A stretch of 32,000 nt of DNA from Candidatus Saccharimonadota bacterium (lineage in GTDB: Bacteria > Patescibacteriota > Gracilibacteria > Absconditabacterales > Absconditicoccaceae). The notes beneath the pieces were generated by a model. It made no database searches, was not told where the DNA came from, and saw only the letters and a list, made by a program, of their open reading frames with translations. The position numbers were made by a program, and so were the translations under genes. Each line of letters starts with the position of its first letter. The stretch's first letter is position 1. This document shows, in pieces, positions 1 through 32,000 of this stretch. The stretch is from contig JAUIDC010000001.1 in the NCBI GenBank assembly GCA_030429145.1, positions 450,001-482,000 on the forward strand, in the 5' to 3' direction.

Positions 1-1
1 A

Positions 2-259
2 CGAAAGGTCGATCTCGATACTATGGAGCATGAGGTGGTACAAGAGATGAATGATGAGACAGTATTCGTTGATCAGGTATTTGAGGGAGAAGAGAGAGAG
101 AATAGCGTGCAGTTTGCATGGAAGAACGATACGTTGATCGTACATTATCAATGAAAGGAGCATGAAGTTGCCTTTAATGACCTCTGAGTAGAGCCTGAGA
201 AGACCATAGAAGCAAATTATATGATGAAGCCAAATGTGACCGTAAAGAAATTTCACTAA
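2..259 (+). CDS. 3' end of a hypothetical protein (N-terminus lies outside the window)
   Basis: The frame is open from the window edge to TAA 257-259 if TGA 152-154 and 185-187 are read as sense. A hairpin terminator follows directly. No family recognised. Confidence 0.45.
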
Positions 260-263
260 GCAG

Positions 264-292
264 AAAGCCCTGGATATGCCAGGGCTTTTTTG
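264..292 (+). terminator. Rho-independent terminator
   Basis: Stem GCCCTGG (267-273) / CCAGGGC (279-285), 5-nt loop, then a T6 tract. Confidence 0.75.
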
Positions 293-328
293 TGTCAGTG
301 ATTTACGTAAAAGATATATGACTACAAG

Positions 329-356
329 TTGAATTTGGTGGGTTGTCAGATATATT
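329..356 (+). promoter_or_regulatory. Candidate sigma70-type promoter for the Nudix gene
   Basis: TTGAAT (329-334), 16-nt spacer, TATATT (351-356), about 30 nt upstream of ATG 387. Confidence 0.35.
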
Positions 357-386
357 TGCGTGGTATTTACTCTATAGTCAGATGAA

Positions 387-953
387 ATGGAAATAGATAA
401 AAGAGTTCCTGCACATGCTAAAATAATGTATAAAGGCCAAAGACGAACAATCTGGCAGCGAGAACAACAGGGATTCAATGGAGAGAGTGAACTATATGAG
501 GTGGCACAGAGATTTGATAGTGTACAATGAATAGTCATAGATGGAGATAAGATTTTATTGCCACAGGAGTTACATCCCCGCCGAGAAAGGGAGCAGATAG
601 GGATGTTTGGTGGAATGATTGATGAGTGAGAAGAACCCTTGGTTGCCATCAAAAGAGAGTTTTTAGAAGAGGCAGGAATGACGGGTGATGTTTCCCATTG
701 GATGACTAGGTCTAAAACGGGTAATATGATAATGGATATGCACTATTATATCATTAGAAATCCAATTAAAATACAAGAGCCTCGCCATGAACCAGGAGAA
801 AAGATTGAGCTCGTCCGTTTTTCATTTGAAGAATTTTTACATGAGGTGGCACAACCTAGGTTTAGAAATAGTGATTTTGCTATGTATATCATTACAGAGT
901 ATATCCTGCCAGGGAAACAAAATGAGCTTAAAGAGCTATTATTTAGCGAGTAG
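387..953 (+). CDS. Nudix hydrolase
   Basis: ATG 387 follows an in-frame TAG at 375-377. Complete Nudix box G-MIDEG-E-EPLVAIK-REFLEEAGM. TGA 627-629 encodes a residue inside the box; a second in-frame TGA lies upstream. Ends in TAG. Confidence 0.85.
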
Positions 954-993
954 ATTGTTATTATATCTTAGTATTTAATTTGAAGAAAAATTG

Positions 994-2658
994 ATGTCAG
1001 TAGAATTAGCAAACTTATTGTTTCCAAATGTGGAAGAGACATTAGAGGACTTGATGAAGCGTTATCCAAGACGTCCTGAGGGACAGATGGTGACGCGTTT
1101 TGCGCCTAGTCCTACATGATTTTTGCATATTGGTGGGGTGTCTACTTGATTGATTGCAGAGAGATTTGTGCATCAAGACAATGCTAACGGAATTGTATTC
1201 TTGCGTATTGAAGATACCGATCAGGAGAGATCTCTTGAAGGAGGAATAGATCTTATCATTCAAGGATTAAAGAATTTCCATATTCAGTTTGATGAAGGTC
1301 CATTGGGTGAAAACAATCAGGATGCTGGCAATTATGGGCCATATATTCAGTCGCAACGCAAAAACCTTTACCATGTTGTAGCGAAACATCTGGTAGCACA
1401 AGGAGATGCATATCCGTGTCGGATGACCTCTGAAGAGCTAGAAGCGACAAGAAAAAGCCAGCAGGACAATAAGAAAATTCCTGGTATCTATGGTTCTTAC
1501 TCTAAGTGGCGTGATGCATCGTTTGATGAACAGAAGAAGATGGTAGAGTCAGGAACTCCTTTTGTTATTCGCCTACGTTCTCATGGAGACATGACGAAGA
1601 GGGTGAAGGTATCAGATATTATTAGATGAGATATTGAGATGCAGGATAATTTCTTAGATGTTGTCCTTATTAAGGCAAAAGATAGTCTGCCAACCTATCA
1701 TCTGGCTCATCTAGTTGATGACTATCTTATGGGAACAACTCATATCATTCGTAGTGATGAGTGGTTGGCTAGTTTGCCATTGCACCTGCAGCTTTTTTCG
1801 CTCCTTGGTGTAAAACCACTACAATATGCACATGTCTCGCCGCTGCTCAAATTGGATGATGGAAAGAAGAGAAAACTTTCGAAGCGTAAAGATCCAGAGG
1901 CAAATATTGAGTGGTTTTTTGAACAAGGTTATCCAGTCGATGCGATCATAGAGTTTCTTATGAATATCATTGATCCTTCATTTGAAGAACGACAAAAGAA
2001 TAACCCTGAAAAAAAATATACAGATTTCGTTTTCCAGCTCTCTCATATGAATGAATCAGGAGCATTGTTTGATCTAGTCAAACTCGACTTTGTGTCAAAA
2101 GAGTGGATAGCAAAGCTTGATAAAAAACTGTTTGTAGAAAAGTGCCTAGAGTGGGCTCACAAGTATAGCCCTGAGCTTCATGAGAAGATGGTTAATAATC
2201 AAGAGTATACATTTAAAGCACTCAATATAGAGCGCTGTACGGAGCTTGATCCAAAGAGATTTACCAAATTTTCTGATATTGTTGAGCAGTTGCCAAACTT
2301 CTATGATGAGGTCTATGAGGCGAACTATGAGAATAAGCCAGAATTGCCTGAAAACGTGACACAAGAGATTATCAATAAGTTCGTGAGCGTCTATCTCGAA
2401 AAGATGGACCTTCATTTAGAAAAGGATGCGTGGTTTGAGCAATTTAAAGAGATCGCTGCAAATCTTGGAGATGGGATGAATTTTGCTGGAAATAATAAAG
2501 AGTTTAAAGAGTGAGGATATGTGGGGAAAATAGGAGATTTAGCTATGTTTCTGCGTATTCAGCTCCTTTTATCAAAGGCGACGCCAGATCTTTCCGAAAC
2601 CATGAAAGTAATGTGAGCGGAGAGGGTGAAAAAGAGGCTTCAGAAAGCAGTAAAATAA
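994..2658 (+). CDS. gltX: Glutamyl-tRNA synthetase
   Basis: Class I HIGH region RFAPSPT-G-FLHIGG, with that Gly encoded by TGA 1117-1119. Has a KLSKRK (KMSKS-like) motif and a GluRS-like C-terminus after reading through TGA 1627, 2512 and 2614. Ends TAA 2656-2658. Five in-frame TGAs in total. Confidence 0.93.
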
Positions 2659-2772
2659 AATCATTGACGTTTTTGTGTTTTTTGATGAAATAGGGGTTTT
2701 TCTTGGTGAAAAGAGGGTTTTTTCAAAGTTTTGCTTATAATAATAAGTGTTATTCACCTTATAGAAGAGCTC

Positions 2773-3243
2773 ATGAAAAAACTTATTACATTGATCTTGT
2801 TGGTTGTTGTTGGGTGGTCGACTGTCTCGGCTATCAGCTTTTTCGATAATACGTCGAGTGTTTATACAAGAGATCAGCAAGATGCGGTAAAGACAGATGA
2901 TATCTGTGCGACAGATCCACTGAGATGTGGCATGGATAATCCAGGAAGTCGTATACAGGGACTCTATTACAATGGTCCAATTTCAACAGTCTATGAGGCG
3001 CAAAATCAGACGCTGGGATATGTGCATAATATCATCAATTGGGCGTTATCACTCCTTGGGCTGATAGCTCTTTGTTATCTTGTTTATCACGGATTTAATA
3101 TCGTGTTAGGTGTAGGTGATGAGGCAAAGACAAAAGCGTGATGGAAAGGACTGAGGACTGGAGCAATTGCTATCGCAGGTGTTGCGTTGAGCTGGTTTAT
3201 CGTGAGTCTTATCGTCTATATGATAGATCTGTTTATCCAATAA
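2773..3243 (+). CDS. T4SS-pilin-like small membrane protein (TrbC/VirB2-like: signal peptide plus two C-terminal TM helices)
   Basis: N-terminal signal peptide MKKLITLILLVVVGWSTVSA. Two hydrophobic helices are separated by the charged loop GDEAKTKA-G-WKG, whose Gly is TGA 3139-3141. The pattern resembles the CPR/Gram-positive T4SS pilin family as I recall it. Ends TAA 3241-3243. Confidence 0.6.
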
Positions 3244-3258
3244 TATTTGAAAACAAAA

Positions 3259-3723
3259 ATGAAAAACATAAAGCATAGAGGAATTCTTGGGTGGGTCATC
3301 GTGGCGATGATGAGCTTGATGCAGGTTGTGCCTGCTGTCAATGCTATCGATCGAGACCCATACTATCAGGAGATGGAAAACGCTGGAAGACCTACTGCTG
3401 ATGCAGGAAGTATCGTTGGTGACACCAATCAGCAGGGTAGTCTTTTAGAAACGCTTCTTGATGTATTTGATATCAACTACGCCGGAGATGGGAAAGCATT
3501 GAAATATGTACAGGTTGTGATTAATTATGTAATATCATTTGCTGCGTTTATTGCATTGATAGTTATCATCTATGGATTTTATATGATGTTCTTCCGTGAG
3601 CAGGATAAGTGATTTAGTTCTGCAAGGAAAACGATCATTGGTGCAGCGATAGCTCTCTTTGTGATAGGAATCTCTCGAATATTTGTTAACTTTGCGTTTT
3701 ACGTGTTCAATAGAGGAATTTAA
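3259..3723 (+). CDS. T4SS-pilin-like small membrane protein, paralog of the preceding gene
   Basis: Same architecture as the preceding gene, and the C-terminal halves align (YVxxxINxxxS...IAL...Y.GF ... loop ... GAxIA). The loop again contains an in-frame TGA (3610-3612). An alternative TTG start at 3247 is possible. Ends TAA 3721-3723. Confidence 0.6.
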
Positions 3724-3752
3724 TAATATCTTATAGTTCATAACTTATTACC

Positions 3753-4463
3753 ATGGCATTTAAACTCTTTAACTTCGAAAAAGGAAAGATACAGAAGGGG
3801 CAACGTGAGCAGGCTTTCAACACTGAAACGATGCTGCCTATTTCTGAGATCAGAGGAAATACAATGGTGCTGAAGGATGGTGGCCTGAGAGCTGTCATCA
3901 AGGTCTCTGGTCTCAATCTTGATCTCAAGAACTCTGATGAGCAAGAGATAGTCATCCAGCAGTATAAAAGATTTCTCAATGGACTGGATTTTCCTATCCA
4001 GATACTTGTTCGTAGTACCTATCTCGACCTGACACACTACCTCAACTATATGAAAGAAAATGTGAATGCGATAGACAATGATACGCTCAAGAGCCATGGA
4101 GAGCAGTATGTGTCATTTTTAGATGAGATTAATTTGGCACAAGGGTTGATCTATGTAAAGGAGTTTTACATCATTGTGCCGTATTATGACCAAGGAGGAG
4201 AAGATGAAAATCAAGTAAAGAAGTCATGGCGACAGAAGTTTCTCAATGTGTTGGAGAGTAAAGATAGTGCAGAAAAGATAGTACAGAGATATCGCTCGTT
4301 TGTGAAAAATAGAAAATTTTTGGATACGAGATGTGCGTTGATTATGGAAGGGTTGAAAGGATTGAATATTGATACGGAGAGATTGGCTCTGACTGATATG
4401 GTCTCGCTACTCTTTAAGTTTTACAATCCGACCATGCATAACGATCAGGCAGAGACAAAGTAG
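3753..4463 (+). CDS. Stand-alone VirB4/TraE-type N-terminal domain protein (no ATPase domain)
   Basis: LPISEIRGNTMVLKDGGLRAVIKVSGLNLDLKNSDEQEIVIQQYKRFLNGLDFPIQILVRS...FYIIVPY...RLALTDMVSLLFKFYNP matches the N-terminal region of Gram-positive VirB4-like ATPases (Tn916 Orf16 / pIP501 TraE type) as I recall them. The ORF stops at TAG 4461-4463 after 236 aa, and a terminator follows. Confidence 0.6.
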   Translation: MAFKLFNFEKGKIQKGQREQAFNTETMLPISEIRGNTMVLKDGGLRAVIKVSGLNLDLKNSDEQEIVIQQYKRFLNGLDFPIQILVRSTYLDLTHYLNYMKENVNAIDNDTLKSHGEQYVSFLDEINLAQGLIYVKEFYIIVPYYDQGGEDENQVKKSWRQKFLNVLESKDSAEKIVQRYRSFVKNRKFLDTRCALIMEGLKGLNIDTERLALTDMVSLLFKFYNPTMHNDQAETK

Positions 4464-4485
4464 TGTAAAAACCTTGTGATAATAG

Positions 4486-4516
4486 GAGAGAGTGCTATAC
4501 TCTCTTTTGTTTTTTA
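4486..4516 (+). terminator. Rho-independent terminator
   Basis: Stem AGAGAGT (4487-4493) / ACTCTCT (4499-4505), 5-nt loop, then TTTGTTTTTT. Confidence 0.7.
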
Positions 4517-4531
4517 TATAAAAAAGAGTGC

Positions 4532-5206
4532 ATGTTCGGGATAGTGGCGCTGATGTTAGGATTGCCTTGAGGTATGGCTTTGCAGCCATTGGTAGAGCAG
4601 GTTGACTCGTACGTCTACGCACAACAGGTAGATATTTTGACTGATGATAGTATCGCAAGATTTGTTGGTCCCAATGATCCGTTGACAACGCCTCGTTATA
4701 GGCCAGATGATCTTGTAGATTTGACCGATGCAGCATTTATTCGTGTGCAGTGAGGCATAGGATATTTGAGAAAAGAGGCCTTTGATCAGCTTGCAGATAT
4801 GGCGTATCATTTTTATGAGGTCTTTCAAAGGCATCTGACAGTGGTAAGCTCTTTTAGAAGTTATGGGCTACAGAATATGCTTTTTGAAGCATATACAGAA
4901 TCCCATGGGTTAGCGGCAGCAGCAACTTTTTCAGCATTGCCCGGCCGCAGTGAACATCAGCTCGGCTTGTCGGTAGACCTTTTTACCGCAAATGACGTAG
5001 ACGCGGCTGGCTATCAGGGCTATTATGACCGGCTCAGGAAAAGTGCTCACAAGCGATGATGGACGCAGTCATATCAGAAATGATCCCAAATAGACTGATA
5101 TATTGTAGAGCCGTGGCATCGGCGCTATGTGGGAGAAAGGCTTGCTACAGAGCTATATGAGCAGGAATTAACCTTTAGTGAATGGGTAGAGAGATATAAA
5201 AGATAA
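4532..5206 (+). CDS. D-alanyl-D-alanine carboxypeptidase, peptidase M15B (VanY-like)
   Basis: Zinc-site motifs SEHQLGLSVD and EPWHRRYVG, plus an N-terminal hydrophobic anchor. Five in-frame TGAs. Ends TAA 5204-5206. Confidence 0.85.
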
Positions 5207-5209
5207 ACA

Positions 5210-5237
5210 TTGACTTATTTTGTATTTCGAATATAAT
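5210..5237 (+). promoter_or_regulatory. Candidate sigma70-type promoter
   Basis: TTGACT (5210-5215), 16-nt spacer, TATAAT (5232-5237), 25 nt upstream of ATG 5263. Confidence 0.5.
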
Positions 5238-5262
5238 AAAAATATAAACAAAAACCGAAAAA

Positions 5263-5613
5263 ATGAAAAAACTACTTTTATTGGGCTTATTTGTCCTGCT
5301 TATTGTTGCTATTGTTTGCTCTACTGGGGCATTTAGGGATCTTACTCATTCCAATCAGAATGTTCGTACAGAGGTCTCAGACACTTCAGTTGTTGTTGCC
5401 AATGGTTCAACCGCCAATGACAGTGCATTTATGCACAGATTGGTGGCCCAATGGGAAAGCTTGAACTGGGATACTGTTCAGACTCCGCTTACCGTACAAG
5501 ATTCTCTCTTTATGGTCGATGCCGTAAAAACTTGGCAGACCTTTATTGGGGCGCCCAAGGGGGAGGGTTCTTTGTATCAGTGGGCTGACGCCTACATAAC
5601 AAAGCACCAGTAA
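5263..5613 (+). CDS. Hypothetical secreted or membrane-anchored protein
   Basis: Intact 116-aa ORF with signal/anchor MKKLLLLGLFVLLIVAIVCS, bracketed by a promoter and a terminator. Confidence 0.6.
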   Translation: MKKLLLLGLFVLLIVAIVCSTGAFRDLTHSNQNVRTEVSDTSVVVANGSTANDSAFMHRLVAQWESLNWDTVQTPLTVQDSLFMVDAVKTWQTFIGAPKGEGSLYQWADAYITKHQ

Positions 5614-5635
5614 AATCTAACAAGCATTGTTGTTC

Positions 5636-5665
5636 GGATGGTAAGTCTTTCTTGCCATCCTTTTC
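5636..5665 (+). terminator. Rho-independent terminator
   Basis: 10-bp stem GGATGGTAAG / CTTGCCATCC (one G-U pair), 5-nt loop, then TTTT. Confidence 0.7.
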
Positions 5666-5688
5666 TAAAAATTGTAGATATTTCACTC

Positions 5689-5719
5689 TTGACAAACACT
5701 ATTTATAGACTACTATAAT
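5689..5719 (+). promoter_or_regulatory. Candidate promoter
   Basis: TTGACA (5689-5694). The -10 is either TACTAT at 16-nt spacing (5711-5716) or TATAAT at 19-nt spacing (5714-5719). Confidence 0.4.
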
Positions 5720-5741
5720 CTCACACCAAAGAATAAAACAT

Positions 5742-5879
5742 ATGGGAACGGTTCGCAGAAACCTACATCCAGGCACCCGCAGGGCTATTGCGGCTTGTGT
5801 GGTTGTAGTACTAGGCATTATTGCCTTCGCAGCGGTGCAGCTTTGGCCTAATATCCAAAAAGTCATAGCAGCACTTTAG
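5742..5879 (+). CDS. Small (45 aa) putative single-pass membrane protein
   Basis: ATG 5742 to TAG 5877-5879. Hydrophobic core AIAACVVVVLGIIAFAAVQLW. Sits between a promoter-like site and a strong terminator. Short, so uncertain. Confidence 0.4.
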   Translation: MGTVRRNLHPGTRRAIAACVVVVLGIIAFAAVQLWPNIQKVIAAL

Positions 5880-5901
5880 AAAAACTTATTATCAACGTAT
5901 T

Positions 5902-5934
5902 AAAAAAAGGATAGCGTATGAGCTATCCTTTTGT
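5902..5934. terminator. Bidirectional hairpin terminator (small ORF / murB)
   Basis: A7 tract, stem GGATAGC (5909-5915) / GCTATCC (5922-5928), then TTTT. Lies between convergent genes. Confidence 0.7.
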
Positions 5935-5936
5935 CG

Positions 5937-6998
5937 TTATCCAATGAAATTGACTTCTGGTTCGATGGCTATACCAAGTTTGTCATGACACTCTTTTTGT
6001 ATTTTTCTTGCAAAGTGTAGTATCTCTTGTCCGCTTGCTCAGCCATAATTGACGATACATAGTGCTTGCTTCTCCCGGCATCCGACATTTCATTCGCGAT
6101 GGCCACGATAGCCTAGGACATGGTCTAGAACTCGTCCAGTAGGAATCTTTATGAACTCCTCATTGATAGGATAGTGTTCTATAGTGAGATCCGGTTTTAT
6201 GCGATGCACTCTTTCTGTAAAATCTTCAAACTCTTCCTGTGTGAGGACGGCGTTTTTGAAAAAACTTCCTCATGTTCCGACTTTATGTCGATCGGGTAGT
6301 TTCTCCGCTCTGATCTCGGTAATGGTATCAATCATATGACGAGGAGTGGGTTTTGTGATGCCTTTCTTTGCTAGCTCTTCGGCTACAGAGCCATAGTTAC
6401 TAATCGGAGCATAAGTGTCAGGATCAAAATGTTGTAGACGAAATGTAACGTCAGTGATGAAAAATTCATCCTTGCGGATTCCCTTAAAGATACTATCGCG
6501 ATATCCAAAGAAACACTCTTTATGCGAAATGGTCTCGTATTCCTTGGTCTCTAGGTTGTATCCTCATACGCTTACGATAGCATTACCTATCTCGGTTCCA
6601 TAGGCTCCAATGTTTTGAATAGGTGCGGCGCCAACCTTTCCAGGGATGCTTATTAAATTTTCTATACCATATAACCCATGGTCGATGGCTCGCTCTACAA
6701 AGGAGCTCCACTCTTCTCACGCACCTGCTTTTATAAATACTTCATGTTCATGGTCAGTCACGATCTCTTTCCCTAAAATATTGTTGCAGACAACCAGTCC
6801 ATCAAATGTTGGAGAGGTGAGCAGTATATTTGAACCTCCTCAGAGAAAGAGGATCCTTTCTTTATAGTGCACCCATTCACGACTTTGGAGTAACTTCAAA
6901 AAGTCTGCAGCTGTTTCGATAGAAACAAATTGTTTTGCCTTACAGTCTACATGAAAGGTGTTGTACTCTTTGAGTGAGATGTTATGTTGGATTTCCAT
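5937..6998 (-). CDS. murB: UDP-N-acetylenolpyruvoylglucosamine reductase
   Basis: Hand translation gives 353 aa with [27 protein letters not shown] and GT-G-GSFFKN. Six in-frame TGAs and no in-frame TAA/TAG. Ends TAA 5937-5939. Confidence 0.9.
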
Positions 6999-7119
6999 GA
7001 GAAAAGAGCGTGTAGGTGGGAAATAAGTAAAGATATTTTTTGTTTATATGTATATAAGAAGGATAGGCAATGTAAAAAAGTTCTTCTCTTTTGGTATAAT
7101 TTGGGACATAGTATATAAG

Positions 7120-7135
7120 TAGAACGTTCGTTCTA
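7120..7135. promoter_or_regulatory. Candidate LexA (Cheo-type SOS) box upstream of recA
   Basis: Perfect 16-bp palindrome TAGAACGTTCGTTCTA, containing GAAC-N4-GTTC. Lies between an extended -10-like TGGTATAAT (7094-7102) and TTGACA (7148-7153), 116 nt upstream of the recA ATG. Confidence 0.5.
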
Positions 7136-7147
7136 TAAGTGAACTGT

Positions 7148-7175
7148 TTGACATTATCCGAACTAAAGTTATTGT
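7148..7175 (+). promoter_or_regulatory. Candidate recA promoter
   Basis: TTGACA (7148-7153), 16-nt spacer, TATTGT (7170-7175). The -10 is weak. TGGTATAAT at 7094-7102 is an alternative. Confidence 0.3.
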
Positions 7176-7250
7176 AGGGGTGAAAGGGGTTGTTTTTGCA
7201 AAAAAACTCTGTATGACTTTCCCGTTTTATTATTAATTGAATGAACGAAG

Positions 7251-8300
7251 ATGGCAAGTAAAAACCAGGTATTGGATGAAGCGAGGAAGAACATTGAGAA
7301 GAAGTTTGGTAAAGGCGCTCTCATCCGCATGGGTGACAGTAGCAATGTATGACTGGTAAATACATTTCATTCCGGATCATATGTACTAGACCTTATTCTT
7401 GGTGGAGGATATCCAGAAGGACGTGTAGTAGAGATATACGGACCAGAATCATCAGGTAAGACAACCATAGCACTTCATGCGATAGCGGAGATTCAGAAGC
7501 GTGGGGAAACGGCTGCATTTATCGATGCGGAGCACGCGTTGGATCCTGCGTATGCACGTACGTTAGGTGTAGATACAGAAAATTTACTTTTATCACAGCC
7601 AGATTTTGGTGAGCAGGCGCTTGAGATTGCTGAAGAGCTTGCGAAGACGGGGGCTATTAAGCTTATTGTGATCGACTCGGTTGCTGCGCTTGTGCCAAGA
7701 GCAGAAGTAGAAGGTGACATGGGTGATAGTCATATGGGGCTCCAGGCTCGTATGATGTCACAAGGACTCAGAAAACTGACATCTATCATGGCGAAGACAG
7801 GAACAACTATAGTATTCATCAATCAGATTCGTATGAAAATTGGTGTGATGTTTGGTAATCCTGAGACCACAACTGGTGGTAATGCGTTGAAGTTCTACGC
7901 TTCTCAAAGACTCGAGATTAGACGCGGAGAGAAGATAGAAGAAAATAAGGAACTGATCGGATATGCAACGAAGGTAAAGATCGTAAAAAATAAGATCGCT
8001 GCTCCGTTTAGAAGTGCTGAGATACCAGTGAAATTCAAACAAGGTATCGACAGGGGGCTTGATATCATTGAAGCAGGACTTGCTCTTGGACTTATCGAAA
8101 AGGGTGGAGCTTTCTATACTCTACCAGGAAAGAAAGAGAAAGTGCAAGGTAAGGACAAAGTATTAGAGGTATTGAACAGCGATGAAAAACTTTATAACTC
8201 TCTCAATACAGATATCCAAAACAAGATCAAAGAGCTTCGTTCAGGTAAGAAAGTTCTTCCAGAAGAAGCTTTGGAAGAGATTGAAATGGAAGAAGAATAA
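7251..8300 (+). CDS. recA: Recombinase RecA
   Basis: KQFGKG-like N-terminus, Walker [10 protein letters not shown], then IDAEHALDP ... VIDSVAAL ... FINQIR. One in-frame TGA (7350-7352). Ends in TAA. Confidence 0.96.
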
Positions 8301-8336
8301 ACCTCTGTTAGTGCAGATATGAATTATTTCATATAC

Positions 8337-8371
8337 AAAAAACCGTCCTTTGCGCTTTGGGACGGTTTTTT
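8337..8371. terminator. Bidirectional terminator (recA / pilin)
   Basis: A-tract, stem CCGTCC (8343-8348) / GGACGG (8360-8365), then T6. Overlaps the pilin stop codon. Confidence 0.75.
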
Positions 8372-8930
8372 AGTATCCACAGATGTAATTGGTGTCGAAT
8401 CGCGTTGAGGCATTATATGTTGGTGAGACCTTTTCATCTCCGTTGTTGTAATGAATGTACGTCCGAGTAGTGGGGCTTTCTCTGAAGTAGCCAATGTGTA
8501 ATCACTCTCCAGTAATAGCTCCATTGATGCTATACTTATAACAAAAATAACGATAGGAGAATGTTCCGGTTCCAGCGCCAAATCCTGGGAGATGGACTGC
8601 ATTGTTAATGGGATCTACAGGGACGGTATTCATGATGCCTCCTGAAATAAGCCATATGAGAAATTGTCCTGATGAACTGTAATCCCGTCCTCATCGAGAA
8701 GCTATTTCGGTTCCTCCACTATATCTGTATGTGTGCATCAGAAAACCATTGTCCGCGTTGTAGAGAGAAAAAGCATTGTAGATTTGGCTCATGTCTGCTT
8801 TACGTTTAGCATCTCTTGCTCTTCATTGCACGTCTCTCAGTCTTGGTACAAGCGCCGCCGCCAAAATACCTATTATCACGATGACAATAAGCATTTCAAT
8901 AAGCGTAAATGATGGTTTTTTTGTAGTCAT
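8370..8930 (-). CDS. Type IV pilin / pseudopilin (class III signal peptide)
   Basis: N-terminus MTTKKPS-FTLIEMLIVIVIIGILAAALVP, with Glu at +5. Three in-frame TGAs. Ends TAA 8370-8372. Confidence 0.8.
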
Positions 8931-8960
8931 AGAAAGAAAAAAGAATGACTAGAGGTTTTC

Positions 8961-8988
8961 AATATAGCAAAGCCTACTGGATAAGCAA
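8961..8988 (-). promoter_or_regulatory. Candidate promoter for the pilin gene
   Basis: On the minus strand: TTGCTT, 16-nt spacer, TATATT, in the 65-bp murC-pilin spacer. Confidence 0.35.
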
Positions 8989-8995
8989 GAAAAGA

Positions 8996-10405
8996 TTAAG
9001 CTTTTCTTATCTCGTAGTCGAGTCATCAAGCAGTAAAGAGTACAACTAGTTCGCTTTCTAGAGCAAGTTCCATAATTTCTTTTACTTGTTCTATAGTATC
9101 AATATACATGGCATCAATTTGTGATGCAAGAAAAGAGCTGATTCATTCGATGGTGGTCACAGCCTCTAATAGATCGTGCTTGTATTCCTTGAGTAACACT
9201 GCTATGTCTTCTCTGGCGGCATAGATAGGGTAAATAATCACTTTGTCAAACTGTTTCAATACTCTGATCCACTCAGGCCAGAACTCTAATACACGACGCA
9301 TCTGGTGAGGCTGCACGATGGCGATTATCTTTTTATCAGGAAATTTCTCTCTGAATGCTTCATAGACAGCATTGATCTCAGTAGGGTGATGTCCATAGTC
9401 AGTATAAATGTTTGCTCCGTTATCATTTGTTTTGAGATATTCCATCCTTCTTCGGAGCCCAGTAAATGCACTCATGGCTGCAACGAGTTCTTCGTCTGGT
9501 CCAATCTCATAGGTCTTGCGTCAGAAGAGATTTGCAATCAATGCATAGACGAGTGAAGCATTCTTCTGGTTGTGCTTTCCAAAAATGTGCTGGAGCGAAA
9601 TTGGATATGGTGTAATGCGCTGTAACACATCATTTTGGAGTCCTTCTGCAAAGCGTTCAACGCCTTTTTCGCCATCGATCACCCGGATATTCTTCTTTGT
9701 CTTATTGCCGAGTTGATGGTAGGCTTCGAAGTAGACTTCCTCATTTTTGTAGACGTCGCTATGATCGAGTTCTACATTGAGAACGATAGCGTGGTCGACA
9801 TCAAGATAGAGGAAGTGACGATTGAACTCGTCGGCTTCGATAACGAAGCGATATTTTTTGCGAAGCGATTCATCTCGCTCTGTCTGCTTACCATGTAAGA
9901 TATGTTCAAAGATGCTTTTGATATCATCTTTTGCTTTCATATTGAGCCAATAGTTTTTGTTGTCGAGCTGCGGAACGAGTGCTCCTAAGATACCTAGGCC
10001 CAGCTGGTTATCTAGCTGGCTCAACGTGTAGGTTGCAAGAGCAGTTGTCGTCGATTTGCCATGAGTGCCGGCGATGGCGATAGTTTCAAAATGCTTGCTA
10101 AGCTCGCCAATAAATTGGTGATAGCTCAGTGGATAACGAGCTTTTCTCTCGTTGTTTTCTGCAAGCTCTAGAGCATCTTTCACCTCCTTGCTCTCTGCTC
10201 GTGCGTCTGAATAGATGACAAAATCAGAAGCTTTCACCTTGTAAGATCCGTCGGAAATGATCTTATATCATAGCTTCTCTAGTTCGTCGATAATCTGCGT
10301 TCTATTGGGTTCAATTCATATGACGTTATCTATTCCCAAGTCTTTAAGAATAAACGCAAGCGATGACAATCCGCTTCCTCCTGCTCATACAAGTACTATA
10401 TTCAT
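8996..10405 (-). CDS. murC: UDP-N-acetylmuramate--L-alanine ligase
   Basis: N-terminal nucleotide-binding loop LV-G-AGGSGLSSLA, with the first Gly encoded by TGA 10385-10387. Also GTHGKSTTTA and a Mur ligase C-terminus VVLFTA-G-G-LD with tandem TGA TGA (9023-9028). Seven in-frame TGAs. Ends TAA 8996-8998. Confidence 0.9.
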
Positions 10406-10479
10406 AGACGATAGCCTCAATAGGTAAAATCTCATTTGTTTATACGGGTTGCATGATTGTTTGCAAAGAAAAACATTAA

Positions 10480-10507
10480 TTGACATCAATCTCTATATCC
10501 CTACAAT
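10480..10507 (+). promoter_or_regulatory. Candidate promoter
   Basis: TTGACA (10480-10485), 16-nt spacer, TACAAT (10502-10507). Confidence 0.4.
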
Positions 10508-10532
10508 TTTACAGCACCAACCTGATATAACT

Positions 10533-10727
10533 ATGCATCTCACAACTAATAAGTGGTTCGAAATGGCTTGGCCTTTGTGGGTGTGTTTGCTCTTTATAGC
10601 TATTCCCTTGCTCTGTGCAGGGTATGTGCTATGGGTTTTTATCCAGGCCATCAGAGTTTCTATACACCCATCTCTTTTGGATGAGTACTCACGCAACCGG
10701 GTCAAGCATAAAACAATATTATCGTAA
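10533..10727 (+). CDS. Small (64 aa) putative membrane protein
   Basis: ATG 10533, hydrophobic segment WPLWVCLLFIAIPLLCAGYVLWVFI, downstream of a promoter-like site. No homology recognised. Confidence 0.3.
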   Translation: MHLTTNKWFEMAWPLWVCLLFIAIPLLCAGYVLWVFIQAIRVSIHPSLLDEYSRNRVKHKTILS

Positions 10728-10862
10728 AAGGTAGTTGGCATCACCAACTCCTTTTTTGTTTACCCTGATAAATAGGGTGAAGTCAATAGAGTAATGGGCA
10801 ATTGGCGTTTGAAAATACCTCTAAATATGTAGGATGAGAATGATGTTTATTTTTTTAGATAA

Positions 10863-11942
10863 ATGATGGAAAATTTTACTATGATGCGAAATTATCTTAC
10901 AGAAACCGTATGGTGGAATAATACACTTATGCAGTATGTTGCAGCAGTGCTTTTGGCTGTAGGTAGTTATCTTGTATTGTGGGTGTTTAGAAATCGCGTG
11001 GTTCGCTATCTTAAGGATTGGACACATAAGACGCAAAATAGAAGAGACGATGTAATAGTGGGGTCGATAGGAGAGATCCCAGCATATTTCTACCGGGTTA
11101 TCAGCTTGTTCGTTGCTGCTCAGTCGTTACATCTCAATCCTGACATCCTTACAGTGCTTGATGTGCTTTTTGTGGTGATCGTGCTTGGACAACTAGCATT
11201 TGCTGTGAAAAGAGTGGTGTTGGCACTTATGAGCCAAGATAAAGAACATGAACATGCTGGGTCACCAAAGATTATGTGATTTGCAAACTTCTTGGTGAAT
11301 GTGATTGTTCGAGTATTGCTCCTTATGCTCGTGTTGAACAATATGGGCATAGCTATCACGCCGCTTCTTACGAGTCTTGGTGTCGCATGAATTGCGGTTG
11401 CCTTTGCGCTACAAAACATCCTTGAAGATGTGTTTTCTTCTATCTCTATCCACGTGGATAAACCTTTTCGCGTAGGTGATTTTATAGAGGTAAATGATGT
11501 GAGTGGAACGGTTATTAATATTGGCATCAAAACAACCCGTCTGAGAACGATTCAGGGAGAGGAAGTAGTGTTGGCCAATAAAAATGTTATCAATGAAAAC
11601 CTCCATAATTATGGAAAGATTCAGGAGAGAAATGTGAGAACGACTATCGGTGTTACGTATGATACCAGTCGTGAAAATCTTGGTCGTATCCCTAGTCTTT
11701 TGAAGCAGGCCGTAGAAAATGTAGAGCATGCAACTTTTGCAAGAGCTCACTTTGTAAACTTTGGTGCTTCATCTCTCGACTTTGAATTTATGTATGCCAT
11801 AGATAATAAAGACTATAATCTCTTTCTTGATGTGCAACAGGAGATTAACTTACATATTGTTGATCTCTTTGCAGAACATAAGATAGATATAGCATTTCCT
11901 ACGCAGACGGTGTATGTGCATGGCAATAGCGTGAAAGAGTAG
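10863..11942 (+). CDS. Mechanosensitive ion channel, MscS family
   Basis: TM helices followed by the MscS core LGVA-G-IAVAFALQNILEDVFSSISIHVDKPFRVGDFIEV...GTVINIGIKTTRLRT..GEEVVLAN. Two in-frame TGAs. Ends in TAG. Confidence 0.85.
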
Positions 11943-11960
11943 ACTATTTTGTTAAAAGAA

Positions 11961-11996
11961 AAAGACTCGGCCCTTTATGGACTGAGTCTTTTTTAT
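11961..11996. terminator. Bidirectional terminator (mscS / secF)
   Basis: Stem AAGACTC (11962-11968) / GAGTCTT (11984-11990), flanked by an A-rich tract and a T5 tract. Confidence 0.6.
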
Positions 11997-12006
11997 AGCT
12001 GATTGA

Positions 12007-12960
12007 TTATTGTCTCTTTTGAAATGTCTTGATAACAACGTATGCAAAAGGAACTGCGATGAAGATAGATGAGAGTGTTCCTGCTATCAGTCCAATACCA
12101 ATAACGAATGCAAATGTTTGCATGATACCAGTACCAAAGATCCACATACAGATAACGATGAGAAGTGTTGAGAGTGATGTTCCAATTGTTCTTCTCATGG
12201 TCTGCCAGATACTGTCATCGAAGAGTTGTGCATATGTCATTTTCTTCGTTGCAATCTGTTGAGAGTGAGCTTTCATGTTCTCTCTGATACGGTCGAAGAC
12301 GATGATCGTATCGTTGATACTATAACCCATGATAGTCAGTATCGCGAGGACGAATACTGTATCTACTTGTACAGTCCCATTGATAGCCATGAGAATACCA
12401 TATGCTCCTGCAGGTATTGCGATGTCGAAGAAGAGAGTACTCAGCGTGAGGAGTCCAAGCACTGTTGGAGAAATAAACTCTCTTACCCCCATGAATGCAA
12501 AGGCTACATAGATGGCGATAAATAAGAGACCCAACGCTAGCGCCCAGATGGTGCTATTTTTTACATAATCACCGATACTTGCACCAATAATTGCTTGTTC
12601 AAGGATCCCTCTTCCATCTTCAATATATTCACTTTCTATAAGGTATTGCTGGATACTTGTGCTAAGCTCGTTTACTTTTTCCTGATTGTCTACGGGGATC
12701 TGTAGAAGGATGTTGTCGTATCCGTCTTTTTCACCGACGCTAACAGAAGGAGAAGTGTATCCTTCCTCTTCAAGTAGAGCAACGAGATCTGACTCCACTT
12801 TGCTCTCATCGAGCTGAGCGTCTACTTTCAGTTCCATACCACCAGTGAACTGGATAGAAAGATTGAGATTGGTAAAGAAAAGATATGCTCATGCTACAGC
12901 GAGGATAGCCGAGATAATAAGCCATAGGCCACTACGTTTGATAATAGGAAAGCGTTTCAT
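12007..12960 (-). CDS. secF: Protein translocase subunit SecF
   Basis: N-terminus MKRFPIIKRSGLWLIISAILAVA-G-AY...IQFTGGMEL. C-terminal TM bundle with GYSINDTIVVFDRIREN. One in-frame TGA. Ends in TAA. Confidence 0.85.
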
Positions 12961-12989
12961 ATGCGCTGATTGATAAGATTAAAAATAAA

Positions 12990-13733
12990 CTATTGTGATG
13001 ATTGCTCTTCTGCTTGCAGTTTCTCGTAAGCGATACGAGCTGCGTCGTCTTGAGCTTTCTTTTTATTTGGTCCGTATCCGACGGCTATCTCTTTGCCATC
13101 TATGATGACACGAGAGAGATAGGTAGTCACGTTCCCTTTGGTATCCTGTTCGTAGGGTTCGTCGATATAGAGAGGGATGTTTTTATGTATTTTTTGGACT
13201 TCTTCTTGAAGGAGGGTTTTATTACTTTTTACCTGTCCTTTCTGAATAATTTCCACCTTGCTATAGATATACTTTTTGATGACATTTTCAACGGTTTCTG
13301 CGCCCAAATCGAGGTAAATATAGCCTAGGAGCGCTTCCATACAGTCACAAAGGATAGTTATCTTGTTTCTTCCGTCATTTTTCAACTCGCCTCTACCGAG
13401 AAAAATGGCTTGATCGAGACCAATATCCTGTGCTGCTTCTGCAAGAGTTTCGGCTCTGACGAGCGCTATCTTGTAGAGCGTGAGGGTAGATTCTGGCTCG
13501 TCGGGGAAATCTTTGAAAAGATGGACATTGACTGTTGCACCAAGGATAGCGTCACCAACGAATTCAAGCCTCTCATTGTGAGGTACTGGGTCGCGAAAGT
13601 CTGCAGCATATGACTTGTGGACGAATGCAGTGAGAAGGAGATTCTCGTCTTTGATAAGGCTAGGGTCTATGCCAAGTGTCGAAAGAAAGTTTTTGCAGTT
13701 TTCGAGCTGTGATGTGATGAATTCGGGGAACAT
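12990..13733 (-). CDS. rnc: Ribonuclease III
   Basis: Intact 247-aa ORF with the RNase III signature NERLEFVGDAILG and a C-terminal dsRBD (KTLLQE...GPNKKKAQDDAA). No in-frame TGA. Confidence 0.93.
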   Translation of the reverse strand: MFPEFITSQLENCKNFLSTLGIDPSLIKDENLLLTAFVHKSYAADFRDPVPHNERLEFVGDAILGATVNVHLFKDFPDEPESTLTLYKIALVRAETLAEAAQDIGLDQAIFLGRGELKNDGRNKITILCDCMEALLGYIYLDLGAETVENVIKKYIYSKVEIIQKGQVKSNKTLLQEEVQKIHKNIPLYIDEPYEQDTKGNVTTYLSRVIIDGKEIAVGYGPNKKKAQDDAARIAYEKLQAEEQSSQ

Positions 13734-13856
13734 GCGTGGTTGCTATGAGTAAAATCATAGCCCAATAGCAGAAAAGCATAAGAAAACATACTGTTGTGCT
13801 GTTGGACTACTGGTAGTTTTAGTGATTTTTGTGGATTTTGCAAAAGAAAGGAGGTA

Positions 13857-13884
13857 TTGACAATTTTGTGTTAATAGATAGAAT
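13857..13884 (+). promoter_or_regulatory. Candidate promoter
   Basis: TTGACA (13857-13862), 16-nt spacer, TAGAAT (13879-13884), 24 nt upstream of ATG 13908. Confidence 0.45.
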
Positions 13885-13907
13885 GTGTTCGCACAAAAAC
13901 GTAAAAC

Positions 13908-14402
13908 ATGGAATCATTATTTGAAAAAATTAAAAATGTTGCTAACTCTTATCTGCCTGAATTCCTGGAGAAGAATAAAGCATATATCTCAGAGGAAAAA
14001 AGAGGTCTTTATCTTTCGGGATATCAATTTGTTCCGATAGAAGATGAGTACACTATGTCTGAGGGTGGTGGTGCTGTTATAGGACACTTACCTGTTGGGA
14101 AAAGAAAAGAGACGAGATTTTTTTCTACAGAAAAATCAACGCGTCTTTTGAATAGAAGGTTATCGGGCCACAAAGATAGGACTAGTTTAGTAACACAAAG
14201 CTATCGTCTTAGTCAATACGGAGGCGCTGTTTGTGCAGACATTGGAGATGGTCGGTTCTATATACTCTCTGCATCGAATCTACCGCCTTTCTATGACACG
14301 CTTTTCGTGATAGATGTGTTGTTTAAGGCTGGGCTTATTGATGAAGCACAGCAAAAACAAATTAAGGCAGAGGCAACACAGCATGAACACACAGGAGAAT
14401 AG
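13908..14402 (+). CDS. Hypothetical protein (164 aa)
   Basis: Intact ORF with its own promoter-like site and a strong terminator. Has an internal repeat-like GGGAV / YGGAV. No family recognised. Confidence 0.6.
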   Translation: MESLFEKIKNVANSYLPEFLEKNKAYISEEKRGLYLSGYQFVPIEDEYTMSEGGGAVIGHLPVGKRKETRFFSTEKSTRLLNRRLSGHKDRTSLVTQSYRLSQYGGAVCADIGDGRFYILSASNLPPFYDTLFVIDVLFKAGLIDEAQQKQIKAEATQHEHTGE

Positions 14403-14418
14403 CAAAACTTATTGTATG

Positions 14419-14446
14419 AAAAAGCGGGGCTTATCCCCGCTTTTTT
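14419..14446. terminator. Bidirectional terminator
   Basis: A5, stem GCGGGG (14424-14429) / CCCCGC (14435-14440), then T6. Abuts the nusB stop codon. Confidence 0.8.
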
Positions 14447-14447
14447 C

Positions 14448-15011
14448 CTATTTCTTTTCTTTTTCGTCTAACTCAGCTATCACTTTATGGAGTATTCCAT
14501 TCACTAGCTTTGGGGTTCCATCATCTCAGTACTTCTTTGCTAGTTCTACCATCTCATTCATGACGATTTCTTTTGGTGTCTTGAGTGATCTGTACTCGGC
14601 GTAGCCGAGGAGGAAGATGACTCTGTCGATGAGATCCATGTCTTCGTATTTGAAACTTGTAGCAAACTTGTTTACACCAGCTGCGATGTCATCTTTGTAT
14701 TGATCATATGTTTTCCCTACTGTCTGGATATATTCAAAATCGATGCCAGACTCGACATGTTTTTCGAAGCTATTTTTGACAATATAGGTAATGTCCTCGT
14801 CAAACTCTTTTGCAGAAAATTGAGCCGAGAGAGAGGACTTTACTTGTGGAGTTGCGTCTTCTTCTTTTTGTGAAAGAACGGATGTTGGAAGTGAAATGTT
14901 TTTAATTTCTTCCAGCATATGATCGTTGCTGACTAGATAGTCTGCTATCATCTTCTCATAAAAGTAGGTGAGGACAATTTTTCTGGCAACGATACGTGCA
15001 GCGATGTTCAT
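14448..15011 (-). CDS. nusB: Transcription antitermination factor NusB
   Basis: C-terminal NusB pattern DLIDRVIFLLGYAEY...P.EIVMNEMVELAKKY-G-DDGTPKLVNGILHKV. One in-frame TGA. Ends TAG 14448-14450. Confidence 0.8.
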
Positions 15012-15085
15012 CAATGACCGTAGAAAGGGTTAAATATGGTATTATTATAAGGAAATAGAGGTGGAAAGCAAAAAGTAAGTAGATA

Positions 15086-15113
15086 TTGACAAGTGTGTTT
15101 TTATGTTTATAGT
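15086..15113 (+). promoter_or_regulatory. Candidate promoter
   Basis: TTGACA (15086-15091), 16-nt spacer, TATAGT (15108-15113). Confidence 0.45.
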
Positions 15114-15137
15114 TGAGATTCAATAAAAATAAATAGA

Positions 15138-15575
15138 ATGAAAAAATGGCTTTTTAAAAGATGGTATTTACTCAGGGCTGTGCTTCTGGGTATGGTATGC
15201 GCTGCTATGGTTGGTATAGTAACTGCCTTAAATTTTAATTTGACAGCATTTGCTGGCGTCTCATTTGCATCTATTTCTTTTGGATCGATGTTGATGTCCT
15301 ACGAGGCAATTGCAGTACTACCAGCAAAAACCGCAGAGGATAAGCTCCTTGGTAAATTGAGATTGTATATTGGTATAGTAATTTTGATAGGCGGAATGCT
15401 CATGTTTGTGATAGGCGGAGTGCTTAAGTTGCTGGTACCGGTTTCTCAAGGTCTGGGTGGAGACAAATTTTCATTTTTTTGGTGGATAATGTTGTTTGTT
15501 ATAGCTGTTCCAAATATAGGTGCCGTTTCTGCTTACCCATGGCTTCAGCCACCCACCAAGAATGTAGAAGCGTAA
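15138..15575 (+). CDS. Hypothetical integral membrane protein (about 4 TM)
   Basis: Intact 145-aa ORF with four hydrophobic segments, bracketed by a promoter and a terminator. Confidence 0.65.
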   Translation: MKKWLFKRWYLLRAVLLGMVCAAMVGIVTALNFNLTAFAGVSFASISFGSMLMSYEAIAVLPAKTAEDKLLGKLRLYIGIVILIGGMLMFVIGGVLKLLVPVSQGLGGDKFSFFWWIMLFVIAVPNIGAVSAYPWLQPPTKNVEA

Positions 15576-15581
15576 CATTGT

Positions 15582-15609
15582 ATGAGAAGGTACTCCTTCT
15601 CATTTTTTT
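15582..15609 (+). terminator. Rho-independent terminator
   Basis: 9-bp stem ATGAGAAGG / CCTTCTCAT, 4-nt loop, then T7. Confidence 0.8.
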
Positions 15610-15612
15610 GTG

Positions 15613-15638
15613 TAAAAAAACGAGCTGAAAGCCCGCTT
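15613..15638 (-). terminator. Candidate terminator for rpmF
   Basis: On the minus strand: stem GCGGGC / GCTCGT (with G-U pairs), loop TTTCA, then T7. Confidence 0.45.
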
Positions 15639-15668
15639 TGTTATTGAAGAAAATATCGTGTTACGCTT

Positions 15669-15887
15669 CTACAGTGCTACTCTTGTCTTAGACTTGATAG
15701 TGAGCACTTGTTTTCCTGCGTAGTATCCACATGAAGGACATACTCTATGAGATAGTTTATACTTTCCACAGTTAGAGCACTTTACTCTCTGGTATTTCTC
15801 AGTAAGTTTCACCAAATTGTTTCTGAGCCATGCAGAGTGTCTGATATGTTTCTTGTGTATCGAATTCTTTTTCCTAGGTACTGCCAT
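15669..15887 (-). CDS. rpmF: 50S ribosomal protein L32
   Basis: MAVPRKKNSIHKKHIRHSAW, plus zinc-ribbon cysteines CSNCG...CPSCG. I prefer ATG 15887 over the TTG at 15893. Confidence 0.9.
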   Translation of the reverse strand: MAVPRKKNSIHKKHIRHSAWLRNNLVKLTEKYQRVKCSNCGKYKLSHRVCPSCGYYAGKQVLTIKSKTRVAL

Positions 15888-15920
15888 AATCAATAAACTG
15901 GAATAGGTAAAATAGAGCGG

Positions 15921-16199
15921 TTATGATTGTTTTACTTCAACAACTGTCTTGAGGTATGTTCTACCGTCAAATTTCTTGAAGTTCTTCTTTCTGAAAGAAA
16001 CAATACCATCCTGAGAGGCGTGGATAGAGAAATCTCTTCCCTTATATGTTCCTTCACCGCACTCGTACTTATCACCTTTTTGTCTGATGATAATATTGCC
16101 AGCTACTGCAGGCTGACCGCCGAAGACTTTGACTCATCTATATTTAGGCTTCGAGTCTCTGAGGTTTTTAGCCGAACCAGCGGCTTTTTTATGTGCCAT
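15921..16199 (-). CDS. rpmA: 50S ribosomal protein L27
   Basis: [42 protein letters not shown], with that Gly encoded by TGA 16134-16136. Ends TAA 15921-15923. Confidence 0.93.
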
Positions 16200-16377
16200 T
16201 GTGGGTTTGTATAAACTAAAGTGTAGGTCATAAAAGCCCCAATATCCCATAGACATGGTGTATTGAGGCTTTACTACGCGTTTCGTCCTGTATCACTAGT
16301 TTTGACCTATGGTCTTTGGTGAAACTTTTACGAGACGCTTCATAGTGCCTATATAGTTAGGCATTATAGATATTTTC

Positions 16378-19300
16378 TTACTCATTTCAAGAGATTTCTT
16401 CTTCAGCTTGAGGTATCTCATTTTCCTCATTTTCAAGCAACTTTTGTCTGTAGATTTCTCCGACAGGGAGGAGACGACCGATGATCACATTTGATTTAAG
16501 ATCTGTGAGGTTGTCGATGCTTCCCTTGAGAGAGTTGTCTACCATAACACGGATTGTTTCTTGGAACGAAGCAGCTGATAACCAACTGTCTGTCTCTTTC
16601 GCAATCTGTGTCAGACCAAGCGCAAGACGTTTACCTCTTGCCGCTTGCTTCTTCTGCTCTTCGAGCTGTTGATTGACTGAGACGAACTCTTCGTATTTGA
16701 CCATAGTTCCTGGAACAAAGCTTGAGTCTCCAGCATCTTCGATAAACACTTTTGAGAAGAGCTGTTTCACAATCACTTCCATATACTTGTCGTTCACGTC
16801 CTGACCTTGAGATGTATATACCTTTTTCACTTCTCTTACAATATACTTCTGCGCTTCAAGGTCACCAACGATGTTCTTGTACTCTTCAATATCGAGAGAT
16901 CCTGTAGAAAGCACCTGTCATTTCAAGACAGTAGCACCAGACTTCACTTTGAGGGTAGTACCTCCTGAAAGCGACTTCTTGTATTTCTGTACTACACCAA
17001 CAGTAACATACTCTTTATGAACCTCCAATACCAATCCGTCTTCTTTCAATTTCAACTTACTTCTTCCTGATATTGCATAATCATCTCCCTTCTTTACTTC
17101 CTGTCATACTTTCACGGTTGATTTATAACCATCTTTAATGATATATGGCTTTGGTTCTGGCTCTCCAATGATCTCTACATCGAGCTGTTTTCCAACTTCT
17201 GCGATGTGAATCTTTCCATCAAATGGAGCAACGATAGCAGCTTTCTTTGGCTTTCTTACCTCAAAGAGTTCTTCAACTCTTCTGATACCTTGTGTTACGT
17301 CACCACCGTCACCACCTGCGACATTTTCCGCATGGAACGTACGCATTGTTAGCTGTGTACCAGGCTCACCAATTGACTGAGATGAGATAATACCAACAGG
17401 CATACCGATATCTACTGCTCTTCTTGTTGCGAGGTCCATACCGAAACATTTCTGACATACACCGCTGACAACTTTACATGTCATTGGAGATCTCACTTTT
17501 ACCATGTCGATACCTGCATCTACGAGAAGATTCATATTTTTCTTGTTGAGCGTATCATCTTTGTGAAGGATGACAGTACCTTTGTCGTCAGTCACTTCTT
17601 CAGCAAGAACTCTACCGAAGATCAACTCTTTAAATCCTTCACCTCTGATCTCTGCTTCGTCTTTGCTCACTGTGATATAGTCTGTTGTTCCACAATCTTC
17701 TTTTCTCACAATCACTTCTTGTGATGAGTCACAAAGTCTTCTTGTAAGGTATCCTGATTCTGCTGTTCTCAATGCTGTATCGGCCTTTCCTTTACGTGCA
17801 CCATGGGCAGCAATAAAGTACTCAATAGGCGAGAATCCTTCTACGAGTGATGACTGAATAGGAAGTTCAATAATTTCACCTGATGGTGACTGTACGAGAC
17901 CCTTCATACCTGAAAGCTGAGTCATCTGACCCCACGTACCACGCGCTCCTGAGTCAACACAGATATAGGCATTGTTACCTGGTTTATAGTTCTCTTTGAC
18001 AAGTTTTTCAATCTTCTTCACGATATCAGACCATGTCTTAATAATGAGTCTGTGCTTTTCTTCTTCAGACACAAAACCCTTGAACGCATAATTGTAGATC
18101 TCATTTACCTTGACGTGTCCATCTTTCAAAAGTTCTTCCTTTTCTTTTGGTATGATAAGGTCGAACATATTGACGGTTGTCGCTGAGATGGTAGCGTATT
18201 TGAATCCCCAGTCTTTGAGGCTGTCTGCTACTTTCACTACTACGTCCATGTCATAGTGATCATAGATTTCATCGAGAATCTTTTTGATTCCTTTCTTTGT
18301 GATCGTTTCATTCTTAAATCTAATCTTTTCAGGGAGAAGATCATTGAAGAGGACTCTACCTACTGTTGTATCAATGTACTCACCGTTGTGTTGGAACTTA
18401 ATTTGATCACGAAGATGTACTTCACTTGAGTGATATCTTGCCTTTACCTGCTCATAGCTTGTAAAGATACCAGCAAATTTTGGAGTGTCGGTATGATCAT
18501 TGGTGATGTGGTAGATACCAAGTGCCATATCCTGGTGGTGAGTAAGTGTTGGTTCACCAGAAGCTGGTTTGAGGATATTTTTATCTGCAGCAATAAGATC
18601 TCTTGCTTCTCTTTGTGCTTCTTCAGAAAGAGGAAGATGTACTGCCATCTGGTCACCGTCGAAGTCCGCATTGAATGATGAACATACCAATGGGTGAAGT
18701 CTAATAGTCTTACCAGGCATCAATTTGATCTTAAACGCTTCAATAGAAAGTCTATGAAGTGTTGGTGCACGGTTGAGGAGCACGTACTTATCTTTGATAA
18801 CTTCCTCGAGTATTTTGAGTGATACAGGATTTTCTTCTTTGATAAGTTTTTCTGCTTGCTTTGGAGTATAGACGATTTTTCTTTCAATCAGTTTCCCGAT
18901 GATGAAAGGCGTAAACATCTTTACTGCAATGTAGAGTGGTAGTCCACACTCATCGAGATTGAGCTGAGGACCAACGGTAATTACAGATCTACCTGAGTAG
19001 TCCACACGTTTACCAAGAAGGTTCTTTCTAAAGATACCCTCCTTACCAGAAAGCATATCAGTCAGCGACTTAAATACTTTAATACCTGAACCACCTTTGG
19101 CAGCTCCTGCTTTTTCACCAACGATAAGGTTGTTGATAGACTCTTGGAGGAGTCTAATCTCGTTTTTCTTCACAACATCTGGCATTCCAACTTGAATCAT
19201 TTTCTTGAGACGAATATTACGCATAAGTACACGTCTGTAGAAGAGGTTCACGTCAGAAGATGCAAATCTACCACCATCGAGCTGTACGACAGGTCTGAGA

Positions 19301-20190
19301 TCTGGTGGGATAACTGGAAGGTTTTTAATTACCATCCACTCAGGTTTTACATTCGAGATGTAGAGGTTGATAAGGAGCTTCATAAGTTTAAGAGCCTTGT
19401 TTTTAGGTTCTCCTTTGAGCCCTGCAAAATCTTTGATAAGATTTTTGATCTCTTTCTCTACGTCGATGCCAGCGAGAAGCTTATAGATAGCGTCTGAACC
19501 AGATTTAAGTGTCAGCATATCCTCGAATCTCCAGAAGATGTTTCTATAGTCGCTTTCTAGGATGGTTGCTCCTTTTCTGAAATTTGCAACGATAGATTTG
19601 ATTCTGTTGAACTCTTTTTCGAGGGTCGACTTGTTGTCCTGATAGAGCTTCTCTACCTCGTTTTTCTTTGAGTTTTGTTCAAGCTCTTCCTTGTAGAGTT
19701 TTTCTAACTCATCGCTTTTTACCTTGTAGTCTTCTTCAAGTCTTTTGAAGATTTCCTTCTTTTGATCTTCAGTAACGTCGTTAACAAGGACATATTTCAC
19801 AAAATAGAGAATCTTCTCAATTTCGTTTACTGAAAGATTGAGGAGGAGTCCAATTCTCGAAGGAGTTGCTTTAATATACCATACGTGGATAACGGGAGCG
19901 GCGAGTTCTACGTGACCCATTCTCTCTCTTCTTACACGAGAAGTTGTCACTTCTACACCACATCTTTCACACACGATACCCTTGTATCTGATACCTTTAT
20001 ATTTTCCACAACCACATTCGTAGTTTTTCATTGGTCCAAAAATGGCTTCACAGAAAAGACCTCTTGGCTTAGGCTTCCCTGTTCTATAGTTGATAGTATC
20101 AGGGCTATCAACTGAACCAAATGACCATTTTGCTATGTTTTCTGGTGAGGCGAGCGTCACCATCAATCCGTCAAAATGAGATTTTTCCAT
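16378..20190 (-). CDS. rpoC: DNA-directed RNA polymerase subunit beta'
   Basis: Zn-finger CGCGKY...CERCGVEV and catalytic NADFDGDQMAVH. Three ORF fragments share one frame and join via TGA 17104-17106, 16918-16920 and 16387-16389. Ends TAA 16378-16380. 1270 aa. Confidence 0.97.
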
Positions 20191-20300
20191 ATGCAGTACA
20201 AACTAATAAATTAAAGAGTATTGTATAGCAGATGGCATCTAGCAGTAACATTCGAAGATGTTAGTCGGTCTGCTAATTGCGTGCTTATATATAGTTATGC

Positions 20301-23300
20301 TTATTCAATTTCTCCGTAGTCCTCAAGTTCCGTAATTACCGTTTCTATCATCTCCTTCTTGTCTTCTGCCTTTTGTTCTTCTCCGTCATCTGATCCGTTG
20401 TCGTCTGGACCTCCTTGAGATGTGATACCTCTAAGACCAAGCTGAAGGATCTTGTCTATACGCTCGTTATGAATTGCTTCGATACGTTCTTCAGTAAGTG
20501 GTTCGATATTTTGACCGAGACCCTTGAAGAGATACATCACGAGGTTGAACGATTCAGGAAGTCATGATATTCTCAGCTTGTTTCCTTTGATAATATTTTC
20601 ATATGTCTTATTTCTTCCTGTCACGTCGTCTGACTTGATAGTCAACATTTCCTGGAGCGTGTATACAGCAGAGTATCCTTCGAGTGCCCATACTTCCATT
20701 TCACCGAACCTCTGTCCACCGTCTCTTGCTTTACCACCGAGAGGCTGCTGAGTGATGAGTGAGTAAGGACCAACTGATCTCGCATGGATCTTGTCTTCCA
20801 CCATATGTGATAGCTTCAGGATGTGCATGAAACCAACTGTTACAGGATTTTCGTACGCGATACCCGATCTTCCGTCATAGAGTGTCATTCTACCATCTTT
20901 TGGTAGATCAAATCTTGTGAGAAGTCCTTGGAGATCGTCAACGCTAAATCCTGAGAAGAGAGGAACTGCAAACTTTGTTCCGAGTGCTTTCGCGACCAGA
21001 CCAAGCTGTGTCTCCAATACCTGACCCATATTCATACGAGAGATCACACCGAGTGGGTTGAGGATAACCTCAATTGACTGACCATCAGCAGTATATGGCA
21101 TGTCTTCTTCTGGTACTACATGAGCAATAATACCCTTATTACCATGTCTACCAGCGAGTTTGTCTCCGACCTCAATCTTTCTTGTCATAGCGATATATAC
21201 CTTGATCTTCTTTCTGATACCAGCCATAAGGTTGTCTCCTTTCTTCGAGTCGAGTACGAGGATGTTGATAACCTTACCTTCACTTCCAGATGGAAGGTAG
21301 AGTGATGTATCTTTGAGGGATTTTGATTTATCACCGAAGATTGCTTGGATGAGTTTCTCTTCAGGAGAAAGTTCACCTTCAGATTTAGGTGTAATCTTAC
21401 CAACAAGAATGTCTCCACCCTTTACAGTAGCACCGATTCTCACGATACCTTCTTCGTCAAGATTTTTCAATTTTGCCAATGAAACACCTGGGATATCGTT
21501 TGTCGTCTCTTCAGGTCAGAGCTTTGTATCGGCAACCTCGATCTCATGTTCTTCGATATGGATAGAAGTGAGACTGTCGTCTTTTACGAGCTTTTGTGAG
21601 ATAACGATAGAGTCCTCATAGTTGAATCCTTCCCATGGCATGAAGGCAACTCTCAAGTTTTTACCGAGAGCCATTTCTCCATCCTGGATAGATGGTCCTT
21701 CAGCAAGGATATCTCCTTTCTTTACCTTGTCTCCTACAGAAGCGATAGCCCTTTGATTTACTACAGTTTTCTGGTTAGATCTTTTGAAAGTGATAAGAGA
21801 GTACTCTTTGATTCCCTTCTTGTATTTGACTTTGATTCTCTTTCCGTCAACGTAGATAACCTCTCCGTCGTCTTCAGCTTGCATGACCGCGTATGTCATC
21901 CCTGCAATATCTGCTTCTAGACCCGTACCAACGAGTGGTGCATCATTTTGCAACAATGGTACTGCTTGTCTCTGCATGTTTGTCGCCATACCTGCACGCA
22001 CCGCTTCATCGTGGTCTACAAATGGTACCAAAGAAGTATTTGGTGAGAATATTTGAGAAGAGTTTACGTCAATATGCGTAATATCATTGACGTAGAACAT
22101 TTCCATGTCCATAAGGTGTCTCGCAGCAAGACGTTTTTCAAGGATGTTCTTGTGTTCGTCAAGCTGTGTAGAAACATCTGCTACAATGTATTTCTCATCG
22201 TATTCAGGCGAGATATATTCTACATCATCTGTGAGGAATGGTCTTACCCTTACCATAGTTCCTTTGTCGAGAGCTTTTTTGATAGCAGCAGCAGCTTTCG
22301 CATCGATATAGTTGTCGTCTTTTGCAAGGATCTTGCCTTTCTTGTCCTTAACATCGCCTTCTGCAATCTTTCCAACAAGGTCAGCTGAGTGAGCATCGAC
22401 TTCTTTTCCTACCTTGATAGCAGGAGTTTCAAGAAATCCTTCTTCATTTACTCTTGAGTAGAGGGCCTGATAAACTACGAGACCGATGTTCTGGCCTTCA
22501 GGAGTTTCAATAGGACAAATACGCCCATAGTGAGAAGGGTGTACGTCACGCACTTCGAACTTTGCTGTTTCACGCTTCAAACCACCGGGTCAAAGAGATG
22601 TTAGTCTTCTCTTATGTTCGATTTCTGCGAGTGGGTTGATCTGATCAAGGAATTGTGAAAGCTGTGACGTAGCGAAGAATGATTTGATCGAGTTGTCGAC
22701 GATCTTGAAGTTTACGAGGTCTGTCAACTTGATTTGCTCTTCAGTATTGAGGATAGAAAGCTTACCTTTGATAGACTTTGTGAATTTTCTCATCACAGGA
22801 GCAAGGTGAGAATAGAGGATTTCACCCATAGATCTGATACGTCTATTAGAAAGGTGATCGATATCATCAGCATAGTAACCTTTCTTGTCGTTCGCAATAT
22901 TCATAAGATATCTGAGTCCCGCTACGAGGTCGTCAGCATCAAAAATATTTGCACTATCATCGTTGATAGGCTTTGAGAGTCCAAGTTTTGCATTGATCTT
23001 TCTTCTAGCGACCTTACCAACAAAAATTCTTTCAAGTGTAAGGAACTGTGACTTGATGTAGTCAATAGCTGACTCTGAGTCGATGATTTCACCTGGTCTA
23101 ATCTTTCCATATATATGAAGAGCCGCAGACTCTGCATCGTGTGTAGAGTCTTTTTTGAGTGCAAATTCTACATAGTCGAAATCGTTTTCTTCAGGATCAA
23201 AACAATCCTTAAAGAGCTCGATAATGCTTTCGTCAGTCTCATACCCAAAAACTCTCAATAGTGCAATCACTGAAAACTTTCTTGACTTGTTGATTCTTGC

Positions 23301-23882
23301 TACTATGTTTCCAGATTTTTCAATAATAACTTGGAGCCAAGGACCTTTCTCAGGAATAAGTTTGAAAGAGTAGGTGAAGTCTTTCTTGTCGAAAGAGAAG
23401 AAAATACCGTATGATCTCACAAGCTGAGAGATGATTACTCTTTCTACGCCGTTGATGATGTAAGAACCCCAGCTAGTCATCAAAGGAAGGATACCGATGT
23501 TTGCGCGTTTGTTGAAAAGAACCTTTCCGTTTGAACTATCAGAAAGCTTTATTCTACCACTGATAATTCCACCATAGGTCATCTCTTTTTTCTTGCAGGT
23601 ATCTATATCTTCGATTGGATCACCAACTTTAATATCATCGATGATGAGACCTAGCTTATCACCTCCAATATCATGTATTGGGTTGATCTCCTCAAAAAGT
23701 TTGACGAGATAGTATTCAATAAAATCTTGAAATCCTTTCTGCTGCATACCGAGCAGTTCAGGAAACTCTGCAAACTTCTTCGAATCCTTCAAAAACACTC
23801 TTCCGTTTTTGATGAGATGCTTGTCGAATTCCTTTTCAAGTACGATTGCTGTTGGAGCAGATTTTTTAGTTTGTTTTGCCAT
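20301..23882 (-). CDS. rpoB: DNA-directed RNA polymerase subunit beta
   Basis: Start MAKQTKK at 23882. Four fragments share one frame and join via TGA at SL-G-PGGLKRE (22590-22592), DTKL-G-PEE (21516-21518) and S-G-LPESFN (20562-20564), all invariant Gly in RpoB. Ends TAA 20301-20303. 1193 aa. Confidence 0.97.
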
Positions 23883-23910
23883 GAAGAGGGTAATAACGGG
23901 TAAAAACAAA

Positions 23911-23943
23911 ACACAAAAAAGCACCAGCGGTTATCCCGTGGTC
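23911..23943 (-). terminator. Terminator-like hairpin (probable attenuator) between rpmH and rpoB
   Basis: On the minus strand: stem ACCA-CGG / CCG(C)TGGT with a 5-nt loop, followed by GCTTTTTTGTGTTTTGTTTTT. The U-tract ends about 28 nt before the rpoB ATG. Confidence 0.5.
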
Positions 23944-24026
23944 TATTTTTGCCAGCTGCTTGCTCAAATATGGTGCGTGTTATGATCTAGCATAGAGCAG
24001 GTTAGGGTATCTATGGAGAGTAAAAA

Positions 24027-24185
24027 TTATCAGTTTTTTTGTACAGTCAGCGAATGTCTTCCTTTCGCTCTTCTGTTTGCGAGAACTTTTCTGCCGGTTC
24101 TTGTAAGCATTCTTGATCTGAACCCATGCTTTCTCATTCTCTTCAGCCACTGATACTTTCTCACTCTATTTAATTTACTTGCCAT
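24027..24185 (-). CDS. rpmH: 50S ribosomal protein L34
   Basis: [30 protein letters not shown] is the L34 signature. The penultimate codon is TGA (24030-24032), followed by TAA. Confidence 0.85.
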
Positions 24186-24251
24186 GACGTAACAGAGTTT
24201 ACAATATATAAAGTTAATAGTAGTATGATAATATTTGGTGAGTTATACAAC

Positions 24252-24821
24252 TTAATTAGTGTAAGGCAACACACCCAACTCTCTTGCTCTGATGACAGCA
24301 GTTCTGATCTTCTTTTGGTGAGTTACTCTATTGCCCATAAATGCTCTTGGCTTGATATCACCGAATCTTGTCATGTAGTGTCTGAGAAAGTTTACAGACT
24401 TTCGATTCACATGAGCCAATGCCTCTTTTCCATTGAGGAAGCCTTTCTTCACAGCAGCCTCCTTAGGCTTTTTTTCTTCATCTTTCTCCCAAGCTTTATT
24501 GATTTCCTTGAAAGATACAAGCTTTTCATTTGTCTTCATGAGGAAGAAGGCAAATCTTACAAGACCTTTCATGATAGCAAAAGCCGATTTGAGCTTCTGG
24601 ATGTTTTCACCCGGAAGTTCTACATGGTAAGATACGAAGTATGCTTGTTTGATTCTTGCTTTTGTAATGTGATGCGCAAGATCCATCATGCCCATTTCAT
24701 CAGTGTCAATGATCTTTCCTCCGTTAGAAGAGAGGTGAGACTGAACATCAGCAATGATCTTTTCTTGATCGTCCTTACTAAGTTGCGGATGAATGAGGAT
24801 TACGAGTTCATAATGTTTCAT
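24252..24821 (-). CDS. rpsF/rpsR: Fused ribosomal proteins S6 (N-terminal) and S18 (C-terminal)
   Basis: A single uninterrupted 189-aa ORF. Residues 1 to ~95 (MKHYELVILIHPQLS...DEMGMMDLAHHI...) are S6-like. Residues ~130-189 (VNFLRHYMTRFGDIKPRAFMGNRVTHQKKIRTAVIRARELGVLPYT) are S18-like. A Lys/Glu-rich linker joins them. Confidence 0.85.
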   Translation of the reverse strand: MKHYELVILIHPQLSKDDQEKIIADVQSHLSSNGGKIIDTDEMGMMDLAHHITKARIKQAYFVSYHVELPGENIQKLKSAFAIMKGLVRFAFFLMKTNEKLVSFKEINKAWEKDEEKKPKEAAVKKGFLNGKEALAHVNRKSVNFLRHYMTRFGDIKPRAFMGNRVTHQKKIRTAVIRARELGVLPYTN

Positions 24822-24918
24822 CTGTATAGATAGAGGGGAATAATATAAAGGGTGATAGGTTCAAATGCTTAGAGCACCATACAACCTTATTGATTATGAT
24901 TGGATGTCTTTTATATGA

Positions 24919-25728
24919 CTAGATTGCAAATCTTTGGAAGTCAGCAATCTCAAGATTTCCCTGAGCAAAGTCTTTTACTTTTTTGCTGTCGTCCCAGATA
25001 GCTGATTGTTCGAGGAGTACAAAGTCAGAGAACTCTTTATCGAGTCTTCCTGCAACGATCTTTTCAATGATCTCAGCAGGCTTTCCTGAAGCTGCAACCT
25101 CTGCGCTGATCGCTTCTTTTGCCTGACTTACCTTATCAGCAGGAACAGTGTCCATAGAGAGGTATTCAGGGTTCATAGCCGCGATCTGAAGTGCAATGTT
25201 TTTTGCTACTTCTTCAGCATTGTCGCTAAGACTCTTGTAGTATACTACAGCAACGATCTTGTCTCCAGGATGAGTGTAGACAAAGGCATTTTCCGTACGA
25301 ATAAATGCGTCATCGAGCTTGATGTTTTCACCAATCTTACCAACAGTTTCATGCACAAGAGCGTCCCAAGACTGCTTTGTGTTTTCATCTACTTGATCGA
25401 GAGAAGAAAAGTCTTTGTCGTATTTTTTTACCTCTTCGAGAAGTCTGTTCGTAAGATCAATAAACAGATCATTTTTCGTTACAAAGTCAGTTTCGCAAGC
25501 AACTTTGATACCAACAACTCTGTTGTTATCATTGACTACTTTTACAATACCTTCATTTGTTTCTCTATCTGCTTTCTTTGCTGCCTGAGAAGCTCATTTC
25601 TTTTTAAGCCACTCCATAGCTGCATCGAAATCCCCGTTTGATTCTACGAGAGCCTCCTTACAGTCCTTAAGAGGAGCAAAACTGGTGTCTCTGAGCTTTT
25701 TGAGCAAGTTCATATCAACACTACTCAT
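24919..25728 (-). CDS. tsf: Elongation factor Ts
   Basis: N-terminal UBA-like LLKKLRDTSFAPLKDCKEALVESNGDFDAAMEWLKKK-G-A, with that Gly encoded by TGA 25594-25596. EF-Ts core follows. Ends in TAG. Confidence 0.92.
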
Positions 25729-25766
25729 GAGTATATTTACGCAGTTAATAAGCTAAAAATACTTTT

Positions 25767-26225
25767 TTATAATGTTTTTTCTGAGTCTGATGTCTCATTG
25801 GAATGTACAGAAGTATCTACAATCTCGATTTCTACCGAAAAGAGATCAACCATCCATCATCCAACTCCTTCGAAAAGAGGAAGGAAAATCTTATCCTTTG
25901 AGAATGAAGTGTATCTTCAATCCCACGCTTGCTTTGTAAGAATAATCCATATAGCAAGCAGAGCAGCATAGATGAGAACAGGCAGCACCTTAAGATAAGG
26001 AAGAAAGATGAGCACTATAGAGGGAACGAGCAATAAAAAGAATAACACTCGCCATCCCATTGCTTGTTTGCAATGAAAGAACTCATATCTGGTCATCTTT
26101 CCTTGTGTCAAAGATATCACAATACCTCGCAGAAAGTACATTAAGATGCTTTTTTTTCTTTCCAAAGCACTCGGTACATACTGCTGGGCAATTAGTTGAT
26201 CAATCTCTGTCTGCTGCTGAGCCAT
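25767..26225 (-). CDS. Small integral membrane protein (DUF4870-like, tentative)
   Basis: Hydrophobic segments around the motif YEFFHCKQAMGW. Extends through two TGAs to TAA 25767-25769. Its ATG (26225) lies 1 nt after the rpsB stop. Confidence 0.55.
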
Positions 26226-26226
26226 A

Positions 26227-26889
26227 CTATGCGTTTAAGATATATGAGAGCGCGAAATCAAGACTTTGATAACTGTCTACATTCGCAACAACAAGACTAT
26301 CTTTGTCTCGCCATGTATCAAAGTTGGTTGATGCAATAACGATATTATCAAGACCTGTTTTATCAAGTTCTTTTACAAACTTCATCATAGACTTTCCATC
26401 AACAACGATAACGAGATCTGGTTTCTTCTTAAGGTTCTTTGCACCTTTGTAGATCCATTCGATTTTGTTGAGTTTTCTTTGATGAGTAAGTTGTTCTTTT
26501 TTAGTGAGCTTATGAAAATCCTCACTTTCAATGAACGATCTTAGTTCGTTCATACCTCTAATTCTTGTTACAAGAGTGTCAAAGTTTGTAAGGAAACCAG
26601 CAGGAACTTTGTAGTTGAGGTAGTGAAACCCACCTTTTGCAGCCATTTCCTCAATTTCGTCTGCATACAGGCTTTTTTCACAAATAACGAGGATCTCTTT
26701 ATTATCCTTCTTTGCTTCCTGTACTTTCTTTTTTGCTATTTCCAGCTGTTCAGCAATCTTGTCTGGATCGATGATAACAAGACCATTCTTGATATCAAGC
26801 CAAAATGACCTTGTCTTTGTGCTGGCAAGCTTTTTGATATTTCCAATATGCATGTGGGCGTCCATGACGTCCTTCTTTGTTACTGCCAT
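26227..26889 (-). CDS. rpsB: 30S ribosomal protein S2
   Basis: MAVTKKDVMDAHMHIGN..., VICEK, FLTNFDT and an S2-like C-terminal half. I prefer ATG 26889 over the longer ORF start at 26922. No in-frame TGA. Confidence 0.88.
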   Translation of the reverse strand: MAVTKKDVMDAHMHIGNIKKLASTKTRSFWLDIKNGLVIIDPDKIAEQLEIAKKKVQEAKKDNKEILVICEKSLYADEIEEMAAKGGFHYLNYKVPAGFLTNFDTLVTRIRGMNELRSFIESEDFHKLTKKEQLTHQRKLNKIEWIYKGAKNLKKKPDLVIVVDGKSMMKFVKELDKTGLDNIVIASTNFDTWRDKDSLVVANVDSYQSLDFALSYILNA

Positions 26890-27005
26890 GCGATAATACA
26901 AAATAGATAAAATCAAAACCATCTAACTCTAGCAAGGTATCCTCTCGTATAGCCGGAAATATGCATTTCTCTTACGCCATGTGAGCGATAGCAAGAGTAG
27001 TGTTA

Positions 27006-27386
27006 TTACTTAAGGTTAACTGTAGCACCAGCTTCCTGAAGTTTGTTTTGCATAGTCTCAGCTTCTTCTCCTTTCACGTTTTCTTTGATGATAACAGGAG
27101 CTTTTTCAACGAGTTCTTTCGCTGCCTTAAGATCAACACCAAGAAGCTCTTTTACTACCTTGATAACTGCGATCTTTTGCTGACCAGCATCAGTAAGTTC
27201 TACGTTAGCGCTATCCTTAGCACCACCTTCGTCGTCACCACCTGCAGCAGCTCCGCCTCCTACTACCATAGCAGCAGCAGTTACACCAAATTCTTCTTCA
27301 AGAGCTTTCACGAGATCAGCAAGCTCTACAGCTGTAAGTTCTTTTACAAGATCAAAGATCTTTTGAGCGTTATCAGTCAATGTCAT
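27006..27386 (-). CDS. rplL: 50S ribosomal protein L7/L12
   Basis: [15 protein letters not shown], an Ala/Gly hinge, then [27 protein letters not shown]...EAGATV. Confidence 0.95.
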
Positions 27387-27436
27387 TCTAGTACAATAAT
27401 TTATAAAGTTAAAAAGTGTACATGAGTGTATAAGAA

Positions 27437-28192
27437 TTATTTATTTTCTTCTTCTTTTGGTTCTTCTGTAGCCTCTTCTTCGGTGCTAGCATTGTCAGTT
27501 GACTCTGCTGTCTCCGTAGGAGTCTCTGTGTCTTCTTTTTTGTCGGCTTCACTAGCGTCAGTTGAGCTTTCTTCAGTAGTAGCCTCAGCTGTAGTAGCTT
27601 CATCTGCTGCCGCAGGAGTCTCACTTTCTGTTGATTGCTCTTCTTTTACTTCCTGAGCAGGAGCTTCTTGTGTCGAAGTTCCTTCGTCGAGCTTGTTTTT
27701 AACAGCATCGAGCGTACCAACCAACTTCTGTACTGGATGTTTGAGAAGGAAAAGAAGTTTTCCAACGAGCTCTTCTTTTGAAGGAAGGTCAGCGAGTGTT
27801 CTTACATACTCAGCATCTTTCCACTCTTTGTCGAACCATCCACCTACATATTCAAATCCATACTTCTTGTCTGCTTTTTTAAGAGACTTGATGTACTTTT
27901 GCACCTCCTTGAGTGGTGCATACTCATCTTCTGTTGCGTAGAGTGCAACAACTGCGCCGTCAAGATCCTTATGTTCAACAACCTGATAGCCTGCTGACTC
28001 AAGTGATCTCAGGAAGAGTCTTTTTCTAATAACATTGAGTTTCCCTCCTACGTTGAGGACGTTCATTCTCAATGAGCTAGACTCGATAACAGGTATACCT
28101 GATTGCTTCAGGATAACCACGTTTGCAGCTGATGAGAGGTCATTTCCATAACCTTGTACAAGCTCTTTCTTTTTGTCTTTTGAAATAGCCAT
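27437..28192 (-). CDS. rplJ: 50S ribosomal protein L10 with an ~83-aa acidic low-complexity C-terminal extension
   Basis: [12 protein letters not shown]...[11 protein letters not shown]...LRMNV...LNVIRKRLF is L10-like. Residues ~169-251 are E/T/A/S/D-rich. I prefer ATG 28192 over the hydrophobic upstream extension. Confidence 0.9.
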
Positions 28193-28409
28193 AGCTTGCC
28201 CATCACATATAAAATAAAAAAATGTTCCTTGAGGTAAGAGGAACGGGGCTAACAAAAAATATTGCAGTGCAATCTTATCTGTAGCCAACTACCTCGGTAG
28301 GAGATTAAGTCAGTTCGTTACTGACACCTACTGTCTTTACTAATTGGTTTAGTTCGAAACGATTGCTCGAATCTGCAAAGAATATACTGATCTATAAGGT
28401 GAAATCAAG
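28193..28409 (-). promoter_or_regulatory. Structured 5' leader of rplJ, with a terminator-like hairpin (candidate L10-type autoregulatory leader)
   Basis: 217-nt non-coding gap. Minus-strand hairpins: TTCGA/TCGAA, GTCAG/CTGAC, CTAC/GTAG. A final GTTCCT/AGGAAC stem (28224-28244) is followed by ATTTTTTTATTTT, about 20 nt before the ATG. Confidence 0.4.
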
Positions 28410-30368
28410 TTATTTTTTCGATGTTTCCTCTTTCGCATCGAGAGAAAATGGAGTGGTTGGCAGAAGGTTTGCATTGAAGTTTTCTGCGAGGAATTTTGTG
28501 ATTTTGTCTTGATTGAGAGGGCTACTTGTGGTGATCTCTTTGTTGTTGACCACATAGGCAAGGAAGTTACGCATCTTCGTCCCAACATCACCCTTGTCGC
28601 CCAAAATATCTTGCTTGTCTTTCAAGTCTTCCTCACTTAGCTGAGTACCTTTGAGCATAAAGCTTCTGAAATCAGCACTCTTATTCATAAGATCATTAAA
28701 TGCTCTCTTAAATACCTTACTCTGGGCAGAGACTTGTTTACCTTTTGTTAATTCTCTTATCTTTTCGATGATGTTGTTTGCGCCTCCTGGTGTCGCTAAT
28801 ATCAATTGATTCTCATCGGGTATAGAGATATCGCTGTTGTATATTTCAGCCTCATTGACACCAAAGGTCTTTTTTACAGTCTTACCAAACTCACTACTAT
28901 AGAATTGACTTTGTAGTCTATCGATTTGATCTTGTTTTTTATTTGCATAGTAGCCGCCCTCAACATATGTCTGTTTCAAGCTTCTTCCTGTCTTACTCAG
29001 TCCTGCAATGGATGTGGCCTTTCCACCAAATGGGATCACATTGACATTGGTCACGAGTTTTTCTGATCGGTCAAAGATGCTGTTTGCTGCGCCCTTTGTA
29101 AACTTTGAAAAGTCTTTCGATATCTTTAAGAGAGACCAGAGTAGCACAATAGTAAAGCATGTCAGAATGAGATATCCTGTCATCCCGCCCACGAAATTAC
29201 CAACGCTCTTGAAGAGGTCTCCCTCAATAGTTATCTCAGTGCCACTATTACGATCGGCAATAGTAGACTGACTACTGTCAGCAGTAAAGGTGAGATTGTC
29301 TATAGATTCTTCAAATGTTGTACTACTTTGCTGGTTACCAGGATCTCAACCTAAAACATAAAACATACCAATACTGAGGATCATCACGAGTGCTAACGAT
29401 CCAATCATGACTACTGGTTGGAATACTAAACTTAACACATCTGTTAGTTTGCCAAACCCAAGCTTTTCTCCAGCAGTTTTGACAAATCCTGGAGATTCTT
29501 TGTCTCCAAAAGACCACGAGATAGCTGCAAGCGGTGCAAATGATATCCAAATCCAAAGTCTGAATATTCTGATCAGATTGATGACAATCAGAATCAGCAG
29601 AGGCACGCAAAATGCGAGAAGTAAGAATAGTTTGATGAATAGTCAAATAGAGAAGTTTTTGATATTGGTTACATCTTGGTTGAGTATGTCATAGTCTTGG
29701 AACCTGAAAATACTCGCTCCCATAAAGAGTAGTGGTCCACTCATGTTGTTGAAGCTACCAAACATGCTTTCGATGGTCTGCTTGCCCGTATATGTCTTAA
29801 TATGTTCATCATTTTTAGCAAGGCTGATCTCGACTCTTTCTGGTACCGTAACAGCCATCTGTGCCATCTTGCTTTTGCTCAGATTGTCAGTTGAACCCTG
29901 AATGAACTGCTGAGGAAATGCTCCGACTGCTGCAGTAGCGATGTTTGCTAGGTCGACAAAAGCACCCATGATAAACCAACTCATCTGGATGAGTACTCCT
30001 GCAAGAAGAAACCTTGGCAGTACTTTTTTTAGTTCAAATGCGTCTTTGCTGAAAAACGATTTGAGAATGCCCGCAAGAAAGAGAAATCACAGTATGAAGT
30101 TTGCTATGTTCTTCATATAGTTCCATAGCTTAAAGAGAGCGCTATCGAGATGGATGAATGTACCATAGATGAAATCATTGGACATAAGCTTCCCTGCGAG
30201 AAATGCGAGGAGCATCCATCCCCATGAAAGAACCTTTACTATGGCATTAAAGATTTCAACAGACCATGATACTGCAGGATCTCACTCGGCGGCAAAAGCT
30301 GGATGTATCCAGAAGAGACATCCTAGTCAGATTAGTATAACTAACGCTTTTGCGTGCTGTTTCATCAT
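28410..30368 (-). CDS. Large polytopic membrane protein (652 aa), tentatively VirB6/TrbL-like; paralog of the upstream gene
   Basis: Four ORF fragments share one frame and join through TGA (five in-frame TGAs in total). Signal peptide MMKQHAKALVILI-G-LGCLFWIHPAFA, at least 6 hydrophobic helices, and a ~230-aa hydrophilic C-terminal domain. Ends TAA 28410-28412. The ATG lies 2 nt after the upstream stop. Confidence 0.8.
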
Positions 30369-30370
30369 GA

Positions 30371-32000
30371 TTATTGGTTTGTTGTGTTAGTAGTATTGTT
30401 TGCGTTGTTGTCTTTATCTTTGTTTGTGTTGTTAGTGTTTTGTTTATTATTGTTGTTATTTTGAGATTGATCGTCTGCATTATCTGCGCCATCATTAGCA
30501 GATTTGTTGTCGTCAGCAGCAGTCTTATTTAACCATGTGCTAAATGGAGTAGCTAGAGTTGTGTTGTCTGGTTTCATCTTCTTCATTGTCTCTTTATCTA
30601 TAGTAGGAAGGAGTGACTCCCAAGAAGCCTCGTCTGTATAGTTTGTCTTAGCACTATTGCCTTTCTTTTGCGATACGAAACCATCTTTCGTCATAGTATA
30701 GGTTGTGCCATCGGGCATGACGAATGATTTATCTTTTAGCTCTCCTTGCGCTGTGGCCTGGCTTGCTTCCGCTGCAACCTGGTCGATTTTGACAGTGATG
30801 TCATCCTTTATGTCGTCTCTACCAGTATAGAAGTCTTTGATCTGCTGTGCGGTGAGTCCTGCGCCTCCAGCTGCGAGAGGAGTTGCGAGATATCTGACGA
30901 AATCATCGTTTTGGAATGCCTCGTTTACGCTCTTGAAAGGACCAATCTTTCTTGTTTCAGCAATTTTGTTTACGAGGTCCAGACTCGGCTGTCCGTATTG
31001 GCTCAGGTCGAGCTGATTACCTTGGAGAGTAATACCTGCATTGGATGCATTGTAGAGAGCTCCTGTCGGTCATACGAGCGACCCGATTTGCTTGTTCACG
31101 TCGGCGTTTGTTTTGATGCCAGCAATAGCGCTTTTAATCTGAGCCTGTCATTTACTCTTCTGATCGGTAAATGTACCCTGGAAGATGTTTTCAATAGTAG
31201 GGGAAACAACCGTTCTTGCATTTTCCTCTGAAGCTCTTTCGATCTGATTTCCGATCTTTGAGGTTGTGTTTTTCAGTGCTGCGATACTTGTTCCACCTCC
31301 GATAGGGATGATTTCTGCCGTAGAGACAGCATTGGTGGCAACTTTTTCTAGGCTGTTTACTACGCCTCCAGTAAACGATGTGCTCTTCATCGCTGTCATG
31401 ACGATCGTCCACATGAGTCCGGTTCCGAAGATGTTGAGGATAAGCCATGGAAAGAAGTCGAGCATACCTGACACACCAAGATCCTGCGAAGGATTGTCGA
31501 TACAAAGCGTCGTAACAACAAGATTGATACAGGTCTTGTTGTTTTCGTTGAATGTGTTCATGCCTACGTCTTCTAGGCTGTTTCCCTTTGTAAGTCATTC
31601 GCTGAGTACTGAAAGGAAGACGATACTAATACTGATGGCAAACGTAACGATCACAGGAAGGAAGATCATTGCAAGAGCGTTTTTTACTGCGAATTTATCA
31701 TAGTTCTTTCCGATTTTACTAAGACTAAATCAAAATACTTCACTGAGTACCAATACTGGCGAGAAAGCGATTGTGATCCAGAGGATAGCAATTCTAATGA
31801 TGAGTATCACACACAGTATGAGTAGTGGAACAAGATATGCGATACCTATGATAGCTTTAATGATAGACTCCATAGTCATGGCTCCTATCGACTTGTTGAC
31901 GTTGACATGGATACTTCCAAGGTTGAGAAGACTACCGTAGAGCGTGTAGAAAGCGCCTTGGTATCCTTTAGATTTTTGTACGATACTTGAAATGTTCTGA
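30371..32000 (-). CDS. Large polytopic membrane protein (N-terminus outside window) with a hydrophilic C-terminal domain and an Asn/Thr-rich tail; paralog of the downstream gene
   Basis: The frame is continuous from the window edge to TAA 30371-30373 with four in-frame TGAs (hand-verified codon by codon for 31150-30716). It shares ordered motifs with the next gene (LILxVIxxIRIxxLWIxIxFxP; xIPxGGxxTSIAxL). Confidence 0.8.

Follow-up and report, generated by a model that had tools for sequence, protein, structure and literature searches.

Reassignment of UGA in SR1 and Gracilibacteria is represented by NCBI translation table 25, which PMC8629427 traces to Campbell et al. 2013 and Rinke et al. 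2013. For Absconditabacteria (SR1) a further code was predicted with Codetta, in which UGA as glycine is combined with CGA and CGG as tryptophan (Shulgina & Eddy 2021, eLife, PMC8629427), and exactly this code is also given for Absconditabacteria in PMC13092985 and bioRxiv 10.64898/2026.05.03.722492; the combined code is thus already known. We analysed a stretch of 32,000 nucleotides (the window) that very probably belongs to a genome of Absconditabacteria (candidate division SR1) using the published code of its lineage, with UGA read as glycine, CGA and CGG as tryptophan, and UAA and UAG as the only stops. The closest named MurC homologs are from SR1/Absconditabacteria/Absconditabacterales, in agreement with the initial annotation, which had named this lineage as one for which the recoding is established and described it as not new in itself.

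We identified 30 gene models within the window, with gene ends set at TAA or TAG (Table 1), giving a coding density of 0.895. Twenty-one models end in TAA, nine in TAG and none in TGA, as had been proposed from the initial inspection, although this zero is a consequence of how the ends were defined and no test of the models. In-frame TGAs number 56, close to the earlier hand count of roughly 55, and are spread across 20 of the 30 models. Each of the genes previously listed as broken at TGA contains at least one in-frame TGA and has an identity confirmed by Pfam, and the seven triplets for which coordinates had been given (1117-1119, 10385-10387, 22590-22592, 21516-21518, 20562-20564, 16134-16136 and 25594-25596) are all TGA on the coding strand. 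Reading TGA as sense lengthened the ORFs as predicted, raising the total in ORFs of at least 100 amino acids from 11,345 to 22,276 residues, compared with only ~16,800 when TAG or TAA was freed in its place, and joined same-frame pieces into full-length proteins. In public assemblies of the same DNA, standard-code gene calls break rpoB, rpoC, tsf and gltX into fragments, an independent sign of the effect.

Under the standard code these in-frame TGAs would have to mark pseudogene lesions or assembly errors, or else be sites of selenocysteine insertion or programmed read-through. The ORF fragments produced by standard-code gene callers do still match Pfam, but the TGAs extend to rpoB, rpoC, recA and the genes for EF-Ts and L27, the window has 0 mismatches to two independent assemblies covering the same DNA, and six relatives, each known from an independent assembly, retain either TGA or GGN at the sites. 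The sites align to glycine rather than to cysteine or selenocysteine. The conservation and alignment data, together with the joining of same-frame pieces and the lack of gene models ending in TGA (subject to the definition of gene ends above), already contradict the standard code, and its chance of being correct is negligible.

Table 1 Gene models of the window, their recoded codons, and the residues or codons found opposite these. Single positions give the lowest coordinate of a codon; numbers directly after a gene's codon (TGA7, CGG143) are codon numbers; residue letters are followed by sequence counts
Feature	Position (strand)	TGA	CGA/CGG	Identification	Outgroups and relatives
ORF 3′ end, unannotated	2..259 (+)	152-154, 185-187	CGA 2-4	5′ part outside window; extends upstream in L001; standard-code call ends at first TGA	TGA: GGG, GGA in L083
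NUDIX hydrolase	387..953 (+)	528-530, 627-629	CGA 444-446, 459-461, 582-584	Pfam NUDIX, E 3e-9	TGA81: Nudix-box Gly in alignment with PDB ADP-ribose pyrophosphatases
gltX (glutamyl-tRNA synthetase)	994..2658 (+)	1117, 1147, 1627, 2512, 2614	CGG 1420; CGA 1990	Pfam tRNA-synt_1c	TGA in order: G, A, G, (poorly aligned), G in PDB alignments; GGA, GGG, GGT, TGA, GGG in L083. CGG143: Y/F/F/F/F in PDB alignments
T4SS-pilin-like	2773..3243 (+)	3139-3141		Pfam PF18895	TGA: GGC in L083
TrbC/VirB2-like pilin	3259..3723 (+)	3610-3612	CGA 3352, 3676	Weak Pfam TrbC match	L083: TGA site GGC, CGA140 TGG
TraC-like	3753..4463 (+)	none	CGA 4230-4232	Precomputed Pfam PF26593, identical Logan protein	
VanY-type D-Ala-D-Ala carboxypeptidase	4532..5206 (+)	4568, 4751, 5057, 5081, 5096	CGG 5030, 5120; CGA 5054	Pfam VanY	149-150 family representatives: TGA176 G 113, TGA184 G 78, TGA189 G 103; CGG167 W 122, CGG197 W 85, CGA175 Y 105 / F 37
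Hypothetical secreted protein	5263..5613 (+)	none	none	ORF model only; no Pfam match	
murB	5937..6998 (-)	6840, 6717, 6564, 6270, 6090, 6039	CGA 6690, 6288, 6132; CGG 6075	Pfam MurB_C, FAD_binding_4	115 outgroups: TGA in order G 97, G 115, E 67, S 82, G 93, N 62 / G 26; CGA103 W 67 / Y 33, CGA289 W 112, CGG308 H 97 / Y 18. CGG308: TGG in L083
recA	7251..8300 (+)	7350-7352		Pfam RecA, E 1e-124	TGA: variable loop, D or gap in PDB RecAs; likewise TGA in L083
Type IV pilin-like	8370..8930 (-)	8823, 8691, 8502	CGA 8694, 8400; CGG 8685, 8463	Pfam N_methyl; N-terminal methylation motif	
murC	8996..10405 (-)	10385, 10316, 10268, 9521, 9143, 9026, 9023	CGA 10199, 9875, 9452; CGG 9683	Pfam Mur_ligase_M, Mur_ligase_C	23 outgroups: TGA7 G 23, TGA30 G 23, TGA46 G 12/18, TGA460 G 23; CGA318 W 12 / G 7. 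CGG241, five commonest residues in SR1-like homologs: F 46 / I 11 / Y 9 / W 8 / L 8 (R not among them)
MscS-type channel	10863..11942 (+)	11277, 11388	CGA 10887, 11310; CGG 11094	Pfam MS_channel domains	TGA176: G in 4/4 PDB channels
secF	12007..12960 (-)	12889-12891		Pfam SecD_SecF_C	TGA: GGA in L003, GCA in L083
rnc (RNase III)	12990..13733 (-)	none	none	Pfam Ribonuclease_3, dsrm	
Hypothetical protein	13908..14402 (+)		CGG 14253-14255	ORF model only; no Pfam match	CGG: GTG in L003
nusB	14448..15011 (-)	14526-14528		Pfam NusB	TGA: GGC, GGA, GGC in relatives
Hypothetical membrane protein	15138..15575 (+)	none	none	ORF model	
rpmF (L32)	15669..15887 (-)	none	none	Pfam Ribosomal_L32p	
rpmA (L27)	15921..16199 (-)	16134-16136		Pfam L27	TGA: G in 4/4 PDB L27 alignments; retained in 5/5 relatives covering the gene (L003, L005, L006, L007, L083)
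rpoC	16378..20190 (-)	17104, 16918, 16387	none		TGA1091: G in 41/43 outgroups; two other sites in gappy regions (codon 1268 is third-last); GGN or TGA in relatives
rpoB	20301..23882 (-)	22590, 21516, 20562	none		TGA: G in 75/75, 75/75, 60/75 outgroups; TGA or GGN in relatives
Fused rpsF-rpsR (S6-S18)	24252..24821 (-)		CGA 24402-24404	Pfam S6 (3-92) and S18 (141-185), one ORF	CGA: TGG in 4/4 relatives; Tyr in PDB S18
tsf (EF-Ts)	24919..25728 (-)	25594-25596		Pfam EF_TS	TGA: G in four PDB alignments shown (one 1aip, three E. coli EF-Ts constructs); GGG, GGT, GGG, GGG in relatives
Hypothetical membrane protein	25767..26225 (-)	25917, 25857	CGA 26127, 26049		TGA: both GGN in relatives. Each CGA: TGG in 3 relatives, CGG or CGA in fourth
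rpsB (S2)	26227..26889 (-)		CGA 26308-26310	Pfam S2	CGA: TGG in 3 relatives, CGA in 1
rplL (L7/L12)	27006..27386 (-)	none	none	Pfam match	
rplJ (L10)	27437..28192 (-)	none	none	Pfam match; identical protein on Logan contig ERR3428547_6724	
Large membrane protein	28410..30368 (-)	30327, 30282, 30087, 29643, 29346	CGA 29067	No Pfam match	TGA: mostly GGN or TGA in relatives. CGA: TTT/CTT/CTA
Large membrane protein, 5′ end outside window	30371..31999 (-)	31730, 31595, 31148, 31070		No Pfam match	TGA: mostly TGA or GGN in relatives

To assign the residue at TGA we utilized outgroup columns of rpoB, rpoC, murB, murC and vanY together with PDB alignments of gltX, rpmA, tsf, mscS, recA and NUDIX. Among the 31 alignable sites of this combined set, 21 had glycine as the commonest outgroup residue and none had tryptophan; within the five-gene subset the figures were 14 of 21 and none. 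Mean glycine frequency over these 21 columns was 0.59, compared with 0.67 at GGN codons and 0.03 at all other codons. Around one third of the TGA sites fall in variable columns and are uninformative either way (e.g. murB 145 and recA 34). The initial annotation, which had called UGA glycine and located the TGAs on invariant glycines, was therefore right as to the residue, but not every site is invariant: the TGA of the murB motif GT-G-GSFFKN aligns to Ser (82) or Ala (33) in the 115 outgroups, and rpoB 20562 is 80 % Gly. Codon comparison with five relatives (L003-L007; rpoB identity 76-90 %), using alignments masked at recoded codons, paired the TGAs of the window with GGN 47 times, with TGA 20 times and with TGG never, these, like the pair counts for CGA and CGG below, being counts of site-relative pairs and not independent events; the pairing pattern in a sixth relative (L083) matches that of the other five. 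These alignments thus give strong support to UGA being a sense codon for glycine.

Table 4, used by Mycoplasmatales and several insect endosymbionts, assigns UGA to tryptophan. It matches table 25 in coding density, and the public copies of this genome's proteins (P0001, P0121) have Trp wherever UGA occurs, as well as Arg at every CGA and CGG. ORF lengths and coding density are however identical under the two tables, and because of this density-based tools pick table 4; the Trp in the public copies is what the CheckM / GTDB-Tk coding-density heuristic would produce. Conserved tryptophan columns are instead written TGG, CGA or CGG and, as TGA aligns to glycine and exchanges with GGN but never with TGG, table 4 is excluded as an extremely improbable reading.

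The window contains 24 CGA and 9 CGG codons, 33 in total, in 15 genes, making up 29 % of its 115 tryptophan-type codons. Of nine alignable columns at these codons five had tryptophan as the commonest residue and none had arginine, with mean outgroup frequencies of 0.39 for Trp and 0.04 for Arg; control columns of the same alignments gave 0.46 for Trp at TGG and 0.57 for Arg at AGR/CGY codons. When compared with L003-L007 the CGA/CGG codons paired with TGG 13 times, with CGR three times and with Arg codons never, and L083 added two further TGG pairs, no site being paired with AGA, AGG, CGT or CGC in any of the six relatives. Conversely, the remaining Arg codons of the window paired with Arg codons 625 times and with TGG never in L003-L007, and CGG in L083 stood opposite TGG of the window in 19 pairs. 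Taken together, CGA and CGG behave as tryptophan rather than arginine in these comparisons. Direct outgroup evidence on CGG comes from few sites (vanY 167, vanY 197, gltX 143 and murB 308), and a number of CGA/CGG sites are uninformative because their columns are variable, including murB CGA237 (Pro) and murC CGA69 (Ile/Val).

Plain table 25, under which CGA and CGG stay arginine, was the reading of the initial annotation, and its assignment of UGA to glycine is fully supported. It also draws on gltX CGA 333, which falls in a variable stretch where PDB GluRS sequences have K or R, and on the R found at CGA/CGG in public translations of the relatives, although the latter arises only because these were translated with standard Arg codons. 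It is already contradicted by the residues in the CGA/CGG columns, by the relatives, in which these codons pair with TGG but in no case with Arg codons, and by the near-invariant tryptophan columns MurB 289 and VanY 167, which are written CGA or CGG, leaving it very little chance of being correct.

Ambiguous or transitional decoding, in which CGA and/or CGG would yield a mixture of Trp and Arg or be decoded with low efficiency, would be in keeping with the rarity of both codons (25 and 9.5 per 10,000) and with their absence from rpoB and rpoC. Several CGA sites in variable or hydrophobic columns point the same way, and PMC8629427 discusses intermediate stages and an intricate history for the reassignment of CGG in the sister clade Gracilibacteria. 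On the other hand MurB 289 and VanY 167, presumably essential Trp positions, use these codons, misreading as Arg would be costly at their share of the tryptophan-type codons, and exchange with Arg codons in relatives is zero. Although a low level of dual decoding may occur in this organism, we consider such a mixed state improbable.

For the preferred code, with UGA as glycine and CGA and CGG as tryptophan, our data show the Absconditabacteria (SR1) lineage, the lack of UGA stops under these gene models, and the meaning of the three codons through outgroup alignments and codon exchange among relatives. In rpoB and rpoC every codon present apart from TGA reads as standard. From the literature on the clade (PMC8629427), UGA would be decoded by a UCA-anticodon tRNA-Gly following loss of release factor 2, and CGA and CGG by tRNA(UCG) and tRNA(CCG) bearing tryptophan identity elements, while CGU and CGC would remain arginine via tRNA-Arg(GCG) and AGA would serve as the main arginine codon. 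No tRNA genes were found in the window, in its ~6-kb flanks or in the loci of the six close relatives.

Among known codes, table 4 (Mycoplasmatales, Entomoplasmatales and some insect endosymbionts) resembles the window in having UGA as a sense codon, with the same ORF lengths and coding density, but differs in the residue inserted. Table 25 shares glycine at UGA and stops at UAA and UAG only but keeps CGA and CGG as arginine, so that its application to the window would misread all 33 Trp positions as Arg. A change of CGG from Arg to Trp where CGN codons are rare is also found in Anaerococcus and Onthovivens (PMC8629427, PMC13092985), but in these Bacillota CGA is Arg and UGA a stop, whereas the window shows a joint change of CGA and CGG along with recoding of UGA. 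Compared with the Codetta code of Absconditabacteria (PMC8629427), the G+C content of the window (0.404) is slightly above the 0.26-0.38 published for clades with CGA/CGG reassigned, and its CGG usage (9.5 per 10,000) slightly exceeds the reported '<7 in all but one species'. All three reassignments of that code are recovered in the window, its closest named homologs are likewise SR1/Absconditabacteria, and codon usage agrees with the published pattern: AGA is the main Arg codon (222 per 10,000 codons, with TGG at 86) while CGA and CGG are rare, CGA being the more frequent of the two.

We identified a marked increase in coding potential upon treating TGA as a sense codon, the number of residues in ORFs of at least 100 amino acids within the window rising from 11,345 to 22,276, whereas freeing TAG or TAA instead gave only ~16,800. 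ORF lengths under different codes are among the checks suggested in the initial annotation, which had proposed translation table 25 with UGA as glycine. We built 30 gene models with a coding density of 0.895, most of which were named using Pfam searches of masked translations. These include genes of translation and transcription (gltX, rpoB, rpoC, EF-Ts, nusB and RNase III), ribosomal proteins (L32, L27, S2, L7/L12, L10 and a fused S6-S18), cell wall genes (murB, murC and a VanY-type peptidase), other housekeeping genes (recA, secF, an MscS channel and a NUDIX hydrolase) and pilin-like genes (T4SS-pilin-like, TrbC-like, TraC-like and type IV pilin-like), in addition to several hypothetical and membrane proteins. 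In-frame TGA codons were present at 56 sites in 20 of the 30 genes, including rpoB, rpoC, recA, tsf and rpmA, and the proteins joined across them displayed full-length domain coverage by Pfam, confirming the earlier observation that TGA lies in frame and joins fragments into full-length proteins; the seven codons for which coordinates had been quoted are all TGA on the coding strand. The gene models terminate in 21 TAA and 9 TAG codons, and the count of zero TGA stops could not have failed as a test because gene ends were set at TAA or TAG. The same DNA is present in two public assemblies (Logan contigs, run ERR3428547), both matching the window with 0 mismatches, and standard-code gene calls on these contigs fragmented rpoB, rpoC, tsf and gltX.

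To assign the recoded codons we utilized an outgroup of 75 distant bacteria using the standard code which, together with five close relatives (L003-L007, 76-90% rpoB identity), came from one RpoB scan of species-representative genomes; the VanY outgroup set was searched with P0121, the public database copy of the window genome's VanY, as query. Glycine was present in 75/75, 75/75 and 60/75 outgroup sequences at the TGA codons 431, 789 and 1107 of rpoB, in 41/43 at rpoC 1091, in 97, 115 and 93 of 115 at murB 53, 94 and 303, in 23/23 at each of murC 7, 30 and 460, and in 113, 78 and 103 of 149 at vanY 176, 184 and 189. The remaining residues at the vanY columns are mostly tryptophan, for which recoded relatives translated with table 4 are the likeliest source. 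Three further murB sites were variable (145, Glu 67) or carried serine and alanine (243, 82 and 33) or asparagine and glycine (320, 62 and 26). Alignments to PDB sequences, used for the other genes, also placed glycine at gltX 42, 212 and 541, rpmA 22, tsf 45, mscS 176 and the Nudix box of the NUDIX gene, while recA TGA34 and mscS TGA139 fell in variable, uninformative columns. Among 31 alignable TGA sites glycine was the commonest outgroup residue at 21 and tryptophan at none, and the mean glycine frequency across the five large alignments (rpoB, rpoC, murB, murC and vanY) was 0.59 at TGA columns, compared with 0.67 at GGN columns and 0.03 at those of all other codons. In codon-exchange alignments with the five relatives, in which recoded codons were masked, TGA in the window was paired with GGN 47 times, with TGA 20 times and with TGG in no case; a sixth relative, L083, showed the same exchange pattern in gltX, murB, murC and vanY.

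These alignments indicate that UGA is a glycine codon in the window, bearing out the initial assignment. The alternative of table 4, in which UGA encodes tryptophan, is ruled out by the absence of sites with tryptophan as the commonest residue and of TGA-TGG pairs. Selenocysteine is ruled out by the large number of sites, their spread across 20 housekeeping and membrane genes and their alignment to glycine; cysteine was seen only at vanY 189, in 5/6 homologs of a small set, the large set there having the glycine majority reported for this codon. An Rfam scan at gathering thresholds, which is general rather than SECIS-specific, returned solely an L10 leader. Pseudogene lesions and read-through were likewise rejected as the source of the in-frame TGAs.

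Table 25 thus holds for UGA but is incomplete, since CGA and CGG, overlooked in the initial annotation, behave as tryptophan codons. We identified 24 CGA and 9 CGG codons in the window genes, none of them in rpoB or rpoC. Tryptophan was present in 112/115 outgroup sequences at murB CGA289, in 122/150 at vanY CGG167, in 85 at vanY CGG197 and in 12/23 at murC CGA318, and at murB CGA103 it occurred in 67, alongside tyrosine in 33, phenylalanine in 11 and arginine in 2. Other sites carried tyrosine and phenylalanine at vanY CGA175 (105 and 37), either of these two residues in five GluRS structures at gltX CGG143, tyrosine in PDB S18 at S18 CGA140, which is TGG in four relatives, and histidine and tyrosine (97 and 18) at murB CGG308, which is TGG in L083; CGG offered fewer sites than CGA. 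Over nine alignable columns tryptophan was commonest at five and arginine at none, with mean frequencies of 0.39 and 0.04 respectively; in comparison, tryptophan reached 0.46 at TGG columns and arginine 0.57 at the columns of the other four arginine codons. Variable columns made murB CGA237, murC CGA69, mscS CGA150 and CGA20, CGA25 and CGA66 of the NUDIX gene uninformative. Codon exchange with L003-L007 paired CGA/CGG of the window with TGG 13 times, with CGA/CGG 3 times and with arginine codons in no case, whereas AGA, AGG, CGT and CGC were paired with arginine codons 625 times and never with TGG. Reciprocally, TGG in the window was paired with CGA and CGG of these relatives 15 and 12 times and with CGG of L083 19 times. 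All other codons present in rpoB and rpoC have their standard reading when compared with 43-75 outgroup sequences. Sequence comparison shows that both CGA and CGG are tryptophan codons in the window.

The choice of code has direct consequences for annotation. The standard code breaks 20 of the 30 genes, table 4, which is the choice of density-based pipelines, turns 56 glycines into tryptophans, and table 25 still turns 33 tryptophans into arginines, including near-invariant tryptophans of MurB and VanY. Annotation, structure prediction and phylogeny based on such proteins would carry over the same errors. The public database copies of MurB (P0001) and VanY (P0121) from the window genome, which are NCBI-source and derive from a 936,577-bp contig, contain tryptophan at 11/11 UGA and arginine at 7/7 CGA/CGG codons and otherwise equal the window translation. 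Since both carry tryptophan at all UGA codons they were translated with table 4, as a coding-density heuristic would produce.

A number of further features were observed within the window and its relatives and are listed below with their coordinates. The change in GC skew could reflect coding-strand bias or a replication landmark. In a more distant SR1-like population, sampled among the MurC loci L084-L092, a ~7-kb insert between ssb and murC, present in some contigs and missing in others (L084, L086, L087 and L092 versus L085, L088 and L091), contains a resolvase, a P63C-domain protein and an IS1595-type zinc-ribbon protein, adjoins tRNA-Leu(CAA) and looks like an integrative element.

Features of the window and adjoining sequence (window positions unless a contig is named)
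Feature	Coordinates	Strand	Observation
NUDIX hydrolase gene	387-953	+	Outside the genes listed in the initial annotation; 2 TGAs and 3 CGAs, one TGA supplying the conserved Nudix-box Gly
Small pilin-like genes	2773-4463	+	T4SS_pilin and TrbC/VirB2-like genes with a TraC-like gene, adjoining gltX; cluster syntenic in L083
T4SS_pilin gene	L001 5549-5902		Another such gene, just upstream of the window
vanY	4532-5206		Database copy P0121
murB	5937-6998		Database copy P0001
GC skew	shift at ~16000		Positive over 1-16 kb, then mostly negative over 16-30 kb; shift coincides with gene orientation turning to an unbroken minus-strand run
rpoC, third-last codon	16387-16389	-	TGA, three codons ahead of TAA; stays TGA in L003 and L083; alignment uninformative on a glycine reading because the C-terminus is variable
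S6-S18 fusion	24252-24821	-	One 189-aa ORF; Pfam S6 3-92, S18 141-185; no stop or frameshift between the parts; single-piece alignment 1-188 in L003, L005, L006 and L007
L10 leader RF00557	28208-28358	-	Immediately 5' of rplJ; Rfam score 48 bits, gathering threshold 44
Two neighbouring large membrane proteins	28410-31999	-	652 aa and >542 aa, directly upstream of the L10 operon; no Pfam match; 39-69% identity in relatives

Homology assigns the window to the SR1/Absconditabacteria lineage, in agreement with the context given initially. The MurC homologs that carry a name bear, at 39-44% identity, the labels 'candidate division SR1', 'Candidatus Absconditabacteria' or 'Absconditabacterales', whereas Gracilibacteria-labelled homologs appear only at 31-33%, and the top RpoB matches are MAGs at 90% and a 'Candidatus Absconditabacterales' MAG at 76%. 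One relative, L003 (OZ246420.1), is a complete chromosome of 1,107,293 bp labelled 'uncultured Candidatus Peribacteria' (Peregrinibacteriota in the NCBI taxonomy); its RpoB is 90% identical to that of the window and it displays the same TGA/GGN and CGA/CGG-TGG codon exchange. 'Peribacteria' is probably a misassignment, and OZ246420.1 would serve well as a reference genome for the lineage of the window.

ARAGORN returned no tRNA genes in the window, in the sequence reaching ~6 kb past each of its ends (L001 and L002) or in the loci of L003-L007 and L083, and only the tRNA-Leu(CAA) in L084-L092. There was no release-factor gene within the 32-kb window, a stretch too short to show absence from the genome. 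Following the literature on the clade, UGA would be decoded by tRNA-Gly(UCA) after loss of RF2, and CGA and CGG by Trp-type tRNA(UCG) and tRNA(CCG). The glycine tRNA would be expected to carry G1:C72, C2:G71, G3:C70 and U73, and the two Trp-type tRNAs to carry G73 and lack A20.

The biology is already known. UGA as glycine in SR1 has been known since 2013 (Campbell et al., Rinke et al., cited in PMC8629427), and Shulgina & Eddy 2021 (PMC8629427) predicted exactly the combination of UGA=Gly and CGA/CGG=Trp for Absconditabacteria, which was restated later (PMC13092985; bioRxiv 10.64898/2026.05.03.722492); on the table number of the combined code, a literature search for an 'Absconditabacterales code' gave no paper. 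Shulgina & Eddy report for Absconditabacteria that CGN codons are rare and AGA is the main arginine codon, with tRNA(UCG) and tRNA(CCG) reading CGA and CGG and tRNA-Arg(GCG) reading CGU/CGC (PMC8629427). CGA and CGG make up 29% of the Trp-type codons of the window, and CGG is nearly the sole codon of the two in L083. It is conceivable, though we consider it unlikely, that the window organism and its close relatives, including the complete 1.1-Mb 'Candidatus Peribacteria'-labelled chromosome, form a sublineage that has a higher G+C than most published Absconditabacteria and has gone further than these in the capture of CGA/CGG by tryptophan; if true, the notion that the reassignment is bound up with very low G+C and with the near disappearance of CGA/CGG would be weakened. 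Codon usage in the window fits the published Absconditabacteria code, AGA being the dominant arginine codon (222 per 10,000 codons) and CGA (25) and CGG (9.5) being rare, with TGG at 86. The G+C content of 40.4% (0.404), taken over 32 kb rich in conserved genes, lies slightly above the reported genomic range of 0.26-0.38, which is a correlate of the code and not its definition.

What the first reader, a model, noticed from the sequence alone, without database searches (positions are those of the whole stretch)
2773..4463. Mini-operon: two paralogous T4SS-pilin-like proteins plus an orphan VirB4 N-terminal domain with no ATPase
- **Layout:** three tightly spaced genes (gaps of 15 and 29 nt), ending in a strong terminator (4486-4516).
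- **Genes 1 and 2:** each has a signal peptide plus two C-terminal TM helices, which is the TrbC/VirB2-type pilin layout.
- **Gene 3:** it matches only the N-terminal ~230 aa of Gram-positive VirB4-like ATPases (LPI..I..g..v.kdG....v..v...N..L....EQ......f..fL.....iQILVRS.., ...FY.iVPY, ..L...E.v.Ll...yNP). It then stops, with no Walker A/B domain downstream.
- **Why it matters:** a VirB4 N-domain encoded as a separate protein next to the pilins, embedded among housekeeping genes, is not a canonical T4SS layout. It could be a split ATPase, a degenerate remnant, or a repurposed surface-filament module in an episymbiotic CPR cell.
Basis: partly seen in the sequence, partly recalled or inferred. 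Interest (0 to 1): 0.65.

Follow-up and report, generated by a model that had tools for sequence, protein, structure and literature searches.

The report
Pilin pair plus detached VirB4 N-domain
Three real genes in an SR1/Absconditabacteria-type bacterium encode two secretion-pilus subunits and the detached front end of the secretion motor VirB4; the motor itself is encoded elsewhere in related genomes, and this arrangement was already published for this bacterial group in 2025.

Summary
Under genetic code 25 (UGA=Gly) the window has three co-oriented genes: g1 2773-3243, g2 3259-3723 and g3 3753-4463. The gaps are 15 and 29 nt, and a terminator-like hairpin follows at 4481-4511.

- **g1 and g2:** distant paralogues, each with a signal peptide and a C-terminal two-helix hairpin. 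g1 passes the Pfam T4SS_pilin threshold.
- **g3:** a soluble 236-aa protein that aligns end to end with the first ~217 residues of full-length patescibacterial VirB4. It ends at a genuine TAG.

"Orphan, no ATPase" is true only of this locus. The clade's own VirB4 (~680 aa) lacks exactly this N-domain. g3 covers positions 87-233 of a full-length VirB4 profile, and the relatives' VirB4 covers 233-893. Two complete relatives carry both genes, about 22 kb and hundreds of kb apart.

The trio is a conserved unit: 71 of 85 related loci have both pilin genes directly upstream, and dN/dS is 0.05-0.14.

g3 belongs to the TrsD-type standalone VirB4 N-domain proteins of monoderm conjugation systems. Quinonero-Coronel et al. 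2025 reported TrsD homologues across Patescibacteria, unlinked from virB4 specifically in Gracilibacteria.

This genome's own virB4 was not located. Interest is low to moderate.

The parts
2773..3243 (+). g1: VirB2/TrbC-type T4SS pilin-like protein, 156 aa under code 25. It has a signal peptide, a variable exposed region and a two-TM hairpin. One in-frame UGA (Gly123) sits in the inter-helix loop.
   Evidence: Pfam PF18895 T4SS_pilin scores 34.1 bits against a cutoff of 26.6. NCBIfam Mbov_0395 pilin-like family gives E=1.5e-4, below its cutoff. Hydrophobic segments are at 1-25, 86-115 and 126-156. dN/dS is 0.09-0.14 against the L010/L011 orthologues. A g1-like ORF holds this position in 71 of 85 related loci.
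3259..3723 (+). g2: second pilin-like protein, 154 aa, a distant paralogue of g1 with the same topology. One in-frame UGA (Gly118) sits in the loop.
   Evidence: BLASTP of g1 against g2 gives 25% identity over residues 74-152, E=1.9e-6. Pfam TrbC scores 19.2 bits and T4SS_pilin 12.5 bits, both below threshold. Hydrophobic segments are at 8-31, 80-114 and 124-151. jackhmmer runs from g1 and from g2 converge on the same 169 ORFs.
3753..4463 (+). g3: standalone VirB4 N-terminal domain protein of the TrsD type (PF26593 'TraC-like'). It is 236 aa and soluble, with no TM segment, no P-loop and no in-frame UGA. It ends at TAG.
   Evidence: sequence homology to the VirB4 N-terminus and TrsD; the 13 best PDB fold matches are all TrwK/VirB4 of R388; no TM segment, dN/dS 0.05-0.09; 37 invariant columns in 48 homologues.
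4481..4521 (+). Intrinsic-terminator-like hairpin plus T-run that closes the three-gene unit.
   Evidence: 14-pair stem, 3-nt loop, followed by TTTTATATAA. The sequence is read directly.

Best explanation
The three genes form one operon of a dispersed, chromosomal, monoderm-type (MPF-FATA-like) type IV secretion system in an Absconditabacterales (SR1) bacterium that uses genetic code 25.

g1 and g2 are Sec-exported VirB2-like pilin paralogues that sit in the membrane as helical hairpins. g3 is the membrane-proximal N-terminal domain of VirB4, made as a separate soluble polypeptide (TrsD type).

In this clade the VirB4 ATPase gene encodes only the middle and P-loop domains and lies elsewhere in the genome. 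I infer that the g3 protein associates non-covalently with that ATPase. It would supply the surface that in fused VirB4 contacts VirB3/PrgI-type membrane partners, and so couple the ATPase to pilin extraction and pilus or channel assembly.

Co-transcription of g3 with the two pilins suggests it works at the pilin-handling step.

**Shown:** domain identities, the complementary tiling with the clade's VirB4, co-occurrence in relatives, operon conservation and purifying selection.

**Inferred:** physical association with VirB4, a role in pilin handling, and the presence of virB4 in this particular genome.
For: **g3 is the VirB4 N-domain.**
- g3 20-234 aligns to residues 4-217 of the 797-aa VirB4 P0254 (E=7e-27).
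- It hits VirB4_plasma at profile positions 87-233 of 894 and TrsD at E=3e-9.
- The database annotates it as PF26593 TraC-like. The same domain is annotated on 118 of 120 full-length Paceibacteria VirB4s.
- The 13 best fold matches are all R388 TrwK/VirB4.

**The clade's VirB4 lacks that domain.**
- None of 120 Absconditabacterales-type VirB4s (about 613-773 aa, mostly 670-700) carries PF26593.
- A. praedator VirB4 covers VirB4_plasma positions 233-893 and CD1110 positions 183-733 of 752.
- Its residues 127-681 align to P0254 234-784 at 43% identity.

**Both genes occur in one genome.**
- CP054059.1: g3 homologue at 596,594-597,298, VirB4 at 619,714-621,765.
- CP006913.1: about 997 kb versus 271 kb.
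- L052 and L088 have them 5-8 kb apart.

**The ancestral adjacent layout exists.** A Pontibacillus plasmid carries, in order: pilin-like, pilin-like, VirB6-like, VirB3/PrgI-like, g3 homologue, an overlapping 621-aa CD1110 VirB4, and a PG hydrolase.

**The operon is conserved.** 71 of 85 loci have two pilin-like ORFs directly upstream, while the flanking genes vary. dN/dS is 0.05-0.14.

**Literature.**
- TrsD is the most abundant T4SS component in Patescibacteria. It lies next to virB4 except in Gracilibacteria, and it is essential in Ca. S. epibionticum (PMC12102498).
- VirB3 wraps the VirB4 N-domain, and VirB4 helps extract VirB2 from the membrane (PMC9259494).
Against: - This genome's own virB4 was not found. 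Only about 48 kb (the window plus L008 and L009) could be inspected, and it holds no P-loop T4SS ATPase.
- No test of physical interaction was possible.
- The structural match to VirB4 is weak in absolute terms: Foldseek E about 0.01, TMq 0.42, model pLDDT 70.5.
- A profile search of PDB sequences found nothing.
- The local Pfam copy gave no hit for g3.
- g3 scores far below the NCBIfam TrsD cutoff (36.9 against 200 bits) and matches only half of that model.
- g3 lacks the N-terminal TM helix seen in the Pontibacillus homologue, so its membrane association would need partners.
- Transcriptional separation from virB4 is also compatible with an ATPase-independent role.
Confidence: 0.72

Rival explanations
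1. Autonomous pilin module. The pilin pair and the g3 protein form a surface-filament or membrane-remodelling unit that no longer needs the VirB4 ATPase. g3 would act as a pilin chaperone or scaffold on its own.
For: The trio is a self-contained, terminated operon that is unlinked from virB4 in most relatives. virB4 in relatives has its own downstream pilin-domain gene.
Against: The clade's VirB4 has lost exactly the domain that g3 supplies, which argues for continued joint function. No energy source for pilin extraction would remain. In Firmicutes the homologue is translationally coupled to VirB4.
Confidence: 0.15
2. Extra regulatory paralogue. g3 is a decoy copy of the N-domain that competes with, or gates, assembly of the ATPase on the membrane platform, and is not an integral subunit.
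For: Standalone N-domain proteins are very numerous: 1693 representative clusters. Some lineages have the domain fused, so fused and free copies could coexist in some genomes. That coexistence was not tested.
Against: In this clade no fused copy was seen that g3 could compete with (0 of 120). The very strong conservation is more typical of a structural subunit.
Confidence: 0.08
3. Degenerate remnant of a decayed conjugative element, or an assembly or frameshift artefact that cut off the ATPase.
For: There is no ATPase, relaxase or coupling protein in the window.
Against: The same protein appears in an independent assembly. More than 860 homologues share the same length and stop position. dN/dS is 0.05-0.09. 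The downstream DNA is a terminator followed by an unrelated VanY gene in another frame context.
Confidence: 0.02

Closest known systems
TrsD/TraD of staphylococcal conjugative plasmids pGO1/pSK41 (MPF-FATA; NCBIfam NF041427) and their homologues on Firmicutes plasmids
   Same: All are small standalone proteins homologous to the VirB4 N-terminus, and they partner a VirB4 that lacks that region. g3 hits NF041427 at E=3e-9. It also hits standalone ~190-270-aa ORFs on 343 plasmids, 250 of them predicted conjugative. The Pontibacillus example sits directly before a 621-aa CD1110-family VirB4 and after pilin-like, VirB6-like and VirB3-like genes.
   Different: g3 scores far below the curated TrsD cutoff and matches only model positions 1-100 of 201. 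It has no N-terminal TM helix. It is chromosomal, is not adjacent to virB4, and is co-transcribed with the two pilin genes instead. No relaxase or coupling protein is nearby.
Patescibacterial chromosomal T4SS as described by Quinonero-Coronel et al. 2025 (PMC12102498)
   Same: The components match: TrsD homologue, VirB2-like pilin arrays, and a VirB4 nested in MPF-FATA. The paper states that TrsD homologues are associated with virB4 except in the class Gracilibacteria, which is the situation here.
   Different: The text I read does not describe the tight pilin-pilin-TrsD operon, nor that the Gracilibacteria-type VirB4 lacks the N-domain that TrsD supplies. Both were measured here.
N-terminal domain of VirB4/TrwK in the R388 T4SS (PDB 7O41, 8RTB; PMC9259494)
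   Same: These are the best and only coherent structural matches to the g3 model. In R388 this domain is wrapped by VirB3 and sits at the membrane face of the ATPase.
   Different: In R388 the domain is covalently part of an ~820-aa ATPase of a diderm system. Sequence similarity to g3 is undetectable by profile search, and TM-score is only 0.42.
VirB2/TrbC pilins, Pfam PF18895 T4SS_pilin, and the Mbov_0395 pilin-like proteins of Mycoplasma ICEs
   Same: They share the signal peptide plus two-helix hairpin topology. g1 passes the PF18895 cutoff. Both g1 and g2 give weak hits to the Mbov_0395 family.
   Different: g2 is below every curated cutoff. Both proteins have a ~60-residue variable exposed segment before the hairpin. 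No pilus has been observed for this clade.

Membership tests
Pfam PF18895 T4SS_pilin / VirB2-TrbC pilins | Profile score above the gathering threshold (26.6 bits) | tested here: met
   g1 scores 34.1 bits. g2 scores only 12.5 bits on PF18895 and 19.2 bits on TrbC (cutoff 27.9), so for g2 this feature is not met by score. g2 is linked through paralogy to g1 (E=2e-6) and convergent jackhmmer results.
Pfam PF18895 T4SS_pilin / VirB2-TrbC pilins | Signal peptide followed by two hydrophobic helices separated by a short charged loop | tested here: met
   Hydropathy segments are g1 1-25, 86-115, 126-156 and g2 8-31, 80-114, 124-151. Signal-peptide cleavage was not predicted with a dedicated tool.
VirB4/TraC/CagE T4SS ATPase | P-loop NTPase domain with Walker A and B motifs (PF19044, PF12846, PF01935) | tested here: not met
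   g3 has no P-loop hit and stops at TAG. It aligns only to residues 4-217 of a 797-aa VirB4. g3 is therefore not a VirB4 ATPase.
VirB4 N-terminal domain (PF26593 TraC-like) | Homology to the first ~210 residues of full-length VirB4 | tested here: met
   BLASTP gives E=7e-27. NCBIfam VirB4_plasma gives E=3e-15 at positions 87-233. PF26593 is precomputed for the window protein P0001 and for full-length VirB4s. The top 13 fold matches are TrwK/VirB4. Caveat: the local Pfam copy returned no hit.
TrsD/TraD family (NCBIfam NF041427) | Score at or above the curated cutoff (200 bits) over the whole 201-position model | tested here: not met
   g3 scores 36.9 bits, E=3.3e-9, on model positions 1-100 only. 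It is a homologue of that narrowly defined subfamily, not a member of it. The CONJscan FATA_trsD profile used in PMC12102498 could not be run here.
Split VirB4 (N-domain protein plus N-less ATPase) | A partner ATPase in the same genome that lacks the N-domain, with complementary coverage of a full-length profile | tested here: inconclusive
   This is met in relatives. A. praedator and SR1 RAAC1 carry both genes, and the profile coverage is complementary at 87-233 and 233-893. It is not verified for this genome, because only about 48 kb could be read and virB4 is not in it.
Conjugative T4SS (mobile element) | Relaxase and type IV coupling protein in the locus | tested here: not met
   The window's ORFs gave no such hit. 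The flanks are housekeeping genes: gltX, vanY, murB, recA. PMC12102498 reports that most patescibacterial T4SS clusters lack a relaxase.

The most novel reading that the evidence does not exclude
In Absconditabacterales the VirB4 N-domain has been permanently uncoupled from the motor and recruited into a pilin operon. In this reading the g3 protein is a dedicated pilin-loading adaptor, expressed with the two pilin paralogues at pilin-like levels. It docks onto a conserved N-terminal peptide of the N-less VirB4 (motif at residues ~7-24) only during pilus growth. This would give a predatory or epibiotic cell a regulated, modular T4SS pilus. The tandem 652-aa and 864-aa membrane paralogues near rplJ could be the 'missing' VirB6.
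Probability: 0.25. Interest if true: 0.5.

Novelty: new member of a known kind. Interest (0 to 1): 0.28.

Why it matters
T4SS genes, including the TrsD homologue, are reported essential for epibiotic growth of a cultivated Saccharibacterium (cited in PMC12102498), yet TrsD has no assigned function.

Two results here give a concrete, testable hypothesis for TrsD: it is the detachable membrane-proximal domain of VirB4, acting at the pilin step.
- The Absconditabacterales VirB4 lacks exactly the domain that the TrsD-type protein supplies.
- That protein is locked into an operon with two pilins.

This refines published knowledge and does not add a new kind of system. As a genome-scan finding it is a correctly recognised but already described feature.

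Tried and rejected
- **Pfam on g3:** the local scan gave no hit. The family PF26593 appears only in the precomputed annotations.
- **PDB sequence searches:** phmmer and a profile search with g3 found nothing relevant.
- **Longer representatives (290-480 aa):** I tested whether they were UGA-truncated VirB4s. They match only VirB4 residues ~1-240 and carry unrelated extensions, so they are not.
- **Paceibacteria VirB4 (P0254) as a seed for the clade's VirB4:** this returned only Paceibacteria. The clade's VirB4 was reached instead through two loci where it lies within 10 kb.
- **Supplement tables of PMC12102498:** the stored text is cut before the Gracilibacteria rows, so no per-genome data could be taken from it.
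- **Look-up with a code-25 translation:** A table-11 fragment worked.
- **The two large membrane proteins as VirB6:** there is only a faint TrbL hit (E=0.11) and no match to the Pontibacillus VirB6-like protein. This is left as a lead.
- **VanY as a linked cell-wall hydrolase:** it is adjacent in only 2 related loci, so I rejected it as part of the module.
- **Papers on Vampirococcus and on groundwater Gracilibacteria:** neither says anything specific about VirB4 or TrsD.

Full report
**1. Genetic code and gene models**

Table-11 ORF calling splits obvious housekeeping genes, for example GltX into 1150-1629 and 1639-2514. Reading UGA as Gly (code 25) roughly doubles the total length of ORFs of 100 aa or more. 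It also restores GltX (991-2658), RecA (7251-8300), RpoC (16378-20190) and RpoB (20301-23924).

Under code 25 the finding consists of three genes:
- g1, 2773-3243, 156 aa
- g2, 3259-3723, 154 aa
- g3, 3753-4463, 236 aa

The gaps are 15 and 29 nt. g3 contains no UGA and ends in TAG, a stop in either code. A terminator-like hairpin with a 14-pair stem lies at 4481-4511 and is followed by a T-run. The next gene, 4532-5206, is a VanY-type peptidase.

**2. The two small proteins**

g1 passes the Pfam gathering threshold for T4SS_pilin (34.1 against 26.6 bits). g2 gives only sub-threshold TrbC/VirB2 and T4SS_pilin hits. Both give weak hits to the Mbov_0395 pilin-like conjugal transfer family.

Hydropathy shows an N-terminal signal-like segment and two C-terminal TM segments in each protein. 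g1 and g2 are 25% identical over the hairpin (E=2e-6), and iterated searches from either one converge on the same set of ORFs. They are distant paralogues of VirB2-type pilins.

Each carries a single UGA codon in the loop between the helices.

**3. g3 is the N-terminal domain of VirB4 as a separate protein**

- g3 has no hit in the local Pfam copy.
- It matches NCBIfam VirB4_plasma (Mbov_0397 family) at E=3e-15, covering profile positions 87-233 of 894. It matches TrsD/TraD at E=3e-9.
- The large protein database holds more than 860 homologues. All of the best 120 are 174-242 aa and are annotated PF26593 'TraC-like'.
- The exhaustive representative search found 1693 clusters. The best are mostly standalone proteins of 200-250 aa, and one is a 797-aa full-length VirB4. 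g3 residues 20-234 align to residues 4-217 of that protein (29% identity, E=7e-27).
- Longer representatives (290-480 aa) also match only VirB4 residues ~1-240, so the module boundary is consistent.
- An AlphaFold2 model (pLDDT 70.5) gives TrwK/VirB4 chains of the R388 T4SS as its 13 best PDB matches (prob up to 0.99, TMq 0.42). After these the list drops to unrelated folds. That match is weak but specific.
- A profile search of PDB sequences found nothing.

**4. The ATPase is not missing from the clade; it is N-less and encoded elsewhere**

Full-length Paceibacteria VirB4s carry PF26593 at their own N-terminus in 118 of 120 cases.

A scan of one genome per species returned 300 relatives of g3, and I kept 80 loci, all of Absconditabacterales/SR1 type. 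Searching the code-25 ORFs of all loci with a full-length VirB4 profile found an ATPase within 10 kb in only two of them, L052 and L088. Its match begins at profile position ~217.

Using that 689-aa protein as a query gave the clade's VirB4 family, mostly 670-700 aa. All members have P-loop domains, and none of 120 has PF26593.

The Ca. Absconditicoccus praedator VirB4 covers these regions:
- VirB4_plasma positions 233-893 (g3 covers 87-233)
- CD1110 positions 183-733 of 752
- P0254 residues 234-784, aligned to its own residues 127-681 at 43% identity

g3 and this VirB4 therefore tile a full-length VirB4 with a break at the domain boundary.

Both genes lie on one chromosome in two complete genomes:
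- A. praedator: 596.6 kb and 619.7 kb, same strand, about 22 kb apart.
- SR1 RAAC1: about 997 kb and 271 kb.

I could not locate virB4 in the window's own genome. The window plus ~6 kb to the left (L008) and ~9.5 kb to the right (L009) contain none.

**5. The trio is a conserved unit**

Of the 85 loci with at least 1 kb upstream of the g3 homologue:
- 71 have two pilin-like ORFs directly upstream on the same strand, usually in the order g1-like then g2-like
- 4 have one
- 10 have none

The flanking genes vary. vanY is adjacent in only 2 loci, recA lies within ~2 kb in 10, and gltX lies upstream in 11.

dN/dS against the two closest orthologues is 0.05-0.09 for g3 and 0.09-0.14 for g1. Synonymous sites are near saturation, and for g2 they are fully saturated, so no ratio could be computed for it. 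In an alignment of 48 g3 homologues, 37 columns are invariant. These results exclude a decaying remnant or an artefact.

**6. Relation to known systems**

tblastn of g3 against plasmids hit 343 records, all below 60% identity, mostly Firmicutes, with 250 predicted conjugative.

In a Pontibacillus plasmid the gene order is:
1. Mbov_0395-family pilin-like protein
2. a second pilin-like protein
3. a TrbL/VirB6-like protein
4. a PrgI/TraL (VirB3)-like protein
5. the g3 homologue
6. a 621-aa CD1110-family VirB4, overlapping the previous gene
7. a peptidoglycan hydrolase

An S. aureus plasmid has the fused form, 834 aa. The split N-domain is therefore a known feature of monoderm MPF-FATA systems (TrsD/TraD of pGO1/pSK41). 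The window's trio looks like a fragment of that ancestral operon.

Quinonero-Coronel et al. 2025 (PMC12102498) already report the following:
- TrsD, remotely homologous to the VirB4 N-terminus, is the most abundant T4SS component in Patescibacteria.
- It is usually next to virB4, 'with the notable exception' of Gracilibacteria.
- VirB2-like pilin arrays are common.
- VirB6 is not detected in Gracilibacteria.
- Relaxases are mostly absent.
- The TrsD homologue is essential in Ca. S. epibionticum.

**7. Mechanism (inferred)**

In the R388 structure VirB3 wraps around the VirB4 N-terminal domain at the membrane face, and VirB4 participates in extracting VirB2 pilin from the membrane (PMC9259494).

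I propose that the g3 protein supplies this membrane-proximal domain in trans to the N-less VirB4. Its co-transcription with the two pilins would then reflect a role at the pilin-recruitment or extraction step.

The clade's VirB4 has its own ~125-residue N-extension. It has a short conserved motif at residues ~7-24, then a Lys-rich variable linker. This motif could be the docking element, but that is speculation.

**8. Verdict**

- **Observation:** confirmed.
- **Interpretation:** partly supported. The domain calls and the 'split ATPase' reading are right. 'Orphan', 'remnant' and 'non-canonical' are not.
- **Novelty:** a new member of a known kind, whose peculiar unlinked arrangement in this class is already published. 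Two points are incremental: the strict pilin-pilin-TrsD operon, and the exact complementarity with an N-less VirB4.
- **Interest:** 0.28.

Noticed in passing
window 3139-3141 and 3610-3612: Each pilin gene has exactly one in-frame UGA (Gly123 in g1, Gly118 in g2), at the equivalent place in the loop between the two TM helices. Under the standard code both genes would be cut after the first helix, which is how code-11 pipelines call them (117-122-aa fragments in L008).
   Followed up: partly
window 28410-30368 (-) and 30371-32000 (-), continued in L009 8597-11191: This is a tandem pair of large polytopic membrane paralogues, 652 aa and 864 aa, 42% identical in their N-terminal TM region. The pair is conserved across Absconditabacterales. 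It lies directly downstream of the pilin-pilin-TrsD trio in L002/L003 and within 10 kb of it in 15 fetched loci. Only a faint TrbL/VirB6 Pfam hit was found (E=0.11). It is a possible candidate for the VirB6 that the literature reports as undetectable in Gracilibacteria.
   Followed up: partly
L008 5549-5902 (about 350-700 bases left of the window start); also L011 4971-5432, L020 4373-4711, L022, L032, L046: A third pilin-like gene (precomputed T4SS_pilin hit) lies about 4.5-5 kb upstream of g3 in the same organism and in several relatives. It is separated from the trio by housekeeping genes (NUDIX, gltX).
   Followed up: partly
L090 12073-14112 (Ca. A. praedator) and L091 12076-15167 (SR1 RAAC1): In both complete relatives virB4 is followed by a 335-345-aa polytopic membrane ORF with no family hit. 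After that comes a protein with T4SS_pilin-type hairpins: 310 aa in A. praedator, where PF18895 matches three stretches (38 bits), and 694 aa in SR1 RAAC1, which has only a weak precomputed hit. This looks like a second, virB4-linked pilin-type gene.
   Followed up: partly
P0403 and relatives, residues 1-125 (not in the window): The N-less VirB4 of this clade has its own N-terminal extension. It has a short conserved motif (consensus N.vyDTnYt..i..gg.p, residues ~7-24), then a Lys-rich variable linker, then conserved sequence from ~residue 81. The function is unknown.
   Followed up: partly
window 8370-8930 (-): A 186-aa protein carries a prepilin N-terminal methylation motif (PF07963, E=1.4e-7). 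It is a type IV pilus or pseudopilus subunit, unrelated to the T4SS pilins.
   Followed up: no
L009 89-7267 (about 34.3-41.5 kb in window-equivalent coordinates, beyond the right end): A run of five co-oriented ORFs of 283-668 aa. Four start with a signal-peptide-like segment and are Cys-containing; the 575-aa one does not. No family annotation is on record for the fragments called there. The run lies upstream of a Metallophos gene and the two large membrane paralogues.
   Followed up: no
window 24225-25971 (+) and 26961-27941 (+): Under code 25 long ORFs open up on the strand opposite real genes (for example antisense to the L10 gene). Their translations are low-complexity and rich in Ser, Phe and Cys. 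They look like artefacts of removing UGA as a stop and should not be annotated.
   Followed up: no

What the first reader, a model, noticed from the sequence alone, without database searches (positions are those of the whole stretch)
28410..32000. Two translationally coupled, paralogous giant polytopic membrane proteins occupy the position upstream of rplJ
- **Arrangement:** the two genes are separated by only 2 nt (stop 30371-30373, ATG 30368).
- **Shared motifs, in the same order:**
  - a TM segment: LLILCVILIIRIAILWITIAFSPV versus LLILIVINLIRIFRLWIWISFAPL
  - a short G/K loop plus another TM helix
  - a long loop, then a TM helix
  - IIPIGGGTSIAALKNT versus VIPFGGKATSIAGLSKT
- **Divergent ends:** each then has its own ~230-300-aa hydrophilic C-terminal domain.
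- **Interpretation:** the signal peptide, multiple TM helices and large exposed domain are reminiscent of VirB6/TrbL-type (Tn916 Orf15 / PrgH-like) T4SS channel subunits. That would connect them functionally with the pilin/VirB4-N operon 24 kb away. I cannot confirm homology by eye, so they may be a lineage-specific envelope or host-interaction system.
Basis: partly seen in the sequence, partly recalled or inferred. Interest (0 to 1): 0.65.

Follow-up and report, generated by a model that had tools for sequence, protein, structure and literature searches.

The report
Paired unknown membrane proteins, T4SS-linked
Two neighbouring, related multi-pass membrane proteins of a UGA=glycine candidate-phyla bacterium belong to a large, unnamed protein family that in related genomes sits beside type IV secretion pilin genes, so they may be the membrane-channel part reported missing from that machine in this lineage.

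Summary
Read with UGA=Gly, the minus strand carries gene A (30371 to the window end, 542 aa, N-terminus cut off) and gene B (28410-30368, 652 aa), 2 nt apart. They are true paralogues (BLASTP E=8e-11; profile-profile E=4.5e-85). The A-B tandem is conserved in every related locus examined, usually after a metallophosphoesterase gene and upstream of the L10 leader and rplJ.

An exhaustive profile search finds about 6,080 representative clusters, almost all from UGA-recoded genomes. None of the tested members passes a Pfam, NCBIfam or PDB threshold.

VirB6/TrbL homology could not be shown:
- Pfam TrbL gave one hit among 69 relatives (E=0.0014).
- HMM-HMM comparisons gave P=0.04-0.5.
- Foldseek on a good AlphaFold model (pLDDT 81) gave E=2-6 to TrwI/VirB6.
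- Controls show these tests barely recover accepted Gram-positive VirB6-likes.

The functional link to the pilin/"VirB4-N" (TrsD-like) operon gains support. In related Gracilibacteria, A-B lie 2.3-2.5 kb from that operon and are transcribed divergently, or lie 6-9 kb away.

Best reading (about 0.45): a heteromeric VirB6-role membrane core of the lineage's T4SS-like apparatus. It is not a demonstrated TrbL family member.

The parts
30371..32000 (-). Gene A (3' 1.63 kb; 542 codons plus stop). This is the longer paralogue of a polytopic membrane protein pair. The N-terminal ~370-450 aa lie beyond the window end. Four in-frame UGA=Gly codons.
   Evidence: Table-25 ORF. Orthologues of 856-998 aa sit directly upstream of the B orthologue in every related locus examined where upstream sequence is held. 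Three hydropathy segments; the first spans about 50 residues. No Pfam or NCBIfam hit.
28410..30368 (-). Gene B (652 aa), the shorter paralogue. Order of features: signal-peptide-like N-terminus, hydrophobic helices, ~85-aa loop, hydrophobic helices, ~45-aa acidic loop, last membrane helix, conserved IPxGG motif, ~190-aa helical hydrophilic tail. Five in-frame UGA=Gly codons.
   Evidence: Orthologues of 30-69% identity. The AlphaFold2 model of relative P0036 has pLDDT 81 and pTM 0.69. No Pfam, NCBIfam or PDB hit.
30369..30370 (-). 2-nt spacer between the stop of A (30371-30373) and the ATG of B (30366-30368).
   Evidence: Read directly from the sequence.
28208..28358 (-). Ribosomal protein L10 leader RNA. 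Marks the downstream boundary of the A-B unit and the start of the rplJ-rplL unit.
   Evidence: Rfam RF00557, 48 bits against a gathering score of 44, full-length match.
28381..28408 (-). Promoter-like site (TTGATT-16-TATATT) directly after the stop of B and before the L10 leader.
   Evidence: Consensus scan. The region holds no more such sites than shuffles do, so this is weak evidence.
2773..3243 (+). T4SS pilin 1 (VirB2-like), about 24-25 kb from A-B. Its operon is adjacent to A-B in related genomes.
   Evidence: PF18895 T4SS_pilin, 34.1 bits against a cut-off of 26.6. Orthologue next to A-B in L045.
3259..3723 (+). T4SS pilin 2 (VirB2/TrbC-like).
   Evidence: Weak PF04956 TrbC hit, E=0.0014. 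Paralogue of pilin 1; orthologue in L045.
3753..4463 (+). TrsD-like protein: a stand-alone VirB4 N-terminal-domain protein, 236 aa.
   Evidence: NCBIfam VirB4_plasma positions 87-233, E=3.2e-15; TrsD NF041427, E=3.3e-9. 59% identical to the L045 gene whose precomputed Pfam family is PF26593 TraC-like.

Best explanation
A and B are two paralogous integral-membrane subunits that work together, probably as a hetero-oligomer. I propose they form the cytoplasmic-membrane core of the T4SS-like apparatus of Absconditabacteria/Gracilibacteria. That is the role VirB6/TrbL (PrgH, ConG, TcpH, Tn916 Orf15) plays in other T4SSs.

**Shown**
- They are co-oriented, 2 nt apart, and conserved as a tandem pair.
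- They belong to a very large family confined mostly to UGA-recoded genomes.
- They are polytopic, with long helices.
- In related genomes they share a neighbourhood, and in one clade a divergent promoter region, with the T4SS pilin-pilin-TrsD operon.

**Inferred**
- Topology: N-terminus outside, about five membrane passes, the large loop between passes 2 and 3 outside, and the C-terminal helical domain inside. The large loop carries a ~200-aa Cys-containing insert in A.
- From that topology: the extracytoplasmic loops contact the VirB2-like pilins and the cell wall, the helices line or scaffold the translocation path, and the cytoplasmic tails dock TrsD/VirB4-type ATPase modules.
- Whether the pair descends from VirB6 or replaced it is not settled.
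For: 1. **Paralogy and conserved tandem.**; the pair appears in all loci. Two genomes carry a third paralogue (L044, L046).
2. **Family size.** 6,080 representative clusters at E<=1e-3 and 506 at E<=1e-30, in two length classes. Most show the high-Trp/low-Gly signature of table-4 translation of UGA=Gly genomes.
3. **Literature.** VirB4, VirB2-like pilins, VirB3 and TrsD are found in Gracilibacteria. VirB6 homologues are 'absent, suggesting extreme sequence divergence', and TrsD/VirB3 are unlinked to virB4 there (PMC12102498).
4. **Synteny, divergent arrangement.** In L045, L097, L099, L106 and L120 the order is B<-A<-(~314-358-aa membrane protein) | ->pilin->pilin->TrsD, with a shared intergenic region of 138-160 bp.
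5. **Synteny, nearby arrangement.** In L047 and nine metagenome loci the pair lies 6-9 kb from the same operon. Of 13 TrsD loci with at least 9 kb on both sides, 7 hold A/B within 10 kb. In the window the distance is about 24 kb.
6. **Topology.** It matches the published VirB6 model (my knowledge of Jakubowski et al. 2004): N-out, five passes, large central outside loop, C-in. The basis is hydropathy, charge distribution and conserved Cys pairs in A's loops plus the AF2 helix pattern.
7. **Weak pointers in a consistent register.** TrwI/VirB6 chains rank 5, 13 and 22 (good model) and 15, 18 and 36 (first model) of 350,542 PDB chains. The best HMM-HMM alignments place the family motif N-x2-R-x11-P (NLIRIFRLWIWISFAP) on PrgH R-x11-P (RGIQLYMIKALAP) and on the VirB6 AK..LA.....GPIFI segment. 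The three pairwise alignments are mutually consistent.
Against: - No significant sequence, profile or fold similarity to TrbL/VirB6, PrgH or Orf15:
  - Pfam gives nothing for A, B, family consensus sequences or eight further members.
  - Only 1 of 69 relatives hits TrbL, at E=0.0014.
  - hhalign gives P=0.04-0.5.
  - My own VirB6 HMM scores family members no better than their reversed sequences.
  - Foldseek gives E=2-6 and TM 0.26-0.40.
- In the window's own clade the pair is not next to T4SS genes. It follows a metallophosphoesterase gene and precedes rplJ.
- No virB4 or coupling-protein gene was detected near A-B in any locus, although that test had low power.
- The close linkage to the pilin operon probably goes back to one ancestral arrangement, so the loci are not independent observations.
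- In L044 the neighbours are type IV pilus genes instead.
- The Pro/Thr/Asn-rich C-terminal tails of A look more like extracellular linkers than cytoplasmic domains.
Confidence: 0.45

Rival explanations
1. A and B form a lineage-specific envelope or host-interaction membrane complex that is not part of the T4SS. For example, they could be a membrane anchor or export platform that works with the conserved upstream metallophosphoesterase and three secreted or membrane-anchored Cys-rich proteins. Proximity to the pilin operon would then be inherited synteny in a small genome.
For: - No homology to any T4SS component.
- The most constant neighbour is a ~400-460-aa Metallophos protein directly upstream of A.
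- Unknown proteins of about 450-550, 380-465 and 580-720 aa precede that gene in L037, L038, L046 and L049. In L037 their sequences show signal peptides or a membrane anchor and many cysteines.
- Housekeeping genes (UvrA-like, DUF1846, UDG) lie between A-B and the pilin operon in the 6-9 kb arrangement.
Against: - In five loci the operon containing A-B starts 138-160 bp from the pilin operon and runs divergently. This is the layout of a co-regulated pair.
- The lineage has T4SS genes but no recognisable VirB6 (PMC12102498), leaving a polytopic membrane component unaccounted for.
Confidence: 0.33
2. A and B belong to the type IV pilus/competence (T2SS-like) apparatus, for instance as a platform or alignment component used for attachment and DNA uptake.
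For: - In L044 the A-B-A' cluster follows PilC (T2SSF) and N_methyl pilin genes.
- L040 and L043 have a pilin-like 390-400-aa gene 3-4 kb upstream.
- L049 has a T2SSE ATPase gene 8.6 kb downstream.
Against: - These neighbours are not consistent between loci and are on other strands or separated by unrelated genes.
- By the literature, type IV pilus genes are numerous in these genomes (PMC8080830), so chance proximity is likely.
- The window's own type IV pilin (8370-8948) is 20 kb away among mur and recA genes.
Confidence: 0.1
3. A and B are subunits of a solute or macromolecule transporter of a new type (permease pair), unrelated to secretion machines.
For: They are polytopic, paired paralogues. 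The top non-significant Foldseek hits include glutamate transporters and channels.
Against: - Those hits have E about 1 and TM 0.13-0.17.
- No transporter family matches in Pfam or NCBIfam.
- There is no ATPase or binding-protein partner gene.
- Helices of 30-41 residues and large structured loops are atypical for permeases.
Confidence: 0.07

Closest known systems
VirB6/TrbL family (Pfam PF04610; e.g. TrwI of plasmid R388, VirB6 of Agrobacterium)
   Same: - Polytopic cytoplasmic-membrane protein.
- Predicted N-out/C-in topology with about five passes and one large central extracytoplasmic loop.
- A Pro-containing helix motif preceded by a basic residue, in the same register in pairwise profile alignments.
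- Genomic linkage to VirB2-like pilin genes in relatives.
- TrwI is the only functionally coherent protein that recurs among the top, non-significant fold hits.
   Different: - No significant sequence, profile or fold match.
- Twice to three times longer (652 and about 900-1000 aa against about 300-350 aa).
- Occurs as an obligate tandem of two paralogues.
- Has a ~200-300-aa helical C-terminal domain and, in A, a ~200-aa Cys-containing loop insert.
- Not adjacent to virB4 in any locus seen.
Gram-positive VirB6-like proteins of MPF_FATA systems (PrgH of pCF10; Orf15 of Tn916; by my knowledge also ConG of ICEBs1 and TcpH of pCW3)
   Same: - Orf15 (725 aa) has the same general build: N-terminal membrane helix, large extracytoplasmic region, a second cluster of membrane helices and a long hydrophilic C-terminal tail.
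- Its own Pfam TrbL signal is as weak (17.9 bits, E=0.0028) as the single hit in this family.
- The Patescibacteria T4SS is reported to derive from this monoderm class (PMC12102498).
   Different: - hhalign against a 10-sequence Orf15 profile gives P=0.16-0.49, and against PrgH P=0.038-0.43.
- The conserved motifs (MKNxANF, SWFxMGAxxDL, NDMSGPL, NxxRIFxLW, IPxGG) have no counterpart there.
- Those systems have a single gene, not a paralogue pair.
DotA of the Legionella Dot/Icm type IVB system
   Same: Large polytopic inner-membrane T4SS protein. It appeared at rank 3 for the first, low-confidence model.
   Different: The hit has E=1.2 and TM 0.11-0.15, and is absent from the hit list of the better model. 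No sequence similarity.

Membership tests
TrbL/VirB6 (Pfam PF04610) | Score at or above the curated Pfam threshold (25.9 bits) for the TrbL profile | tested here: not met
   - A and B give no Pfam hit at E<=10.
- Of 69 relatives, 1 hits at E=0.0014.
- Three family consensus sequences give none.
- Eight further A/B proteins give none.
- Positive controls: TrwI 170.7 bits and PrgH 29.2 bits.
TrbL/VirB6 (Pfam PF04610) | Profile-profile (HMM-HMM) similarity to VirB6 proteins | tested here: not met
   - hhalign of 69-150-sequence family profiles against a 13-sequence MPF_T VirB6 profile gives probability 0.3-0.8% and P=0.07-0.19.
- The test has low power: VirB6 against PrgH reaches only P=0.0014, and VirB6 against the Orf15 family P=0.044.
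TrbL/VirB6 (Pfam PF04610) | Fold similarity to the solved VirB6 structure (TrwI in the R388 T4SS) | tested here: inconclusive
   - The AF2 model of relative P0036 has pLDDT 81.
- Foldseek places TrwI chains at ranks 5, 13 and 22, but with E=2.1-5.6 and TM (target) 0.26-0.29.
- From my own knowledge, TrwI in the complex is in an extended, assembled conformation, so a monomer model may not superpose.
TrbL/VirB6 (Pfam PF04610) | Polytopic inner-membrane topology: periplasmic N-terminus, about 5 passes, large central extracytoplasmic loop, cytoplasmic C-terminus | tested here: met
   - Hydropathy, charge distribution and conserved Cys pairs in the loops of A.
- The helix pattern of the AF2 model.
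- This is a prediction only. The first hydrophobic helix after the signal peptide must be non-spanning for the parity to work.
TrbL/VirB6 (Pfam PF04610) | Encoded within a T4SS gene cluster (next to virB2-virB5, virB8 and so on) | tested here: inconclusive
   - Window: the pair is about 24 kb from the pilin-pilin-TrsD operon, with no T4SS gene adjacent.
- Relatives: the pair is adjacent and divergent to that operon in five loci, and 6-9 kb away in ten.
- No virB4 or coupling-protein gene was detected nearby.
TrbL/VirB6 (Pfam PF04610) | Physical part of the T4SS and required for substrate transfer | not testable with these tools
   Needs genetics, pull-downs or cryo-ET in a cultivated Absconditabacteria/Gracilibacteria co-culture.
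Gram-positive VirB6-like (PrgH / Tn916 Orf15 type, MPF_FATA) | Detectable similarity to PrgH or Orf15 profiles | tested here: not met
   - hhalign against PrgH gives P=0.038-0.43.
- Against single Orf15, P=0.19-0.55.
- Against the 10-sequence Orf15 family, P=0.16-0.49.
- Control: Orf15 family against PrgH, P=0.49.
Gram-positive VirB6-like (PrgH / Tn916 Orf15 type, MPF_FATA) | Large polytopic protein with an extracytoplasmic region and a long hydrophilic C-terminal tail, encoded beside virB4/prgI | tested here: inconclusive
   The architecture is met. Adjacency to virB4/prgI was not seen. In relatives the pair is adjacent to the TrsD-like (VirB4 N-domain) gene and the pilins.

The most novel reading that the evidence does not exclude
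A and B are not diverged VirB6 proteins. They would be a new kind of heteromeric membrane channel that displaced VirB6 in Absconditabacteria/Gracilibacteria. Together with the conserved metallophosphoesterase and the secreted Cys-rich proteins encoded upstream, and with VirB2-like pilins as the conduit, they would form a previously undescribed trans-envelope machine for taking macromolecules from the prey or host cell.
Probability: 0.2. Interest if true: 0.8.

Novelty: new variant of a known kind. Interest (0 to 1): 0.6.

Why it matters
**The gap it addresses**
- Absconditabacteria and Gracilibacteria are obligate epibionts or predators with tiny genomes.
- In the one Patescibacterium tested genetically, T4SS genes including virB6 are essential for epibiotic growth (as cited in PMC12102498).
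- That survey found no VirB6 in Gracilibacteria and left the membrane core of the machine unassigned there.

**What this finding offers**
- A concrete, testable candidate: a conserved paralogue pair from a family of thousands of clusters, with no annotation in Pfam, NCBIfam or the PDB.
- The pair is physically linked to the pilin/TrsD operon in several lineages.
- If confirmed, it would define a new family model for annotating these genomes.
- It would also show that the T4SS membrane core can be a heteromer of large, elaborated subunits.

**If refuted**
It remains one of the larger uncharacterised membrane-protein families specific to the UGA=Gly lineages.

Tried and rejected
**Searches that found nothing useful**
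- Pfam and NCBIfam scans of A and B at E<=10 returned nothing.
- Word-indexed homologue searches found only 10, 4 and 23 relatives and badly understate the family. The exhaustive profile search corrected this.
- Profile searches against PDB sequences gave only chance-level hits.
- Scanning majority-rule consensus sequences of the family against Pfam, a trick to sharpen weak signals, gave no TrbL hit.
- My own VirB6 HMM against family members scored no better than against their reversed sequences.
- Viral-contig scans for TrwI and PrgH relatives found nothing. The Orf15 scan gave 18 loci, which I used for a profile.
- phmmer with TrwK, PrgJ, Orf16 (VirB4), TrwB, PcfC (coupling proteins), PrgI, PrgK and PrgL against all table-25 ORFs of about 95 loci and the window gave no hits. 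Sensitivity was too low to draw a conclusion.
- The metallophosphoesterase has no PDB sequence match. It gives only a weak N-terminal LpxH-like NCBIfam hit, so an SbcD/Mre11-type role remains a guess.
- ARAGORN found no tRNA in the window, so a tRNA-Gly(UCA) could not be shown.

**Ideas dropped**
- I suspected a LysM domain in the loop of the third paralogue of L046. Pfam gives no hit at E<=0.1, so I dropped it.

- The structure and representative-search tools refuse table-25 translations of the window. The models are therefore of relatives: P0001 (53% identical to B) and P0036 (about 31% identical).
- The genome-contig scan needed a narrower alignment (one search failed, worked).
Full report
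**1. What is in the sequence**

The window uses UGA as a sense codon.
- With table 11, rpoB, rpoC and most other genes are broken. With table 25 they are continuous.
- At the window's UGA positions in A, B and rpoB, orthologues carry Gly codons 18 times, UGA 12 times and Trp never. UGA therefore reads as Gly.

On the minus strand:
- Gene A runs from the window end to a TAA at 30373-30371. It gives 542 aa, with the N-terminus missing.
- Gene B runs from the ATG at 30368 to 28410 and gives 652 aa.
- The spacer is 2 nt.
- Downstream of B come a promoter-like site (28381-28408), the L10 leader RNA (28208-28358; Rfam 48 bits), then rplJ, rplL, rpsB, a small membrane protein, tsf, an S6-S18 fusion, rpoB and rpoC.

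**2. Paralogy and architecture**

- A and B align at 29% identity over 223 aa, E=8e-11.
- Full-length A orthologues from related contigs (856-998 aa) also share B's N-terminal half, including AGKxMxNxxVYG, MKNxANF and SWFxMGALxDL.
- A-type against B-type profiles give hhalign probability 100%, E=4.5e-85 over 472 columns.
- A differs from B in three ways:
  - a ~200-aa insert with conserved cysteines in the loop after the third hydrophobic segment;
  - a conserved Cys pair in the later loop;
  - a longer C-terminal domain, ending in Asn/Thr- or Pro/Thr-rich tails.

For B, hydropathy and the AlphaFold model give this order:
- a signal-peptide-like N-terminus;
- a moderately hydrophobic helix;
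- two long helices joined by a Lys/Arg-rich turn;
- an ~85-aa loop;
- a 41-residue helix carrying the invariant R and P of the motif NxxRIFxLWxxIxFSP;
- a further helix;
- a ~45-aa acidic loop with a small beta-sheet;
- a last membrane helix;
- the IPxGG motif;
- a helical tail of ~190 aa.

Charge distribution and the Cys-containing loops point to N-terminus outside, about five passes, both large loops outside and the tail inside. This is an inference.

**3. Relatives**

- The word-indexed search found only a handful of relatives, none with a Pfam domain.
- The exhaustive profile search found 6,080 representative clusters at E<=1e-3, 1,737 at E<=1e-10 and 506 at E<=1e-30. They fall into two length classes, ~600-700 and ~750-900 aa.
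- Most have 4-8% Trp and little Gly. This is the signature of table-4 translation of UGA=Gly genomes.
- Named records are 'Candidatus Absconditabacterales', 'Patescibacteria group' and 'Candidatus Peribacteria', as deposited.
- The window's rpoB is 90% identical to those of L037 (a complete 1.107-Mb chromosome) and L038.

**4. Conserved context**

- In every locus examined, the A-type gene directly precedes the B-type gene.
- Two genomes have a third paralogue in the tandem (L044, L046).
- In the window's clade the order is: three unknown proteins, a ~400-460-aa metallophosphoesterase, A, B, then the L10 leader and rplJ. In L037 the three unknown proteins carry signal peptides or a membrane anchor and many cysteines.

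**5. Test of the VirB6/TrbL idea: homology**

- Pfam and NCBIfam give nothing for A or B at E<=10.
- Among 69 relatives, one hits PF04610 TrbL at E=0.0014. About 0.1 such hits to any family would be expected by chance in 69 scans.
- Consensus sequences and eight more members give no TrbL hit.

I built three comparison profiles:
- 13 MPF_T VirB6 proteins from plasmids;
- PrgH and Tn916 Orf15 from pCF10;
- a 10-sequence Orf15 family.

| Comparison (hhalign) | P-value |
|---|---|
| Family vs VirB6 | 0.07-0.19 |
| Family vs PrgH | 0.038-0.43 |
| Family vs Orf15 family | 0.16-0.49 |
| Control: VirB6 vs PrgH | 0.0014 |
| Control: VirB6 vs Orf15 family | 0.044 |
| Control: Orf15 family vs PrgH | 0.49 |

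- Orf15 itself reaches only 17.9 bits against Pfam TrbL. The tests therefore cannot exclude a relationship of the kind accepted for Gram-positive VirB6-likes.
- The best local alignments are in one consistent register. The family's R-x11-P helix falls on PrgH's R-x11-P and on the VirB6 AK...GPIFI segment.
- My own VirB6 HMM does no better on family members than on their reversed sequences.

**6. Test of the VirB6/TrbL idea: fold**

- A first model (P0001, 22 sequences) had pLDDT 61.
- A second (P0036, 102 sequences) had pLDDT 81 and pTM 0.69.
- Foldseek against 350,542 PDB chains gave no match at E<=1e-3 for either model.
E is 2-6 and TM 0.26-0.40.
- This is a pointer, not evidence of homology.

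**7. Test of the functional link**

The 'pilin/VirB4-N operon' is real:
- Gene 2773-3243 is PF18895 T4SS_pilin, above threshold.
- Gene 3259-3723 is a weak TrbC hit.
- Gene 3753-4463 matches the N-terminal part of a VirB4 model (E=3e-15) and TrsD (E=3e-9).

In relatives:
- In L045 the orthologues of these three genes lie divergently 2.4 kb from A-B.
- In L047 they lie 6.2 kb beyond B.
- A metagenome scan with the TrsD-like protein gave 80 loci.
- A family HMM finds A/B within 10 kb in 13 of them, and in 7 of the 13 with at least 9 kb on both sides.

Two arrangements occur:
- (i) B<-A<-(~314-358-aa membrane protein) | ->pilin->pilin->TrsD, with a shared intergenic region of 138-160 bp.
- (ii) The same membrane-protein/pilin divergent pair, but with A-B 6-9 kb away, after a block (UvrA-like, 279-aa protein, B, A) moved to the other side.

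Two caveats and one further link:
- The TrsD identity matrix suggests a single ancestral linkage kept through rearrangement, not several independent origins.
- The window's clade (L051, L053) has gltX upstream of the pilins and no A/B within 10 kb. In the window the distance is about 24 kb.
- The metallophosphoesterase gene also stays in the neighbourhood in arrangement (i).

**8. Literature**

- A 2025 survey of Patescibacteria T4SS found VirB4, TrsD, VirB3 and VirB2-like pilins widely. It states that VirB6 homologues are absent in Gracilibacteria, 'suggesting extreme sequence divergence', and that TrsD and VirB3 are not linked to virB4 there (PMC12102498).
- I found no description of the A/B family in that paper, in the Vampirococcus paper (PMC8080830), in the Gracilibacteria proteogenomics paper (PMC11452946) or in the unknown-gene catalogue paper (PMC10849945).

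**9. Conclusion**

- The pair belongs to a very large, uncurated family restricted mostly to UGA=Gly Patescibacteria.
- The most economical function is the polytopic membrane core of the lineage's T4SS-like apparatus, acting as a heteromer. That is the VirB6 role.
- This rests on topology, on the lineage's missing VirB6 and on synteny with the pilin/TrsD operon. It does not rest on demonstrated homology, so I do not file the proteins as TrbL/VirB6 members.
- A lineage-specific envelope complex unrelated to T4SS remains a serious rival.

Noticed in passing
window 24252-24821 (-): Ribosomal proteins S6 and S18 are fused into one 189-aa protein (PF01250 at residues 3-92, PF01084 at 141-185). The fusion is conserved in related contigs L001-L003.
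   Followed up: partly
window 24252-28192 (-): The gene order is unusual: rplJ-rplL is followed by rpsB, a ~150-aa membrane protein, tsf and the S6-S18 fusion before rpoB-rpoC. No rplK-rplA precedes rplJ. The order is conserved in L001-L003, L037, L038, L040 and L043.
   Followed up: partly
window 27437-28192 (-): L10 (rplJ) is 251 aa and has an ~80-aa Glu/Thr/Ala-rich acidic C-terminal extension. L10 in relatives is 167-169 aa (L001-L003).
   Followed up: no
window 4532-5206 (+): A VanY-type D-Ala-D-Ala carboxypeptidase gene (PF02557, E=1.4e-24) follows the pilin-pilin-TrsD genes directly. It might serve as the cell-wall hydrolase (VirB1-like role) of the T4SS module.
   Followed up: no
L045 6239-7315; L120 7724-8797; L097 5339-6283; L073 7619-8746; L085 7628-8728: A ~314-375-aa membrane protein gene of unknown family is always divergently paired with the T4SS pilin operon in the Gracilibacteria-type loci. 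In one arrangement it heads the operon that contains A-B. It may be a further machine component. It is absent upstream of the pilins in the window, where gltX sits instead.
   Followed up: partly
L037 177-6941; L038 933-7305; L046 1925-7529; L049 502-7071: Upstream of A in the window's clade lie three unknown proteins of about 450-550, 380-465 and 580-720 aa, then a ~400-460-aa metallophosphoesterase with a conserved C-terminal motif. In L037 the three unknown proteins have signal peptides or a membrane anchor and many cysteines. The unknown proteins have no Pfam or NCBIfam match. These genes would lie just beyond position 32000 of the window.
   Followed up: partly
L044 11881-13665; L046 11860-14403: Two genomes carry a third paralogue directly after B. 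L044 carries the accession prefix JAEDAM01, which names the GTDB class that includes Vampirococcus. L046 is a complete 1.13-Mb chromosome, CP054059.1. The tandem can therefore be a triplet.
   Followed up: partly
L002 7632-10562 (-) and L043 12058-14988 (-): In two relatives a 976-aa protein with a Por_Secre_tail (T9SS-type C-terminal sorting) domain, plus a 104-105-aa gene, is inserted between B and rplJ. A T9SS sorting signal is unexpected in a Patescibacterium.
   Followed up: no
window 8370-8948 (-): A type IV pilin with an N-terminal methylation motif (PF07963) lies alone between recA and murC.
   Followed up: no
window 1-978: No convincing gene lies here in either code. The 247-codon minus-strand ORF is Cys/Ser/Leu-rich and looks non-coding. 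No tRNA or Rfam match was found anywhere in the window except the L10 leader.
   Followed up: no
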